NCBI RefSeq assembly: GCF_001194135.2
Contig: NC_068981.1
Span: forward strand, 136,731,397 to 136,788,478
DNA from: Octopus bimaculoides
Taxonomy: Eukaryota
DNA: 57,082 bases
Reading direction: 5' to 3'
Shown: piece by piece, positions 1 through 57,082 of the stretch
Position numbering within the stretch: the first letter of the stretch is position 1
Layout: each line of letters begins with the position of its first letter
The notes under the pieces: model-generated
The model's input: only the letters and a program-made list of their open reading frames with translations
What the model was told of the DNA's origin: nothing
The model's database searches: none
Program-made: the position numbers and the translations under genes

Positions 1-187
1 TATATATATATATATATATATATATGGGCAGCACACACACACATACACACACATATGTACGTACACCAATTGCATACATATTTTTTGTATGCATACATGT
101 TTGTATGTGTGTGTGTGTGTTGCCTGTATATCAACAAAACACTTTTTTACTCGATGGAAAAAACCAAAAGTCTTATCAAAAACTTAC

Positions 188-301
188 TCATCGCTAAAAG
201 GGAACTTAACTCCTGTTGTAAACAATGGTAGATTTCTCCGACTTGAAAATTGTTAAAAGTTTTGGTTAAAAATTTATTTTTACTGCTATTCGCTGGTACC
301 T
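188..301 (-). CDS. Candidate internal coding exon of an unidentified host gene (114 bp, phase 1/phase 1)
   Basis: On the minus strand the acceptor is cttatttttcctag| and the donor is |GTAAGT. Only the phase-1 frame is open, giving (x)VPANSSKNKFLTKTFNNFQVGEIYHCLQQELSSLLAM; the other two frames contain stops. Protein not recognised. Confidence 0.55.
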
Positions 302-498
302 CTAGGAAAAATAAGCTGATGAAAATACAGCTAGGGTCATGACGAATGTCCTCCTAAAATTGGAGCAACATGCGTGCTAATTTGTGGACGTGCATAAATT
401 ACATTCACATACACACACACACATCCAGCCTTTTATATATACAGCTATATATATATATAAATAATATATAAATATATGTATATATACATACATATATA

Positions 499-985
499 GG
501 CGCAGGAGTGGCTGTGTGGTAAGTAGCTTGCTTACCAACCACATGGTTCCGGGTTCAGTCCCACTGCGTGGCACCTTGGGCAAGTGTCTTCTACTATAGC
601 CTCGGGCCGACCAAAGCCTTGTGAGNNNNNNNNNNNNNNNNNNNNNNNNNNNNNNNNNNNNNNNNNNNNNNNNNNNNNNNNNNNNNNNNNNNNNNNNNNN
701 NNNNNNGGATTTGGTAGACGGAAACTGAAAGAAGCTCGTCGTATATATGTATATATATATGTATGTGTGTGTGTTTGTGTGTCTGTGTTTGTCCCCCTAG
801 CATTGCTTGACAACCGATGCTGGTGTGTTTATGTCCCCGTCACTTAGCGGTTCGGTAAAATGATACCGATAGAATAAGTACTAGGCTTACAAAGAATAAG
901 TCCCGGGGTCGATTTGCTCGACTAAAGGCGGTGCTCCAGCATGGCCGCAGTCAAATGACTGAAACAAATAAAAGAATAAAAGAAT
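499..985 (+). mobile_element. SINE family A (tRNA head + CORE-like domain + central TA/TG microsatellite + CCAGCATGGCCGCAG tail)
   Basis: A-box TGGCTGTGTGG, B-box GGTTCAGTCCC and CORE-like CACCTTGGGCAAGTGTCTT. More than 15 related copies in the window. Contains an N gap. Confidence 0.9.
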
Positions 986-1348
986 AATATATGTACATAC
1001 CTACATATATATGTATATATACATGCATATATGGGTAAAGGACATAAAAATTAGCATGAACAAAATGAGAAACGAGAACAAAAAAACAAAAACATAGAAA
1101 ATGAACTATTTTTCAAGCAATGAAAGAAACAAATAGAGAAACGAGACAGGCAACATAAAGAACGTTCCCTTCATCAGTTGTCCCTTGTTTTATCTACTCT
1201 GCGTTTTGAAGGTATGAGAAAGGTTGAGTTCAATTTGAACCTTTTTACTTTGTGGGGGTCCAAAGTTAGATTTCTAATAAAGATTCTTCATATTAAATTT
1301 GTAGCTTACTATTGCAAGTATTTTTTTTTAAACATGAAAATGTTACAA

Positions 1349-2068
1349 GTTACGAGCATTTATAGAACACATATCCTATAGAAACTCAACAAACAATTAA
1401 AGATGGAGAAGAGAAGATGTTAAAAGTTTTACAAAATTTTAATCCATGCATATGATCGTTTCAAATGGTAACACCAACATGTAAAAACATGGAAAAAATA
1501 AAATTAATTTAATTACATATTACCATTTTCCTCAGTGTAAAAAAAGAAGAATGCATCAGAAAGGTAGTATCAGAAGAATATTATGTTGTTACAGGAAACT
1601 ATATGGAGTCTGTGTCACATAACTCATTCAGATATTCATAAAATGATTATGAAAGATGAAATATAATAAACATGCTTAGGTAGTGTTGAGTCTAGTTGTA
1701 TAAAAATTTTAGTTCTTACACTACTAGACTCAACACTACCTAAGCATGTTTATTATATTTCATCTTTCATAATGATTTTATGAATATTCAAATGAGTTGT
1801 GTGACACAGATTACATATAGTTTCCTGTAACAATATAATATTCTTTTGATACTACTTTTCTGATGTATTCTTCTTTTTTGCCCTGAGGAGAATGGTAATA
1901 TGTAATTAAATTAATTTAATTATAATTAATTAAATTTTTTTCCATGTTTCTTACATGTTGGTGTTACCATTTGAAACGATCATAAAATTTTATAAAACTT
2001 TTAACATCTCCATCTTTTAATTGTTTGTTGAGTTTATATTGGATACATGTTCTATAAATGCTTATAAC
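1349..2068. repeat. ~720-bp foldback palindrome (arms ~350 bp, ~26-bp spacer)
   Basis: Arms match end to end: AGGTAGTGTTGAGTCTAGT (1678-1696) vs ACTAGACTCAACACTACCT (1723-1741); CATATTACCATT vs AATGGTAATATG; CATTTATAGAAC vs GTTCTATAAATG at the outer ends. Scattered substitutions and small indels. Confidence 0.9.
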
Positions 2069-2084
2069 ACCTTATATGTATGTA

Positions 2085-2086
2085 TG

Positions 2087-2145
<59 letters not shown>

Positions 2146-2234
2146 GCACATATATATATATATACACACACCCGTGCACATGTATATATATATACACACA
2201 CGCGCACATATATATATATATACACACACACGCG

Positions 2235-2313
<79 letters not shown>

Positions 2314-2325
2314 CTACATGTGTGT
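2085..2325. repeat. Compound (TA)n/(CA)n microsatellite
   Basis: Direct reading; source of the YI/HT-rich spurious ORFs. Confidence 0.95.
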
Positions 2326-2329
2326 GTCT

Positions 2330-2550
2330 TTGTATCTGTGTTTGTCACCCCATCACTATTTGAAACCAAGTGTTGGTGTGTTTACGTCCCCGTAACTTAG
2401 CAGTTTGGCAAAAGAGACTGATAGAATAAGTACTACACTTAAGAAATAAGAAATAAGTACTGGGATTCATTTGTTTGATTAAAACCCATTCAAGGCAGTG
2501 CTCCAGCATGGCCACAGTCAAATGACAGAAACAAGTAAAAGAATAAAAGG
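2330..2550 (+). mobile_element. SINE family A, 3' half
   Basis: Matches the family A tail (GTTGGTGTGTTTACGTCCCCGTAACTTAG...CTCCAGCATGGCCACAGTCAAATGAC). Confidence 0.85.
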
Positions 2551-2624
2551 ATATATATATATATATATGTCTTGGGAGACAAATAAGTAAATGGTTATAT
2601 CAATATTTCTCTCTTCTGCCTAAA

Positions 2625-2958
2625 AAAGGGTAAAGACCCCTTTTATCATGAATGATCATGGCAATGCACCTAGAAAGTTACCCTCTGAAGCACAAGTCCC
2701 GGCAAGGTTGTTTATGGAAGACCAGCAGTCACCCATGCACACCAGTCCCCCACTTTCCATGCCACAGATGTTATCCAAGGGAAAAGCTGGTACTACTTGA
2801 CACTAGTGATGTTGCAACTCATTTCTACAGCTGAGTAAACTGGAACAACACGAAATAAAGTGTCCTGCTCAAGAACGCAACACACAGCCCAGTCCAGGAA
2901 TTGAACTCACTACTACATTATTGTGAGCCTGGTGCTTTAACCACCAAGCCATGCACTT
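2625..2958 (-). mobile_element. SINE family D (tRNA head + CORE/V-like domain) with tail Y
   Basis: Minus strand TGGCTTGGTGGTTAAAGC...GAGTTCAATTCC...TTCTTGAGCAGGACACTTTATTTC...CAGCTGTAGAAATGAGT, then a tail ending GGGGTCTTTACCCTTT. Confidence 0.75.
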
Positions 2959-3118
2959 TCACCTCTTTACCCTTCACCCTCTTCTACCTAACAAACACCA
3001 TGATTTAACGATACTGGATACTTACTCATATCAAGAATAAGAAACAATTCTCAACCGCAATTTTAAATTAATCTAGCAACACCATCAGATCAGTATTTTA
3101 TTTTATATATATTTTATG

Positions 3119-3498
3119 TGGAGGCGCAATGGCCCAGTGGTTAGGGCAGCGGACTTGCGGTTGTAGGATCGTGGTTTCAATTTCCAGACCAGGCGTTGTG
3201 AGTGTTTATTAAGCGAAAACACCTAAAGCTCCACGAGGCTCCGGCAGGGGATTGTGGCGAACCCTGCTGTACTCTTTCACCACAACTTTCTCTCACTCTT
3301 ACTTCCTGTTTCTGTTGCACCTGTATTTCAAAGGGCCAGCCTTGTCACACTGTGTCACGCTGAATATCCCCGAGAACTACGTTAAGGGTACACATGTCTG
3401 TGGAGTGCTCAGCCACTTGCACGTTAATTTCACGAGCAGGCTGTTCCGTTGATCGGATCAACTGGAACCCTTGTCATCGTAACCGACGGAGTGCCAAC
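3119..3498 (+). mobile_element. SINE family C with tail X
   Basis: TGGAGGCGCAATGGCCCAGTGGTTAGG head, B-box-like GGTTTCAATTTCC and tail CCTGTATTTCAAAGGGCCAGCC...CCGACGGAGTGCC. Near-identical to 38681-39049. Confidence 0.9.
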
Positions 3499-3898
3499 AT
3501 ATATTTTATACATATATTTATTGCACCTTTTTTTCTTTTCTTTAAATTTCATTTCAAATTTCAAAATAAATAAACAAACACTAGACTACGTTTTCATAAA
3601 TTTATTTTAGATGTAAACTGAAACTTAAAACTGAATCAAAACATTATTAAAGACTAATAGAAATATGTTTGCTATATGACCACTCCCTGTTATATGTAAT
3701 CAGAGTAAAATAGTTGACCTAATATATTAACTGAAAAGAATATCTTTCTCAGCTTATGTAGTTGGTATTGTATGTATTTTGCACTGTTGGCTATACTATT
3801 GTAGCTACTAATATCAACAGTATATTGTGTTGTTATATAACTATGTATGCATATGTGTTGTGAGTTTTTGTGAATATATTTTTGATGCATTTCTTTAA

Positions 3899-4170
3899 CC
3901 CATAAACTGCGATAGTCCACCTTAGTGGCCAACGCGACAGTGCGACAGGCCACGTGCGTGGCCACGGAAGTAGGGCATGATCTGAGCTAATTTTGATGAC
4001 GTATAATGTATGCACACGATACCCTTTCACCCCAGAAACAGTGTAGCCAATCACAGAAGGTGTTAAGAAACACTGAGTATTTTTTTCGAGTGATAGATCG
4101 ATGTTGATCTTTACCCAAAATAGGCTCAGCAGTTCGTGTTACATACAGCAAAATCCCAGCAGTTTATGGG
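3899..4170. mobile_element. piggyBac-type non-autonomous element (272 bp)
   Basis: TTAA|CCCATAAACTGC ... GCAGTTTATGGG|TTAA: perfect 12-bp TIR, CCC termini and TTAA target duplication (3895-98, 4171-74). Confidence 0.9.
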
Positions 4171-5523
4171 TTAACTATTTTACTGAATTAGATTCTTCAT
4201 ACAACCATAAACTACCCAGCATATGGCATGATAAATAAAGCTGAGCTGTTGTACTTAATATCCCGATAACATATAAAAATACCAAAACTGTATATTGCAT
4301 AATAATCATTAATAAAAGAAAAAAAAATTAAATTTGGATTTTCTTGCTTCTGTGATTTGAGATATCAGAGCAATCAAACAAACAAACAGAATAGAAACAG
4401 AGGCACCCAATATTTTAACTGTTAGATTTATTAGTTGGAAGAATGGTGGTGTTGATTGTTGGTGCAAAAATGAAATAAATAAATAAGAATATTAAAAAAA
4501 AAAAAAACAAACAAAGTAATTTGATCTTGATTCATTTTTGAATTTCAATTTCTGAAATTTATTTCAATTAATTTTTTTTTTTTTTTATTATTAATCATCT
4601 CTTGATTTCAGTTTATAAAAATATGAAGAGAATAGAAAAGAAAGTGAAAACAAATTTGAGAAGTAAAAAAAAACGACAATCTTAACACATAATGGACAAT
4701 TGTAACCTCAACAATCCACTTTGGAACATAATAATTGGATATATAACATTTAAAGAAGCGCTAATTAAGAATAACAGCTCTGGATTTTTATAAAGTTATA
4801 GAAGAGGAAAAATAATTGTGTGAGAAATAAACATCTTCAAGTCAAAAGCATTTCTAAAAACAATGTTCTATCTATTATGCTTTCAGAAAATAGTGGCTTA
4901 TTTTTCCACCTGGGTTACCTCATTAATTTTAATGTTAGTAAATAGAGAAAGTTTGAAATAAGAGCTTGAAGTATAAAAATATTGAATTACTTGAGTAAAT
5001 TTCTAGTTACAACATTTATAAAGTTGTCAACACCGACCAGCATATTTGATCCTTGAACGAACTACACACAACACACTGGAGATAATTAAAGTAATTCAGG
5101 TGGAAAAATTAGCAAACTGTTACATTTTCTGAGGATATAAATTGCAATCAAGTCTTTTGTTATGTATTATACATATTTTTAGACTAAAACTTTCCATTAT
5201 TGAGAAGTTTTAGCACAGAAGTTCAACAGGCTAATCAGAGGTTTATTGAATTGACAAAAATGAGAATTGCAAAAAGTTTTAGTGTAATCAGCATTTGAAA
5301 GCTTACATCCTGTTCACCGAGACGGTTCTAGTAATAGCTTCCTGAATTTTGTTCTAAGCATGGCTGTGCAGTTAACCCATTCATTTCTAAACCACAAGGT
5401 TCTGGGTTCAGTCCTACTGTTAAGTACTTTTATGTAGTGTCTTCATTTGTTGCACCAGGCCAACCAATGCCTTTGAAGTTATTGATGGAAAGTGTACAGA
5501 GACTGTTATGTTTATATATAACA

Positions 5524-6295
5524 GGCGCAGGAGTGGCTGTGTGGTAAGTAGCTTGCTTACCAACCACATGGTTCCGGGTTCAGTCCCACTGCATGGCACC
5601 TTGGGCAAGTGTCTTCTACTATAGCCTCGGGCTGACCAAAGCCTTGTGAGTGGATTTGGTAGACAGAAACTGAAAGAAGCCCATTGTGTGTGTGCGTGTG
5701 TGTGTGTGTGTGTGTGNNNNNNNNNNNNNNNNNNNNNNNNNNNNNNNNNNNNNNNNNNNNNNNNNNNNNNNNNNNNNNNNNNNNNNNNNNNNNNNNNNNN
5801 NNNNNNNNNNNNNNNNNNNNNNNNNNNNNNNNNNNNNNNNNNNNNNNNNNNNNNNNNNNNNNNNNNNNNNNNNNNNNNNNNNNNNNNNNNNNNNNNNNNN
5901 NNNNNNNNNNNNNNNNNNNNNNNNNNNNNNNNNNNNNNNNNNNNNNNNNNNNNNNNNNNNNNNNNNNNNNNNNNNNNNNNNNNNNNNNNNNNNNNNNNNN
6001 NNNNNNNNNNNNNNNNNNNNNNNNNNNNNNNNNNNNNNNNNNNNNNNNNNNNNNNNNNNNNNNNNNNNNNNNNNNNNNNNNNNNNNNNNNNNNNNCTGTG
6101 TCCTCCAACATCGCTTGACAACTGATGCTGGTGTCTTTATGTCCCCGTAACTTAGCGGTTCTGCAAAAGAGACCGATAGAATAAGTACTAGGCTTACAAA
6201 GAAAAAGTCCTGGGGTCGATTTGTTCGACTAAAGGTGGTGCTCCAGCATGGCCGCATTCAAATGACTGAAACAAGTAAAAAGAGAAAAAGAGAAA
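5524..6295 (+). mobile_element. SINE family A, full length (gap in central microsatellite)
   Basis: Near-identical head and tail to the copy at 499. Confidence 0.9.
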
Positions 6296-6309
6296 GAGAT
6301 ATATATTGT

Positions 6310-6705
6310 ACTCGTTTCAGTCATTGAGGTACTGCCTTAAAGGGCTTTAGCCAAAACAAATTAACCCCAGAACTAATTTTTTAAAACCTGGTACTTTTTC
6401 TATTGCTGAACTGCTAAGTTATGAGGACAAACAAACCAACATCAGTTGTCAAATTGTGGTGTGGGTTAAACACAAACACAAAGACACCCATAGATGTTTT
6501 ACATGGATACATACATGACAGGCTTCTTTCAGTTTCTGTTTACCAAATCTGCTCACAAGGCTTTGGCTGGCTTGAGGGTTTAGTAGAAGACATGCCCAAG
6601 GTGACACACAGTGGGACTGAACCCAGAACCATGTGGTTGGAAAGCAAACTTCTTATCACAGACCCCCACCTGTGCCTCTGTGTGTATGTATGTGTGTGTG
6701 TGTGT
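6310..6705 (-). mobile_element. SINE family A, diverged copy
   Basis: Reverse complement of family A head and tail; tail-to-tail with the 5524-6295 copy. Confidence 0.8.
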
Positions 6706-6706
6706 G

Positions 6707-6738
<32 letters not shown>

Positions 6739-6745
<7 letters not shown>

Positions 6746-7673
6746 AAACTACCTATCGCCATTAGATACAAAACTGCTATCGCCATTCTTCTCATTTAAA
6801 TATAAACAAGTGCGGGCGTAGCGGAAAACATCAACCTTGTCATCACGTGACTGATCATTATTCGAATCGGCAACTTCTTCGAACCATTCCCGCCAGAACG
6901 CAAACTGACCAATCACGGCCCCTAANNNNNNNNNNNNNNNNNNNNNNNNNNNNNNNNNNNNNNNNNNNNNNNNNNNNNNNNNNNNNNNNNNNNNNNNNNN
7001 NNNNNNNNNNNNNNNTCTGTTCCGTGTACCAGACGACAGCAGCAGCAGCAGCCAGCGACACATCAACAGCTTCGTCCAACGATGCCGCCACATCAGCAAC
7101 ACGAGTCTACGACTACTAACCAGCATCATCGTCAAGAGCAACACGATTCTACGATTACTACTAACCAGCATCAATCTCCACCAGCGTCTACACGACTTTC
7201 TATGTACACCAAACTAAACCAACGCGGCACATCTCTCTCTTCGATTCTGTTAGGTGACTCAGCTTCACCACGATAAATAAACAGACAAGAATTACAGCCT
7301 GCGATAAACGTCTGTCCTCAAGATTCCGGCGCGGCATAGAAGCCAACACACAACTAGTGCTAAGCTCTGCCACACAGCCTCAACTCATTTCTCATACAGA
7401 CTCATCCTATCGTGTACTCAAGAATTGGTATAAATGTTCACGTGTACTGACTCTCTTTTCTATCTGCTGTAATATTTCACATACATGTATCACTTACACA
7501 CGCTCTTTTCTTTGTACGACGGCCTGTCTTTTATTATGTTCTTATATGTCGCATTCACACTCTCAGATACACATACATCTTTAACGCTACAATAAATAAT
7601 TCTGTTATTCATCTCATACGGTTGTCTTTTCTATCGTCTCATTACTGGCTATTTGTGTTATCGTAGTATAACA
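6739..7673 (+). mobile_element. Probable solo LTR (~935 bp including a 90-N gap)
   Basis: Begins TGTAGT and ends TATAACA (TG...CA), with AATAAA ~80 bp before the 3' end and short internal direct repeats (CTATCGCCATT x2; CTACTAACCAGCATCA x2). Flanks TATA/TATT within a TA microsatellite. No PBS or internal domain follows. Confidence 0.45.
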
Positions 7674-7806
7674 TATTTGTATATCATCTTTGATATATAT
7701 TTTGTGTTCGACCGTGTGACGCGTTTAAATAAAAGGAGTCCTTGTTTTTCCATTCGTCACCATTTCTCCTTTTTGAGTTCGCACGGTCGTTCTTACATAT
7801 ATATAT

Positions 7807-8179
7807 AGGAGGAGTGGCTGTGTGGTAAGTAGCTTGCTTCCCAACCACATGGTTCCAGTTCAGTTCCACCGTGTGGCACCTTGGGCAAGTGTCTTCTATG
7901 ATAGCCTCGGGCCATACAAAGCCTTGTGAGTGGATTTGGTAGATGGAATCTGAAAGAAGCCCATCGTATATATGTATGTTTGTGTGTCTATGTTTGTCTC
8001 CCCCACTATCGCTAGACAACTGATGCAGGTGTATTTACGTCTCCGTAACTAGCGGTTCGGCAAAAGCGATCGAGAGAATAAGTACTAAGCTTACAAAGAA
8101 TAAGTCCTGGGGTCGATTTGCTCGACTAAAGGCGGTGCTCCAGCATGGCCACAGTCAAAATGACTGAAAACAAGTAAAT
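7807..8179 (+). mobile_element. SINE family A, full length
   Basis: Complete head, CORE-like domain, short microsatellite and tail. Confidence 0.9.
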
Positions 8180-8507
8180 ATGTAAATATATATATATACA
8201 TATGGTTTTGAGTACTATTTTATCCGACAGCCAACATTGAACGAGCATATATAAAACTTTATGCATTTTAAAGTCCAATACAACAATTGCCGAAACAAAA
8301 TATCGATAACACACTGTAAAGTAGAAGCTCAAACATCAACCACAAATAAACACACGCTTCTAACTTAACTAACCAGGTATACATGTGGTGATTAACCGAT
8401 ACCGACATAAAAGCTATTCAGTTATTCATTGAATGAAACTATAAAGTCATATTAGTACATACGTACGAATGAGTGTTAAGTGTGTAGAATAAAAGTAGTT
8501 TCTTCAT

Positions 8508-8542
<35 letters not shown>

Positions 8543-8717
8543 TTCGTTGTTTGTTTTTGTGGTTGTACCTGTTTTACAAAAGATCATAGGCAAAAGTCAT
8601 CGACAACACTAAAAAACGTCAGCAGATTTCGATTCTTTCTTTCTTTCTTTAGTAGTTTTACTGGTGTTGTTTTGGTTTGTTTGTTTTTTTTTTTCCGTTG
8701 TTCGTTTGGAGTCTCAC

Positions 8718-8730
8718 GTCTGTCAATCAT
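8718..8730 (-). CDS. Candidate alternative first coding exon (MIDR, phase-1 donor)
   Basis: caaacATG ATT GAC AGA C|GTGAGA. A at -3, in unique UTR-like sequence. C+AG joins the 188-301 exon in frame as Gln. Confidence 0.35.
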
Positions 8731-8943
8731 GTTTGTATTGACGTAGACCGATGTGAGAAGCGTATTTAATAATGAATGATAACAGCTTTTTGCTTTCAAG
8801 CAAGTATCATTAAAATGATCAGACTGTTAAAATACAGAACACACACACGCACACACGAGTGAGTGGACAAACGAAGGAAAGAGGCACTCAGCTAGAAGTT
8901 ACATGTATTGTTATGTAAAGCATGGAACCAACTCAAACTGTTT

Positions 8944-8979
<36 letters not shown>

Positions 8980-9145
8980 TGTGTATGCACGCGCGCGCGC
9001 ACGTACATTCATATACACTCGGACAACGATTACCAGTCTAAATAGTATTTCCGTTCAGATATAGCACAAAGAAATAGAAAGATTAGTTCTCATATATCGA
9101 CAGTTCTTGAATAAATACATACATATATACACATATATATGTGTA

Positions 9146-9272
9146 CAGCGTGTCCACAAAGTCTGGGTACGTGGAGTAAATAAAATCATAACATAAACAA
9201 TTAAATGTAAGAAATAATAATTTCTTAAAGTATGTGTTAATCCCCATGTACCCAGACTTTGTGGACACCCTG
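9146..9272. mobile_element. Tc1/mariner-type MITE (127 bp)
   Basis: TA|CAGCGTGTCCACAAAGTCTGGGTAC ... GTACCCAGACTTTGTGGACACCCTG|TA: 25-bp TIR with 1 mismatch and TA duplication. Confidence 0.9.
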
Positions 9273-9280
9273 TATATATG

Positions 9281-9614
9281 CGTGGCACCTTCGGCAAGTG
9301 TCTTCTATTATAGCGACGGGCCGACCTTGTGAGTGGATTTGGTAGACGGAAACTGAAAGAAGCCCGTCGTATGTATGTATGTATGTATATATATATATAT
9401 ATATATATATGTTTGTGTGTCTGTATTTGTCCCCCCAACATCGCTTGACAACCGATGTTGGTGTGTTTACTTCCCCGTAACTTAGCGGTTCGGCAAAATA
9501 GACCGATAGAATAAGTACTAGGCTTACAAAGAATAAGTCCTGGGGTCGATTTGCTCGATTAAAGGCGTTGCTCCCTGCATGGCCGCAGTCAAATGACTGA
9601 AACAAGTAAAAGAG
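9281..9614 (+). mobile_element. SINE family A lacking its tRNA head
   Basis: Starts at CGTGGCACCTT immediately after the MITE; remainder intact. Confidence 0.85.
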
Positions 9615-9932
9615 TATAGACAGATAGATAGATAGATAGATACATGTAAGTGGTGCGCGCGCACACAGACACAGACTCACACACGTGTGTGTGTCTCTGC
9701 GTGCCTGTGAATGTGTCATGTATGTGTACATACATATATACATACGAATGCGTGTGTGAGTGCGCGCGCTTTCTGAAGTTCAATTTACAACGTCTGCAGC
9801 TCTGCTAAATAGTTCCATCATTGTGAAGGTCGATACCATTTATATGTTAACAGTTCACTTCGTGTGTGTGTGTGTGTGCTGCTTTTGATAGTGACGACGG
9901 TTGTGATAATGGTAGTGAAAGCCAGCAGTCAC

Positions 9933-10005
9933 CCTCTTCAGATCGAACACTTGCTAAATCATCCACTAACTTCTCTTGTCGGTTCCCCTGTACCTCGCTC
10001 GCCAT
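9933..10005 (-). CDS. Candidate alternative first coding exon (MASEVQGNRQEKLVDDLASVRSEE, phase-1 donor)
   Basis: ggaatATGG start context, 24 open codons plus G|GTGACT, with CpG-rich unique sequence upstream (10006-10135). In frame with exon 188-301. Confidence 0.45.
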
Positions 10006-10160
10006 ATTCCGATCGATTTTCGAACGATTGAAAGCTTATTTTGGTTTAGGTATACTTCAATCGGAACGGAAAGTTATCTGAGAAAATCGTAACAACCGGG
10101 AAACGAACATAACGCGTTGATTCAGATCTGAAAAAGTTATGGTATATAATATTGTTCCTC

Positions 10161-10507
10161 GGGCGCAGGCGTGGCTGTGCGGTTAAGAAGCTTGCTTCTC
10201 AACCATGTAATCTTGAGGTTCAATCTCACTGCACAGCACCTTAGGTAAGTATTATTTAATGTATTCCCAGGCCGACCAAAGCCTTGTGAGTGGATTTGCT
10301 TGACAGAAATTGCAAGAAACCAGTCTTGTGTATGTGTGTGTGACTTTGTGTATGTCCTCCAACCACCGCCTCACAGTGGTATTGGTTTTGTCTACGTCTA
10401 CTTAACAGGTTTTAAAATAAGTCCTGGGGTTCACTTGTTCGACTAAAACCTTTCATGGCGGTGCTCCAGCATGGACGCACTCCAAATACTGAAACAAGCA
10501 AATGGTA
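10161..10507 (+). mobile_element. SINE family A, diverged
   Basis: GGCGCAGGCGTGGCTGTGCGGTTAAGAAGC head through GTGCTCCAGCATGG tail. Confidence 0.8.
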
Positions 10508-13429
10508 AAAGTTACTTGAACAGAATTTCGTGTTAACCGTTTTTCCTGGAGGCAAAACGAAATGGTATCAACAGCAGCCAGCTATGATCACACTACCAAT
10601 GAGCTGGTAATCCTTCGCAGCATCCATACAACAGCCATTCTGATAAGCTTAGCGCAATGTCTTAGGGAAAAACCAAGACAACCGTCAATTTGTAGGTATC
10701 AAAAGCATAGATCCTTTTGCGACAAACTTTTATGAACTGTATTTCCTTATGTCCAAATATGTATGTATTCTTTCTCTCCTATAGTAAAATTCTGAACTCC
10801 AAATAGAGAGCTGGAGCGTATGCAGCAAAATTCGAAACAGAGTCTACAAATTGCCAAGTTAAAATCACGTCATAGCAACAGTTTGTTCACGTGAGCGGCC
10901 GAATTATGGATCAACTAGTAGCCAGACGACACGTGATAAATCATTCTAGAAGGCTTTGGAACATTTCCTTATAACGAGTCATGTTCTGAGCGCCAACTTC
11001 GCAGGGTGTTGATGACGAACAGACGAAACGGCATCTCTACTCTTGCCAGGCAATTCGCGCAGAGACCGGTCGATTCCGTTCCTTTCTCACTTCTTACCTT
11101 AGTATGTGGCAACCCGCAGCTCAGTTCCACATACTTTCTTGCTGTTTTTAATAGTCATTATCACGGCTCGAGTTTTGCTACACAAGTTTAAGTACAGATT
11201 CATTATTTTATAAGTAGAAATGAGAAAATGATACATTTTACTGGTCATCTTTGTAATTTTAACTCCAAGAAATAAATCATTTTTACTCACGTAGTCTAAA
11301 CATAAGCAAAATGATAGTTTGTTTAATAATGATTTCAAATTTTAGCACAAGGCCAGCAATTTCAGGGCAGTAGGCTAGTTGATTACATACATCAACCCTA
11401 GTATTCAGCTGATACTTATTTTATCGACCTCGAAAGGATGAAAGGTGAAGTCGACTTCGGCGGAATTTGATTAAGAAGAATGGTTGATAATGGCTAGAAG
11501 GATTCACCTGAATAAAATGGGAATCAAGTGGTCCATGGGTAAAAAGTGGTTGAGTACCACTGATATTTACCAAAGTATAGGGCTGGCCAGAAAACTAAAC
11601 GTTAATCCTAAGTTTGGAGCTAAACAACGACGAAATATTAGAGTCTTTGAGGTCATGACCATCGACTGAGTCCAGTTAGCTTCTTAAAAATAAAAGGTAA
11701 ATGTGGTGAATCGTGGCACAATTTCCAAAAAATGGGAAATGCGTTAAAATATTATGGTTTACCTGAAATGCCGAAAGGAAAAAAAGTATTTGCTAATTGC
11801 GTCTTTTCGAAATTTCTGCTGGCTTTTATACATCATTACATCTGCTAATTAATATTTGTTTTTTAACGTTGCTTCTAATTAAATATTTCCAAGTTATATA
11901 AACGCTTTTTTTTTATTTCTCGCCTCATAATGCACGTGCTTTTTAGAATGAAAAATTGATTTTTTTTCTCTCTCAGAAGTAAAAAAAAAAGAAAGAAATA
12001 GTAAATAATATGTTCTTTTCCGTTTTGGTATTTCAAATAAGCTATTCCCCATTTTTAAAATTACGCCACTGCTCCCCACATTTACCACATCAAACATAAT
12101 ATTATATTCAGCCAATTTACATACAAGTGAAATAGCTGATCCAAGAAATATTTGAAACAAAAGACGTCCTCTAGATACTGAAATATGCGTGTATTTGTGT
12201 CTTTATTGCAGTAATTGCGAACGCTGGTCCTATATTTTTTTTTTATGTTTTTAATGTGCCATTTATATTTAATATTTTATAGCCATAAGGTCATGTTTAA
12301 GCGTTTATATGCTGGCAGTATTGACTGGTGCCATAAAAACATGTTAGCCAGTAGACGATCAAATATGTTCAATAGAAAACTTTAGCAAACAGACTAAAAT
12401 CGATGATGGCCAAATTTCATTCTCCAATAATCTTCAAGTATGTGAAGTCATGAAAGGGTTATGCAAATATTTTGATAGATGCATATACAGATAGTTAAAT
12501 AGAATGTGTGTGTGTGTGGTTAATATTATTCATCTTTATCTGGCGATCCAAAACGGAAAGCCACTTGAGTAAAACTTATAAGTGTTAATACTGAGTTGGA
12601 AGCGGTAAGAAAAAGAAAGAAAAAAGCCAAAAGAAAAAAATTGGCAGCTGTCCAGAAATACACGAATCAAGTAGGAATAATTGTGAATAATCAATCTTTA
12701 GTGCAATATCTAAGGGACTGGGACAACGGCAACGGCAACAAAAAGCAGAGGAGTTTTGTAAGAGAATGGATTAATGTAATACAATTTCGAGGGAAAGAAG
12801 GAAAGACGACTAAAAGCGAAGATTCAATTTGAACACTACAAGTCAAACTATACAGTCATGAAGATTTGAACAGAAATTAAATGTTTACTTGTCTTTCTTT
12901 CCTTTTTTTCTTTAGCAAGCGAGGTCAAAAACGAAATTTCTTTAGAAAATTTAATTAATATAAATCCAATATTATTTTAAGGCAAAACCAAATATCTTTT
13001 ATTCGTCTCTGTCGTTAGACTGCGACCATGCTGGGGCACCGCCTCGAAGACTTTTTAGCCGAATGAATCAACCCCACTACTTATTTTTATTTATTTAAAG
13101 CCTTGTACTTATCCCATCGCTCTTTTTTAGCGAATCGCTAAGCAACGTGAAATAAAGTGTCTTGCTAAAGGTCTCAACGCGCCGCCGGAAAACGAACTCA
13201 CAACCTTACGATCGTGAGCCGAATACCCCTAACTACTAAGCTAGACGTCTTCACTGGCATAGCTTTATATCGATCGGACAGTCACGGGTGAGACGCCTTC
13301 GATCATCGATATTTGCGATCAGATTAACCCTGCAAAGAATGTGTGTCAGTTTATGTTTAAAATGCTGTGAATTAGTTTCATTAAAAAGATCTTCTTACAA
13401 CAGCTAATGACTGTCATCCTTTATCTTTT

Positions 13430-13950
13430 CTTTTACTTGTTTCAGTCACTGGTCATGCTGGGGCACTGCCCTGAAGGGTTTCAGTCGAACAAATCGTACC
13501 CACTACTAATGCTCTTTTTCTTTATATATATATTTTGTCGAACTGCTAAATTATTGGGGACATAAACAAACCGATACCGGTTTCAGTCGAACAAATCACA
13601 CCCACTACTAATGGTCTTTTTCTTTTTATATCGGTCTTTGGACAAACTGCTAGATTATGGGGACGTAAACAAACCGACACTGGTTTCAATCGAACAAATC
13701 GCACCCAGTATTAATGGTCTCTTTTTCCATCGGTCTTTTGCCGAACTGTTGAGTTATGGGAACGTAAACTGATTGACACCGATTGTCAGTACAGACACAC
13801 ACACACACGACGGACATCCACAAAATTTCAGTCTATCAAATTCATTCAAAGATAATACTCGGCCCGGGGTTATAGTAGGTGCTGCGCAGTGAAACTGAAC
13901 CGAAACCATATGGTACGAAGTGAGTTTCTTAATCATGCAGCTATACCTGA
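13430..13950 (-). mobile_element. SINE family A with internal ~103-bp tandem triplication
   Basis: Three units start TTTCA(G/A)TCGAACAAATC at ~13478, 13581 and 13684. Confidence 0.75.
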
Positions 13951-14523
13951 TCAGTTTTACATTAATCAGTAACTGAGTTAAATGCTTCCGGGGTTAGATA
14001 AATGAGAACTTGTTACATTCATAACTTGTTGACATTTAAAGATAGTTTCTAAATTGATATTAAAATCTTGTCACAGATTTCATTGCTTATGTCCTGGTAG
14101 CATTCGTCATCAAGTCAATTAAGATTTGAGGAAAGTGGTAAAATTCCAAACCACTTACATTATTTTTTTTTTCCGTCCGTTTAACGTCAATCACCTGTCT
14201 CTACATTTACTGACAATTAATGCTAAAATAGGAATCGGTACGCTGTTCTTTGAAACACTATCGCAGCACTATGAGTAATCTGATGGTTCGTTCATAAGCT
14301 AAGAAGCCATTAACGTATCCTTTGCAAGCATTATCTGGTCTTTTAGTTTATGCGTGAAGTACAATAAAGGTAGATATACTTAATGTAACAGAAGAAAGAC
14401 AGAGAGAAAATGTCTAATTATTTCATTGTACTTATTCCATTCGTTACATTATATATGATAGCTGTAACGTGACTGTTATTTTCCGTGAGGATAGCAGTAT
14501 TAGATAATTTCGTTTATTTATTA

Positions 14524-14722
14524 CGAGGGGTGCTGAAAAGTTCCTGGCTCTGGGTAAAATAAAAAAAAACAGGAAGATCAGTTAATTATGGTTTTATTCA
14601 ACATATTCCCCTCTAAGAGTCACACACTGAGAGGGGAATATTGAGAAGAACTCGGAAGGTTGGGTCTCCAGCCATGCCTTTCGTGATACCCTTTAAACCA
14701 GGAACTTTTCAACACCGCATCG
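14524..14722. mobile_element. Mariner-type MITE (~200 bp)
   Basis: TA|CGAGGGGTGCTGAAAAGTTCCTGG ... CCAGGAACTTTTCAACACCGCATCG|TA. Confidence 0.85.
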
Positions 14723-15079
14723 TATATAAAGAACAAGCTTATCAACCATCTACAAATAATTGTTGTTCTTTCAGGCTAGCTCAATCTGGTTTGGAGCTTG
14801 TCAAATATTTATCTATGAAACGGTTATAGCCAATTAAAACATTTGGTCGATATTTCTTATCGAATACATCCTAGCTTAAAATGAAATGATATGTTCTTCA
14901 ATGATTTAAGAGTGAATCGGTTGTTATTCAAAAGGCATTATGAGGATTGTTGAAGGGGATTTGTCAGCGACATAAGGACTACAGTCTTGTTATTCGTATA
15001 ACGGACCATTATTGCAGAGTAGTTTTTAAGAACGACGTCTTCGTCATACATGATTGGAGAGACGATAGTCTTACACACA

Positions 15080-15295
15080 AAGGCAGTGAGCTGGCAGAAT
15101 CGTTAGCACGCTGGACGAAATGCTTAGCAGTATTTCGCCTGTCGTTACGTTCTAAGTTCAAATTCCGCCGAGGTCAATTTTGCCTTTCATCCTTTCGGGG
15201 TCGATAAATTAAGTACCAGTTACGTACTGGGTCGACGTAATCGACTAGCCCCCTCCCTCACAATTTCAGGCCTTGTGCCTATAGTAGAAATGATA
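15080..15295 (+). mobile_element. SINE family B (AAGGCGGCGAGCTGGCAGAATCGTTAG head)
   Basis: B-box-like GTTCAAATTCC and body GGTCAATTTTGCCTTTCATCCTTTCGGGGTCGATAAA. About 20 related copies or fragments in the window. Confidence 0.85.
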
Positions 15296-15586
15296 GTCTT
15301 GCACGCATACAAGTGCACGTGTGTGAGTGTGTGTATGTGAGCGAGAGAGGTGAGGTTTAAGTAACTAACATAGTGCTTTTTCCTCTCGTGAAACAGAGAA
15401 TGCCCGGAGTTTGCGATCGGACTTGGGCAATACTTCTTGAGTTTGAGGAATTGCCGATATGTTAAAAACACACCCCGCACCAGGTATGTTTGCTTCCTTA
15501 TAGCAAGAATCTCAATTAATTGCAGTTTGTCGAATTAAAATATCTCTATTAGAAATGTGTGATTCTATCACACCCACATATTTTGT

Positions 15587-15910
15587 CTCTTACTTGTTTC
15601 AGTCACTGGACTACGGCCATACTGGGGCACCGCATTGAAGAGTTTTGGTCGGACAATTCGGCGCCAGTACATATTTTCTTAAAGTCTAGTACTTATTCTA
15701 TCGATCTCTTTGTCGAACTGTTAAGTTATGGAAATATAAATAAATCAATACCGGTTATCAAGGAGTTACGAGGGACAAACACAAGTACGAATACACACAC
15801 ACACACACACACACCAAATTCCTTCATAAGGCACTGATCGGCCCGAGGCTATATCAGAAGACAATTGCCCTAGGTACTGTGCAGAGGGACTGAACCCGAA
15901 ACCATTGGTT
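15587..15910 (-). mobile_element. SINE family A, diverged
   Basis: Reverse complement of family A. Confidence 0.75.
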
Positions 15911-16154
15911 ATAAACAGAATTCCTAGGCACTTTCCCTTCAATCCTATTTATAGTATTCATAACCAACATCGGAGTTTTACCTCTATTGCTAAATATACT
16001 TAATCTTGTATGACGAAGACGTCATTACTTTCACCAATTGGCTTTAAAGAAAAGATTCTTAATTGAAGCAACTTTGTTTCTTAAAAATTTGATTTGCTGA
16101 TAATGTTAGAATAATATCCTTTGCTGGCAATGATGCATTAAAAAAAAATCAAAC

Positions 16155-16739
16155 CTTTTCTGTTTGGCTGCCACTTTTCGATTTCTTCAATAAACAGTTA
16201 ATAGCTTTTAAAGTTTGCAAATTTAGGGTAATTTTTAGACAATCGAAAGTCACGGACATATTGGTGCCTGTTTCCATAGCAACAAGCTAAACGTTGGAAA
16301 AGCGTTTCCGAAAAACCGCATGTGTTTACAAACTGATATTTTATTCATCTTTTTTTCCTTTTAAAACTACAAAATGTGTTGTTTACTCTTTTCTTCGCTT
16401 TAAATGCATATTGAATGCGTAAAACTACAAAATATATGTTGTCTACTTTTTTCTTGGCTATTTTTCGTTTATTAAATGCCTAAAAAAAACGTGCTATCGT
16501 GGCAATGTTGACATTATTGTTTTGTCGTCTTACGATTGCAGTCACGCACAATATAACATCTTCCGAATCCTGTTTTCTGACTGGGTAAAAATGATCAAAC
16601 TTTAAACTTCTGTAACTTCCTTCAAAAAAATTTCTGGAACAAGTGAATTAGGCCCTGAGATTCAGCATGGAAAATTACTTCAATACATCAAATTTGAAAA
16701 GTTTCACTTAATTTTAAAAAGTGCAGCCAAACAGAAAGG
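16155..16739. repeat. Inverted-repeat-bounded segment (~24-bp IRs), probable DNA transposon relic
   Basis: TTTTCTGTTTGGCTGCCACTTTT (~16155) vs AAAAGTGCAGCCAAACAGAAAG (~16717-16739); internal direct repeat AAAACTACAAAAT x2. Confidence 0.5.
16270..16283 (+). promoter_or_regulatory. RFX X-box consensus match GTTTCCATAGCAAC
   Basis: Matches the established RFX X-box consensus. Function not shown, and it lies inside a probable transposon relic. Confidence 0.3.
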
Positions 16740-17637
16740 GATAAAAGAAAAAAATCTTCAAAGTCACCTGGCAAGGTAGAACAAGAAATGAGGAAATTCT
16801 TCAGCAAAGCTAATCTTAATCACCACAAACACAATGCCACTGCATAAGTTTATCCTTGACAAGCCATATTTTGTGCTCTGCCAGCCTTTCGGCATGCAAA
16901 CGGCTGCAATAATCATGGACATGAGAAAGAGTAAAACAAAACAAAAACCTTTTCGGTTTGACAGGTTTCTTTTGGTTTTATTGAAAATTTATTCAATGAT
17001 GTGTGTTTTTTCACGTTATTTGCGAAACTCATAACTATTTNNNNNNNNNNNNNNNNNNNNNNNNNNNNNNNNNNNNNNNNNNNNNNNNNNNNNNNNNNNN
17101 NNNNNNNNNNNNNNNNNNNNNNNNNNNNNNNNNNNNNNNNNNNNNNNNNNNNNNNNNNNNNNNNNNNNNNNNNNNNNNNNNNNNNNNNNNNNNNNNNNNN
17201 NNNNNNNNNNNNNNNNNNNNNNNNNNNNNNNNNNNNNNNNNNNNNNNNNNNNNNNNNNNNNNNNNNNNNNNNNNNNNNNNNNNNNNNNNNNNNNNNNNNN
17301 NNNNNNNNNNNNNNNNNNNNNNNNNNNNNNNNNNNNNNNNNNNNNNNNNNNNNNNNNNNNNNNNNNNNNNNNNNNNNNNNNNNNNNNNNNNNNNNNNNNN
17401 NNNNNNNNNNNNNNNNNNNNNNNNNNNNNNNNNNNNNNNNNNNNNNNNNNNNNNNNNNNNNNNNNNNNNNNNNNNNNNNNNNNNNNNNNNNNNNNNNNNN
17501 NNNNNNNNNNNNNNNNNNNNNNNNNNNNNNNNNNNNNNNNNNNNNNNNNNNNNNNNNNNNNNNNNNNNNNNNNNNNNNNNNNNNNNNNNNNNNNNNNNNN
17601 NNNNNNNNNNNNNNNNNNNNNNNNNNNNNNNNNNNNN

Positions 17638-17815
17638 TAGCTTCAGCTGAGAGCTGTGGCCATGCTGATGCACCACCGTTAATCTTACAGCAGGATTCAC
17701 CACCATCACCTTGTGGAACTTTAGGTGTTTTTGCTCAATAAACACTCACAATGCCCGGTCTGGGAATCGAAACCGCGAGTCCGCTACCCTAACCATTGGG
17801 CCATTGCGCCTCCAC
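17638..17815 (-). mobile_element. SINE family C head joined to an A-like CCAGCATGGCCACAG tail
   Basis: Minus strand TGGAGGCGCAATGGCCCAATGGTTAGG...GAATCCTGCTGTA then GGTGCATCAGCATGGCCACAGCTCTCAGCTGAAG; abuts a gap. Confidence 0.7.
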
Positions 17816-17914
17816 TTGATAAAAATAAGTATTGGTTGAACACTGGGGTCGATATAATCGACTAGCTTCCTCCCCAAAAATTTCTGGCCTTGTATCTGTA
17901 GTACAAAATTACAA

Positions 17915-18350
17915 AGGCAGCGAACTGATTCATTAACCCGTCGGACAAAATGGTTAGCGGCATTTATTCCAGCTCTTTAGTTCTGAGTTCAAATCTCGCC
18001 GAAGTCAATTTTGCCTTTCATTTATTCGATATCAATAAAATAATGTATCAGTCAATATTGGAACGGATCTAATCAACAACCCCTTCTTGTAAAATTGCTG
18101 GCCTTGAGCCCAAATAAGAAATATTATCATTATTATTGTCGTGCGAGCTGGCAGAATCGTTAGAACGCCAGGTAAAATGCTTAACGGTATTTCGCCCGTC
18201 GCTACGTTCTAAGTTCAAATTCCACCGAGGTTGATTTTGCCTTTCATCTTTTCGGGGTCGATTAAGTAAGTACCAGTTACGCACAGGGGTCGACATAATC
18301 GACTTAACCCCTCTCCCCCAAGCTGCCCTTGTGACAAAAATTTGAAATCA
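17915..18350 (+). mobile_element. Two tandem SINE family B copies
   Basis: Heads at ~17915 and ~18141, each with GAGTTCAAAT/AAGTTCAAATTCC and the B body. Confidence 0.8.
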
Positions 18351-19145
18351 CTATTATTGATATTATTGATAAATTAAACAAGGCGGCGAGTTGGCACACC
18401 TTGTGCCAAAATTAGAAAGAATTATTATTATCGTTGATAAAAACGTAACAAAATCTTTAAAGATGAAAAATATTTAACGAAAGAATAAGTAACAAAACAA
18501 CAACGTCTGCAACGAAATTTTGCGATGCACTACAATCCCTAACACAAAGTAGGTTTCAATTGATTGCTATAGGACCATATACAAATAAAATCATCTGCCC
18601 CATGAGGTATTGAAAATGAATGAATCTGTTTAGCGTCATAAATGGTAAGACAAAATTCAGTCTTTACAGGTTAGTGACATTTTTATTATTAATTTCTCCA
18701 GAAAAAAAAAATCGCCTGTTGTAGTTTTTCCTGCTTGAAATGAAATATTAGATCTGTGTAAAAATTTGCAATAAAATCGGAAGAAATGCGTCGAAGCCAA
18801 AAAATCCAGCAGATCTTAAATGTACGTAGAAGTTTGACAAGAGCGGAAAGAACTGCACCAGATCGATCAAGCTGTAGGAAGCATGAAGCCTTATACGTCT
18901 CACAACGGTAGAGGATCTAAGCCTACGCCTCTGTGCGCATGCGTGTGTGTGTGTGTAAATATATCATTTTGCTGCAATATTTTTACATATTCTCTTCTAG
19001 TTGCATTTTGATATACTTCATCAATGTCTACTGCCTCCTCAGTATATTTACTCAATGCATGTTTTATTTATTTTCATGCTGAGTTACATATGGCTGGGTT
19101 ACATACGGTATGTTGATTGTTATAGGTTGTGTCATAATGTGTTAA

Positions 19146-19487
19146 GACACGTAGCCAAGTGGTTAAGGCTATTCGTCTCACGATCTTAAGCTCGCGAGTT
19201 CGATACCCGACAGTGCATTATGTCCTTGAGCAAGGCGCTTTATTTCACGTTGCTCGACTTCACCCAGCTGACAAAAATGAGTTGTGCCTGTNNNNNNNNN
19301 NTCGACTTCACCCAGCTGACAAAAATGAGTTGTGCCTGTATTTCAAAGGGCCAGCCTTGTCACACTCTGTGTCATGTTGAATCTCTCTGAGAACTACGTT
19401 AAGGCTACATGAGTCTGCAGTGCTCAGCCATTTTGCACGTTAATCTCACGATCGGATCAACTGGAACCCTCGTCGTTGTAACCGACA
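19146..19487 (+). mobile_element. SINE family D head joined to tail X
   Basis: GTAGCCAAGTGGTTAAGG...GAGTTCGATACC...GTCCTTGAGCAAGG...CAGCTGACAAAAATGAGT then CCTGTATTTCAAAGGGCCAGCCTTGTCACAC (the same tail as family C at 3119). Confidence 0.85.
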
Positions 19488-19551
19488 TGGGAAGATAGTG
19501 ATTAAAAATTTTTTTTTTTTAATGAATTTGATGTAGGTTGTCGCCCGAAAG

Positions 19552-19770
19552 GGATCTTTTTGGTTTGACGGGCAACATTTAACACATGCGTACACACACA
19601 CACACACATATACATATACTTATATGTAAATTTATACACACACACATATACATACATACACACACACATATATATAAATATATATGCAACGAAGTTTGAA
19701 AGTGTTTCGATACCAAAAACACTACATAAAACATAAATGAAAATTGTTGCCCGTCAAACCAAAAAGATCC
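19552..19770. mobile_element. Merlin-like MITE (GG...CC termini, 26-bp TIR, 8-bp TSD)
   Basis: CCCGAAAG|GGATCTTTTTGGTTTGACGGGCAACA ... TGTTGCCCGTCAAACCAAAAAGATCC|CCCGAAAG: perfect TIR and perfect TSD (19544-51, 19771-78). The superfamily is inferred from the termini. Confidence 0.8.
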
Positions 19771-20177
19771 CCCGAAAGCCTAACAACAATACTAAAATGC
19801 ACATACCTTTTGTTCTAGGTATATATGAGGCATCTGCATTTTGAACTCCGAAAAAGAAAAGTATCAAAATGAAAAACGAGTTGGCTGATTATATTGCGCA
19901 TGCAAAAAGATGTATTCTTAAAAAAAAAATTTCGAGGAAATGGAGTCTCGGACGAGGAGCGCTAAATTGTAATTATGCTATAAAAATTAATTAAAATGGA
20001 TGGCCATGAGTGCAACGGTTTCTTAAAAATACGGCCATTTAGAACATTATGAAACAGCGGCTAAACCCCCGATTTAAACAGGAAATTAAAAATATATATA
20101 ATTGCCTTTCATTAACATAATCGTAATCCTAAAAGGGACTTTTCAGTTAGACCCATTTTATTGAAAATTTCTTAACC

Positions 20178-20356
20178 GCAGCGTGGCTGTGTGGTAAGAA
20201 GCTTGCTTCCCTACCACATGATTCTGGGTTCAGTCAGACTGCATGGCGCTTTGGGCAAGCATCTTCCACTAAAGCCTCGGGCCGACCAAAGCCTTGCGAG
20301 TGGGTTTGGTAGACGGAAACTGAAAGAAGTCAGTCGTGTGCGTGTGTGTGTGTGTT

Positions 20357-20391
<35 letters not shown>

Positions 20392-20690
20392 TCAGATTGG
20401 AGCCTGGTGCAGTCTACTGGCTTGCCAGTCCTCAGTCAGACCGCCCAACCCATGCCAGCATGGAAAACGGACGTTAAACGATGATGATATATGTGTGTGT
20501 GTGTGTCCCACCATCGCTTGACAACCGATGTTGGTGTATTTACGTCCCCGTAACTTAACGGTTCGGCAAAAGAAACCGATAGAATAAATACTAGGCTTAC
20601 AAGGAATAAGTCCTGGGGCCGATTTGTTCTACTAAAGGCGGTGCTCCAGCATGGCTGCAGTCAACTGAAACAAGTAAAAGACTAAAAGAA
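20178..20690 (+). mobile_element. SINE family A, full length, with nested insertion
   Basis: Head and tail intact; a foreign ~100-bp segment sits in the central microsatellite. Confidence 0.85.
20388..20488 (+). mobile_element. 3' tail of another retroelement (RTE-like) nested in SINE A
   Basis: ...CCAACCCATGCCAGCATGGAAAACGGACGTTAAACGATGATGAT ends in a (GAT)n tail typical of a 5'-truncated non-LTR insertion. Confidence 0.6.
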
Positions 20691-20875
20691 TTAGGCATAG
20701 GCGTGGCTGTGTAGTAAGAAGTTTGCTTCCCAATCACATGGTTCCGGGTTCAGATTGTGGTTTTCGGAACTAACGTGAAAAATTACATCTGTGCAGAAAC
20801 CTTTAAATAAAATAGGAACAAGAGAGTCAAACCTAAACCCTGAACTTTTAACTCGCCAGATTTTTGGTTTCTTAT

Positions 20876-21024
20876 CAGTAGTGTAGCTAGGGGGCGGCGA
20901 AGGAGTGGTCCGCCCCGGGCGATGTTTTTATTGGGGCGCAGCACTTTTGGATCTGCTGTACAAGACTGTTAGGGCTGGGGGACTCAAGAGCTACCCCGTG
21001 CGGTACACACTTGCTGCATTACTG
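20876..21024. mobile_element. hAT-like MITE (149 bp), same family as 37833-37982
   Basis: CAGTAGTGTAGC ... GCTGCATTACTG (10/12 TIR) and shared internal CCGCCCCGGGCG...GCACTTTTG...CTGCTGTA. TSD decayed. Confidence 0.65.
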
Positions 21025-21882
21025 TTGCTCGAAGCATTTTGATAAGGACAAGTTTTGCATGCGCAAAGGATTAAGCTAGCGGAATATTTTTCATGTTGAA
21101 AATTTTCTGTTTTGGAGTTTAAACACTAAGATCTCCGAATTTTTAGTATCTTGCTTTTGTTTGTATTGTACATTTCGACGTTCTCTTTGATTTCTGCAGA
21201 GGTATCGTTGGCACAAAGAATAAAATTAAATATAAACTAGACGATTATAAGTTGTAATGCAATGTCATTGTTCTTGTGTTTCCTGATGGCTTGGACGGGG
21301 CAAATAAAATTAAGTAAACAAAGTGTTGTTAAATGAACTGCAAACTCAAAAATAAATCCTGTTTAGTGATTTACCTCGTCAGCCTATGGCAACGAAAATA
21401 TCACTGAATATTGTTTAATTCTTGCAAAAATGAAGGCAAAACAAGGGCGCTGAGTGTTAAATGTAGTGTTGATGCGGATGAAAAAGAAAAAAAAAGTGCA
21501 AGAGAGATTAAAGGAAGACGTGACATTTTGAACAAATAAGAAGAATAAGAAATTCAAATATTTGTTTTAAACGCTTGCTTGCTATTTGTCGTTTTATAGT
21601 TGAAGTAGTAAGCAGTACACAACAGCAGACATAGAAATTTTTTTTTAAGATTCTTCTACAACGAAAAATTGAAAGAAAGATAGGAACAAGGCAAAGAATG
21701 AAACAGGAGTAGCATCAATTAGTGTGGATGGCAATGGAGGGCAAGAATTACAGTGAAAGTGAAGGGGTCGACAAATTTTTAGGCTTTTGAAAATTATTTT
21801 CGGCTCTTTTTCACAAGGAATAACAACATCCCCCACCTACCAAACTACTCCCTCCCTCCCTCTCGCTCTTTGCTTTCTTTAC

Positions 21883-21931
21883 CGTCAGTCATCGTTATTT
21901 GGCAGATTGACTCCTGTCGCACCATAAACAT
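21883..21931 (-). CDS. Candidate alternative first coding exon (MFMVRQESICQITMTD, phase-1 donor)
   Basis: 16 open codons plus G|GTAAAG in unique non-repeat sequence. In frame with exon 188-301. Confidence 0.4.
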
Positions 21932-23261
21932 TCCAAACTTAGTGCTAATGATGGAATAAAGAATATAAAATAGAGCGTAATGGCGGTACACTTAAAACCC
22001 ATCCTTCTCCCTCCCGCCTTTACTATGTCTACATGCTTCATTTGTATATATATATATTTTACTATCTCTTTTGGATTTTTGCTTTTCTTTGCAGCAGCAC
22101 GATGATATTTCATTCACAGATTCTGTGAAGTTAGAAGTAGTAGACGTAGTGTGTATGTATGTATACATACACACACACACATGTATATACTTCACAAATA
22201 CTAAGACAATAATAAACATAGAATCATGTACACAGACATATTTACAATGTCTTTTCTTTGACTATTTCACGAAATGCCGGCGTCTCCCTCCCCCGTCCTC
22301 TCGCTGCTACTCATCTGTTGAACTATAATCACATCACATCCCATCATCCTCTTTCTCTCTGTACTTTATCTTTATAAACTTTGTTGAACGTTTATTATAT
22401 TAGAGCTATATGTCACAGTGACTGTTTGTGTGTGTGTCTTCTAGTAAGTGTATTTGTGTAAATGAGTTAATATATGTATATATGTGTGTAGGATTTATAT
22501 GTGAACGAGAGAATGTGTATAAATGAATGTGATGCTATGTGAGAGGATGTGTCTATGTTTATGTATGTGCGAGTACGTGTACGGGTAAGAACATGCGTGA
22601 ATGAGTGCATGCGCATGCGTGCGTGTGTACGCACGCGCGAGTCGTTGGCATTATTTTTTTTTTTCCTCCCCAAATGTTGCTCGCGAGTGCTCGTGTACGT
22701 GCAAGTTGTCTAGGTAGACACACGCTTTTGTACATATTGCATCGTGTTTCGAGTCAACAAAAGAACGTCTGCGTGATGGAGAAACCTGCTAGAGACAGCA
22801 AACAACTCTCCCTCAATCCACACCCCGGTCTTATAAAAAAAAAGAAAAAGAAAAAAGGGCACGTTAGCAAAATATACGTAGTGTCTGAAAAAGACAAATT
22901 AATAGAAGCTGATTATAAGGTCCCCCCCCCCCCAGCAATCAGTCAGGACTGATCTGGACCTATGTTTATACATATTCTTTTATACGTTTCAGCCCCAAAA
23001 CAGTAGCCATGCTGGAGCACCGCATATATATATATATATATATATATAGCTCTTAGCTTAGTTTTTCCTCGGGGCTAGCCAGATTGGAGCAATATCGAGA
23101 ATAACCAGCCGAGATTGCAAGGATAATCTGGATCTCGACTGAAGAGAGAAAACTCCGAATGACCTGTCCGTGTTTTCTTTGTATCGTCTATTTGGATGTT
23201 TTGTCCCTTTCTTGTATCACCTCACTGTCTGGATGTTTTGCGTTCTTGTCCCATTTTGTAT

Positions 23262-23264
<3 letters not shown>

Positions 23265-23297
<33 letters not shown>

Positions 23298-23327
23298 GAG
23301 ATAGATAGATAGATAGATAGATAGATA
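23265..23327. repeat. (GATA)n microsatellite
   Basis: Direct reading. Confidence 0.95.
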
Positions 23328-23356
23328 GGTTGGTGTGCGTGTGTTATTATTAACGC

Positions 23357-23515
23357 GGCGAGCTAGCAGAATCGTTAGCACGCCGGACAAAATGTTTCGG
23401 GGTATTTCGTCTGTCTTTAAGTTCTGGGATCAAATTCCGCCGAGTTCGACTTTGTTTTTCATCTTTTCGGGGTTGATAAAATTAATACCAGTTGTGCTTT
23501 GTGCCTATAGTAAAA
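23357..23515 (+). mobile_element. SINE family B
   Basis: GCGGCGAGCTAGCAGAATCGTTAGCACG head and body. Confidence 0.8.
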
Positions 23516-25114
23516 AAAAGATTATCATTACCATGAAGGCAATGGGCACAAAAGAGAGACAACACGCGGAGGGAGCAATTTTAACGTGTTAGCTTAATAT
23601 TAAAAGCGAAGAGAAATAGTCCCAGTTTTTCACACTTGATTATCAACGCTCGAAAGACTGCCAAGTTGTTGAACCACAATGTGGTTGAATGAAATAATTG
23701 AAATAGCCAAAAGAAGAGCACACTGAGTAGGATAACAAAACGTGACGATCAAACGGGAACGTTTTAGATCATATGTCGAGATAAAGGCTAACATGCAACT
23801 AAACAACAACAACGATCCACAAAAACCAAGCTTCATTTAGAAACTATTCACGATAATGGTGTTGTGTTGGTGTTGTTTAACTCAAGTTCAGCCCTGATCA
23901 TGGTCAGATCTGTAACGAAACGTATTTCAGCCGTGATCGACTTTGAGATCAATTTTTAAAGATTGCATCCGAGATCAGATCATCCATTTCTTTTTTGTTT
24001 TCGTTAGTGTCTTTTATCTTTTATCGTTTTCTTGTTTCAATTATTGGACTGCAACCATGCTGAGACATCGTCTTGAAGAGCGTTAGTCGAACAGATGAAC
24101 TCCATTAGTTCTTACCGAAGCGCTAGGTTTGTGGGACGTAATCAAACAAACACCAGTTGTTATGCTATAGGAGGGAAGCAAACAACTACAAAGACACACA
24201 CACACACACGATCAAACGGAGACTTCATTTTTGACTTGAGTAACAAACATTTTCTTCGCGTTGATAAGGAATCGTTATCAACATTATAAAAATCAATACA
24301 GTTTATTTATTTATTTATTTAGTTACTTCAGCAAATATGGCTGCATGGTTAAGAAGCTCGCTTTACGACCCGATGTTGTCGGATTCAGTCCTGCTGCACA
24401 GCACGACTATAGGCCCGGGCTGACCAATGCTTTGTAAATAAATATGGCAGACGGAAACGGTGAAGAAGCCCACTGGCTGTGTGTGTGTGTGTATTTCAGC
24501 AATGTAACCACACACGTACTGTTGGCGATTTCTTTACCTTCTTTGGATTTTCCCCTTTTCCTTTCCAACGTAGAGCTATGCTCGAAGCGTCAATCTCTCT
24601 CTTTTCACCGAGCGTCAAGCTAATGCATTTCTTGTGCGCACCCTCTTGTTGTCCGTTAATTATATTGATCTTTTTTTTAATTAATTGTATATTTGAATTG
24701 ACTATATATTTGTGTGTACGCACGTGTTTGTGTCCTACCACCGCTTGTCTACTTGGGTGATTCTGTTGTTCGGTTAAATCCTTCAAAACGGTGCTCCAGC
24801 GTGGCAACTATCCAATTACTGAAGCAAGTATAAGACAGTGAGTTTAGACGTCCGCACGAAACCAGAAAGCCCTGACAGACTGCAAAAAGTATCTATCAAA
24901 GAAAAGAAGAAAAATAGGCAGGGCAGATTAAAACCAGCTACATGTCTTAGTTAAATCGTTCTGTAACTTCATAGACTGAAGGATATTTATGGTTATAGGA
25001 CACCAGAATCTTTTGAAAACCATTTTCAAAATGCCGTCTCTCTAGGACTAATAGTTCTATTATTTGTTTCTTAGAAGCACCAAACAAGATACTTCAGGCC
25101 CTCATAATTATCTT

Positions 25115-25460
25115 TTATCTTTTACTTGTTTCAGTCATAAGACTGCAGCCATGCTGGGGCACCTTGAAGAACTTTTTAGTTGAATGAATCGACCCAGTAC
25201 TTATTTCTTTTAAGCCTGGTACTTATTCTATTGCCAAACCTCTAAGTTAAGGAGACATAAATACATCAACACCAGTTGGCAAACGCTGGTGATGACAAAC
25301 ACGGACACAAGCGCGCGCGCACACACCCAGTCATACATGACGGACTTCTTTCGGTTTCCGTCAACCAAATTCACTCACAAGGTTTTGGTCGGCTCGAGGC
25401 TACAGAAGACACTTGCCGAAGGTGCCACACAGTAGGATTGAACCCTGAACTATCTGGATG
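25115..25460 (-). mobile_element. SINE family A, diverged
   Basis: Reverse complement of family A tail, centre and head. Confidence 0.8.
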
Positions 25461-25819
25461 GGAAACATTCAACAAAGCCCAGGTGAGGACCACAACAGAG
25501 TACTACTTTCACATTTGGGACAACGTTGCTGTTGTACACACAAGCATCCTTGACTAAAGAAAGGCCTCCAGACGGATCGCCATAAATTCACTGACAGATA
25601 CGTTTCGTACCTCACCCACAAATACTTCCTCTCATTTCTCTACCTTTTCTACCGCTTCTACTATGGCATCGTGTGTGTGTGCATTTCAGCCATGTAAACA
25701 TACGAGCTGTGTGCAATTTCTTTTCCTTTTTGGGACTTTTCCCGTTCTCCTTTCCGACGAAGTGCTATGCTCAAAACGTCAAACTCACTCCTTTCGCTGA
25801 GGTTTTTTTCCCGCATCGC

Positions 25820-26050
25820 AGCTGGTTGGGCTCATGCCCCATCACTCAAGCAGTCCAGACCCACTCACCTCTCTTCTTCTCACTACTCTTGTGGACTCCA
25901 ACTCTTCAGGTCTCGCACTTATCACTACGACCAATCCTTCCATCCTTCTCTTTACGTCGACCCTCTGGAACTCTATCTCCATTCGTGTCTTTCCCGCAAG
26001 CGTTGACTTACAAAGGTTCAAGAGAAAAAAACTAATGACAACAATCTAAC
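25820..26050 (+). mobile_element. CR1/L2-group LINE, decayed RT C-terminal fragment
   Basis: Frameshifted peptides LVGLMP / RPTHLSSSH...RTYHYDQSF / TSTLWNSISIRVFPASVDLQRFKR resemble the TSKLWNSLP...VFP...YDL..FK C-terminus of this group. Confidence 0.7.
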
Positions 26051-26099
26051 TGGTCTTAAAAGATCTGCAGAGGCCATGGGCATTCACACTTTCTCCGGG

Positions 26100-26430
26100 C
26101 CCTAGAAGCTCGCTTCGACACCAGATGATTCAGTTCCACAACACAGTACCTTGAGCAAGTGTCTTCTACTATAGCCCCGGACCAGCCAATGTCGCTTGTG
26201 TGAATTTTGTCGACGGAATCTCTGTAGGAGCCCGTCGTTTACATATGCGTATGTGTGTGTGTGTGTGTCTGTGTTTTTCCCTCACCACCGCTTGACAACC
26301 TGTTAGGCAAAAGAAACTTATTCAAGTACCGGACTAGAAAAATAAGTACTAAAGTCAATTTGTTCGGTTGAACCCGTCAAAGCGTTGCCCCAGCACAGCT
26401 GTATTTCAATGACTGAAACAAGTGAACAGT
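26100..26430 (+). mobile_element. SINE family A, diverged
   Basis: CCTTGAGCAAGTGTCTTCTACTATAGCCCCGG...CGCTTGACAAC...AATGACTGAAACAAG. Confidence 0.75.
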
Positions 26431-26721
26431 AAAAGAATTTTAAATACTTCGTTTAAGGAGTCGTAGTTACACTGCAGCCTATTTCCAGCAGAAACTTGAA
26501 TTTCAACGGGCAGATAACCCTGTGATACCTACCTCCTCTGCAGGCTGGTTGTTGACCTTGATGTGACAGTCTTTAGCAGGTTTCACGTTTACTAAAAGAT
26601 CTAAGCAATACTATTTGTAATGAACTTTGTTGCCTAGTGAGGTTGTTATTTAGCTGAAGGCACGCTGGCCTGTGATTAAAAGTGTGCCAGGCGTGGTGTA
26701 TTGAAGACTATGCGTTGTATA

Positions 26722-27135
26722 CAGAGCCGGATTTAGACCTAATAGGACTCCTGGGTCAATAGATCTTTTTCGGGTGGAGATGCGCGACGATTTTGCTAAT
26801 TCCAAACAAAAAGGTCTCCATTAAATGCAAGGGCCCCAAACAGTTTAGAGGGGGGTCCCATTAAGTGTAAGAGCCCCAAACAGTTTGGAGAGGGCTCCAT
26901 TAAATGTAAGGGACCCCTAACAGTTTGGTGAGAGAGCTCCTTTAAATGTAAGGGTCCCAAACAGTTTGATGAGGACTCCATTAAATATAAGGGTACCACA
27001 CACTTTGGAGAGGGCTTCATTAAATGTAAGGGTCCCAAACAGTTTGAATAAGGCTTTGTTAAATGTAGGGGTCCCAAACAGTTTCAAGAAGGTTCCATTA
27101 AATGTAAGAACTCAAACACTTTGAAGAGGCCCCAA
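26722..27135 (+). mobile_element. hAT-like left end followed by a 39-bp minisatellite (8 units, ~26817-27130)
   Basis: The terminus CAGAGCCGGATTTAGACC is followed by units of consensus CTCCATTAAATGTAAGGG(T/C)CCCAAACAGTTTGGAGAGGG. No matching right end found. Confidence 0.6.
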
Positions 27136-27994
27136 AACTTAAAAGGGTCTCGGTAGATTCAGAGGGACCCAGTTAGATTTATTTATTTTTTAATTTTAAA
27201 GGCCCAATATAAAAAAAAAACGGCTAAATAATTTTGAAAGGACTATTCGATTAAAAATGTTTAAATAAGTAAAAGAAATGAAAAAGTATTAATCTAATTC
27301 ATGTAAATATAGATTTTAAACTCCAAGCTTAAGGCTTCTCTGAGTTAAAAATGTCCCCCACCCCCCAACGCTTAGCTTCCCCGCAAGATTAGGTGATTCT
27401 GTATCATGGTCCGTTTTGGCCTATACATAAATCAAGCCTTGGTTATATCTTTTAAAGATACAGCAGTATGATATACAAGAAATTTGACTGCTACTTCTAA
27501 CAAGTCGAGCTACTATCTAAACTATGTTGGTTCATTCTACTTTTTGCATTCACAATACTTTGGCTTCATTAAATATGTATATATCTATATACATGTATGT
27601 ATGTAAGTATATATGTGAGTAATGTATATGTGTGTGTGTTTGTATGTGTTTATGTATAGGTGTGTGTATGTATATGTCCCTGTGGTACATAACTTCAGGA
27701 CTGCTGTACACCGAACATCTTATTTCATCGTTTAAGTTCAAACCTCAGAGGTTGACCTTTATTTTCATTCCTCTAGAGTCGACTGCACACAAATTGCGTC
27801 TATGTGAAAATGTGCATGTGAATATTTGATACATGTGCGAGTATACACGTGTATATGAGTACGAATGTGTGTCGTTTGGTTGTGATATTTATTGACATGA
27901 ATGCCAAGGAAGTATTTTTCGTTATCGCATTTAGCCGCTATCAGCATATCAATAATAAATATGCTGATATATTGACATAAAGTCACTCACATTT

Positions 27995-28190
27995 GTTTTC
28001 CAACCTCAGGTCCACAGACACGCTGTCTCATCACTCTGCCTTTTCTACCACTACTATAATGGTTTCTGCTCTTCAGAAGTAACTGGACGCATCCCACCAA
28101 CGCTCGGCATTCCCAGTTCACTCGGCTCCCCAACTCTCAATTCCCCAGGTTTCGCACCGATTATGCATCACTATTTCAAAGCTTACTGGG
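27995..28190 (+). mobile_element. CR1/L2-group LINE, decayed RT C-terminal fragment
   Basis: FQPQVHRHAVSSLCLFYHYYNGFCSSEVTGRIPP resembles the LQPLSHRR.VASLSLFYRYY.G.CSSEL motif. Confidence 0.75.
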
Positions 28191-28260
28191 CCTAATTAAT
28201 TCTAATTTTTTCCTTATCACTTAGCTAAGAAGGTGTGGTAGTACCTATGACATTCTATAG

Positions 28261-28325
28261 CAACGGTCTCCAACCTTTCTTTTGCTGCACGGACCAGGAG
28301 ATCATGTGCATAGCAAAACACAATG
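28261..28325 (+). mobile_element. hAT (Charlie-like) left end fragment
   Basis: CAACGGTCTCCAACCTTTCTTTTGCTGCACGGACC; interrupted by (TA)n and a gap. Confidence 0.5.
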
Positions 28326-28333
28326 AAGTGCGT

Positions 28334-28373
<40 letters not shown>

Positions 28374-28904
28374 NNNNNNNNNNNNNNNNNNNNNNNNNNN
28401 NNNNNNNNNNNNNNNNNNNNNNNNNNNNNNNNNNNNNNNNNNNNNNNNNNNNNNNNNNNNNNNNNNNNNNNNNNNNNNNNNNNNNNNNNNNNNNNNNNNN
28501 NNNNNNNNNNNNNNNNNNNNNNNNNNNNNNNNNNNNNNNNNNNNNNNNNNNNNNNNNNNNNNNNNNNNNNNNNNNNNNNNNNNNNNNNNNNNNNNNNNNN
28601 NNNNNNNNNNNNNNNNNNNNNNNNNNNNNNNNNNNNNNNNNNNNNNNNNNNNNNNNNNNNNNNNNNNNNNNNNNNNNNNNNNNNNNNNNNNNNNNNNNNN
28701 NNNNNNNNNNNNNNNNNNNNNNNNNNNNNNNNNTGATGGTGTTAAACTGAAGGACGAATAAATATACTGCTTAAAAAGGATATATCGTGGCTTGAACTCG
28801 GAGCACTTAGACATCGTCTGACACTTTATCGACCCTGGAAGGATGAAATACAAAGTTGATGCCACCGGGATTTGAACTCAGAATGCAAGAAACCGGTACA
28901 ATGA

Positions 28905-29123
28905 TTTTTTCTACTAAAGGCTCAAGGCCTGAAATCTTTGTGGGGGAGGGGACTAGTCGATTGCATCGAGCCCAGCGTTTCATTGGTACGTAATTTACCG
29001 ACCCCGAAAGGATGAAAGGCAAAGTCGACCTCGGCAGAATTTGAACTCAGAACGTAAAGGCAGACGAAATACCGCTAAGCATTTCGCCCGGTGTGCTAAA
29101 GATTCTGCCAGCTCACCGCCTTA
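28905..29123 (-). mobile_element. SINE family B, full length
   Basis: Complete reverse-complement copy; a further fragment at ~28790-28890. Confidence 0.9.
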
Positions 29124-29849
29124 GAATCCGGTATTCGGAATACAAGACATCTTGTCCACTGCTGTAATACGATTTATATTAGTGGTGAATCGGTCAGTTC
29201 GCCAGAAGTACAAATAATATCAAATATACTCTGAATATATTTCGCTGAAGAGGGCTTTAAAATCTGAAATATCTTGAGTTGTCGACCTCTGTCTAAGATC
29301 AGACTAGACTTTACGTTCACGAGATTACCCATTTTTAATTTGAATTTATTAAGACTTTTATGTGGATATATTTCAACTTCATTTTTTCATTTTGTTTTTC
29401 AGTTGTCTCCTTTGTCATAGTTTGGTTGAGTACAACATTGTTGACCAATGTTTACCCATCCTCGATACAGCTTATCACATCATGTGTCTCTGCACTTAGA
29501 TGACCACGTTTAAACAAACGTTAAATTTATAACACCCAGAGAGGATATACGGGTGTGACAACCGAAGTGTCACGATTTTGGATTAATTTATTATTATATT
29601 TCATCGTAGGTCAACAACGCTCGAGTTATGATAAAGATTGCAGTTAGACCATCCAGTCTTTTGTTCAATCAATGTGTATACTGTATAAGACTATATTATC
29701 GAATATATCCTACATTACTGAAAACAAAACAGAAGAGTAACGAAGGCGTGAGTTAAAGGAGATTTAGCTGTCCTTTCCCGTAGAGTCGTTGTTGAAAGAT
29801 TCGATGCAGTTAGAATTACGTACTGCGTGTTCCTTCAGTCAAGTTTAAA

Positions 29850-30304
29850 TTATATATGTGTGTGTAAGGACAATAAACGTAAAACCGAATGCAGATAGAA
29901 CAAACGTTTGACAAATATGGAGTTAGTTTTTCGCTTCAATGGAAAAGGAACGACTTAACGTTTCGGACGTTAGTCTTTCGTCACAAGAGTAGAGAGAGAG
30001 AGAAGGAGAAGCAAAGGGAGAGTGAGAAAGAGAAATAGTGAACGTATAAAAGAAAAAGAGGGAAACGGAAAAGAATACAAGATGAAGATGCGCTGGTCTA
30101 CAGGTACAGCAGAAGCAGGAAGAAAGGGTGGAGAAAGTTGTGGTGAAAGGGTACAGCAAGGTTCACCACCACTCCCTGCCGGAGCCTCGTGGAGCTTTAG
30201 GTGTTTTTGCTTAATAAATACTTACAACGTCCGGTTAGGGAATCAAAGCCGCGATCCTACGACCGCGACTCCTCTTCCCTAACCACTGGGCCATTGCACC
30301 TCCA
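29850..30304 (-). mobile_element. SINE family C head fused to a Penelope-type 3' region with a hammerhead motif
   Basis: Head and central domain match 3119-3325. After CTGTACCTGTA the sequence switches to a CT-rich linker and a hammerhead motif instead of tail X. The 3' boundary is approximate. Confidence 0.7.
29954..29987 (-). ncRNA. Degenerate minimal type I hammerhead ribozyme motif
   Basis: CTT-GTGACGA-A-AGAC-TAAC-GTCC-GAAAC-GT-T-AAG: helix I CTT/AAG, helix II GAC/GTC and palindromic helix III ACGT. C3 and G10.1 are substituted, so this copy is probably inactive. Confidence 0.6.
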
Positions 30305-31244
30305 CGGTAATACGTATATATTGTCACCAAATAATACATACAGACAGACATGCATGTCACCACTATAATAAATTACCAGCTGTATTAAGTAACAGACAAA
30401 TATATGTGGTCGACAATACTATAAATGACCTATTAAATAACAATGTTATTTAGTACGACTCTCGAGGATTTGGTTTTACATATGGATTCTATATCTCCTG
30501 TTTATACCATCTATCCAACTAACTAACTAACTAACGTACTCTCTAAATATGGTCACCAGTAATATAAATTCAAACCACCATTATTATAAACTAAAAATGT
30601 ACACGGTTTCTAAATGTATGAATTTCAATTCTAAATAAATATATTTGACGTGACCCACCGTATAAATTAAATCAGCAATGAAACGTTAACAAGCAGAGGT
30701 AAGAAAGAAAGAAATTATGTTCTAAGAAGTAGGTATGTTTACCGTGTGTTCTAAGCAAATATCGAAGTTAAGAAAGTGTGATGGGAATTTAATGCAACTA
30801 GGTAAAACTGACACAAGGTAATACAGTGCACAGATGAAACTCTGGAGGAAATTGGCACAGCAGTAATCCAATTCATTTTTAATGAATTTAGAGGTTAAGA
30901 AATGTTATTTAATTGGTTCTGTTTTAGGTGCAGGGCAAACAATATCGATGAAGGGGGTGGGGTTTAGTGGATTACATCGAATCGACCTCACTGCTTCACT
31001 AGTACTTTATTTTATTGACCCAGAAAGGCAAAATAGGACAGGTTGACTTCAGTGGTATTTGAACAGAAAACACTGCTTATTGTGACCTAACCTTGTTAAA
31101 AATACTACGTGTTCAAAGAGTTCAAGTAGAAACACCCGAGCCAAAAAAAAAAAAAAACTGACAGCTAATAAAAACAACTCACGCGTTCACAATTCCTAAT
31201 TGAAATATAAATAAAATTTCTTTAAAATGGGGTCAATTAAAAAC

Positions 31245-31445
31245 TGGTGAGCTAACAGAATCGTCGGACGAAAAATATTGTACGTGTATTTCTTCCGGCT
31301 CTTTATATACTGAGTTCAAACCTGCTGGGGTCAAATTTGCTTTTTGTCTTTTCAAGGTCGTTAAAATAAAGTACCACTCAGGCACTGGGGTCGATGTAAT
31401 CGATTCGTCCCCCTCGCTACAAAATCAGGCCTTTTCCCCATATAA
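31245..31445 (+). mobile_element. SINE family B
   Basis: GGTGAGCTAACAGAATCG head and GAGTTCAAACC box. Confidence 0.75.
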
Positions 31446-31594
31446 AAAGAACTATTGGTTTAACACCCCCTCCCGGTTTGTGTGATTAAGCTGAATTATG
31501 ACGGCAATCAAAGCTGTTCCATCCGTCCTAGTGTACCTAAGACTACATGATTCAATGTATCTTTTATTTCTTTTCAAATAGTAAGTAGAGTGTA

Positions 31595-31860
31595 ATTCAA
31601 GGAAGATTTTGCTATTATTTCTAGCAGGCGAGGCAACCACTTAAATACATCCTCCTTACTCAAGAACTGAATAAGACAGTGATTGTTTAACCCAGGTCAG
31701 CCCGGATCGAGCAAGGCGTTCCAATTTCGACTACCTGGTCTTTTTTCCATCCCCGTCCTTAAGGACTGTTCAACTGAATCTACGTTTCCTTTCTTTCTGA
31801 ATACAGCAGTATAAGATGTTATGAGGAAAATTTGGCTACTATTTCTAGCACACCGAGCAA
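31595..31860 (-). mobile_element. Dispersed repeat family E (GCTAGAAATAGCAGCCAAATCT...GATCAGGGCTGACCTGGGGTTAAACAACAAC)
   Basis: Related copies at ~23865-24000, 32020-32230, 38400-38660, 39190-39400, 47130-47370, 48040-48245, 48535-48760, 54785-54900 and 55840-55990. The (CAA)n tail suggests a retroposon. Confidence 0.7.
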
Positions 31861-32242
31861 CTATGTTGAGGTCACCAAGACGCCTAGTGTTACAACAAGG
31901 TGTGTTTGTCCATTATATTCACACGTGAAAACACGTGTGAAAGTGTGCCAACTTGTTCTTTATATTATGTAAGACAGCTGAATTGCAATATTTTAGAAGT
32001 TTATTGTTATTAACATTAAACGTGCTAAAAATAGCAGTCAAATCTCCCTCATACTATATTATTCCACTAGGTTAGAGAGAGAGAGAGAGAGAGAGAAGGC
32101 CATATTGCATGATGTTGTCCTGTTACTAGAAACAGCAGCCGAATAGCCCTAATATTACATTCTAATGACCTGAAAAGAGAGAGGTGGCCACACCGCATAA
32201 TACTATCCTGTTACTAGAAATAGGAACCGAATCCCCTTTATA

Positions 32243-32735
32243 TAGGGTGGCCCAAAAGTCACTGAATATGACACCGCACCCAAGGGGTGAAATTTTTCTA
32301 GCAAAATCAGGGGTCAATTATTCAAACCCGGAGAGCACCAAAGAGAATTACACGTCATAAAATGTACAGAATGGTATGCAATTACGGTGGATGAGATAAT
32401 CGGGCCTTATTTCTTTGAGGACGGTAACAGGAATGATATTACTGTGACTGGTGAGCGGTACAGGTCCATAATCGCGTACTTTTTGTGCCCGGCCATTCAA
32501 AACAGGCCCGATATGTGGTACCAGCAAGATGAGGCAACTGCTCATACTGCATGAGAGACAATACAGTTGCTGAGGCAATATTTTGAAGAAAAATATCATC
32601 TCCCGCTACTGACTGCGATGTCAACTGGCCATCGCGTTCCCCAGACTTGACCAGCCCTGACTTGTTGGAGTACCTCAAGGTTTATGTCAACAAACCAGAA
32701 ACCCTTACAGCTGTCATGGAACGATTGTGGTGGTG
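32243..32735 (+). mobile_element. Decayed rosa-like (DD41D) Tc1/mariner transposon, internally deleted
   Basis: TA|TAGGGTGGCCCAAAAGTC left end. Peptide LHVIKCTEWYAITVDEIIGPYFFEDGNRNDITVTGERYRSII...MWYQQDEATAHTA*ETIQLLRQYFEEK/IISR/DVNWPSRSPDLTSPDLLEYLKVYVNKPETL. After repairing two frameshifts, ~41 residues separate the QQD and final D. One stop; no right TIR seen. Confidence 0.85.
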
Positions 32736-33066
32736 CCATGAAGTAAACATGCTTCAGATACATTCGTTTATTCATACAAACGTAACTGAGATGAAATATG
32801 CCATAAATAACAGTGACAAACGAAATATACACCGCCGGAAGTTGTTGTTGACAAACAACAGCAGAATTGTTTTCACCTCAATAGACGTCATTTATTGGTT
32901 GAAATTACCGAAATACGACAACACGAAATAGCTTCGAAAATACACAATTTTCTCAAAAACGCCACGAGTAAATGATGTTTTATGTGACATTCTTCCAGTA
33001 TACGAATTTTGAAAGTGTTTAGTTACAAAACATTATTTTTTAAATGTGCCGGCCAAAGGGAAAAGA

Positions 33067-33297
33067 TCCTAAGGTATTTTTCGGTGTTATTATCATGATT
33101 ATTATTCAAGTCACTGCCTGGAATCGAACTTGGAATCTTGGGGTTAGTAGCACGCGCTCTTAACCACTACGCCATATGCCCGTGCGGGCATATGGCGTAG
33201 TGGTTAAGAGCGCGTGCTACTAACCCCAAGATTCCAAGTTCGATTCCAGGCAGTGACTTGAATAACAACAACAACAACATTGAAAAATACCTTAGGA
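33067..33297. repeat. Head-to-head palindrome of a tRNA-derived element (arms ~115 bp, 2-nt spacer)
   Basis: ...TACGCCATATGCCCG-TG-CGGGCATATGGCGTAGTGGTTAAGAGCGCG...; each arm has A-box TGGCGTAGTGG and B-box GTTCGATTCC. The arms still pair at TCCTAAGGTATTTTTC/GAAAAATACCTTAGGA. Confidence 0.9.
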
Positions 33298-33327
33298 ATG
33301 AGAACCTAGGTTCGAAATTTCCCCAGG

Positions 33328-33367
33328 ACACCTGAAGAAGGCTGGAGAGTATATCAGCCAAAACGTT
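33328..33367 (+). ncRNA. Degenerate minimal type I hammerhead ribozyme motif (Penelope-type)
   Basis: ACAC-CTGAAGA-A-GGCTG-GAGAGTATAT-CAGCC-AAAAC-GT-T: intact CUGAAGA, 5-bp helix II and palindromic ACGT helix III. G12 is replaced by A (CpG-decay type) and the helix I 3' strand is missing. Confidence 0.6.
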
Positions 33368-34566
33368 AACAACAAACAAGATGAGGANNNNNNNNNNTAG
33401 TAGCACGCGCTCTTAACCACTACGCCATATGCCCGTGCGGGCATATGGCGTAGTGGTTAAGAGCGCGTGCTACTAACCCCAAGATTCCAAGTTCGATTCC
33501 AGGCAGTGACTTGAATAACAACAACAACAACATTGAAAAATACCTTAGGAATGAGAACCTAGGTTCGAAATTTCCCCAGGACACCTGAAGAAGGCTGGAG
33601 AGTATATCAGCCAAAACGTTAACAACAAACAAGATGAGGACAAATATCCGTCAAATGTAAATAATGTAAATAATGTACATAATTCTCTCAGATATAGAAC
33701 TGTAATATCAAAAGAATATCTTTTAATACAGCGCAACTCATTAGCATTCTTAAAGAGCAATAAGAATATAAGCAAGAATGGAAAACAAAATTCAAATGTT
33801 TTAATGCAGGTACATTTATGTATTATCCGCTTTCATGTTTTGTATATTCGTACTGGAATTGATACTATATAGGAATATGCCTATGACGCGAAGTGTTTTA
33901 ATTTTTTTAATTTGATAAAGGGACCTGACTTTAGAAATTTGTTCTCCATTCTTGCATATATATATATATATATATATATATAAATTGTAATTCTTCGAAA
34001 CATATGTCGGAAATAAAAGTATGCAGTTAAAATATGCGTTTTACTCCATTCATTAANNNNNNNNNNNNNNNNNNNNNNNNNNNNNNNNNNNNNNNNNNNN
34101 NNNNNNNNNNNNNNNNNNNNNNNNNNNNNNNNNNNNNNNNNNNNNNNNNNNNNNNNNNNNNNNNNNNNNNNNNNNNNNNNNNNNNNNNNNNNNNNNNNNN
34201 NNNNNNNNNNNNNNNNNNNNNNNNNNNNNNNNNNNNNNNNNNNNNNNNNNNNNNNNNNNNNNNNNNNNNNNNNNNNNNNNNNNNNNNNNNNNNNNNNNNN
34301 NNNNNNNNNNNNNNNNNNNNNNNNNNNNNNNNNNNNNNNNNNNNNNNNNNNNNNNNNNNNNNNNNNNNNNNNNNNNNNNNNNNNNNNNNNNNNNNNNNNN
34401 NNNNNNNNNNNNNNNNNNNNNNNNNNNNNNNNNNNNNNNNNNNNNNNNNNNNNNNNNNNNNNNNNNNNNNNNNNNNNNNNNNNNNNNNNNNNNNNNNNNN
34501 NNNNATCTATATATACATGTAGATGAAGTTATGTACATACATGTACATATATATATGCATATACTC

Positions 34567-34608
<42 letters not shown>

Positions 34609-34644
34609 CAGGAAGGGAGACAGAGCGCACGATCCTTTGTGATC

Positions 34645-35036
34645 GTATGGTAAGAAGCTTGCTTCCCAACCACGTGGTTCTGAGTATAGTTCATTACGTC
34701 GCACCTTGGGCAAATGTCGTCTGCTATAGCCTCGGGCCGACCAAAGCCTTGCGAGTGGATTTAAGAAAGAAGCCCGTCGAATAAATACTCTATGCATACA
34801 TACATACATACATACATACATGTACAAGTGTTTGTGTTGTTCCACCACCAACACCACCGCTTGACAACCGGTGTTGGTGTCTTTATAATCTCCGTAACTT
34901 AGCGGTCCGGCAAAAAGGAAACGATAGAATAAGTAACAGGCTTAAAAAAGAACTGGGGTCGGTTCATCAGACTAAAAATTCAAGACGGTGCCCCAGCATG
35001 GTCGTAGTCTAATGACCGAAACAAGTAAATAGTAAA
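34645..35036 (+). mobile_element. SINE family A
   Basis: Head through tail recognisable. Confidence 0.8.
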
Positions 35037-35064
35037 AGCTACCATTTCAAAAGATGCATGTTTT

Positions 35065-35410
35065 TCTTTTGTTTCAGTCATTGGACTACGACACCCATAC
35101 TGGTGCACCACCTTGGAAATTTAATCGAAAAATTTAACTCTAGTACTTAGTTTTTAAATCTGGTACTTATTCTATCGGTCTGTTTTGCCGAACCGCTAAG
35201 TTACTGGTGCGTAAACACGCCAGCACCGATTGTCAAGCAATGGTACGGGTTACAAACACAAATACACACACAGAACACGACGGATTTCCACAGTTTCCGT
35301 CTACCAAATCTACTTACACGGGCATTGGTCAGCTCAGGGCTATAATAAAAGACACTTGTCCAAGATGGTCGAGCAGCAGGACTGAACATGAAAATCACTG
35401 ATTCGCAGCC
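35065..35410 (-). mobile_element. SINE family A (tail-to-tail with the previous copy)
   Basis: Reverse-complement copy ~30 bp from the + copy. Confidence 0.8.
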
Positions 35411-35450
35411 AATGTGCAGAAAAGGAAGGATCCCTATCTGTTTGCCTGTC

Positions 35451-35506
<56 letters not shown>

Positions 35507-36212
35507 CTTCCTTTTCGGCAGATTGGCTGTGAGCGAACGAGAAGCGGAGAGAGAGAGAGAGGTTTTCGGTTACAGATCTATTCGATCTTCTCAAAACACA
35601 ATCACCACCGAAAAATATTGGTTCTTCAAGGATCATCACTCGGGTTTCATTTCAAAATAATGACAGCTGTTAAATTACCCATCCTTCATTACAGCTAATT
35701 AATATGAAGCGTAACAGGGTAGAAAATTGATTTTTGTTTCTTGTTATTCCGAAATATGAAGAAGATCCTACAAGTGAAAGGTGTCAACTGTCTCAAACAA
35801 CTTGTATTTATTTTTTAAATGTTGTAGTTTACCTTTGTTTACGTTTGTTTTATATCATACTTGCTTTATACTTATTTTGTTATTCGTCTGACGATAATAA
35901 GAACGTAACGATAAAACTCCCGTCTGTAATAAATCGTGTCCATTATTCTGCTTCGCGTGTATATTTGTTCGTGTGGGTTGAATAAAAAGAAGGAAACCAA
36001 AGAAAAATATATAAATATGAGAGTGACAGAGGGGTGGGGGTAGAAAGAAAGGACGAGAAAAAGTCGGAAAGAGCGAGAGATAAAGAAAAGGCATGATAGA
36101 AAGAGAGAAGGCATGACAGAAAGATATATTATAGAGAGGTACGTGTAGAAAATAGTAAGAGCGAGAGACTAAAAAGTGAGGCAGAAGAGAGAGAAATAGA
36201 TAGAGAGGGGTG

Positions 36213-36243
<31 letters not shown>

Positions 36244-36455
36244 TAATGCTTTATGAAAAAGGAAAACTAGTGTTGAATGTAAGAGGAGAATAGGAAAACC
36301 GGTAGGACTGGAGAAGAAATATATAGAAAGAAGGTTTTAAAAGACACTAATTTATTATTATCTGTTATCATTAACAGAATAATGGGACGAGCAATTGAGG
36401 TTTAGTAAACGACGTGAAAGACGGTCACACGCATATAGATATTTATTTCTTGAGT

Positions 36456-36823
36456 TCTTTTACTTCTTTCAGTCATTTGACTGCGGCCATGCTGGAGCAC
36501 CGCCTTTAGTCGGGCAAATTGACCCCCAGGACTTGTTCTTTGTAAGCTTGGTACTTATTCTATCGGTCTCTCTTTTGCCGAACCGCTAAGTTACGGGGAC
36601 GTAAACGCACCAGCATCGGTTGTCAAGCGATGTTGGGGGTGGGGGAAGGACAAACACACGCACACACATACACACATATGCGACGGGCTTCATTCAGTTT
36701 CCGTCTACCAAATCCACTCACAAGGCTTTGGTCGGCCCGAAGTTATAGTAGAAGACACTTGCCCACTGAACCCGGAACCATGTGGCTGGTAAGCAATCTA
36801 CTTACCACATAGCCACTCCTGCG
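36456..36823 (-). mobile_element. SINE family A, full length
   Basis: Well-conserved reverse-complement copy. Confidence 0.9.
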
Positions 36824-37438
36824 TTGTATTTTTTTTATCTATTTGTTNNNNNNNNNNNNNNNNNNNNNNNNNNNNNNNNNNNNNNNNNNNNNNNNNNNNN
36901 NNNNNNNNNNNNNNNNNNNNNNNNNNNNNNNNNNNNNNNNNNNNNNNNNNNNNNNNNNNNNNNNNNNNNNNNNNNNNNNNNNNNNNNNNNNNNNNNNNNN
37001 NNNNNNNNNNNNNNNNNNNNNNNNNNNNNNNNNNNNNNNNNNNNNNNNNNNNNNNNNNNNNNNNNNNNNNNNNNNNNNNNNNNNNNNNNNNNNNNNNNNN
37101 NNNNNNNNNNNNNNNNNNNNNNNNNNNNNNNNNNNNNNNNNNNNNNNNNNNNNNNNNNNNNNNNNNNNNNNNNNNNNNNNNNNNNNNNNNNNNNNNNNNN
37201 NNNNNNNNNNNNNNNNNNNNNNNNNNNNNNNNNNNNNNNNNNNNNNNNNNNNNNNNNNNNNNNNNNNNNNNNNNNNNNNNNNNNNNNNNNNNNNNNNNNN
37301 NNNNNNNNNNNNNNNNNNNNNNNNNNNNNNNNNNNNNNNNNNNNNNNNNNNNNNNNNNNNNNNNNNNNNNNNNNNNNNNNNNNNNNNNNNNNNNNNNNNN
37401 NNNNNNNNNNNNNNNNNNNNNNNNNNNNNNNNNNNNNN

Positions 37439-37705
37439 ACAAAGTGTGTATGCATGTGACCAAGGACCATACGTGAACTCGTATTTCAATGGAAACTCAG
37501 AACATGAGCTCTACACCTTAAGAGCGAATGATGACTACGGCTTCGGTGTCCACGCTATCCGACGCGCTTGCTCGCCATTACAGCCTCGACTGCGGCCGAC
37601 CGTCGGATGTGGTCAGCGTTTCGTGAGGAACGTGGTGAATTCGGTGGTCGGAGCCGGCTCGACCCACCCCGGGTGAATGCCGCCACAAGTACAAGTAACT
37701 AAGTA
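37439..37705 (+). mobile_element. RTE-clade LINE 3' end (5' part lost in the gap)
   Basis: With one frameshift it reads ...AADRRMWSA/FVRNVVNSVVGAGSTHPG*, followed by (CAAGTA)n. This matches the DR..W..FVR.VVN...AGST.PG* RTE C-terminus. Confidence 0.75.
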
Positions 37706-37832
37706 GGGACACTGGGCCAGGCTTGCTAAAATAACACACGACCTATATACTGCGCATGTAGACAAGAACTAGAAAGATTTGTAAAAAAAAAGTAAAATAA
37801 AACCTTTCTCAGAGAGGATAGTATGCTCCACC

Positions 37833-37982
37833 CACTAGCGTACTTGGGGCGGGGTCGATAGGGACAGTCCACCCCGGGCGGCACTTTTGTGTCTGCTGTA
37901 GGCAATATGTGTTTTTTGTGGGGTCCAGGGGCGGCAAACGGAAGGACCGTCCCGTGCGGCACACACTCTAGCTACGCTAGTG
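37833..37982. mobile_element. hAT-like MITE (150 bp)
   Basis: GCTCCACC|CACTAGCGTA ... TACGCTAGTG|GCTCCACT: perfect 10-bp TIR and 7/8 8-bp TSD. Confidence 0.85.
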
Positions 37983-38160
37983 GCTCCACTCCTCGAAATC
38001 GTAGGTCCATGCCAGTTGGTCTAGTTGCTTGTTTCTGCTCTAACCTGAATATCATTCAAACCATTGGTTGGTATAGGAAGATTGTGTGTTCTACCCGAAG
38101 AAGCCCTTTAGTTTGTTCCTAACCACCAGACATTATTTCAGTACAGCCAACACAGGCTTA

Positions 38161-38246
38161 TACAGTAGGCCCAAAAGTGCCGCATCCATAAAAATCGTCA
38201 CCTGAGGTAGACCGCCCCTTCACCAGCTCCTCCAGCTACGTTACTG
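38161..38246 (-). mobile_element. Partial third copy of the 150-bp hAT-like MITE
   Basis: Reverse complement CAGTAACGTAGCTGGAGG...GCGGCACTTTTGGGCCTACTGT aligns to 20876-20960. Confidence 0.65.
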
Positions 38247-38680
38247 GTTCAAACATGCAATTGAACTCTGCTGATATGCAGTCTGTTCACTTAACAGTTC
38301 AGCAAAAGACTGCCGATTAAGTAAGTGTGAGGTTTAAAACCCTTCAAGGCTATGCCTCAGTATGACCGTAGTTCAATGAACTAATACCAATATGGGAGTT
38401 ATTCTGGTTGTTGTTTAGCCCCATTCAGCCCTAATGAATCAGACCTATGATCAGAGATGATCTAGCTGTGCCCACCCCGTATTTTTCCTCTGTGCAGGGT
38501 ACCCAAAATCACATTCTCTAATGTGTCTTTTAGTAAGACAGTAATGTTTGATTTGAGAAATGTTGGGCTACCATTTCTAGCAGGTTGTGGGAGACGACGT
38601 AACAGATCGACCGGCTAAAGGTAGCAACCGAATCTCATTTAAATCACACATTAGTATTTGAAAGAGAGTACGATACAGTA

Positions 38681-39049
38681 GAGGCGCAATGGCCCAGTGG
38701 TTAGGGCAGCGGACTAGCGGTTTCGATTCCCGGACCGGGCGTTGTGAGTGTTTATTGAGCGAAAACACCAAAAGCTCCACAAGGCTCTGGCAGGGGATGG
38801 TGGCGAACCCTGCTGTACTCTTTCACCACAACTTTCTCTCACTCTTCTTGTTTCTGTTGTGCCTGTAATTCAAAGGGTCAGCCTTGTCACACTGTGTCAC
38901 GCTGAATATCCCCGAGAACTACGTTAAGGGTACACGTGTCTGTGGAGTGCTCAGCCACTTGCACGTTAATTTCACGAGCAGGCTGTTCCGTTGATCGGAT
39001 CAACTGGAACCCTCGACGTCGTAAGCGACGGAGTGCCAACAACAACAAC
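38681..39049 (+). mobile_element. SINE family C with tail X and (AAC)n end
   Basis: Near-identical to 3119-3498. Confidence 0.9.
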
Positions 39050-39529
39050 GACGACACAGTGGAAAATGTCGTCTGGGAGTACACCATGCCGAAGAAAACG
39101 TGATGGCCACAGCTAGAATGCTTTTCATCCGGAATTTGCTTGATCATAGCTGACCTAACTACAAAATGCACGGAGGGTTAATGAGGTAGTCACAAGCTAG
39201 TCGCTCGAATAGCAAGAAATAACAACCAAAACACAATCAGCCGTTTAAGAAAAGGAAGTAGCATACATAAGTTAATTTAGTCCTACACGTTGCTAAAAAG
39301 ACGGGATTGTCACGACAAGAATGTCATTTATTATAGGTCAGATGAACTGAAGTTAACAATTATAGATATGAAAAGAGACTTTATAGGTGTTAACAACAGG
39401 GTGTGTTCAGATTTTCATAAAATACAATATTTACGAGTTTGTATTGTTGTTTTAACTCCAAGTCAGTCCTTAAGCAAGCAAGCAATTCACCACTCTAAAT
39501 AATAATAATAATAGTAATAATAATAATAA

Positions 39530-39775
39530 TGGTTTCAAATTTTGCCACAAGGGCAGCATTTTGGGGGACGGGATGATGAGCCGATTACATCGACCCAATG
39601 TTTAACTGGTACTTACTTTTTCTACTCTAGGCACAAGGCTCGAAATTTTGGGGGAGAGGACCATCGATTAGATCGACCCCAGTATACTACTGGTACTTAT
39701 TTTATCGACCCCAAAAGGATGAAAGGTAAAGTCGTCCTCGATGGAATTTGAACTGAGAACGTACCAACGGGCGAA
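39530..39775 (-). mobile_element. SINE family B with duplicated tail
   Basis: Two successive CACAAGG...ATCGACCC tail units, then the body. Confidence 0.75.
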
Positions 39776-39937
39776 AGGATCTAGTTTTTTTTTCATTCGC
39801 AAAATATGCATTTTTTAAAAGGAAGTAAAAAATCTGAAAATTGGCTATAATAATGTAGCCTTCCAGTCTCATTGCTGTGAAGGTATGATGTTGTGGAGAA
39901 AAAATTGGGGAAAAAAGTCACAGAGGTTTAAAAATCG

Positions 39938-39973
<36 letters not shown>

Positions 39974-40104
39974 CTATTTTTAGCCAATAGCGAGACAGAA
40001 ATTTTCTGCGTTTAGCGGAGTGGTGTCAACTTTAAGGTTGTACCTTGTGGAATTTATAGTTTAGCGTTTGACCTGTTCATTGTAAGTTTCTAAATAAGCA
40101 GAAA

Positions 40105-40702
40105 TCTATACATATAAATTTGACATGGGCGATTCTTTCTTGTCTTGGAATTCACGATCAAACGGCTGGGTGGAATTGCGTGAAAAATTACACAGATGTG
40201 TAGAATGATTCGGTGGTGATGCTGGGCTTTGTATTTTTTTCATAGGAAGGGGTGATAGATGAATAAGGAAGTATAATCTACTATAATAATACTCTCGTGT
40301 TTATGAATGAGAAAGGAAGGGGTGATGTCATACTTGGTAGTGAGATGATGAAAATTGTACGCTGAAAAAATAAACCAAACAGCGTTTCAACTCTGTGTGA
40401 ATATGTGTGTGTATATAAAAGGGAGGTATGTGAATGTATGTTTGTGTGTGCGTGTATGCGTTTGTGTGCGCGCGCGCAATGTAAGTGGGATGGTTCATCT
40501 TTGTTCGCTTAGTATTTGGGTTTATGTTTTGATTTGGATGAATCTTGGGGTTTTTTTTGTTGTTGGTCAGCTATTTTTAGCGTTTTGACAGAAAAAAGTC
40601 ATTCCAATATTGTTTTTTTTTACGTAAGCGTGCCCAAACAAGTCGAATGCTTACACAGATCATCATCCAAACCGACCGGGTGAAACCGGGCTTAGCTGCT
40701 AG
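40105..40702 (+). mobile_element. Non-autonomous Helitron (598 bp)
   Basis: A|TCTATACATATAAA 5' end, subterminal GC hairpin CCGG-GTGAAA-CCGG, and CTAG|T 3' end ~10 nt later. Inserted between A and T with no TSD. Confidence 0.75.
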
Positions 40703-41444
40703 TAACTAATAAAATCAACACGTATCATCTTACTGTTTCTTTTGTCTCTTCATTGATTGTATGTTTTTATCATTTTTAAAAGTTTGTTATATTAATACAT
40801 CTGTCTGCATGTGTTTACTTTGTGCGTACTTCAGTATCAATCATGTATACCTGCCATGTATTTATGTACATCATTAATATATAAGTACATGTGTGAGTGT
40901 GAAAAGGGAGCGTCTGTCTCTAAAACTCCAAAGTTGAGTAACGTTTTCATGCTTGGATTTGTAAACTACAATAAGAATAACACTGGTCAACAAAGAATTT
41001 GTCCCAAGGAAAAGAATACCTGTATCTTGTATGTTTTTGCATGCANNNNNNNNNNAGAATTTGTCCCAAGGAAAAGAATACCTGTATCTTGTATGTTTTT
41101 GCATGCAGAATTCAAAAGTAATGTCAAATTATCTGTATCACCCACAGTTTCTCTGTTCCATGATATCTCTCTCAGTTCCATGATATCCCTCTCAGTTTCT
41201 GTTATGTGGGCTAAATTTCAGTGAAGCTGTTGAAATGTGAAGCTAACGGTTTAAGAGATACTCCTAATTTAAATTTTAATGAATAGCATCAACCTAGTGA
41301 AATCATAAATCCAGCTATCTGAGTCAATGAGTCCCAAAAATATATGAAATGAAAAATATGTAAAAGTACTAAGCAATCTGAGTAAAATTTAGAGGGGCTC
41401 ATTTTGCGAATGAGAAAGACTAGATGATTGAGAAAGACAAGATC

Positions 41445-41509
41445 CAGGCGAAATACCGCTAAGCATTTCGTCCAGCGCGCTAACGATTCTGCTAGCTCAC
41501 CGCTTAATA

Positions 41510-41542
<33 letters not shown>

Positions 41543-41720
41543 CCTTTTCACTAAAGGCACAAGGCTTGAAATTTGGGGAAAAGGGAAAGTCGATTACATC
41601 AACCCCAGTTTTTTTACCCCGAAACGATGAAAGGCAAAGTTGACCTCAACGTAAAGACGGACGAAATGCCGTTAAGCATTTTGCCCAGCGTGCTAACGAT
41701 TCTGCCAGCTCATCGCCATA
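41445..41720 (-). mobile_element. Two SINE family B copies separated by (TAA)n
   Basis: CTAACGATTCTGC(T/C)AGCTCA head ends at ~41505 and ~41715. Confidence 0.8.
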
Positions 41721-41761
41721 ATAATAATGATGATGATGATGGTGATGATTTNNNNNNNNNN

Positions 41762-42325
41762 CATTCGCTCTAACTATTTTTGCCACAAATAATGGTGATT
41801 TCTTTTGTCACGCACTCGTCAGATAAGGAGGACATAACAAAAATTTGTGGGAGAAAGAAGGCGTCTGACATAAAATCGAGTGGGAAAAAAAAGGTGAGAG
41901 GAAATTAGATGAAAAGTATATATAGTGTTATGGGAGAATCCTGAATGCTCTCATGTGACTGAATGTGGACTGATTTCAATAAGAACTGAGTGAACTGTCG
42001 GTGGGTGGTTGAACAGTGAATCGCGTTCGTGTTTGGCGTTAATCGCAAAAAGCTTGTTCAAACGGAGTTGTGTCAATTGTGGGTTGAGGTTAAGTTGAAG
42101 TAATTGTTTGAATTTGTATCGGTGTTCATTTGAACGCTTTTGTCAACTGTTCTGTGCTGCCTTGAAGCGGCTGGCATGGTGATGTGTGAGGATTGCGATT
42201 CTTCGGGGCTGTCTTCTTCGGAGGAGGGGCTGGTGGGGGCAGTTGGTGGGGCGGAATGGACGGAAGAATGAACAGGAGGAGGAGCTACTCAAGTGCCATG
42301 GAGGTGGAGAGTGGGGAGGTCGACC
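41762..42325 (-). other. GC-richer unique segment, possible retroelement relic
   Basis: Pro/Ser-rich minus-strand frames broken by single stops (e.g. APPTAPTSPSSEEDSPEESQSS...). Flanked by gaps; family not recognised. Confidence 0.3.
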
Positions 42326-43724
42326 NNNNNNNNNNNNNNNNNNNNNNNNNNNNNNNNNNNNNNNNNNNNNNNNNNNNNNNNNNNNNNNNNNNNNNNNNNN
42401 NNNNNNNNNNNNNNNNNNNNNNNNNNNNNNNNNNNNNNNNNNNNNNNNNNNNNNNNNNNNNNNNNNNNNNNNNNNNNNNNNNNNNNNNNNNNNNNNNNNN
42501 NNNNNNNNNNNNNNNNNNNNNNNNNNNNNNNNNNNNNNNNNNNNNNNNNNNNNNNNNNNNNNNNNNNNNNNNNNNNNNNNNNNNNNNNNNNNNNNNNNNN
42601 NNNNNNNNNNNNNNNNNNNNNNNNNNNNNNNNNNNNNNNNNNNNNNNNNNNNNNNNNNNNNNNNNNNNNNNNNNNNNNNNNNNNNNNNNNNNNNNNNNNN
42701 NNNNNNNNNNNNNNNNNNNNNNNNNNNNNNNNNNNNNNNNNNNNNNNNNNNNNNNNNNNNNNNNNNNNNNNNNNNNNNNNNNNNNNNNNNNNNNNNNNNN
42801 NNNNNNNNNNNNNNNNNNNNNNNNNNNNNNNNNNNNNNNNNNNNNNNNNNNNNNNNNNNNNNNNNNNNNNNNNNNNNNNNNNNNNNNNNNNNNNNNNNNN
42901 NNNNNNNNNNNNNNNNNNNNNNNNNNNNNNCCACCGCCACCACCCAGTATTTGACCGGTACTTTGTAATTAACCCGGGAGGATAAAGGACAAAGTTGACC
43001 TCGGTGGCATTAGAACTCAATGTAAAAAGCTGCAACTAAATACTGCAAGGACATTTTGTCCGACGCCCTACTGATTCTGTTAACTGCGGTGAGACTTGAA
43101 CTCAGAGCGTAGAGAATAATATCACAAGACATTTTCTCTGACGTTCTACTGACTCTGCCAAGAGTGACAGGTGAGAAGACGTTATAAGGACATGTTACAG
43201 CAAGTAAGGAGAAGTTGATATATAGATGCTGAATGAAATGAAAAATGATATGATACACACTCGTGATGTCCCCCTTCATCTATATCCAGTGGTTAATAAA
43301 ACAAATTATTACCATTATTGTTATTATCGAACAACTTGCAGATATAATTGCTACTAGCTGAAAGTTCCGCATACCGGAGACTAGTAAGTTTATAGGGACA
43401 CCAGGAGAAAACGCGCGCCGATTCGGAACCCTGCTTTCTATGGCATTATTGCCTCACTGAAATGAGGCCTCACTTGCTTGATCAACTGGTTATTAGGCGC
43501 CACTCAGTATTCTTCAACCACTGTTCATCATCTCTTTTTAACCAAATAACTACCAAATGGAGGAGCTAATATTAATATTCCTCTCTACTATATGCATATA
43601 GTAGAGAGAAATTTACATCGACCCTTGTATTCAATCGGGACTTTTATCGAATTCGAAAGGATGAAGGGTAAAGTGCGCCTCCGCAGAATTTGAACTCAGT
43701 AGAAAGAATTATTATTTATTATTT

Positions 43725-43963
43725 TCTCTATGGGCGCAAAGCTTGAAATTTTGAGGAAGGGGGCTAGTCGAAATGAGTACCAGTATTTTGTTAGTACTTA
43801 TTTCATCGACCCCGAAAGGATGAAAAGCAAAGTCGACCTCGGCGGAATTTGAACTCAGAACGTAAAGACAGACGAAATACCGCTAAGCATTTCGCCCGGC
43901 GTGCTAACGTTTCTTATTTCTTTATTGCCCACAAGGGGCTAAACATAGAGGGGACAAACAAGG
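43725..43963 (-). mobile_element. SINE family B joined directly to the tail of a next unit at a gap edge
   Basis: ...CGTGCTAACGTTTC|TTATTTCTTTATTGCCCACAAGGGGCTAAAC..., followed by a 400-N gap. Confidence 0.7.
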
Positions 43964-45152
43964 NNNNNNNNNNNNNNNNNNNNNNNNNNNNNNNNNNNNN
44001 NNNNNNNNNNNNNNNNNNNNNNNNNNNNNNNNNNNNNNNNNNNNNNNNNNNNNNNNNNNNNNNNNNNNNNNNNNNNNNNNNNNNNNNNNNNNNNNNNNNN
44101 NNNNNNNNNNNNNNNNNNNNNNNNNNNNNNNNNNNNNNNNNNNNNNNNNNNNNNNNNNNNNNNNNNNNNNNNNNNNNNNNNNNNNNNNNNNNNNNNNNNN
44201 NNNNNNNNNNNNNNNNNNNNNNNNNNNNNNNNNNNNNNNNNNNNNNNNNNNNNNNNNNNNNNNNNNNNNNNNNNNNNNNNNNNNNNNNNNNNNNNNNNNN
44301 NNNNNNNNNNNNNNNNNNNNNNNNNNNNNNNNNNNNNNNNNNNNNNNNNNNNNNNNNNNNNNNNNNNNNNAAGAGTTCACAAAATCATTTAGAACAGTGC
44401 AGGACGATACAATGCGGGAATGCATAAAGAAACGTGTAATTAAAAAAGAACAAGAGAAAATATATATTTCAGCAATGAAAAATTCCCCAAGTGAGGGAGA
44501 TTTCAGAGGATTACTTTTGGAAATCTCACCCACGAAAACACGGTCTCTCTGACCACTGAGGCAAACAGCCTTCTCCCTGTTAATGGTACGAAGATGATAA
44601 TAGAAATTATAAAGACAGATTCGAACAACATGGAAGTAACCGGGGACAAGAAAGCTTGTCTCGGGTTGTGGTCCGACAAAAAGCATAATTAAACCGGTTA
44701 CAAAACATCAATATCGTATAACAAAATAATAATAATAATAATAATAATAATACCCCCTTCGCCATGATTCCATGAACAGTCCTGAAGAAGAAAAGGAGCG
44801 GGTGGGTTCTATGGTCGGTGGGGTGTTGTGGTGTTTACTTCCCAAGAAATCCAACAACAATAGTTCGACTGTGACGAGTAAAATCGTTGAAATTTCTTTT
44901 TTTTTTTTTAGATGTGTTCTTTTTTTTAAATATTTTTGTTTTGTCTGATTTGTTATTTTGCTTGGAATACAAAATAAATAAATAAATAAATAAAGTCAGA
45001 CCACTGGTGGTGGTCGTGGATGGGAGATTAGTTGGTTGGTACTGGACATCTCGCTACAACTGACCGATAATATTTGGATAGACGGACAAAAGAAGATAAC
45101 AATCTATCAGAGGAAATAACAAAGTGAGAACAACATATACTTACATACGCTC

Positions 45153-45191
<39 letters not shown>

Positions 45192-45992
45192 ACGCACGCA
45201 TACACACACTACCTTGCACAACTGCGTTCTATTTGTTTTTCATATTTTTCTTTTTTTATGCCGTATTTCCTTTTGGGTCCATTAATTTGTTCGAAACCAC
45301 ACACAACACAAACACTGAAGGAAGAAAAANNNNNNNNNNATATACACAATACACACTACATATATATACACACTATATATATATATATATATATATGCAC
45401 ATACACGCTATATATATACACACATATCCGTACACACATACATACACACACACACACATACATACACACACACACATACATACATATGCACACACACACA
45501 CACATCTATGTAAGTACACACATACTGCACTGGCATGGATTTACTCTAACGCATTATCGATTCTCCTACTCTACGACGCCTCATCTATGAAAGAACATAT
45601 ACACGTGTTCTTGCATAGTTATTAGGCGTCGAGCGGTTGGAATCGATCAAGAACTGGGAATAAGCACCTTCTAGCAGTAGTTTTAGTCATGTTCCTCTGC
45701 ATCCCGAGTTCGAATCCCACCAAAGTCAGAGGCAATAGATCGCAGAACCTGTGGAGCATCGGACAAAATGCCTGCGGTATTTATGTTTCAGACTGAGGTG
45801 ATCCCTGAGTTGAGAACATCGCTTTCAATTTCTGCTAATATAAAAAGATTTTTAAAAAACCTTAAAGTTGTGTATCTCAACCATTTTTTTTTTTTGTGGG
45901 AGGCTTATTTTGGACGCTTTTTGGTTCTTATTTTACTCGACTGGACCCTCATAGTCACTCGGTGTTTAAATAAGTCCATTATATTTTTATAA

Positions 45993-46828
45993 TGGCTGTG
46001 TGATAAGAAGCTTGCTTCTCAGCCACATGGTTCCGGGTTCAGTTCCACTGCGTGGCAGCTTGGGCAAATGTCTTCTATTATAGCCTCGGGCCGACCAAAG
46101 CCTTGTAAGTGGATTTGGTAGACGGAAACCGAAAGAAGCACGTGGTATANNNNNNNNNNNNNNNNNNNNNNNNNNNNNNNNNNNNNNNNNNNNNNNNNNN
46201 NNNNNNNNNNNNNNNNNNNNNNNNNNNNNNNNNNNNNNNNNNNNNNNNNNNNNNNNNNNNNNNNNNNNNNNNNNNNNNNNNNNNNNNNNNNNNNNNNNNN
46301 NNNNNNNNNNNNNNNNNNNNNNNNNNNCTTGACAACCGATGTGTGTATGTTTACATCCCGTAGCTTAGCATTTCGGCAAAAGGAGCCGATAGAAGTCTCG
46401 GGGTCGATTCCTTCGACTAAAAGGCAGTGCTCCAGCATGGTCGCAGTCAAAATGACAAACGAGTAAGAGATGAAAAATAAATATTATTAGGAATCTTATG
46501 AAAAAAGGCTGATAAAATAGTTTGTGTATTATAGGTACAGTTGTGTGGTAAGAAGCTTGCTTCCCAACCACATGGTTCCGGGTTCAGTCCCAATGCGTGG
46601 CACCTTGGGAAAATGTCTTCTACTATATCCTCGGGCTGACCAAAGCCTTGTGAGTCTACGTCTTCATAACTTAACGGTTCGGCAAAACTGACCAATAGAA
46701 CGAGTACTAGGTATACAAAGAATAAGTCCTGGGGTCAATTTCTTCGATTAAAAGAAAAGAAAAACCTTTAAGGCGGTGCTCCAGCGTGGCCGCAGTCAAA
46801 TGTCTGAAACAAGTAAACGAATAAAAGA
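45993..46828 (+). mobile_element. Two tandem SINE family A copies (second lacks the central microsatellite), interrupting a hAT relic at ~45868-45990
   Basis: Heads at ~45993 and ~46535. The preceding TCTCAACC...TTCTTATTTTACTCG...GGACCCTCATA matches 55431-55540. Confidence 0.8.
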
Positions 46829-47451
46829 AAAAAAGATCGCCGGGATCTTCACGTTTTGAGTACTCCACCTAGGTCACCTCTGCCTTTCGACCTCATTGAC
46901 GGTCGATAAAATATCAAGTATACCAGTCAAGTATAACGATCGATTTAAATATTCCTTTAAAACATCCGAGCTGTGAATGGAATTGTAATAGAAAACTTTG
47001 CCTTTCATCTCTCCAGTACTAGTACAGCTAAATATTGTTTCATTCAACAAGCTAAACATTGTGTTTAGCTGTTGAATGAATTTACCACACAGCTTCATGT
47101 CATTGTGCTGATGTTGCCGATAATGTTAAACACCCGGGTCAGGACTAACCGAATAGGTCTATGATTGTTGTCGTTCCATTTGTGACCATCCAGTATATCA
47201 GTGACTATAATGTTTAAATGTAACCCTATCTATCTATCTGTCTGTCTATCTCTATCTGTCTACCTACTTCTCTATCACTATATGTATATAGCTATCCATC
47301 ATATCCTGTGATCGACGTCATTCCAACTTTGACCATCCAGTGTCACTTCAAATCAGTGACTATACTTTTTCGAATCGCGTCTGAAGGCGGTAGGATGTGA
47401 TTTTGAGAGATATTGGCTGCTCTTTCTGGCTAGTTGAATGATTGCATAGAA

Positions 47452-47568
47452 TAGGCATGGACAACCTTTTTCGCAACAAGCGGGCCACACTGCCAAAAAT
47501 ATTCAAGGTAAATAGTTCGATAGGCGTCCAATTCAGAAAAGCCTGTGGGCTATAGGTTGACTAGCTTA
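47452..47568. mobile_element. Degenerate hAT-like MITE
   Basis: TAGGCATGGACAACC...GCGGGCCACA ... GCCTGTGGGCTATAGGTTGACTAGCTTA. TSD not retained. Confidence 0.5.
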
Positions 47569-48039
47569 GAGACTCCCTCATTGGTTTGTTAAGTTAATGT
47601 AAGAATTTACTGTTCATGGCAGAATCGGTTGGGTCCTGGACAAAATATTCAACGGTGTTTAGGTATGTGCCCCCAGTTCAAGTTCAAATCCCATCGAAAT
47701 CAATTTTGACTGTTACTTGATTAATCGACCCAAGAATTGTGAAAGACAAAGAGAACTCGAGTTGATCCTAATCAATTATATACCCCATCCCCTCATCTGT
47801 GAATATGTGGACTCGTGTTCATTTCAGTCATTATTGTAATACCCGGAACGGTACAGAAATCGTGATCCGGTTTCGATTTACAGTTGGAATTTCACTTCAT
47901 CATGTCGCTAATGCTTTCGTAGAAAACATACTGGATGTTAAAAATCCTTAACTTTACTATTCTGCAAAATCAGTTTAAACCACCGCCACTAGTAACACAA
48001 GCCTTTGTTATCAGAGTCGATCTTGAGCCAACGAGGTAG

Positions 48040-48245
48040 CTTCGGTTTTTATGTGGTTACTGATCTGCTAAAAATACTAGTCAAATCTCTCACAAACCAT
48101 ACTTTATTGTCTTTGGAAAGGACAGATGGATAATGTAGTGTGGAGTATAACTATGCTATGAAAAGGAAAAGGCAGGATAGTCACGACTTGAAAGCCATTG
48201 ATCATAGGTCTGCGCAATCAGGGCTGACTCGGGAATAAACGAGAG
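48040..48245 (+). mobile_element. Dispersed repeat family E
   Basis: TATGTGGTTACTGATCTGCTAAAAATA...GATCATAGGTCTGCGCAATCAGGGCTGAC. Confidence 0.7.
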
Positions 48246-49029
48246 GAATACACTAGCTAATATGTAGTTTATTAAAGGGCGCATTAGCTTGTGTATTCCT
48301 AGATTGCCATGTCTAACAAACGAGATTGTCAAGGTGAGAAAGTCTTTGGCTGGCTCGATCAGGGCTTTCCTCGGGTTTAACAACAACTACAACCTGGTCT
48401 TGATACATTGCTAATGCCCACTACGCTGCTTATGACATTGGGGGAAAGTATGAACATCACAACAACTCATTCATGGTACAGACCTCAAAATCTGAAGCAT
48501 AAGCCTGTACTTAAACTGTTTTCTTTCGGACCAACGTGGATGCCTTCTATGTGGTTGCTGACATGCTAGAAATAGCAGTCAAATGTTCTTTAAATGTTCG
48601 TTTTTAAGTAAAAACGATGTACACAATAAACAATGCAATCTCTCCACTCACGGAAAATAAAAGCAAAGTGCGCATTGGATATCACAGTCCTTCTTACAAG
48701 GGGATGGTCATGGTTGGAATGCTTCTGTTCGCAGAGTTCCACACTTTCGTTAGTTATCATCAATGAATACAGAACTTATCTGGTCCATACGATAAATACC
48801 AGTAATGTACTGAGGGACAGGGAGGTTGATTCATATCAGTTACATTTCTTCTTATAGCTTTAACATATTGTTAGAAAACAGTACCGAAAACTATGTCTTT
48901 AAATTAGTTTACACCACATTTCTGATGATAACGTGTGTTTATTCAACACTAAGTATTTCCGAGTCAACAAGGAAGCTTCTTCTATGGTGGTCGGTCTATT
49001 TGCTAGAAATAGATTGTAAATCACCCAAG

Positions 49030-49392
49030 CTTGGCTGTGTGGTTAAGAAGCTCGCTTTGCAACCACGTGGTTTCCGGTTCAGTCGAATAGTGCGGCGCCT
49101 TAACCAAGTATCTTCTACTATAGTCCCGGGCCGATCAATGCGTTGAGAGTGAATTTGATAGACAGAAACTGAAGCCCACCGTGTGTGTGACCCCACCCCC
49201 AACAACCACTTGACAACTGGTGTTTGTTTATATCCCCGTCACCTAGTGGTTCGGTAAAATAAACGATAGAATACGTATCAGATTTGAAAACAACAACAAG
49301 CCCATAAGTACTGGGGTCAATTTGTTCAACTTAAAACCCTTCAATGCAGAGCTCCAGCTTGGCCGCAGTCCAATGCCCGAAACAAAAGATAA
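49030..49392 (+). mobile_element. SINE family A
   Basis: Head TTGGCTGTGTGGTTAAGAAGC through tail. Confidence 0.8.
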
Positions 49393-49871
49393 TATATAAA
49401 AGATAAACCAGTCTACTGCGTTAAAAAGGTGGACATATTGGATGGCACCCCTTCTCCAGCCTTTTAACAAAGAGAGAAATCAGCGCCTGTGATTCTTCAC
49501 AAGGTTTCAGAGACTGGGAAAAACGGAAGGTATCCTTAAACCAAAAATCTGGGTTCAAAATGCTTGCAACAAAATGGGTTTTACTAAATGTATCTTTGGT
49601 GCTAGGTGGTGGTGTTTAACCCAGTGAAGGGATGAAGTCTACCAAGCAAGTAAGCCACGGCCGGATTTGAACTCAGAACGTCAAGAACCGAAGCATAAGC
49701 TACAAGGCATCGCATCTTGAGTGGTGCGCTAACGCTTCAGCGAATTTAGCGCCTTTGAATGGTAGTTCATTTATGAACGTAGGAAAAATAAAAGGCAAAG
49801 TTGACCAGAGCGGGATTTGAACTTAGAACGCAAAAGAAAAACACCGGAATAAATAAATAAATAAATAAATA

Positions 49872-50437
49872 GGAGCAGGCGTGGTTGTATGGAAAGAAGG
49901 TTCTTCCTAAGCACATGATTCCAGGTACAGTTCAACTGTTTGGCACTTTGGGTGAATGTCTTCTACTATAGCCACGGGCCAACCAAAGATTTGGGAGTGG
50001 ATTTGGTAGAAAGAAATTGAAAGAAGCCCATNNNNNNNNNNNNNNNNNNNNNNNNNNNNNNNNNNNNNNNNNNNNNNNNNNNNNNNNNNNNNNNNNNNNN
50101 NNNNNNNNNNNNNNNNNNNNNNNNNNNNNNNNNNNNNNNNNNNNNNNNNNNNNNNNNNNNNNNNNNNNNNNNNNNNNNNNNNNNNNNNNNNNNNNNNNNN
50201 NNNNNNNNNNNNNNNNNNNNNNNNNNNNNNNNNNNNNNNNNNNNNNNNNNNNNNNNNNNNNNNNNNNNNNNNNNNNNNNNNNNNNNNNNNNNNNNNNNNN
50301 NNNNNNNNNNNNNNNNNNNNNNNNNNNNNNNNNNNNNNNNNNNNNNNNNNNNNNNNNNNNNNNNNNNNNNNNNNNAAATTTCTCAAAGCAGTGCCCCAGC
50401 ATGGCCGGAGTCTAATGACTGAAACAAACAAACGATA
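49872..50437 (+). mobile_element. SINE family A spanning a gap
   Basis: Head before the gap, tail after it. Confidence 0.8.
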
Positions 50438-51684
50438 AAGATAGAAATATTTTATTTTATTTTCGTTAATTTATTTGTTTTTTTTTGTTTTTGTTTTTTG
50501 TTTTGTTTTTGGGTTGGAATATGACAAAAAATCCCCGCGAGAAATATTAATCATACGACTGAGTTACTTCTGACCTCCCATAAAAAAAAAAATTATTAAA
50601 CGACCCTGGAGAGGTGAACGGCAAAGTTGACCTCGGTGGGATTCGACACCGAAACCAGAAGTAGGAACAGACAAATACCGCAAGACATTTCGTCTGATAC
50701 TGAAATAACTCTCTCAGTTTGCCACCTACTAAGATTATAGGTAATTCTATAAACCCTCTAATTGAAAAGACGAGATGATCGTATCTAGGTTTTTTTTTTA
50801 AAAAAGGTCTGTTCGATCACAACTGGCAGCTAAGCAACATCAGTTTCTTTCTTTCCCCTGAGGTATGGAACTTTGAAGGACAGCTATTCCAGAATTCCGC
50901 CTCATATGGGGAGAAAAGAAATAAGTTATACATACATACACGCATATACATATATACACACACTAAAGAAGAATGATAGTCATCGTATGCCGTGAGTTGT
51001 TGACTGAACTCATTCATATAAACAAATTATTCCAAGCTTGGAATTTAGTATTACCAAAATATTATTGATACGAACTAATTCGCGGGCTTCTTTTAGGGGC
51101 CTGTTTTCTAAGATATTATTTATGCTCAGCGGCTTTCAATTCAGTCACATTTACATACGTATTTAAAAAGAAACTATTAGAATTTATCGTGGATTTTGTT
51201 TATGAATATGTCCATAATATTATGCTATTTAAAACAACACGGTTTTCCATTGTGTGTACGCTTCTCTTCCTCGTATGTTTGTGTATATATCAATGGAATA
51301 TATCTCCAGACCAAACATGAACACCACACAGACATATGTATATATATATTCATTCATTCACTCACTCATACAATACATATAACACACACGTGTGTAGGTG
51401 TATATAAATATACAGGCACACATCTCGTACATAAAGATGCATAGATATGCATAAATATACATATGTATATATTGCACAAATACACGTATATGAATTTGAA
51501 TATATACCACACATATATAGAGAGAAAGAAGGGGAAGAGAGATCAAAACAGCAAGATTTTTTTTAATGCAAATTCTAAGTGTAAGTAAAAAAAGATGAAA
51601 AGACAATGTATATTATAATGATAAATAATAAAAATCGAACTTGAAAATGTTGTTATATTGAACCAAATTTGGAAGCACAGAAAA

Positions 51685-51902
51685 ATGGTAAATGTGGGGG
51701 GAAGATATAAACGAAGAATACAATCGCTTCACATGTTGCGAAGAATAATAACAACACGTGCTCGCCCTCTCTTGTTGTTAGTGGTGTTAGCATCCATTCT
51801 CCTGCTGTTCTCGAAGACTATGAAGACTATAAGAAAAGATAATGAGGGGCGAGACAAACAGTTGGAATCGCAAGCCGATAATAATAAGGTTAAATGTCTT
51901 CG
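51685..51902 (+). CDS. Possible first exon of a type II membrane or secreted protein (competing interpretation)
   Basis: MVNVGGRYKRRIQSLHMLRRIITTRARP-LLLLVVLASILLLF-SKTMK...: basic N-terminus followed by a hydrophobic stretch that is not microsatellite-encoded. Possible donors at 51888/9 and 51902/3 (CG|GTAAAT). No downstream + strand exon found. Confidence 0.25.
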
Positions 51903-51976
51903 GTAAATAAATCTTCCATCACCTACCTTCGAATCCCGTTTTGGTCGTAGACGTTTGTGAAATTCCATCATTTTAC

Positions 51977-51998
51977 CCAAAGCATTGTCAAAGTGCAT
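51977..51998 (-). CDS. Candidate alternative first coding exon (MHFDNAL, phase-1 donor)
   Basis: gaccATG CAC TTT GAC AAT GCT TTG G|GTAAAA, with CT-rich UTR-like sequence upstream. A second, phase-0 donor AAG|GTAGGT lies at 51927/51926. Confidence 0.35.
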
Positions 51999-52378
51999 GG
52001 TCGGTCGCCCACGCTGTCTCTTTGCAGTTTTCACTCTCTCTCACTCTCTCTTTCTTTCTTATTATTTCTCCCTCTTCCTTCTCCTAGAAGTCTTTGTTAT
52101 AAATCGACTAAAGTATATTTCACCCGCATATCGATATTTACAAAATATATACAGTATACATGTTAATGTTTAATGTTTTTTTTTCTGAGTGTACAGTGCA
52201 TGTGTGCGAGTTTCTTTTTTCTATTCAATTTCCGCTCCTCTTTCTTTCATATGTGTGTGTGTATGTGTGTGTAACTTCGTGCCCTTAAATTTATATACTT
52301 CCGCTCAGCCACAAACCCACAAATACGGTGGGAATTGTGTGAAAACCAAATAATATTCGTTGAAGAACATTAGGGGCT

Positions 52379-52426
<48 letters not shown>

Positions 52427-52839
52427 ATTTGTGTGTGATTGTGTGTATATGCTGTCTATGGGTATAAACACAATTACTAAATCACATATTAAGGGTAATT
52501 TTTTTTTTTTTTCCTTTTTCTCTGTGAAGAAAAAGTTTGGAATACACAACTCCAATTATATATACATACGTACATACAAGTGTGTGTGTGTAATATATAT
52601 ATTGTTTGTGTGTGTTAAAGACAAATAGGGGAGAGAGAGGAAAAGACAGGCAGAAGAGTCTCAGTAGTCCGTCCAGTAGCGCTGTTTGTAAAATTGGTAG
52701 CAACAGATAGAGGCAGTTGAGCCGGCTTCTACGAGCAGGTTAGAGTAATACAAGAGGAAGGGGTTAAGATGGGATTAATCCGTGTAAACTGAACGGCCGA
52801 TGGGATTCCTCTGCGTGAATCTTAAACAACTGTCAGTGA

Positions 52840-53800
52840 CAGGGAAGTAGATAAAGGAAGAGATAGATAGATAGAATGGAAAGTATAGGGGAAAGTAGGA
52901 AGATAGAAAAAGGAAAAACAACGAAGTATAAAAACAAATACGAAGATGGGAGCGAGAAATAGCGAGACGGAGGACGAGAGGAGTAGTAAAAGGTATACAT
53001 ACATACATACATGTGTGTGTATTTGTGTACGTATGTATTTATTTATGTGTGTGTATTTGTGTACGTATGTATCTATTTATGTGTGTGTGCGAAGCAGAAA
53101 GAGAGAGAAGTAATTTAATACTTTGGTGTTAGAAAAAAAGCAGGAAAAAAGAAAAGGTAGAGTGAATGTGTGGGACACACACACACACACACACGGAGTC
53201 TCTTTCTCTCTCTCTCTCTCGTATACACACCCTCATACGCACACATGTAGTGAAGGAGAAAAAGAAGAAAAAAAGAAGCGGAAGAGGGGGGAGAAATTAA
53301 GCGAAGAAAAAAGTGTGACAAATATACCGAATAAGAGAGACAGAAGAAATAGGAAAGAGAAACATTGATAGACAGAATGAGACGAGGGATAAATGAGAAA
53401 GAGAAGTACAAAAGAAAAGAGAAACAGATAGAGAGAGAGAAAAAAAGAGAAAGAAAAGAAGAATGAAACAGATAAAGACAGAATTAGGAAGGTGGAGGGG
53501 AAGAAAGTAACAAAGAGTAAGTGATATGAACAGATAGGGTAGAAAAATAAACATTACATGAGAAAATTAGGGAAAGAGAGAACAAGAAATAAAGAGTAAA
53601 GACTGTGAATGGTAAAGAAAGATAAAAGAGAGTAAAAGTAATAAAGATAGACGGAGGGAGGGAGACCGAGGTGTGGGGGAGAGAGAAGAAGAGGTAGTAA
53701 GACTGGTGAAGAGTTGATGTCTCCGTTGCCGTCTTAATGGAAAGTGTGAGGGAATTGAGACGATAGGTTTGATACAAAATTGAGGGAACCTCAATGATGT
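52840..53800. repeat. ~1-kb purine-rich (GA) low-complexity tract
   Basis: Direct reading; polypyrimidine on the minus strand. Confidence 0.85.
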
Positions 53801-53814
53801 ATCACACAATTCTC

Positions 53815-54021
53815 TTGTTATTGTAGTAGTGGCTGTTGTGGTTGATAGTGTTGCTGGTAGGTTGTTGTGCGAGAGATAGTGTTGTTGTTGTGCTTATTGT
53901 TGCTGTTGTTGGTGGTGGTGGTATGTTGATATCGAAGATAGTTGTGGTGGTAGCGTTGTTGTTATTGTTGATAGTAGTAGTAGTGGTGATGGTAGTAGTA
54001 GTAGTAGTAGTAGTAGTGATG

Positions 54022-54057
<36 letters not shown>

Positions 54058-54102
54058 ATGGTAGTAGTAGTAGTGATGGTAGTAGTAGTAGTAGTAGTGA
54101 TG

Positions 54103-54142
<40 letters not shown>

Positions 54143-54490
54143 TTATAACAGTGCAGGCTAGCAATGCTAATGGTGTAGGTGGTGCTAGAGGCGGTGGTAG
54201 TATTGGTTGTGGTGGTGGTAGTAGTAGTAGTAGTAGTAATAGTAATAGTTGTAGTAGTAGTAGTAGTAGTAGTAGTAGTAATAGTTGTAGTAGTAGTAGT
54301 AGTAGTAGTAGTAGCGGTGCTGTTGATTGTGGTGGTAGAAGTGTTGGTGACAATAGTCGTGATTGTGTAGGTGATGTGCTGTGGTGGTAACGGTGCCAAT
54401 AATGGCAGTGGTGGAACTATCACTGATGCTAGTGTGTTGGTGCTAGAAGTGATAGTGGTACTATTGACAGTGATAGTGGTGGCGGCGGTA
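53815..54490. repeat. Compound (GTA)n/(GTG)n/(GTT)n trinucleotide microsatellite
   Basis: Direct reading; source of the poly-T/V/Y/L/S ORFs. Confidence 0.95.
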
Positions 54491-55430
54491 GTTTTTATTG
54501 CAGTTAGTGTTGTTTATGTCTCTTACTAAAACGTGCTACTACGGCAAAACACCATGTTCGATTTTTCGCTTAGGGGAAATTCTCTTCCCCACTTAAGTCG
54601 CGAATGCACTTCTGAAAGAATGAACGCCACAAAACCCCATTCTCCTCTTGGCTTTGTATGAATAAGAGATCAATCGGCGATGAGCAGAGACAGTGTTTCG
54701 AATCTCAATCAAAGTCATTTCAATTCAACTACGTCGTAAAAACACGAAGAAGAATCGCGCCAGTGAGAGGAATCTCCACTTGATCTGTCGACCGGCTAGA
54801 AATAACCACCTAATCTGCCTTAAATCATTCACAGTCTGACTTGTTAAGAAAGGAAGAATATAGGGATGATATAACTCTAGATATATTAGGACATTAGGTT
54901 GCGATCTGTGGGAGATTTTGATTATTATTTCTTGCAAGCCGTTCGACCACATAGAAGCCTCCTCGTTGACTTGGTTTTGGTTATGTTGTAGTTGTTACTG
55001 CAGTCAGTGTTTTGATGCAGTTCTTATTGTTATTGTTCATGTATAGCCCTAAGTTAGTAATTACCGAGCAATCCTTTTATTAAAGGTACTCCTCTCATGA
55101 CTATTCCATCTACAGCGACGTTGCCAACGTTTTGAAGTCGTTGTGGTCATCGTCATCACATCATTGCTGTTGTTGTGTAACCCCAGGCCAATCCAGTCCC
55201 GCTGAGGTCAGCTGAAACCCAGCGGAACCAGCTTTGCCTTTCATGCTTTCGGGACGGATAAAAAAAAATGTACCATTCCAAGATTGGGAATTGGACTTGT
55301 AGTATTTGTTCCAGTTCATTATATCCTGAGTTCAAATCCCGCCACATCTACACCAATGCAAGCATTCAGGCCCGATCTTCGGTTTCAGTATCCCATCTTC
55401 CCTTCCACCAGTCTCAGAGACCCTGTAAAG

Positions 55431-55679
55431 CAGTAGTTCTCAACTCTTTTTCACCTATGGACCCCTTTGATTCTTATTTTACTCGGGTGGGCCCTCATAA
55501 CCATTCCATGTTTAAAAAATCCTGTTATATTTTTGTAATTGAATATATTTTTGTAATTAAATATTTTTGTAATTAAATATTTTTGTAATTAAATATTATT
55601 AGGAATTGTGTAAAAGTAATTATTAAGATATTTTGTGCATTGTAGAAGTATAACCAGTTTATTGGAGATAAATTTTAAC
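55431..55679 (+). mobile_element. hAT (Charlie-like) MITE left part with ~16-bp tandem repeats
   Basis: CAGTAGTTCTCAAC terminus and ATATTTTTGTAATTAA-like unit x4; runs into a gap. Confidence 0.65.
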
Positions 55680-56029
55680 NNNNNNNNNNNNNNNNNNNNN
55701 NNNNNNNNNNNNNNNNNNNNNNNNNNNNNNNNNNNNNNNNNNNNNNNNNNNNNNNNNNNNCCTCAGATTATATCTGAGCTCTATCAGGGACAATACCTTC
55801 CATCTTGACTATAAAAACAGAACTTCCATCCCCAGATAGAGCTCAGATATAATCTGAGGTATTCCCTCCGTGACCATTCCACCTTTTGTTAAAGGTATGT
55901 AGGAACATACTATCTAATGTACCATTTCCGTATCTAAGACTGTGGGGGTGTATGATTTGAGGGAAATGTAGGTGCTCTTTCTAGGAAATTCAATGACTTC
56001 GTGGACACCCACAAGGTAGATCGATAACG

Positions 56030-56036
56030 TAGTAAC

Positions 56037-56078
<42 letters not shown>

Positions 56079-56105
56079 TGTTGTTGTTGTTGTTGTTGTT
56101 GCTGT
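56030..56105. repeat. (GTA)n(GTT)n microsatellite
   Basis: Direct reading. Confidence 0.95.
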
Positions 56106-56247
56106 TCCTTAAGTATTTTGATGACTCCTTCATGGAATCCTTGATCCGCAGCAAGCATGTACAAATAAATAAACTATTTAGTTAATAAATATATGAATAA
56201 AATTAATTTCCTAGACATTGATTTATATTTAATTAGACACTTTAATA

Positions 56248-56341
56248 CGCACGAATCCCAAGTAGAGAGGGGAAAAAAATGTGCGCTGAACCGCCCACGG
56301 ACAGTTTTGCGCACTTTTTTTTTCTCCCTTAGATTCGTGCC
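56248..56341. mobile_element. 94-bp palindromic mini-element
   Basis: GCACGAATC...GGGGAAAAAAATGTGCGC / GCGCACTTTTTTTTTCTCCC...GATTCGTGC, flanked by AATA on both sides. Confidence 0.55.
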
Positions 56342-56726
56342 AATAAAGTATCTAATTTAATTTAATCTAATTTAATGTCATTAATCGAAAATCTTAACCA
56401 ATTACTTAAATATTAATATTAATAATATAGAAATGTAATATTAGAATATAATGATTATAACAACAACGACGGCGGCGGTGATGATAATGGGGAGTGATAG
56501 TAATGGTGGAGGTGGTGGTGGTGGTGGTGGTGGTGGTGATAGAAAATCTTAAATAATATTTGTAATTTAAACACTTAAAATATATTGTTACCGTACTTTT
56601 TATTGAACTAGTTGACATTCAGTAATGGGAGTATTGTAAGTGATGTGCTTTAGGAAGGGTTTTGATGGTTGGTTGGAGATTTTGTCGTGCGTCACCTCAC
56701 TTTCCCAGATTCAAAAATATTTTTCC

Positions 56727-57082
56727 TTCTGGTCGCAGGGTGGTGACCACAACGTGGCCAGGGAACTTCAGCTAACGCTCCAGATCCACCAATAGCTGCC
56801 AGTCTCTTGCAGATGTTAGGATGCCCGCCGATGTTTTTCTGGCAGGGGTTGGCTGTTCCCCAGGTCTGACAAAGGTAATGGCTTTCTTGGAAGGTCGAAA
56901 CCGCTTCGCCCACACAAGTCCTGCGCTGATGGTTTCAGCGATGGTCTTAAGGACTTGGTCATGCCTCCAGCGGTACCGTCCTTCTCCAAGTGCCCCCGTG
57001 CAGCAGCTGAAGATGTGTTCCGGGGTTACTCACTTGGAACACAGCGCGCATGCTGGTATCTCTGCCATATCCATGTGTGCAG
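56727..57082 (-). mobile_element. HERO-type RLE non-LTR retrotransposon fragment (zinc knuckle to start of nuclease)
   Basis: LHTW/MAEIPACALCSK*VTPEHIFSCCTGALGEGRYRWRHDQVLKTIAE...AITFVRPGE...GILTSARDWQLLVDLER*LKFPGHVVVTTLRP: CCHC knuckle, RYRWRHDQVL and DWQLLVDL...LRP(D) motifs. Two stops and a frameshift; continues beyond the window end. Confidence 0.85.

Follow-up and report, generated by a model that had tools for sequence, protein, structure and literature searches.

The window, a stretch of 57,082 nucleotides from Octopus bimaculoides, covers the 5' part of a minus-strand octopus gene of about 290 kb that has already been annotated and encodes a PDZ scaffold of the tamalin (GRASP)/CYTIP family. 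This gene is named LOC106880114 in O. bimaculoides, LOC115218042 in O. sinensis and 'GRASP-like' CAI9716077/8 in O. vulgaris, and ranges over 289 kb in O. bimaculoides, 283 kb in O. sinensis and 179 kb in Argonauta. The features considered here are the following; the last five were drawn in the preliminary description, which proposed four first exons ending in phase 1 and converging on one common exon.

51998-51927, minus strand: alternative first coding exon 1a, MHFDNALGKMMEFHKRLRPKRDSK, located by tblastn, isoforms and an mRNA contig; ends in phase 0.
51998-51996, minus strand: ATG of exon 1a, the annotated start codon.
51926-51925, minus strand: GT of the exon 1a donor, AAG/GTAGGT; junction fixed by protein and mRNA alignments.
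44765-44754, minus strand: very probable position of the second annotated first coding exon, 1b, ATGGCGAAGGGG = MAKG, from a pattern match and isoforms; phase 0, GT at 44753-44752.
1-51924, minus strand: section of the intron downstream of exon 1a; contains exon 1b and extends past the left edge of the window.
8730-8718, minus strand: proposed 'MIDR' first exon (13 nt); donor of 1.84 bits, a score reached by 109 minus-strand GTs; unsupported.
10005-9933, minus strand: proposed 'MASEVQGN' first exon (73 nt); unsupported as drawn.
21931-21883, minus strand: proposed 'MFMVRQES' first exon (49 nt); donor of 1.52 bits, a score reached by 130 minus-strand GTs; unsupported.
51998-51977, minus strand: proposed 'MHFDNAL' segment (22 nt); real ATG, wrong donor.
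301-188, minus strand: proposed common phase-1 exon (114 nt); acceptor TTATTTTTCCTAG/A, donor GA/GTAAGT; unsupported.

When four read-through ORFs were used as one protein query, the sole matches were to two PDZ proteins beginning with MHFDNALGKMMEFHKRLRPKRDSKV, P0001 of O. sinensis and P0002 of Argonauta. Their residues 1-25 align by tblastn to 51998-51924 of the window (100% and 92% identity, respectively), and the rest of P0001-P0012 beyond exon 1a was not found in the window by the same search. The RefSeq genes LOC106880114 and LOC115218042 and the O. vulgaris models are the same gene as that of the window: they lie on the same strand, join the same alternative N-termini to VIPKVSS and have very long introns (283-289 kb range). 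They show no substantive difference from it, and include neither 301-188 nor three of the four starts that had been proposed. The gene and its alternative-first-exon isoforms are thus already part of the RefSeq annotation of two Octopus species.

The P0001 cluster comprises 11 RefSeq/GenBank isoform members, in which every N-terminus is followed by VIPKVSS. These N-termini are MVYIVQ... (47 aa), MHFDNAL... (24 aa, with or without VKFYQ), MSFTSY... (19-20 aa), MAKG and ML. In all annotated isoforms from three Octopus species and Argonauta, the first exon passes directly into the common exon VIPKVSSVGE-. Assemblies of cuttlefish-type transcripts, whose cluster contains a protein from Acanthosepion pharaonis, read MHFDNAL..., MVYFVY..., ...ML and ...MAYE, all then followed by VIPKVSS. 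Different N-termini on an identical downstream sequence therefore amount to five types in the Octopus isoforms and four in the cuttlefish-type transcripts. The window holds two separate first-exon sites with an ATG and a donor on one strand (51998-51927 and 44765-44754). MVYIVQ..., MSFTSY... and the VKFYQ micro-exon were searched for in the window and not found, as was the common exon VIPKVSS; the ML exon, being so short, could not be placed.

Exon 1a is documented by both proteins and transcripts. Its peptide opens isoforms X2 and X3 of LOC115218042 and isoform X2 of LOC106880114, and is identical in three Octopus species. The cuttlefish-type mRNA contig L003 aligns to 52002-51925 (77% identity, E 4e-11) and then passes straight into the VIPKV codons, which sets the junction after 51927. 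The donor at this junction reaches 5.83 bits; only three minus-strand GTs of the window score at least 6, and 30 score at least 4. The MHFDNAL start proposed at 51998 is thus a real, annotated ATG, but its exon does not end at 51977, where a phase-1 donor G/GTAAAA (G at 51976) had been drawn; this donor scores -1.21 bits, and protein and mRNA alignments make the real exon 50 nt longer and place its end in phase 0.

The MAKG exon, absent from the list of first exons in the preliminary description, very probably sits at 44765-44754. This placement rests on annotated isoforms and on a 14-nt pattern, ATGGCNAARGGNGT, which has one match in the window, on the strand of the gene, for 0.00 expected (100 shuffles). 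MAKG/VIPKVSS is read by isoforms X5 of O. sinensis and X4 of O. bimaculoides. The donor is weak (-2.84 bits), on a matrix that is an approximate generic metazoan table and not trained on cephalopods. As this annotated donor scores poorly, a low score alone excludes no site.

Pfam recognizes a PDZ domain in the octopus protein (E 4e-10), whose best PDB matches are tamalin/GRASP (2pnt and 2egk, E 1e-15) and CYTIP (2z17, 4e-9), then NHERF and SNX27. Homologues from protostomes are named GRASP-like, CYTIP-like, TAMALIN-like or ssp6. Judged by its sequence, the protein is a single-PDZ scaffold of the tamalin (GRASP)/CYTIP family. A coiled-coil (leucine zipper) located after the PDZ domain and binding cytohesins is a criterion of this family, and in the octopus protein the PDZ domain is succeeded by a charged segment of heptad-like character, RKVELHDRYIKLKNILREKKRELKLLNEQEQ. 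Tamalin carries a C-terminal PDZ-binding motif; the proteins studied here end with -EVTRL or -EITRL, in agreement with the class I pattern S/T-x-hydrophobic. The octopus protein resembles vertebrate tamalin (GRASP)/CYTIP, worm GRAS-1 and insect ssp6 in its single PDZ domain, as far as sequence comparison goes. GRAS-1 of Caenorhabditis elegans is itself described as a homologue of GRASP/Tamalin and CYTIP (PMC9983901).

Taken as a whole, the following model can be drawn. The gene possesses several first coding exons that exclude one another; every one of them has its own ATG and 5' splice donor and is devoid of any acceptor. Each of them is spliced in phase 0 to the downstream exon VIPKVSSVGE-, which leads into the PDZ domain, so that the protein isoforms differ at their extreme N-terminus alone. 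We infer a separate promoter for each first exon and a role of the N-terminal peptides in tuning the localisation or the regulation of the scaffold. The whole reading, i.e. the 5' portion of a tamalin/CYTIP-like gene of about 290 kb with mutually exclusive phase-0 first exons, the other proposed exons being due to chance, can be held with considerable confidence. Several general claims of the preliminary description agree with it. Annotated isoforms and transcripts bear out a gene on the minus strand whose alternative first exons give differing N-termini; most of the window is indeed 5' intron, since tblastn places only exon 1a of the protein in it; and the body of the protein does lie beyond the window, from which the common exon is absent.

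The remaining exons of the preliminary description have to be weighed against the background of this intron. All four ATG-to-GT segments, each leaving one nucleotide, are present in the sequence, and the starts near 8.7, 10.0 and 52.0 kb do carry A in position -3. The islands described as unique, as well as the fifth place (301-188), are single-copy in the window; this uniqueness is no distinguishing feature, since the same holds for 71% of the window outside the gaps. The donors of the four segments score 1.8, 2.6, 1.5 and -1.2 bits on the generic matrix. On the minus strand, there are 1142 combinations of an ATG with a phase-1 GT, 95 of which score at least 0, and 431 of the 869 ATGs have at least one such combination. 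The MIDR-, MASEVQGN- and MFMVRQES- starts occur in no annotated or assembled protein. We propose that these three 'first exons' are chance combinations of an ATG, a GT and an open frame inside the intron.

A shorter version of the start at 10.0 kb deserves separate consideration. In this version (10005-9994), MASE is followed by the donor GAG/GTACAG (9994/9993). The ATG at 10005 could then be the start of a real, unannotated 12-nt phase-0 first exon, MASE, joined to VIPKVSS, as a counterpart of the cuttlefish MAYE/VIPKVSS. The cuttlefish-type transcripts L001 and L002 read ...GACATGGCCTATGAG/GTGATCCC and the window reads ...AATATGGCGAGCGAG/GTACAG, so that a phase-0 donor is present; tblastn aligns KRKQDEDMAYEV with RSKIDRNMASEV at 50% identity, and the surrounding 300 nt rank seventh in the window by CpG count. 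However, the tblastn E value (2.7) is not significant, the donor has only 0.47 bits, no octopus isoform begins with MASE, and the 5' UTR of L001 has no nucleotide similarity to the 10.0-kb region. Furthermore, the MAKG exon of octopus is an equally good counterpart of the cuttlefish exon, the MAKG and MASE sequences each sharing 8 of 12 nt with it when counted by eye. As for CpG content, the observed/expected ratio is 0.84 over the whole window, which makes it uninformative as an indicator of promoters. Cuttlefish N-terminal peptides gave no significant tblastn match in the window, and cuttlefish-type 5' UTRs did not align to it, the coding part of exon 1a alone doing so. A real MASE exon is therefore improbable, and it is just as doubtful that such an exon, matching the cuttlefish MAYE, would bring to at least six the number of promoters conserved since the octopus-cuttlefish split.

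The segment 301-188 is open only in the phase 1 that had been proposed for it (peptide VPANSSKNKFLTKTFNNFQVGEIYHCLQQELSSLLAM; frame from stop to stop, 353-147). In phase 0, as it would be read after the real first exons, it meets a stop at codon 12, 11 codons being open. Its 68-aa open frame has no word-sharing candidate among 5.8 billion protein clusters, and its 37-aa peptide has no phmmer match in 1.8 billion representatives, a search with power for near-identical matches only. The peptide is also absent from the annotated isoforms of octopus and Argonauta and from the products of the cuttlefish-type transcripts. Segments with an equal or better acceptor, an exact GTAAGT and at least 110 open nt number two on the minus strand, 301-188 itself and 35526-35318, the latter crossing a GA microsatellite; composition-matched random sequence yields 0.35 of them per window on average, and at least one in 33% of the trials. 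The common exon of the preliminary description thus matches no protein and is of a kind that chance can provide. Most likely, 301-188 is a stretch of the intron that happens to stay open between two motifs resembling splice sites.

It might nevertheless be a real unannotated exon that does not extend the protein, either a rare stop-introducing cassette ('poison' exon) or a part of a non-coding transcript. Its good polypyrimidine acceptor and exact intron-side GTAAGT, together with its location on the strand of the gene and within its first intron, would suit such an exon, and a rare or non-coding exon would be missed in protein databases, which consist of annotated or assembled products. However, the donor matches poorly on its exon side, giving a total of only 0.69 bits, the sequence is AT-rich and lies between microsatellites, and the segment is found in no product and is of the type expected at 0.35 per window by chance. 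This explanation appears quite unlikely, less probable even than the MASE exon. Least tenable is the structure originally drawn, in which four phase-1 first exons (8.7, 10.0, 21.9 and 52.0 kb) lead to 301-188 and to an unrecognised protein: the motifs described do exist, alternative first exons are indeed a property of the gene and a genuine start codon lies at 51998, but the real 1a and MAKG exons end in phase 0, the MHFDNAL exon joins VIPKVSS after 51927 in all isoforms that carry it and in the mRNA contig, neither the 301-188 peptide nor the three other N-termini match any protein, and such combinations of motifs are no more than chance would give, so that this structure is very improbable.

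In AT-rich, repeat-filled cephalopod introns, an ATG, a GT and an open frame occur together much too often for exons to be called by eye; a single protein search found the real exon, which is 50 nt longer than the one proposed and in another phase.

Arrays of variable first exons are found in the clustered protocadherins and in UGT1A, where the variable exons are large, each coding for complete functional domains. The octopus gene is similar to these arrays in that mutually exclusive first exons, with promoters presumed to be separate, are spliced to shared downstream exons. In contrast, its variable exons encode 2-47 residues without any recognisable domain, and there are about five of them rather than dozens. 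Alternative promoters are common in animal genes. The short alternative N-termini MHFDNAL..., MVY..., ML and MA.. are common to octopus and cuttlefish-type transcripts, which indicates that the choice of N-terminus has long been kept. This choice may be functional in this tamalin/CYTIP-like scaffold.

SINE copies and microsatellites fill the intron at 1-51924, which also has 16 assembly gaps. These 16 gaps (4,130 N) fall within 188-51998; they make distances approximate and might conceal small exons. No exon, whether real or proposed, is in contact with a gap. Scans for tRNA and Rfam families gave no match in the window, and Pfam searches with the ORFs of the claimed exons and the 20 longest non-SINE ORFs gave nothing above the cut-off, only low-complexity noise from RE repeats. 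One of the gaps, of 10 N (33388-33397), lies between two copies of a 243-nt sequence that are 100% identical, and therefore looks like an unmerged overlap of contigs.

In the gene to which this minus-strand region belongs, alternative first coding exons form a genuine array, each member joining one common exon in phase 0. A query built from the read-through ORFs of all four first exons proposed in the preliminary description matched two PDZ proteins, both of which start with MHFDNALGKMMEFHKRLRPKRDSKV:

P0001: 'uncharacterized protein LOC115218042 isoform X2 [Octopus sinensis]'
P0002: the Argonauta hians counterpart of P0001

Residues 1-25 were placed by tblastn at 51998-51924 with 100% identity; nothing of the remainder of the PDZ protein was found in the window by the same means. 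As the protein N-terminus aligns there, the ATG proposed at 51998 is real. The phase 1 and the donor G/GTAAAA (-1.21 bits) assigned to this exon have to be replaced by phase 0 and the true donor AAG/GTAGGT (5.83 bits, among the best of the strand). L003, a cuttlefish-type transcript contig, aligns to 52002-51925 (77% identity, E 4e-11) and, beyond exon 1a, goes straight into GTGATCCCAAAAGTC (VIPKV), which fixes the junction after 51927. One first exon and, very probably, a second are located in the window:

51998-51927, minus strand: exon 1a, 72 nt, ending AAG/GTAGGT, phase 0
44765-44752, minus strand: MAKG plus donor, pattern ATGGCNAARGGNGT, found once in the window with 0.00 expected

The P0001 cluster holds 11 RefSeq/GenBank products, with isoforms X1-X6 of O. 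sinensis LOC115218042, isoforms X1-X4 of O. bimaculoides LOC106880114 and two 'GRASP-like' proteins of O. vulgaris. All are identical from VIPKVSSVGEDL... on and vary solely before that point, and they establish the isoform set. The N-termini of the Octopus isoforms are MVYIVQ... (47 aa), MHFDNAL...DSK (with or without VKFYQ), MSFTSY... (19-20 aa), MAKG and ML. The MAKG site at 44765, missing from the exons first proposed, very probably represents the second of the annotated first exons. Searches of the window for the MVYIVQ exon, the MSFTSY exon, the common exon and the VKFYQ micro-exon found none of them. The annotated gene ranges (289 kb in O. bimaculoides, 283 kb in O. sinensis and 179 kb in Argonauta) agree with a first intron longer than 52 kb. 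A minus-strand gene with alternative first exons was correctly recognized, and its common exon, phase, four donors and three of its four starts were not. Nothing here is new, since existing annotation covers both the gene and its isoforms.

The cuttlefish-type transcripts are contigs of 1.2-1.5 kb from Logan assemblies of sequencing runs and encode full-length homologues (P0014, P0015). With gene spans of 179 kb or more, these coding contigs must be spliced mRNAs. The set (loci L001-L003; proteins P0014, P0015 and P0133-P0143) represents the orthologous gene, and an Acanthosepion (Sepia) pharaonis protein is among the members of the P0014 cluster. The N-termini are MHFDNAL..., MVYFVY..., ...ML and ...MAYE, with VIPKVSS next in each, some gene calls beginning at upstream non-ATG codons (e.g. 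MKRKQDEDMAYE from TTG). These octopus-like N-termini show that the first-exon array predates the octopus-cuttlefish split and is kept across coleoid cephalopods. Outside the window, P0013, P0131 and P0132 are shorter isoforms (216-219 aa) from this tamalin-like gene that have a different C-terminus (...NILQDKQQVQKEDVEDNK) and stop once the coiled-coil-like region is complete, indicating that alternative 3' ends are also present in the gene.

The octopus protein has one PDZ domain (Pfam), and its nearest solved structures are those of tamalin/GRASP (2pnt, 2egk; E 1e-15) and CYTIP (2z17; 4e-9). Homologues carry the names GRASP-like, CYTIP-like, TAMALIN-like or ssp6 in molluscs, arthropods, annelids and brachiopods, and C. 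elegans GRAS-1 is described as the homologue of GRASP/Tamalin and CYTIP (PMC9983901). The following model can be proposed. Promoter choice would most likely pick one first exon, each carrying an ATG and a donor only. The chosen exon would then be spliced to the common acceptor, placing a different short N-terminal peptide ahead of an unchanged PDZ scaffold. Each first exon presumably has its own promoter, and the N-terminal variants may have a functional effect.

Three of the four proposed starts (MIDR-, MASEVQGN- and MFMVRQES-) are without any matching N-terminus, being in no annotated or assembled protein among those compared. The ATG-to-GT segments proposed were:

8.7-kb site, minus strand: 13 nt, phase 1
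10.0-kb site, minus strand: 73 nt, phase 1
21.9-kb site, minus strand: 49 nt, phase 1
52.0-kb site, minus strand: 22 nt, phase 1

Their ATG positions, lengths, phase-1 leftovers and A at -3 (three of the four sites) were accurately described; none of the four donors (1.8, 2.6, 1.5 and -1.2 bits with a generic donor matrix) holds as a true splice site. On the minus strand, 431 of 869 ATGs have at least one in-frame-open phase-1 GT donor, and ATG-to-phase-1-GT combinations number 1142 (95 with a donor score of at least 0). The motif combinations are literally present, no more than by chance. These four segments and 301-188 are each single-copy within the window, as is 71% of its non-gap sequence, so that 'unique islands' are the rule. 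A phase-0 reading of 10005-9994 on the minus strand (ATGGCGAGCGAG/GTACAG, MASE) recalls the cuttlefish MAYE/V start. The match to MAYE is not significant (tblastn, E 2.7), and the annotated MAKG exon fits equally well as its counterpart; MASE would be a weak remaining lead as a first exon.

The common exon had been placed in the first of two exon-like segments:

301-188, minus strand: 114 nt, TTATTTTTCCTAG upstream, GTAAGT downstream
35318-35526, minus strand: good acceptor, GTAAGT and open frame

The features reported for 301-188 (acceptor, GTAAGT, sole open frame) are present, yet at chance level. It is open solely in the frame that takes one nucleotide from an upstream exon (VPANSSKNKFLTKTFNNFQVGEIYHCLQQELSSLLAM; stop to stop, 353 to 147), and its donor totals 0.69 bits because the exon side (TGA/) is poor. 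These two segments alone on the minus strand combine an acceptor of this quality, an exact GTAAGT and 110 or more open nt; composition-matched random sequence gives 0.35 per window, and a third of the trials contain one or more. The 35318-35526 segment, which crosses a GA/RE microsatellite, is clearly spurious and can therefore be used as a negative control for this combination. The open frame around 301-188 shares zero words with 5.8 billion protein clusters, and its 37-aa peptide has no match among 1.8 billion representative proteins and is absent from all annotated and assembled products of the gene. In phase 0, the phase that the real first exons leave, it reads RYQRIAVKINF, with a stop at codon 12; 301-188 is therefore not possible as a coding exon downstream of them.

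The view that most of the window is repeat-filled 5' intron stands, no other coding part of the gene having been found there. Microsatellites, gaps and at least 12 SINE copies make up the rest; Pfam gave no match for the 20 longest non-SINE ORFs, and tRNA and Rfam scans gave no matches. The probable SINE is an interspersed element of ~0.5-0.8 kb whose head is tRNA-like (GGCTGTGTGGTAAG...GGTTCCGGGTTCAGT), present on both strands, corresponding to repeat families D7, D9-D12, D15 and D16 and not called by ARAGORN or Rfam:

497-1000, 5522-6306, 7803-8204, 9268-9641, 20172-20753, 45981-46844, 49021-49417: example copies

Many assembly gaps lie in or beside these copies. The 188-51998 span has 16 gaps (4,130 N), none touched by a claimed exon. 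Copies of 243 nt, 100% identical, flank a 10-N gap at 33388-33397 (33145-33387 and 33398-33640; D19), near which are inverted repeats 98-99% complementary (I5, I20). The duplicates suggest an unmerged contig overlap or local misassembly and make gap sizes and local order in the window unreliable. A near-perfect foldback at 1540-1706/1713-1879 (inverted arms of 167 nt, 92% complementary, 6 nt between; I1) may represent an element of MITE-like or hairpin type. A trinucleotide microsatellite of ~0.55 kb at 53836-54423 (GTA/GTG/GGT units) explains why GC skew is strong in the 52-54 kb bin and yields homopolymer-like ORFs of 150-184 aa on both strands. A minisatellite at 26809-27124 (~8 copies of a 39-40-nt unit, 60-79% identity to the reference copy; D14) yields a repetitive 93-aa ORF.
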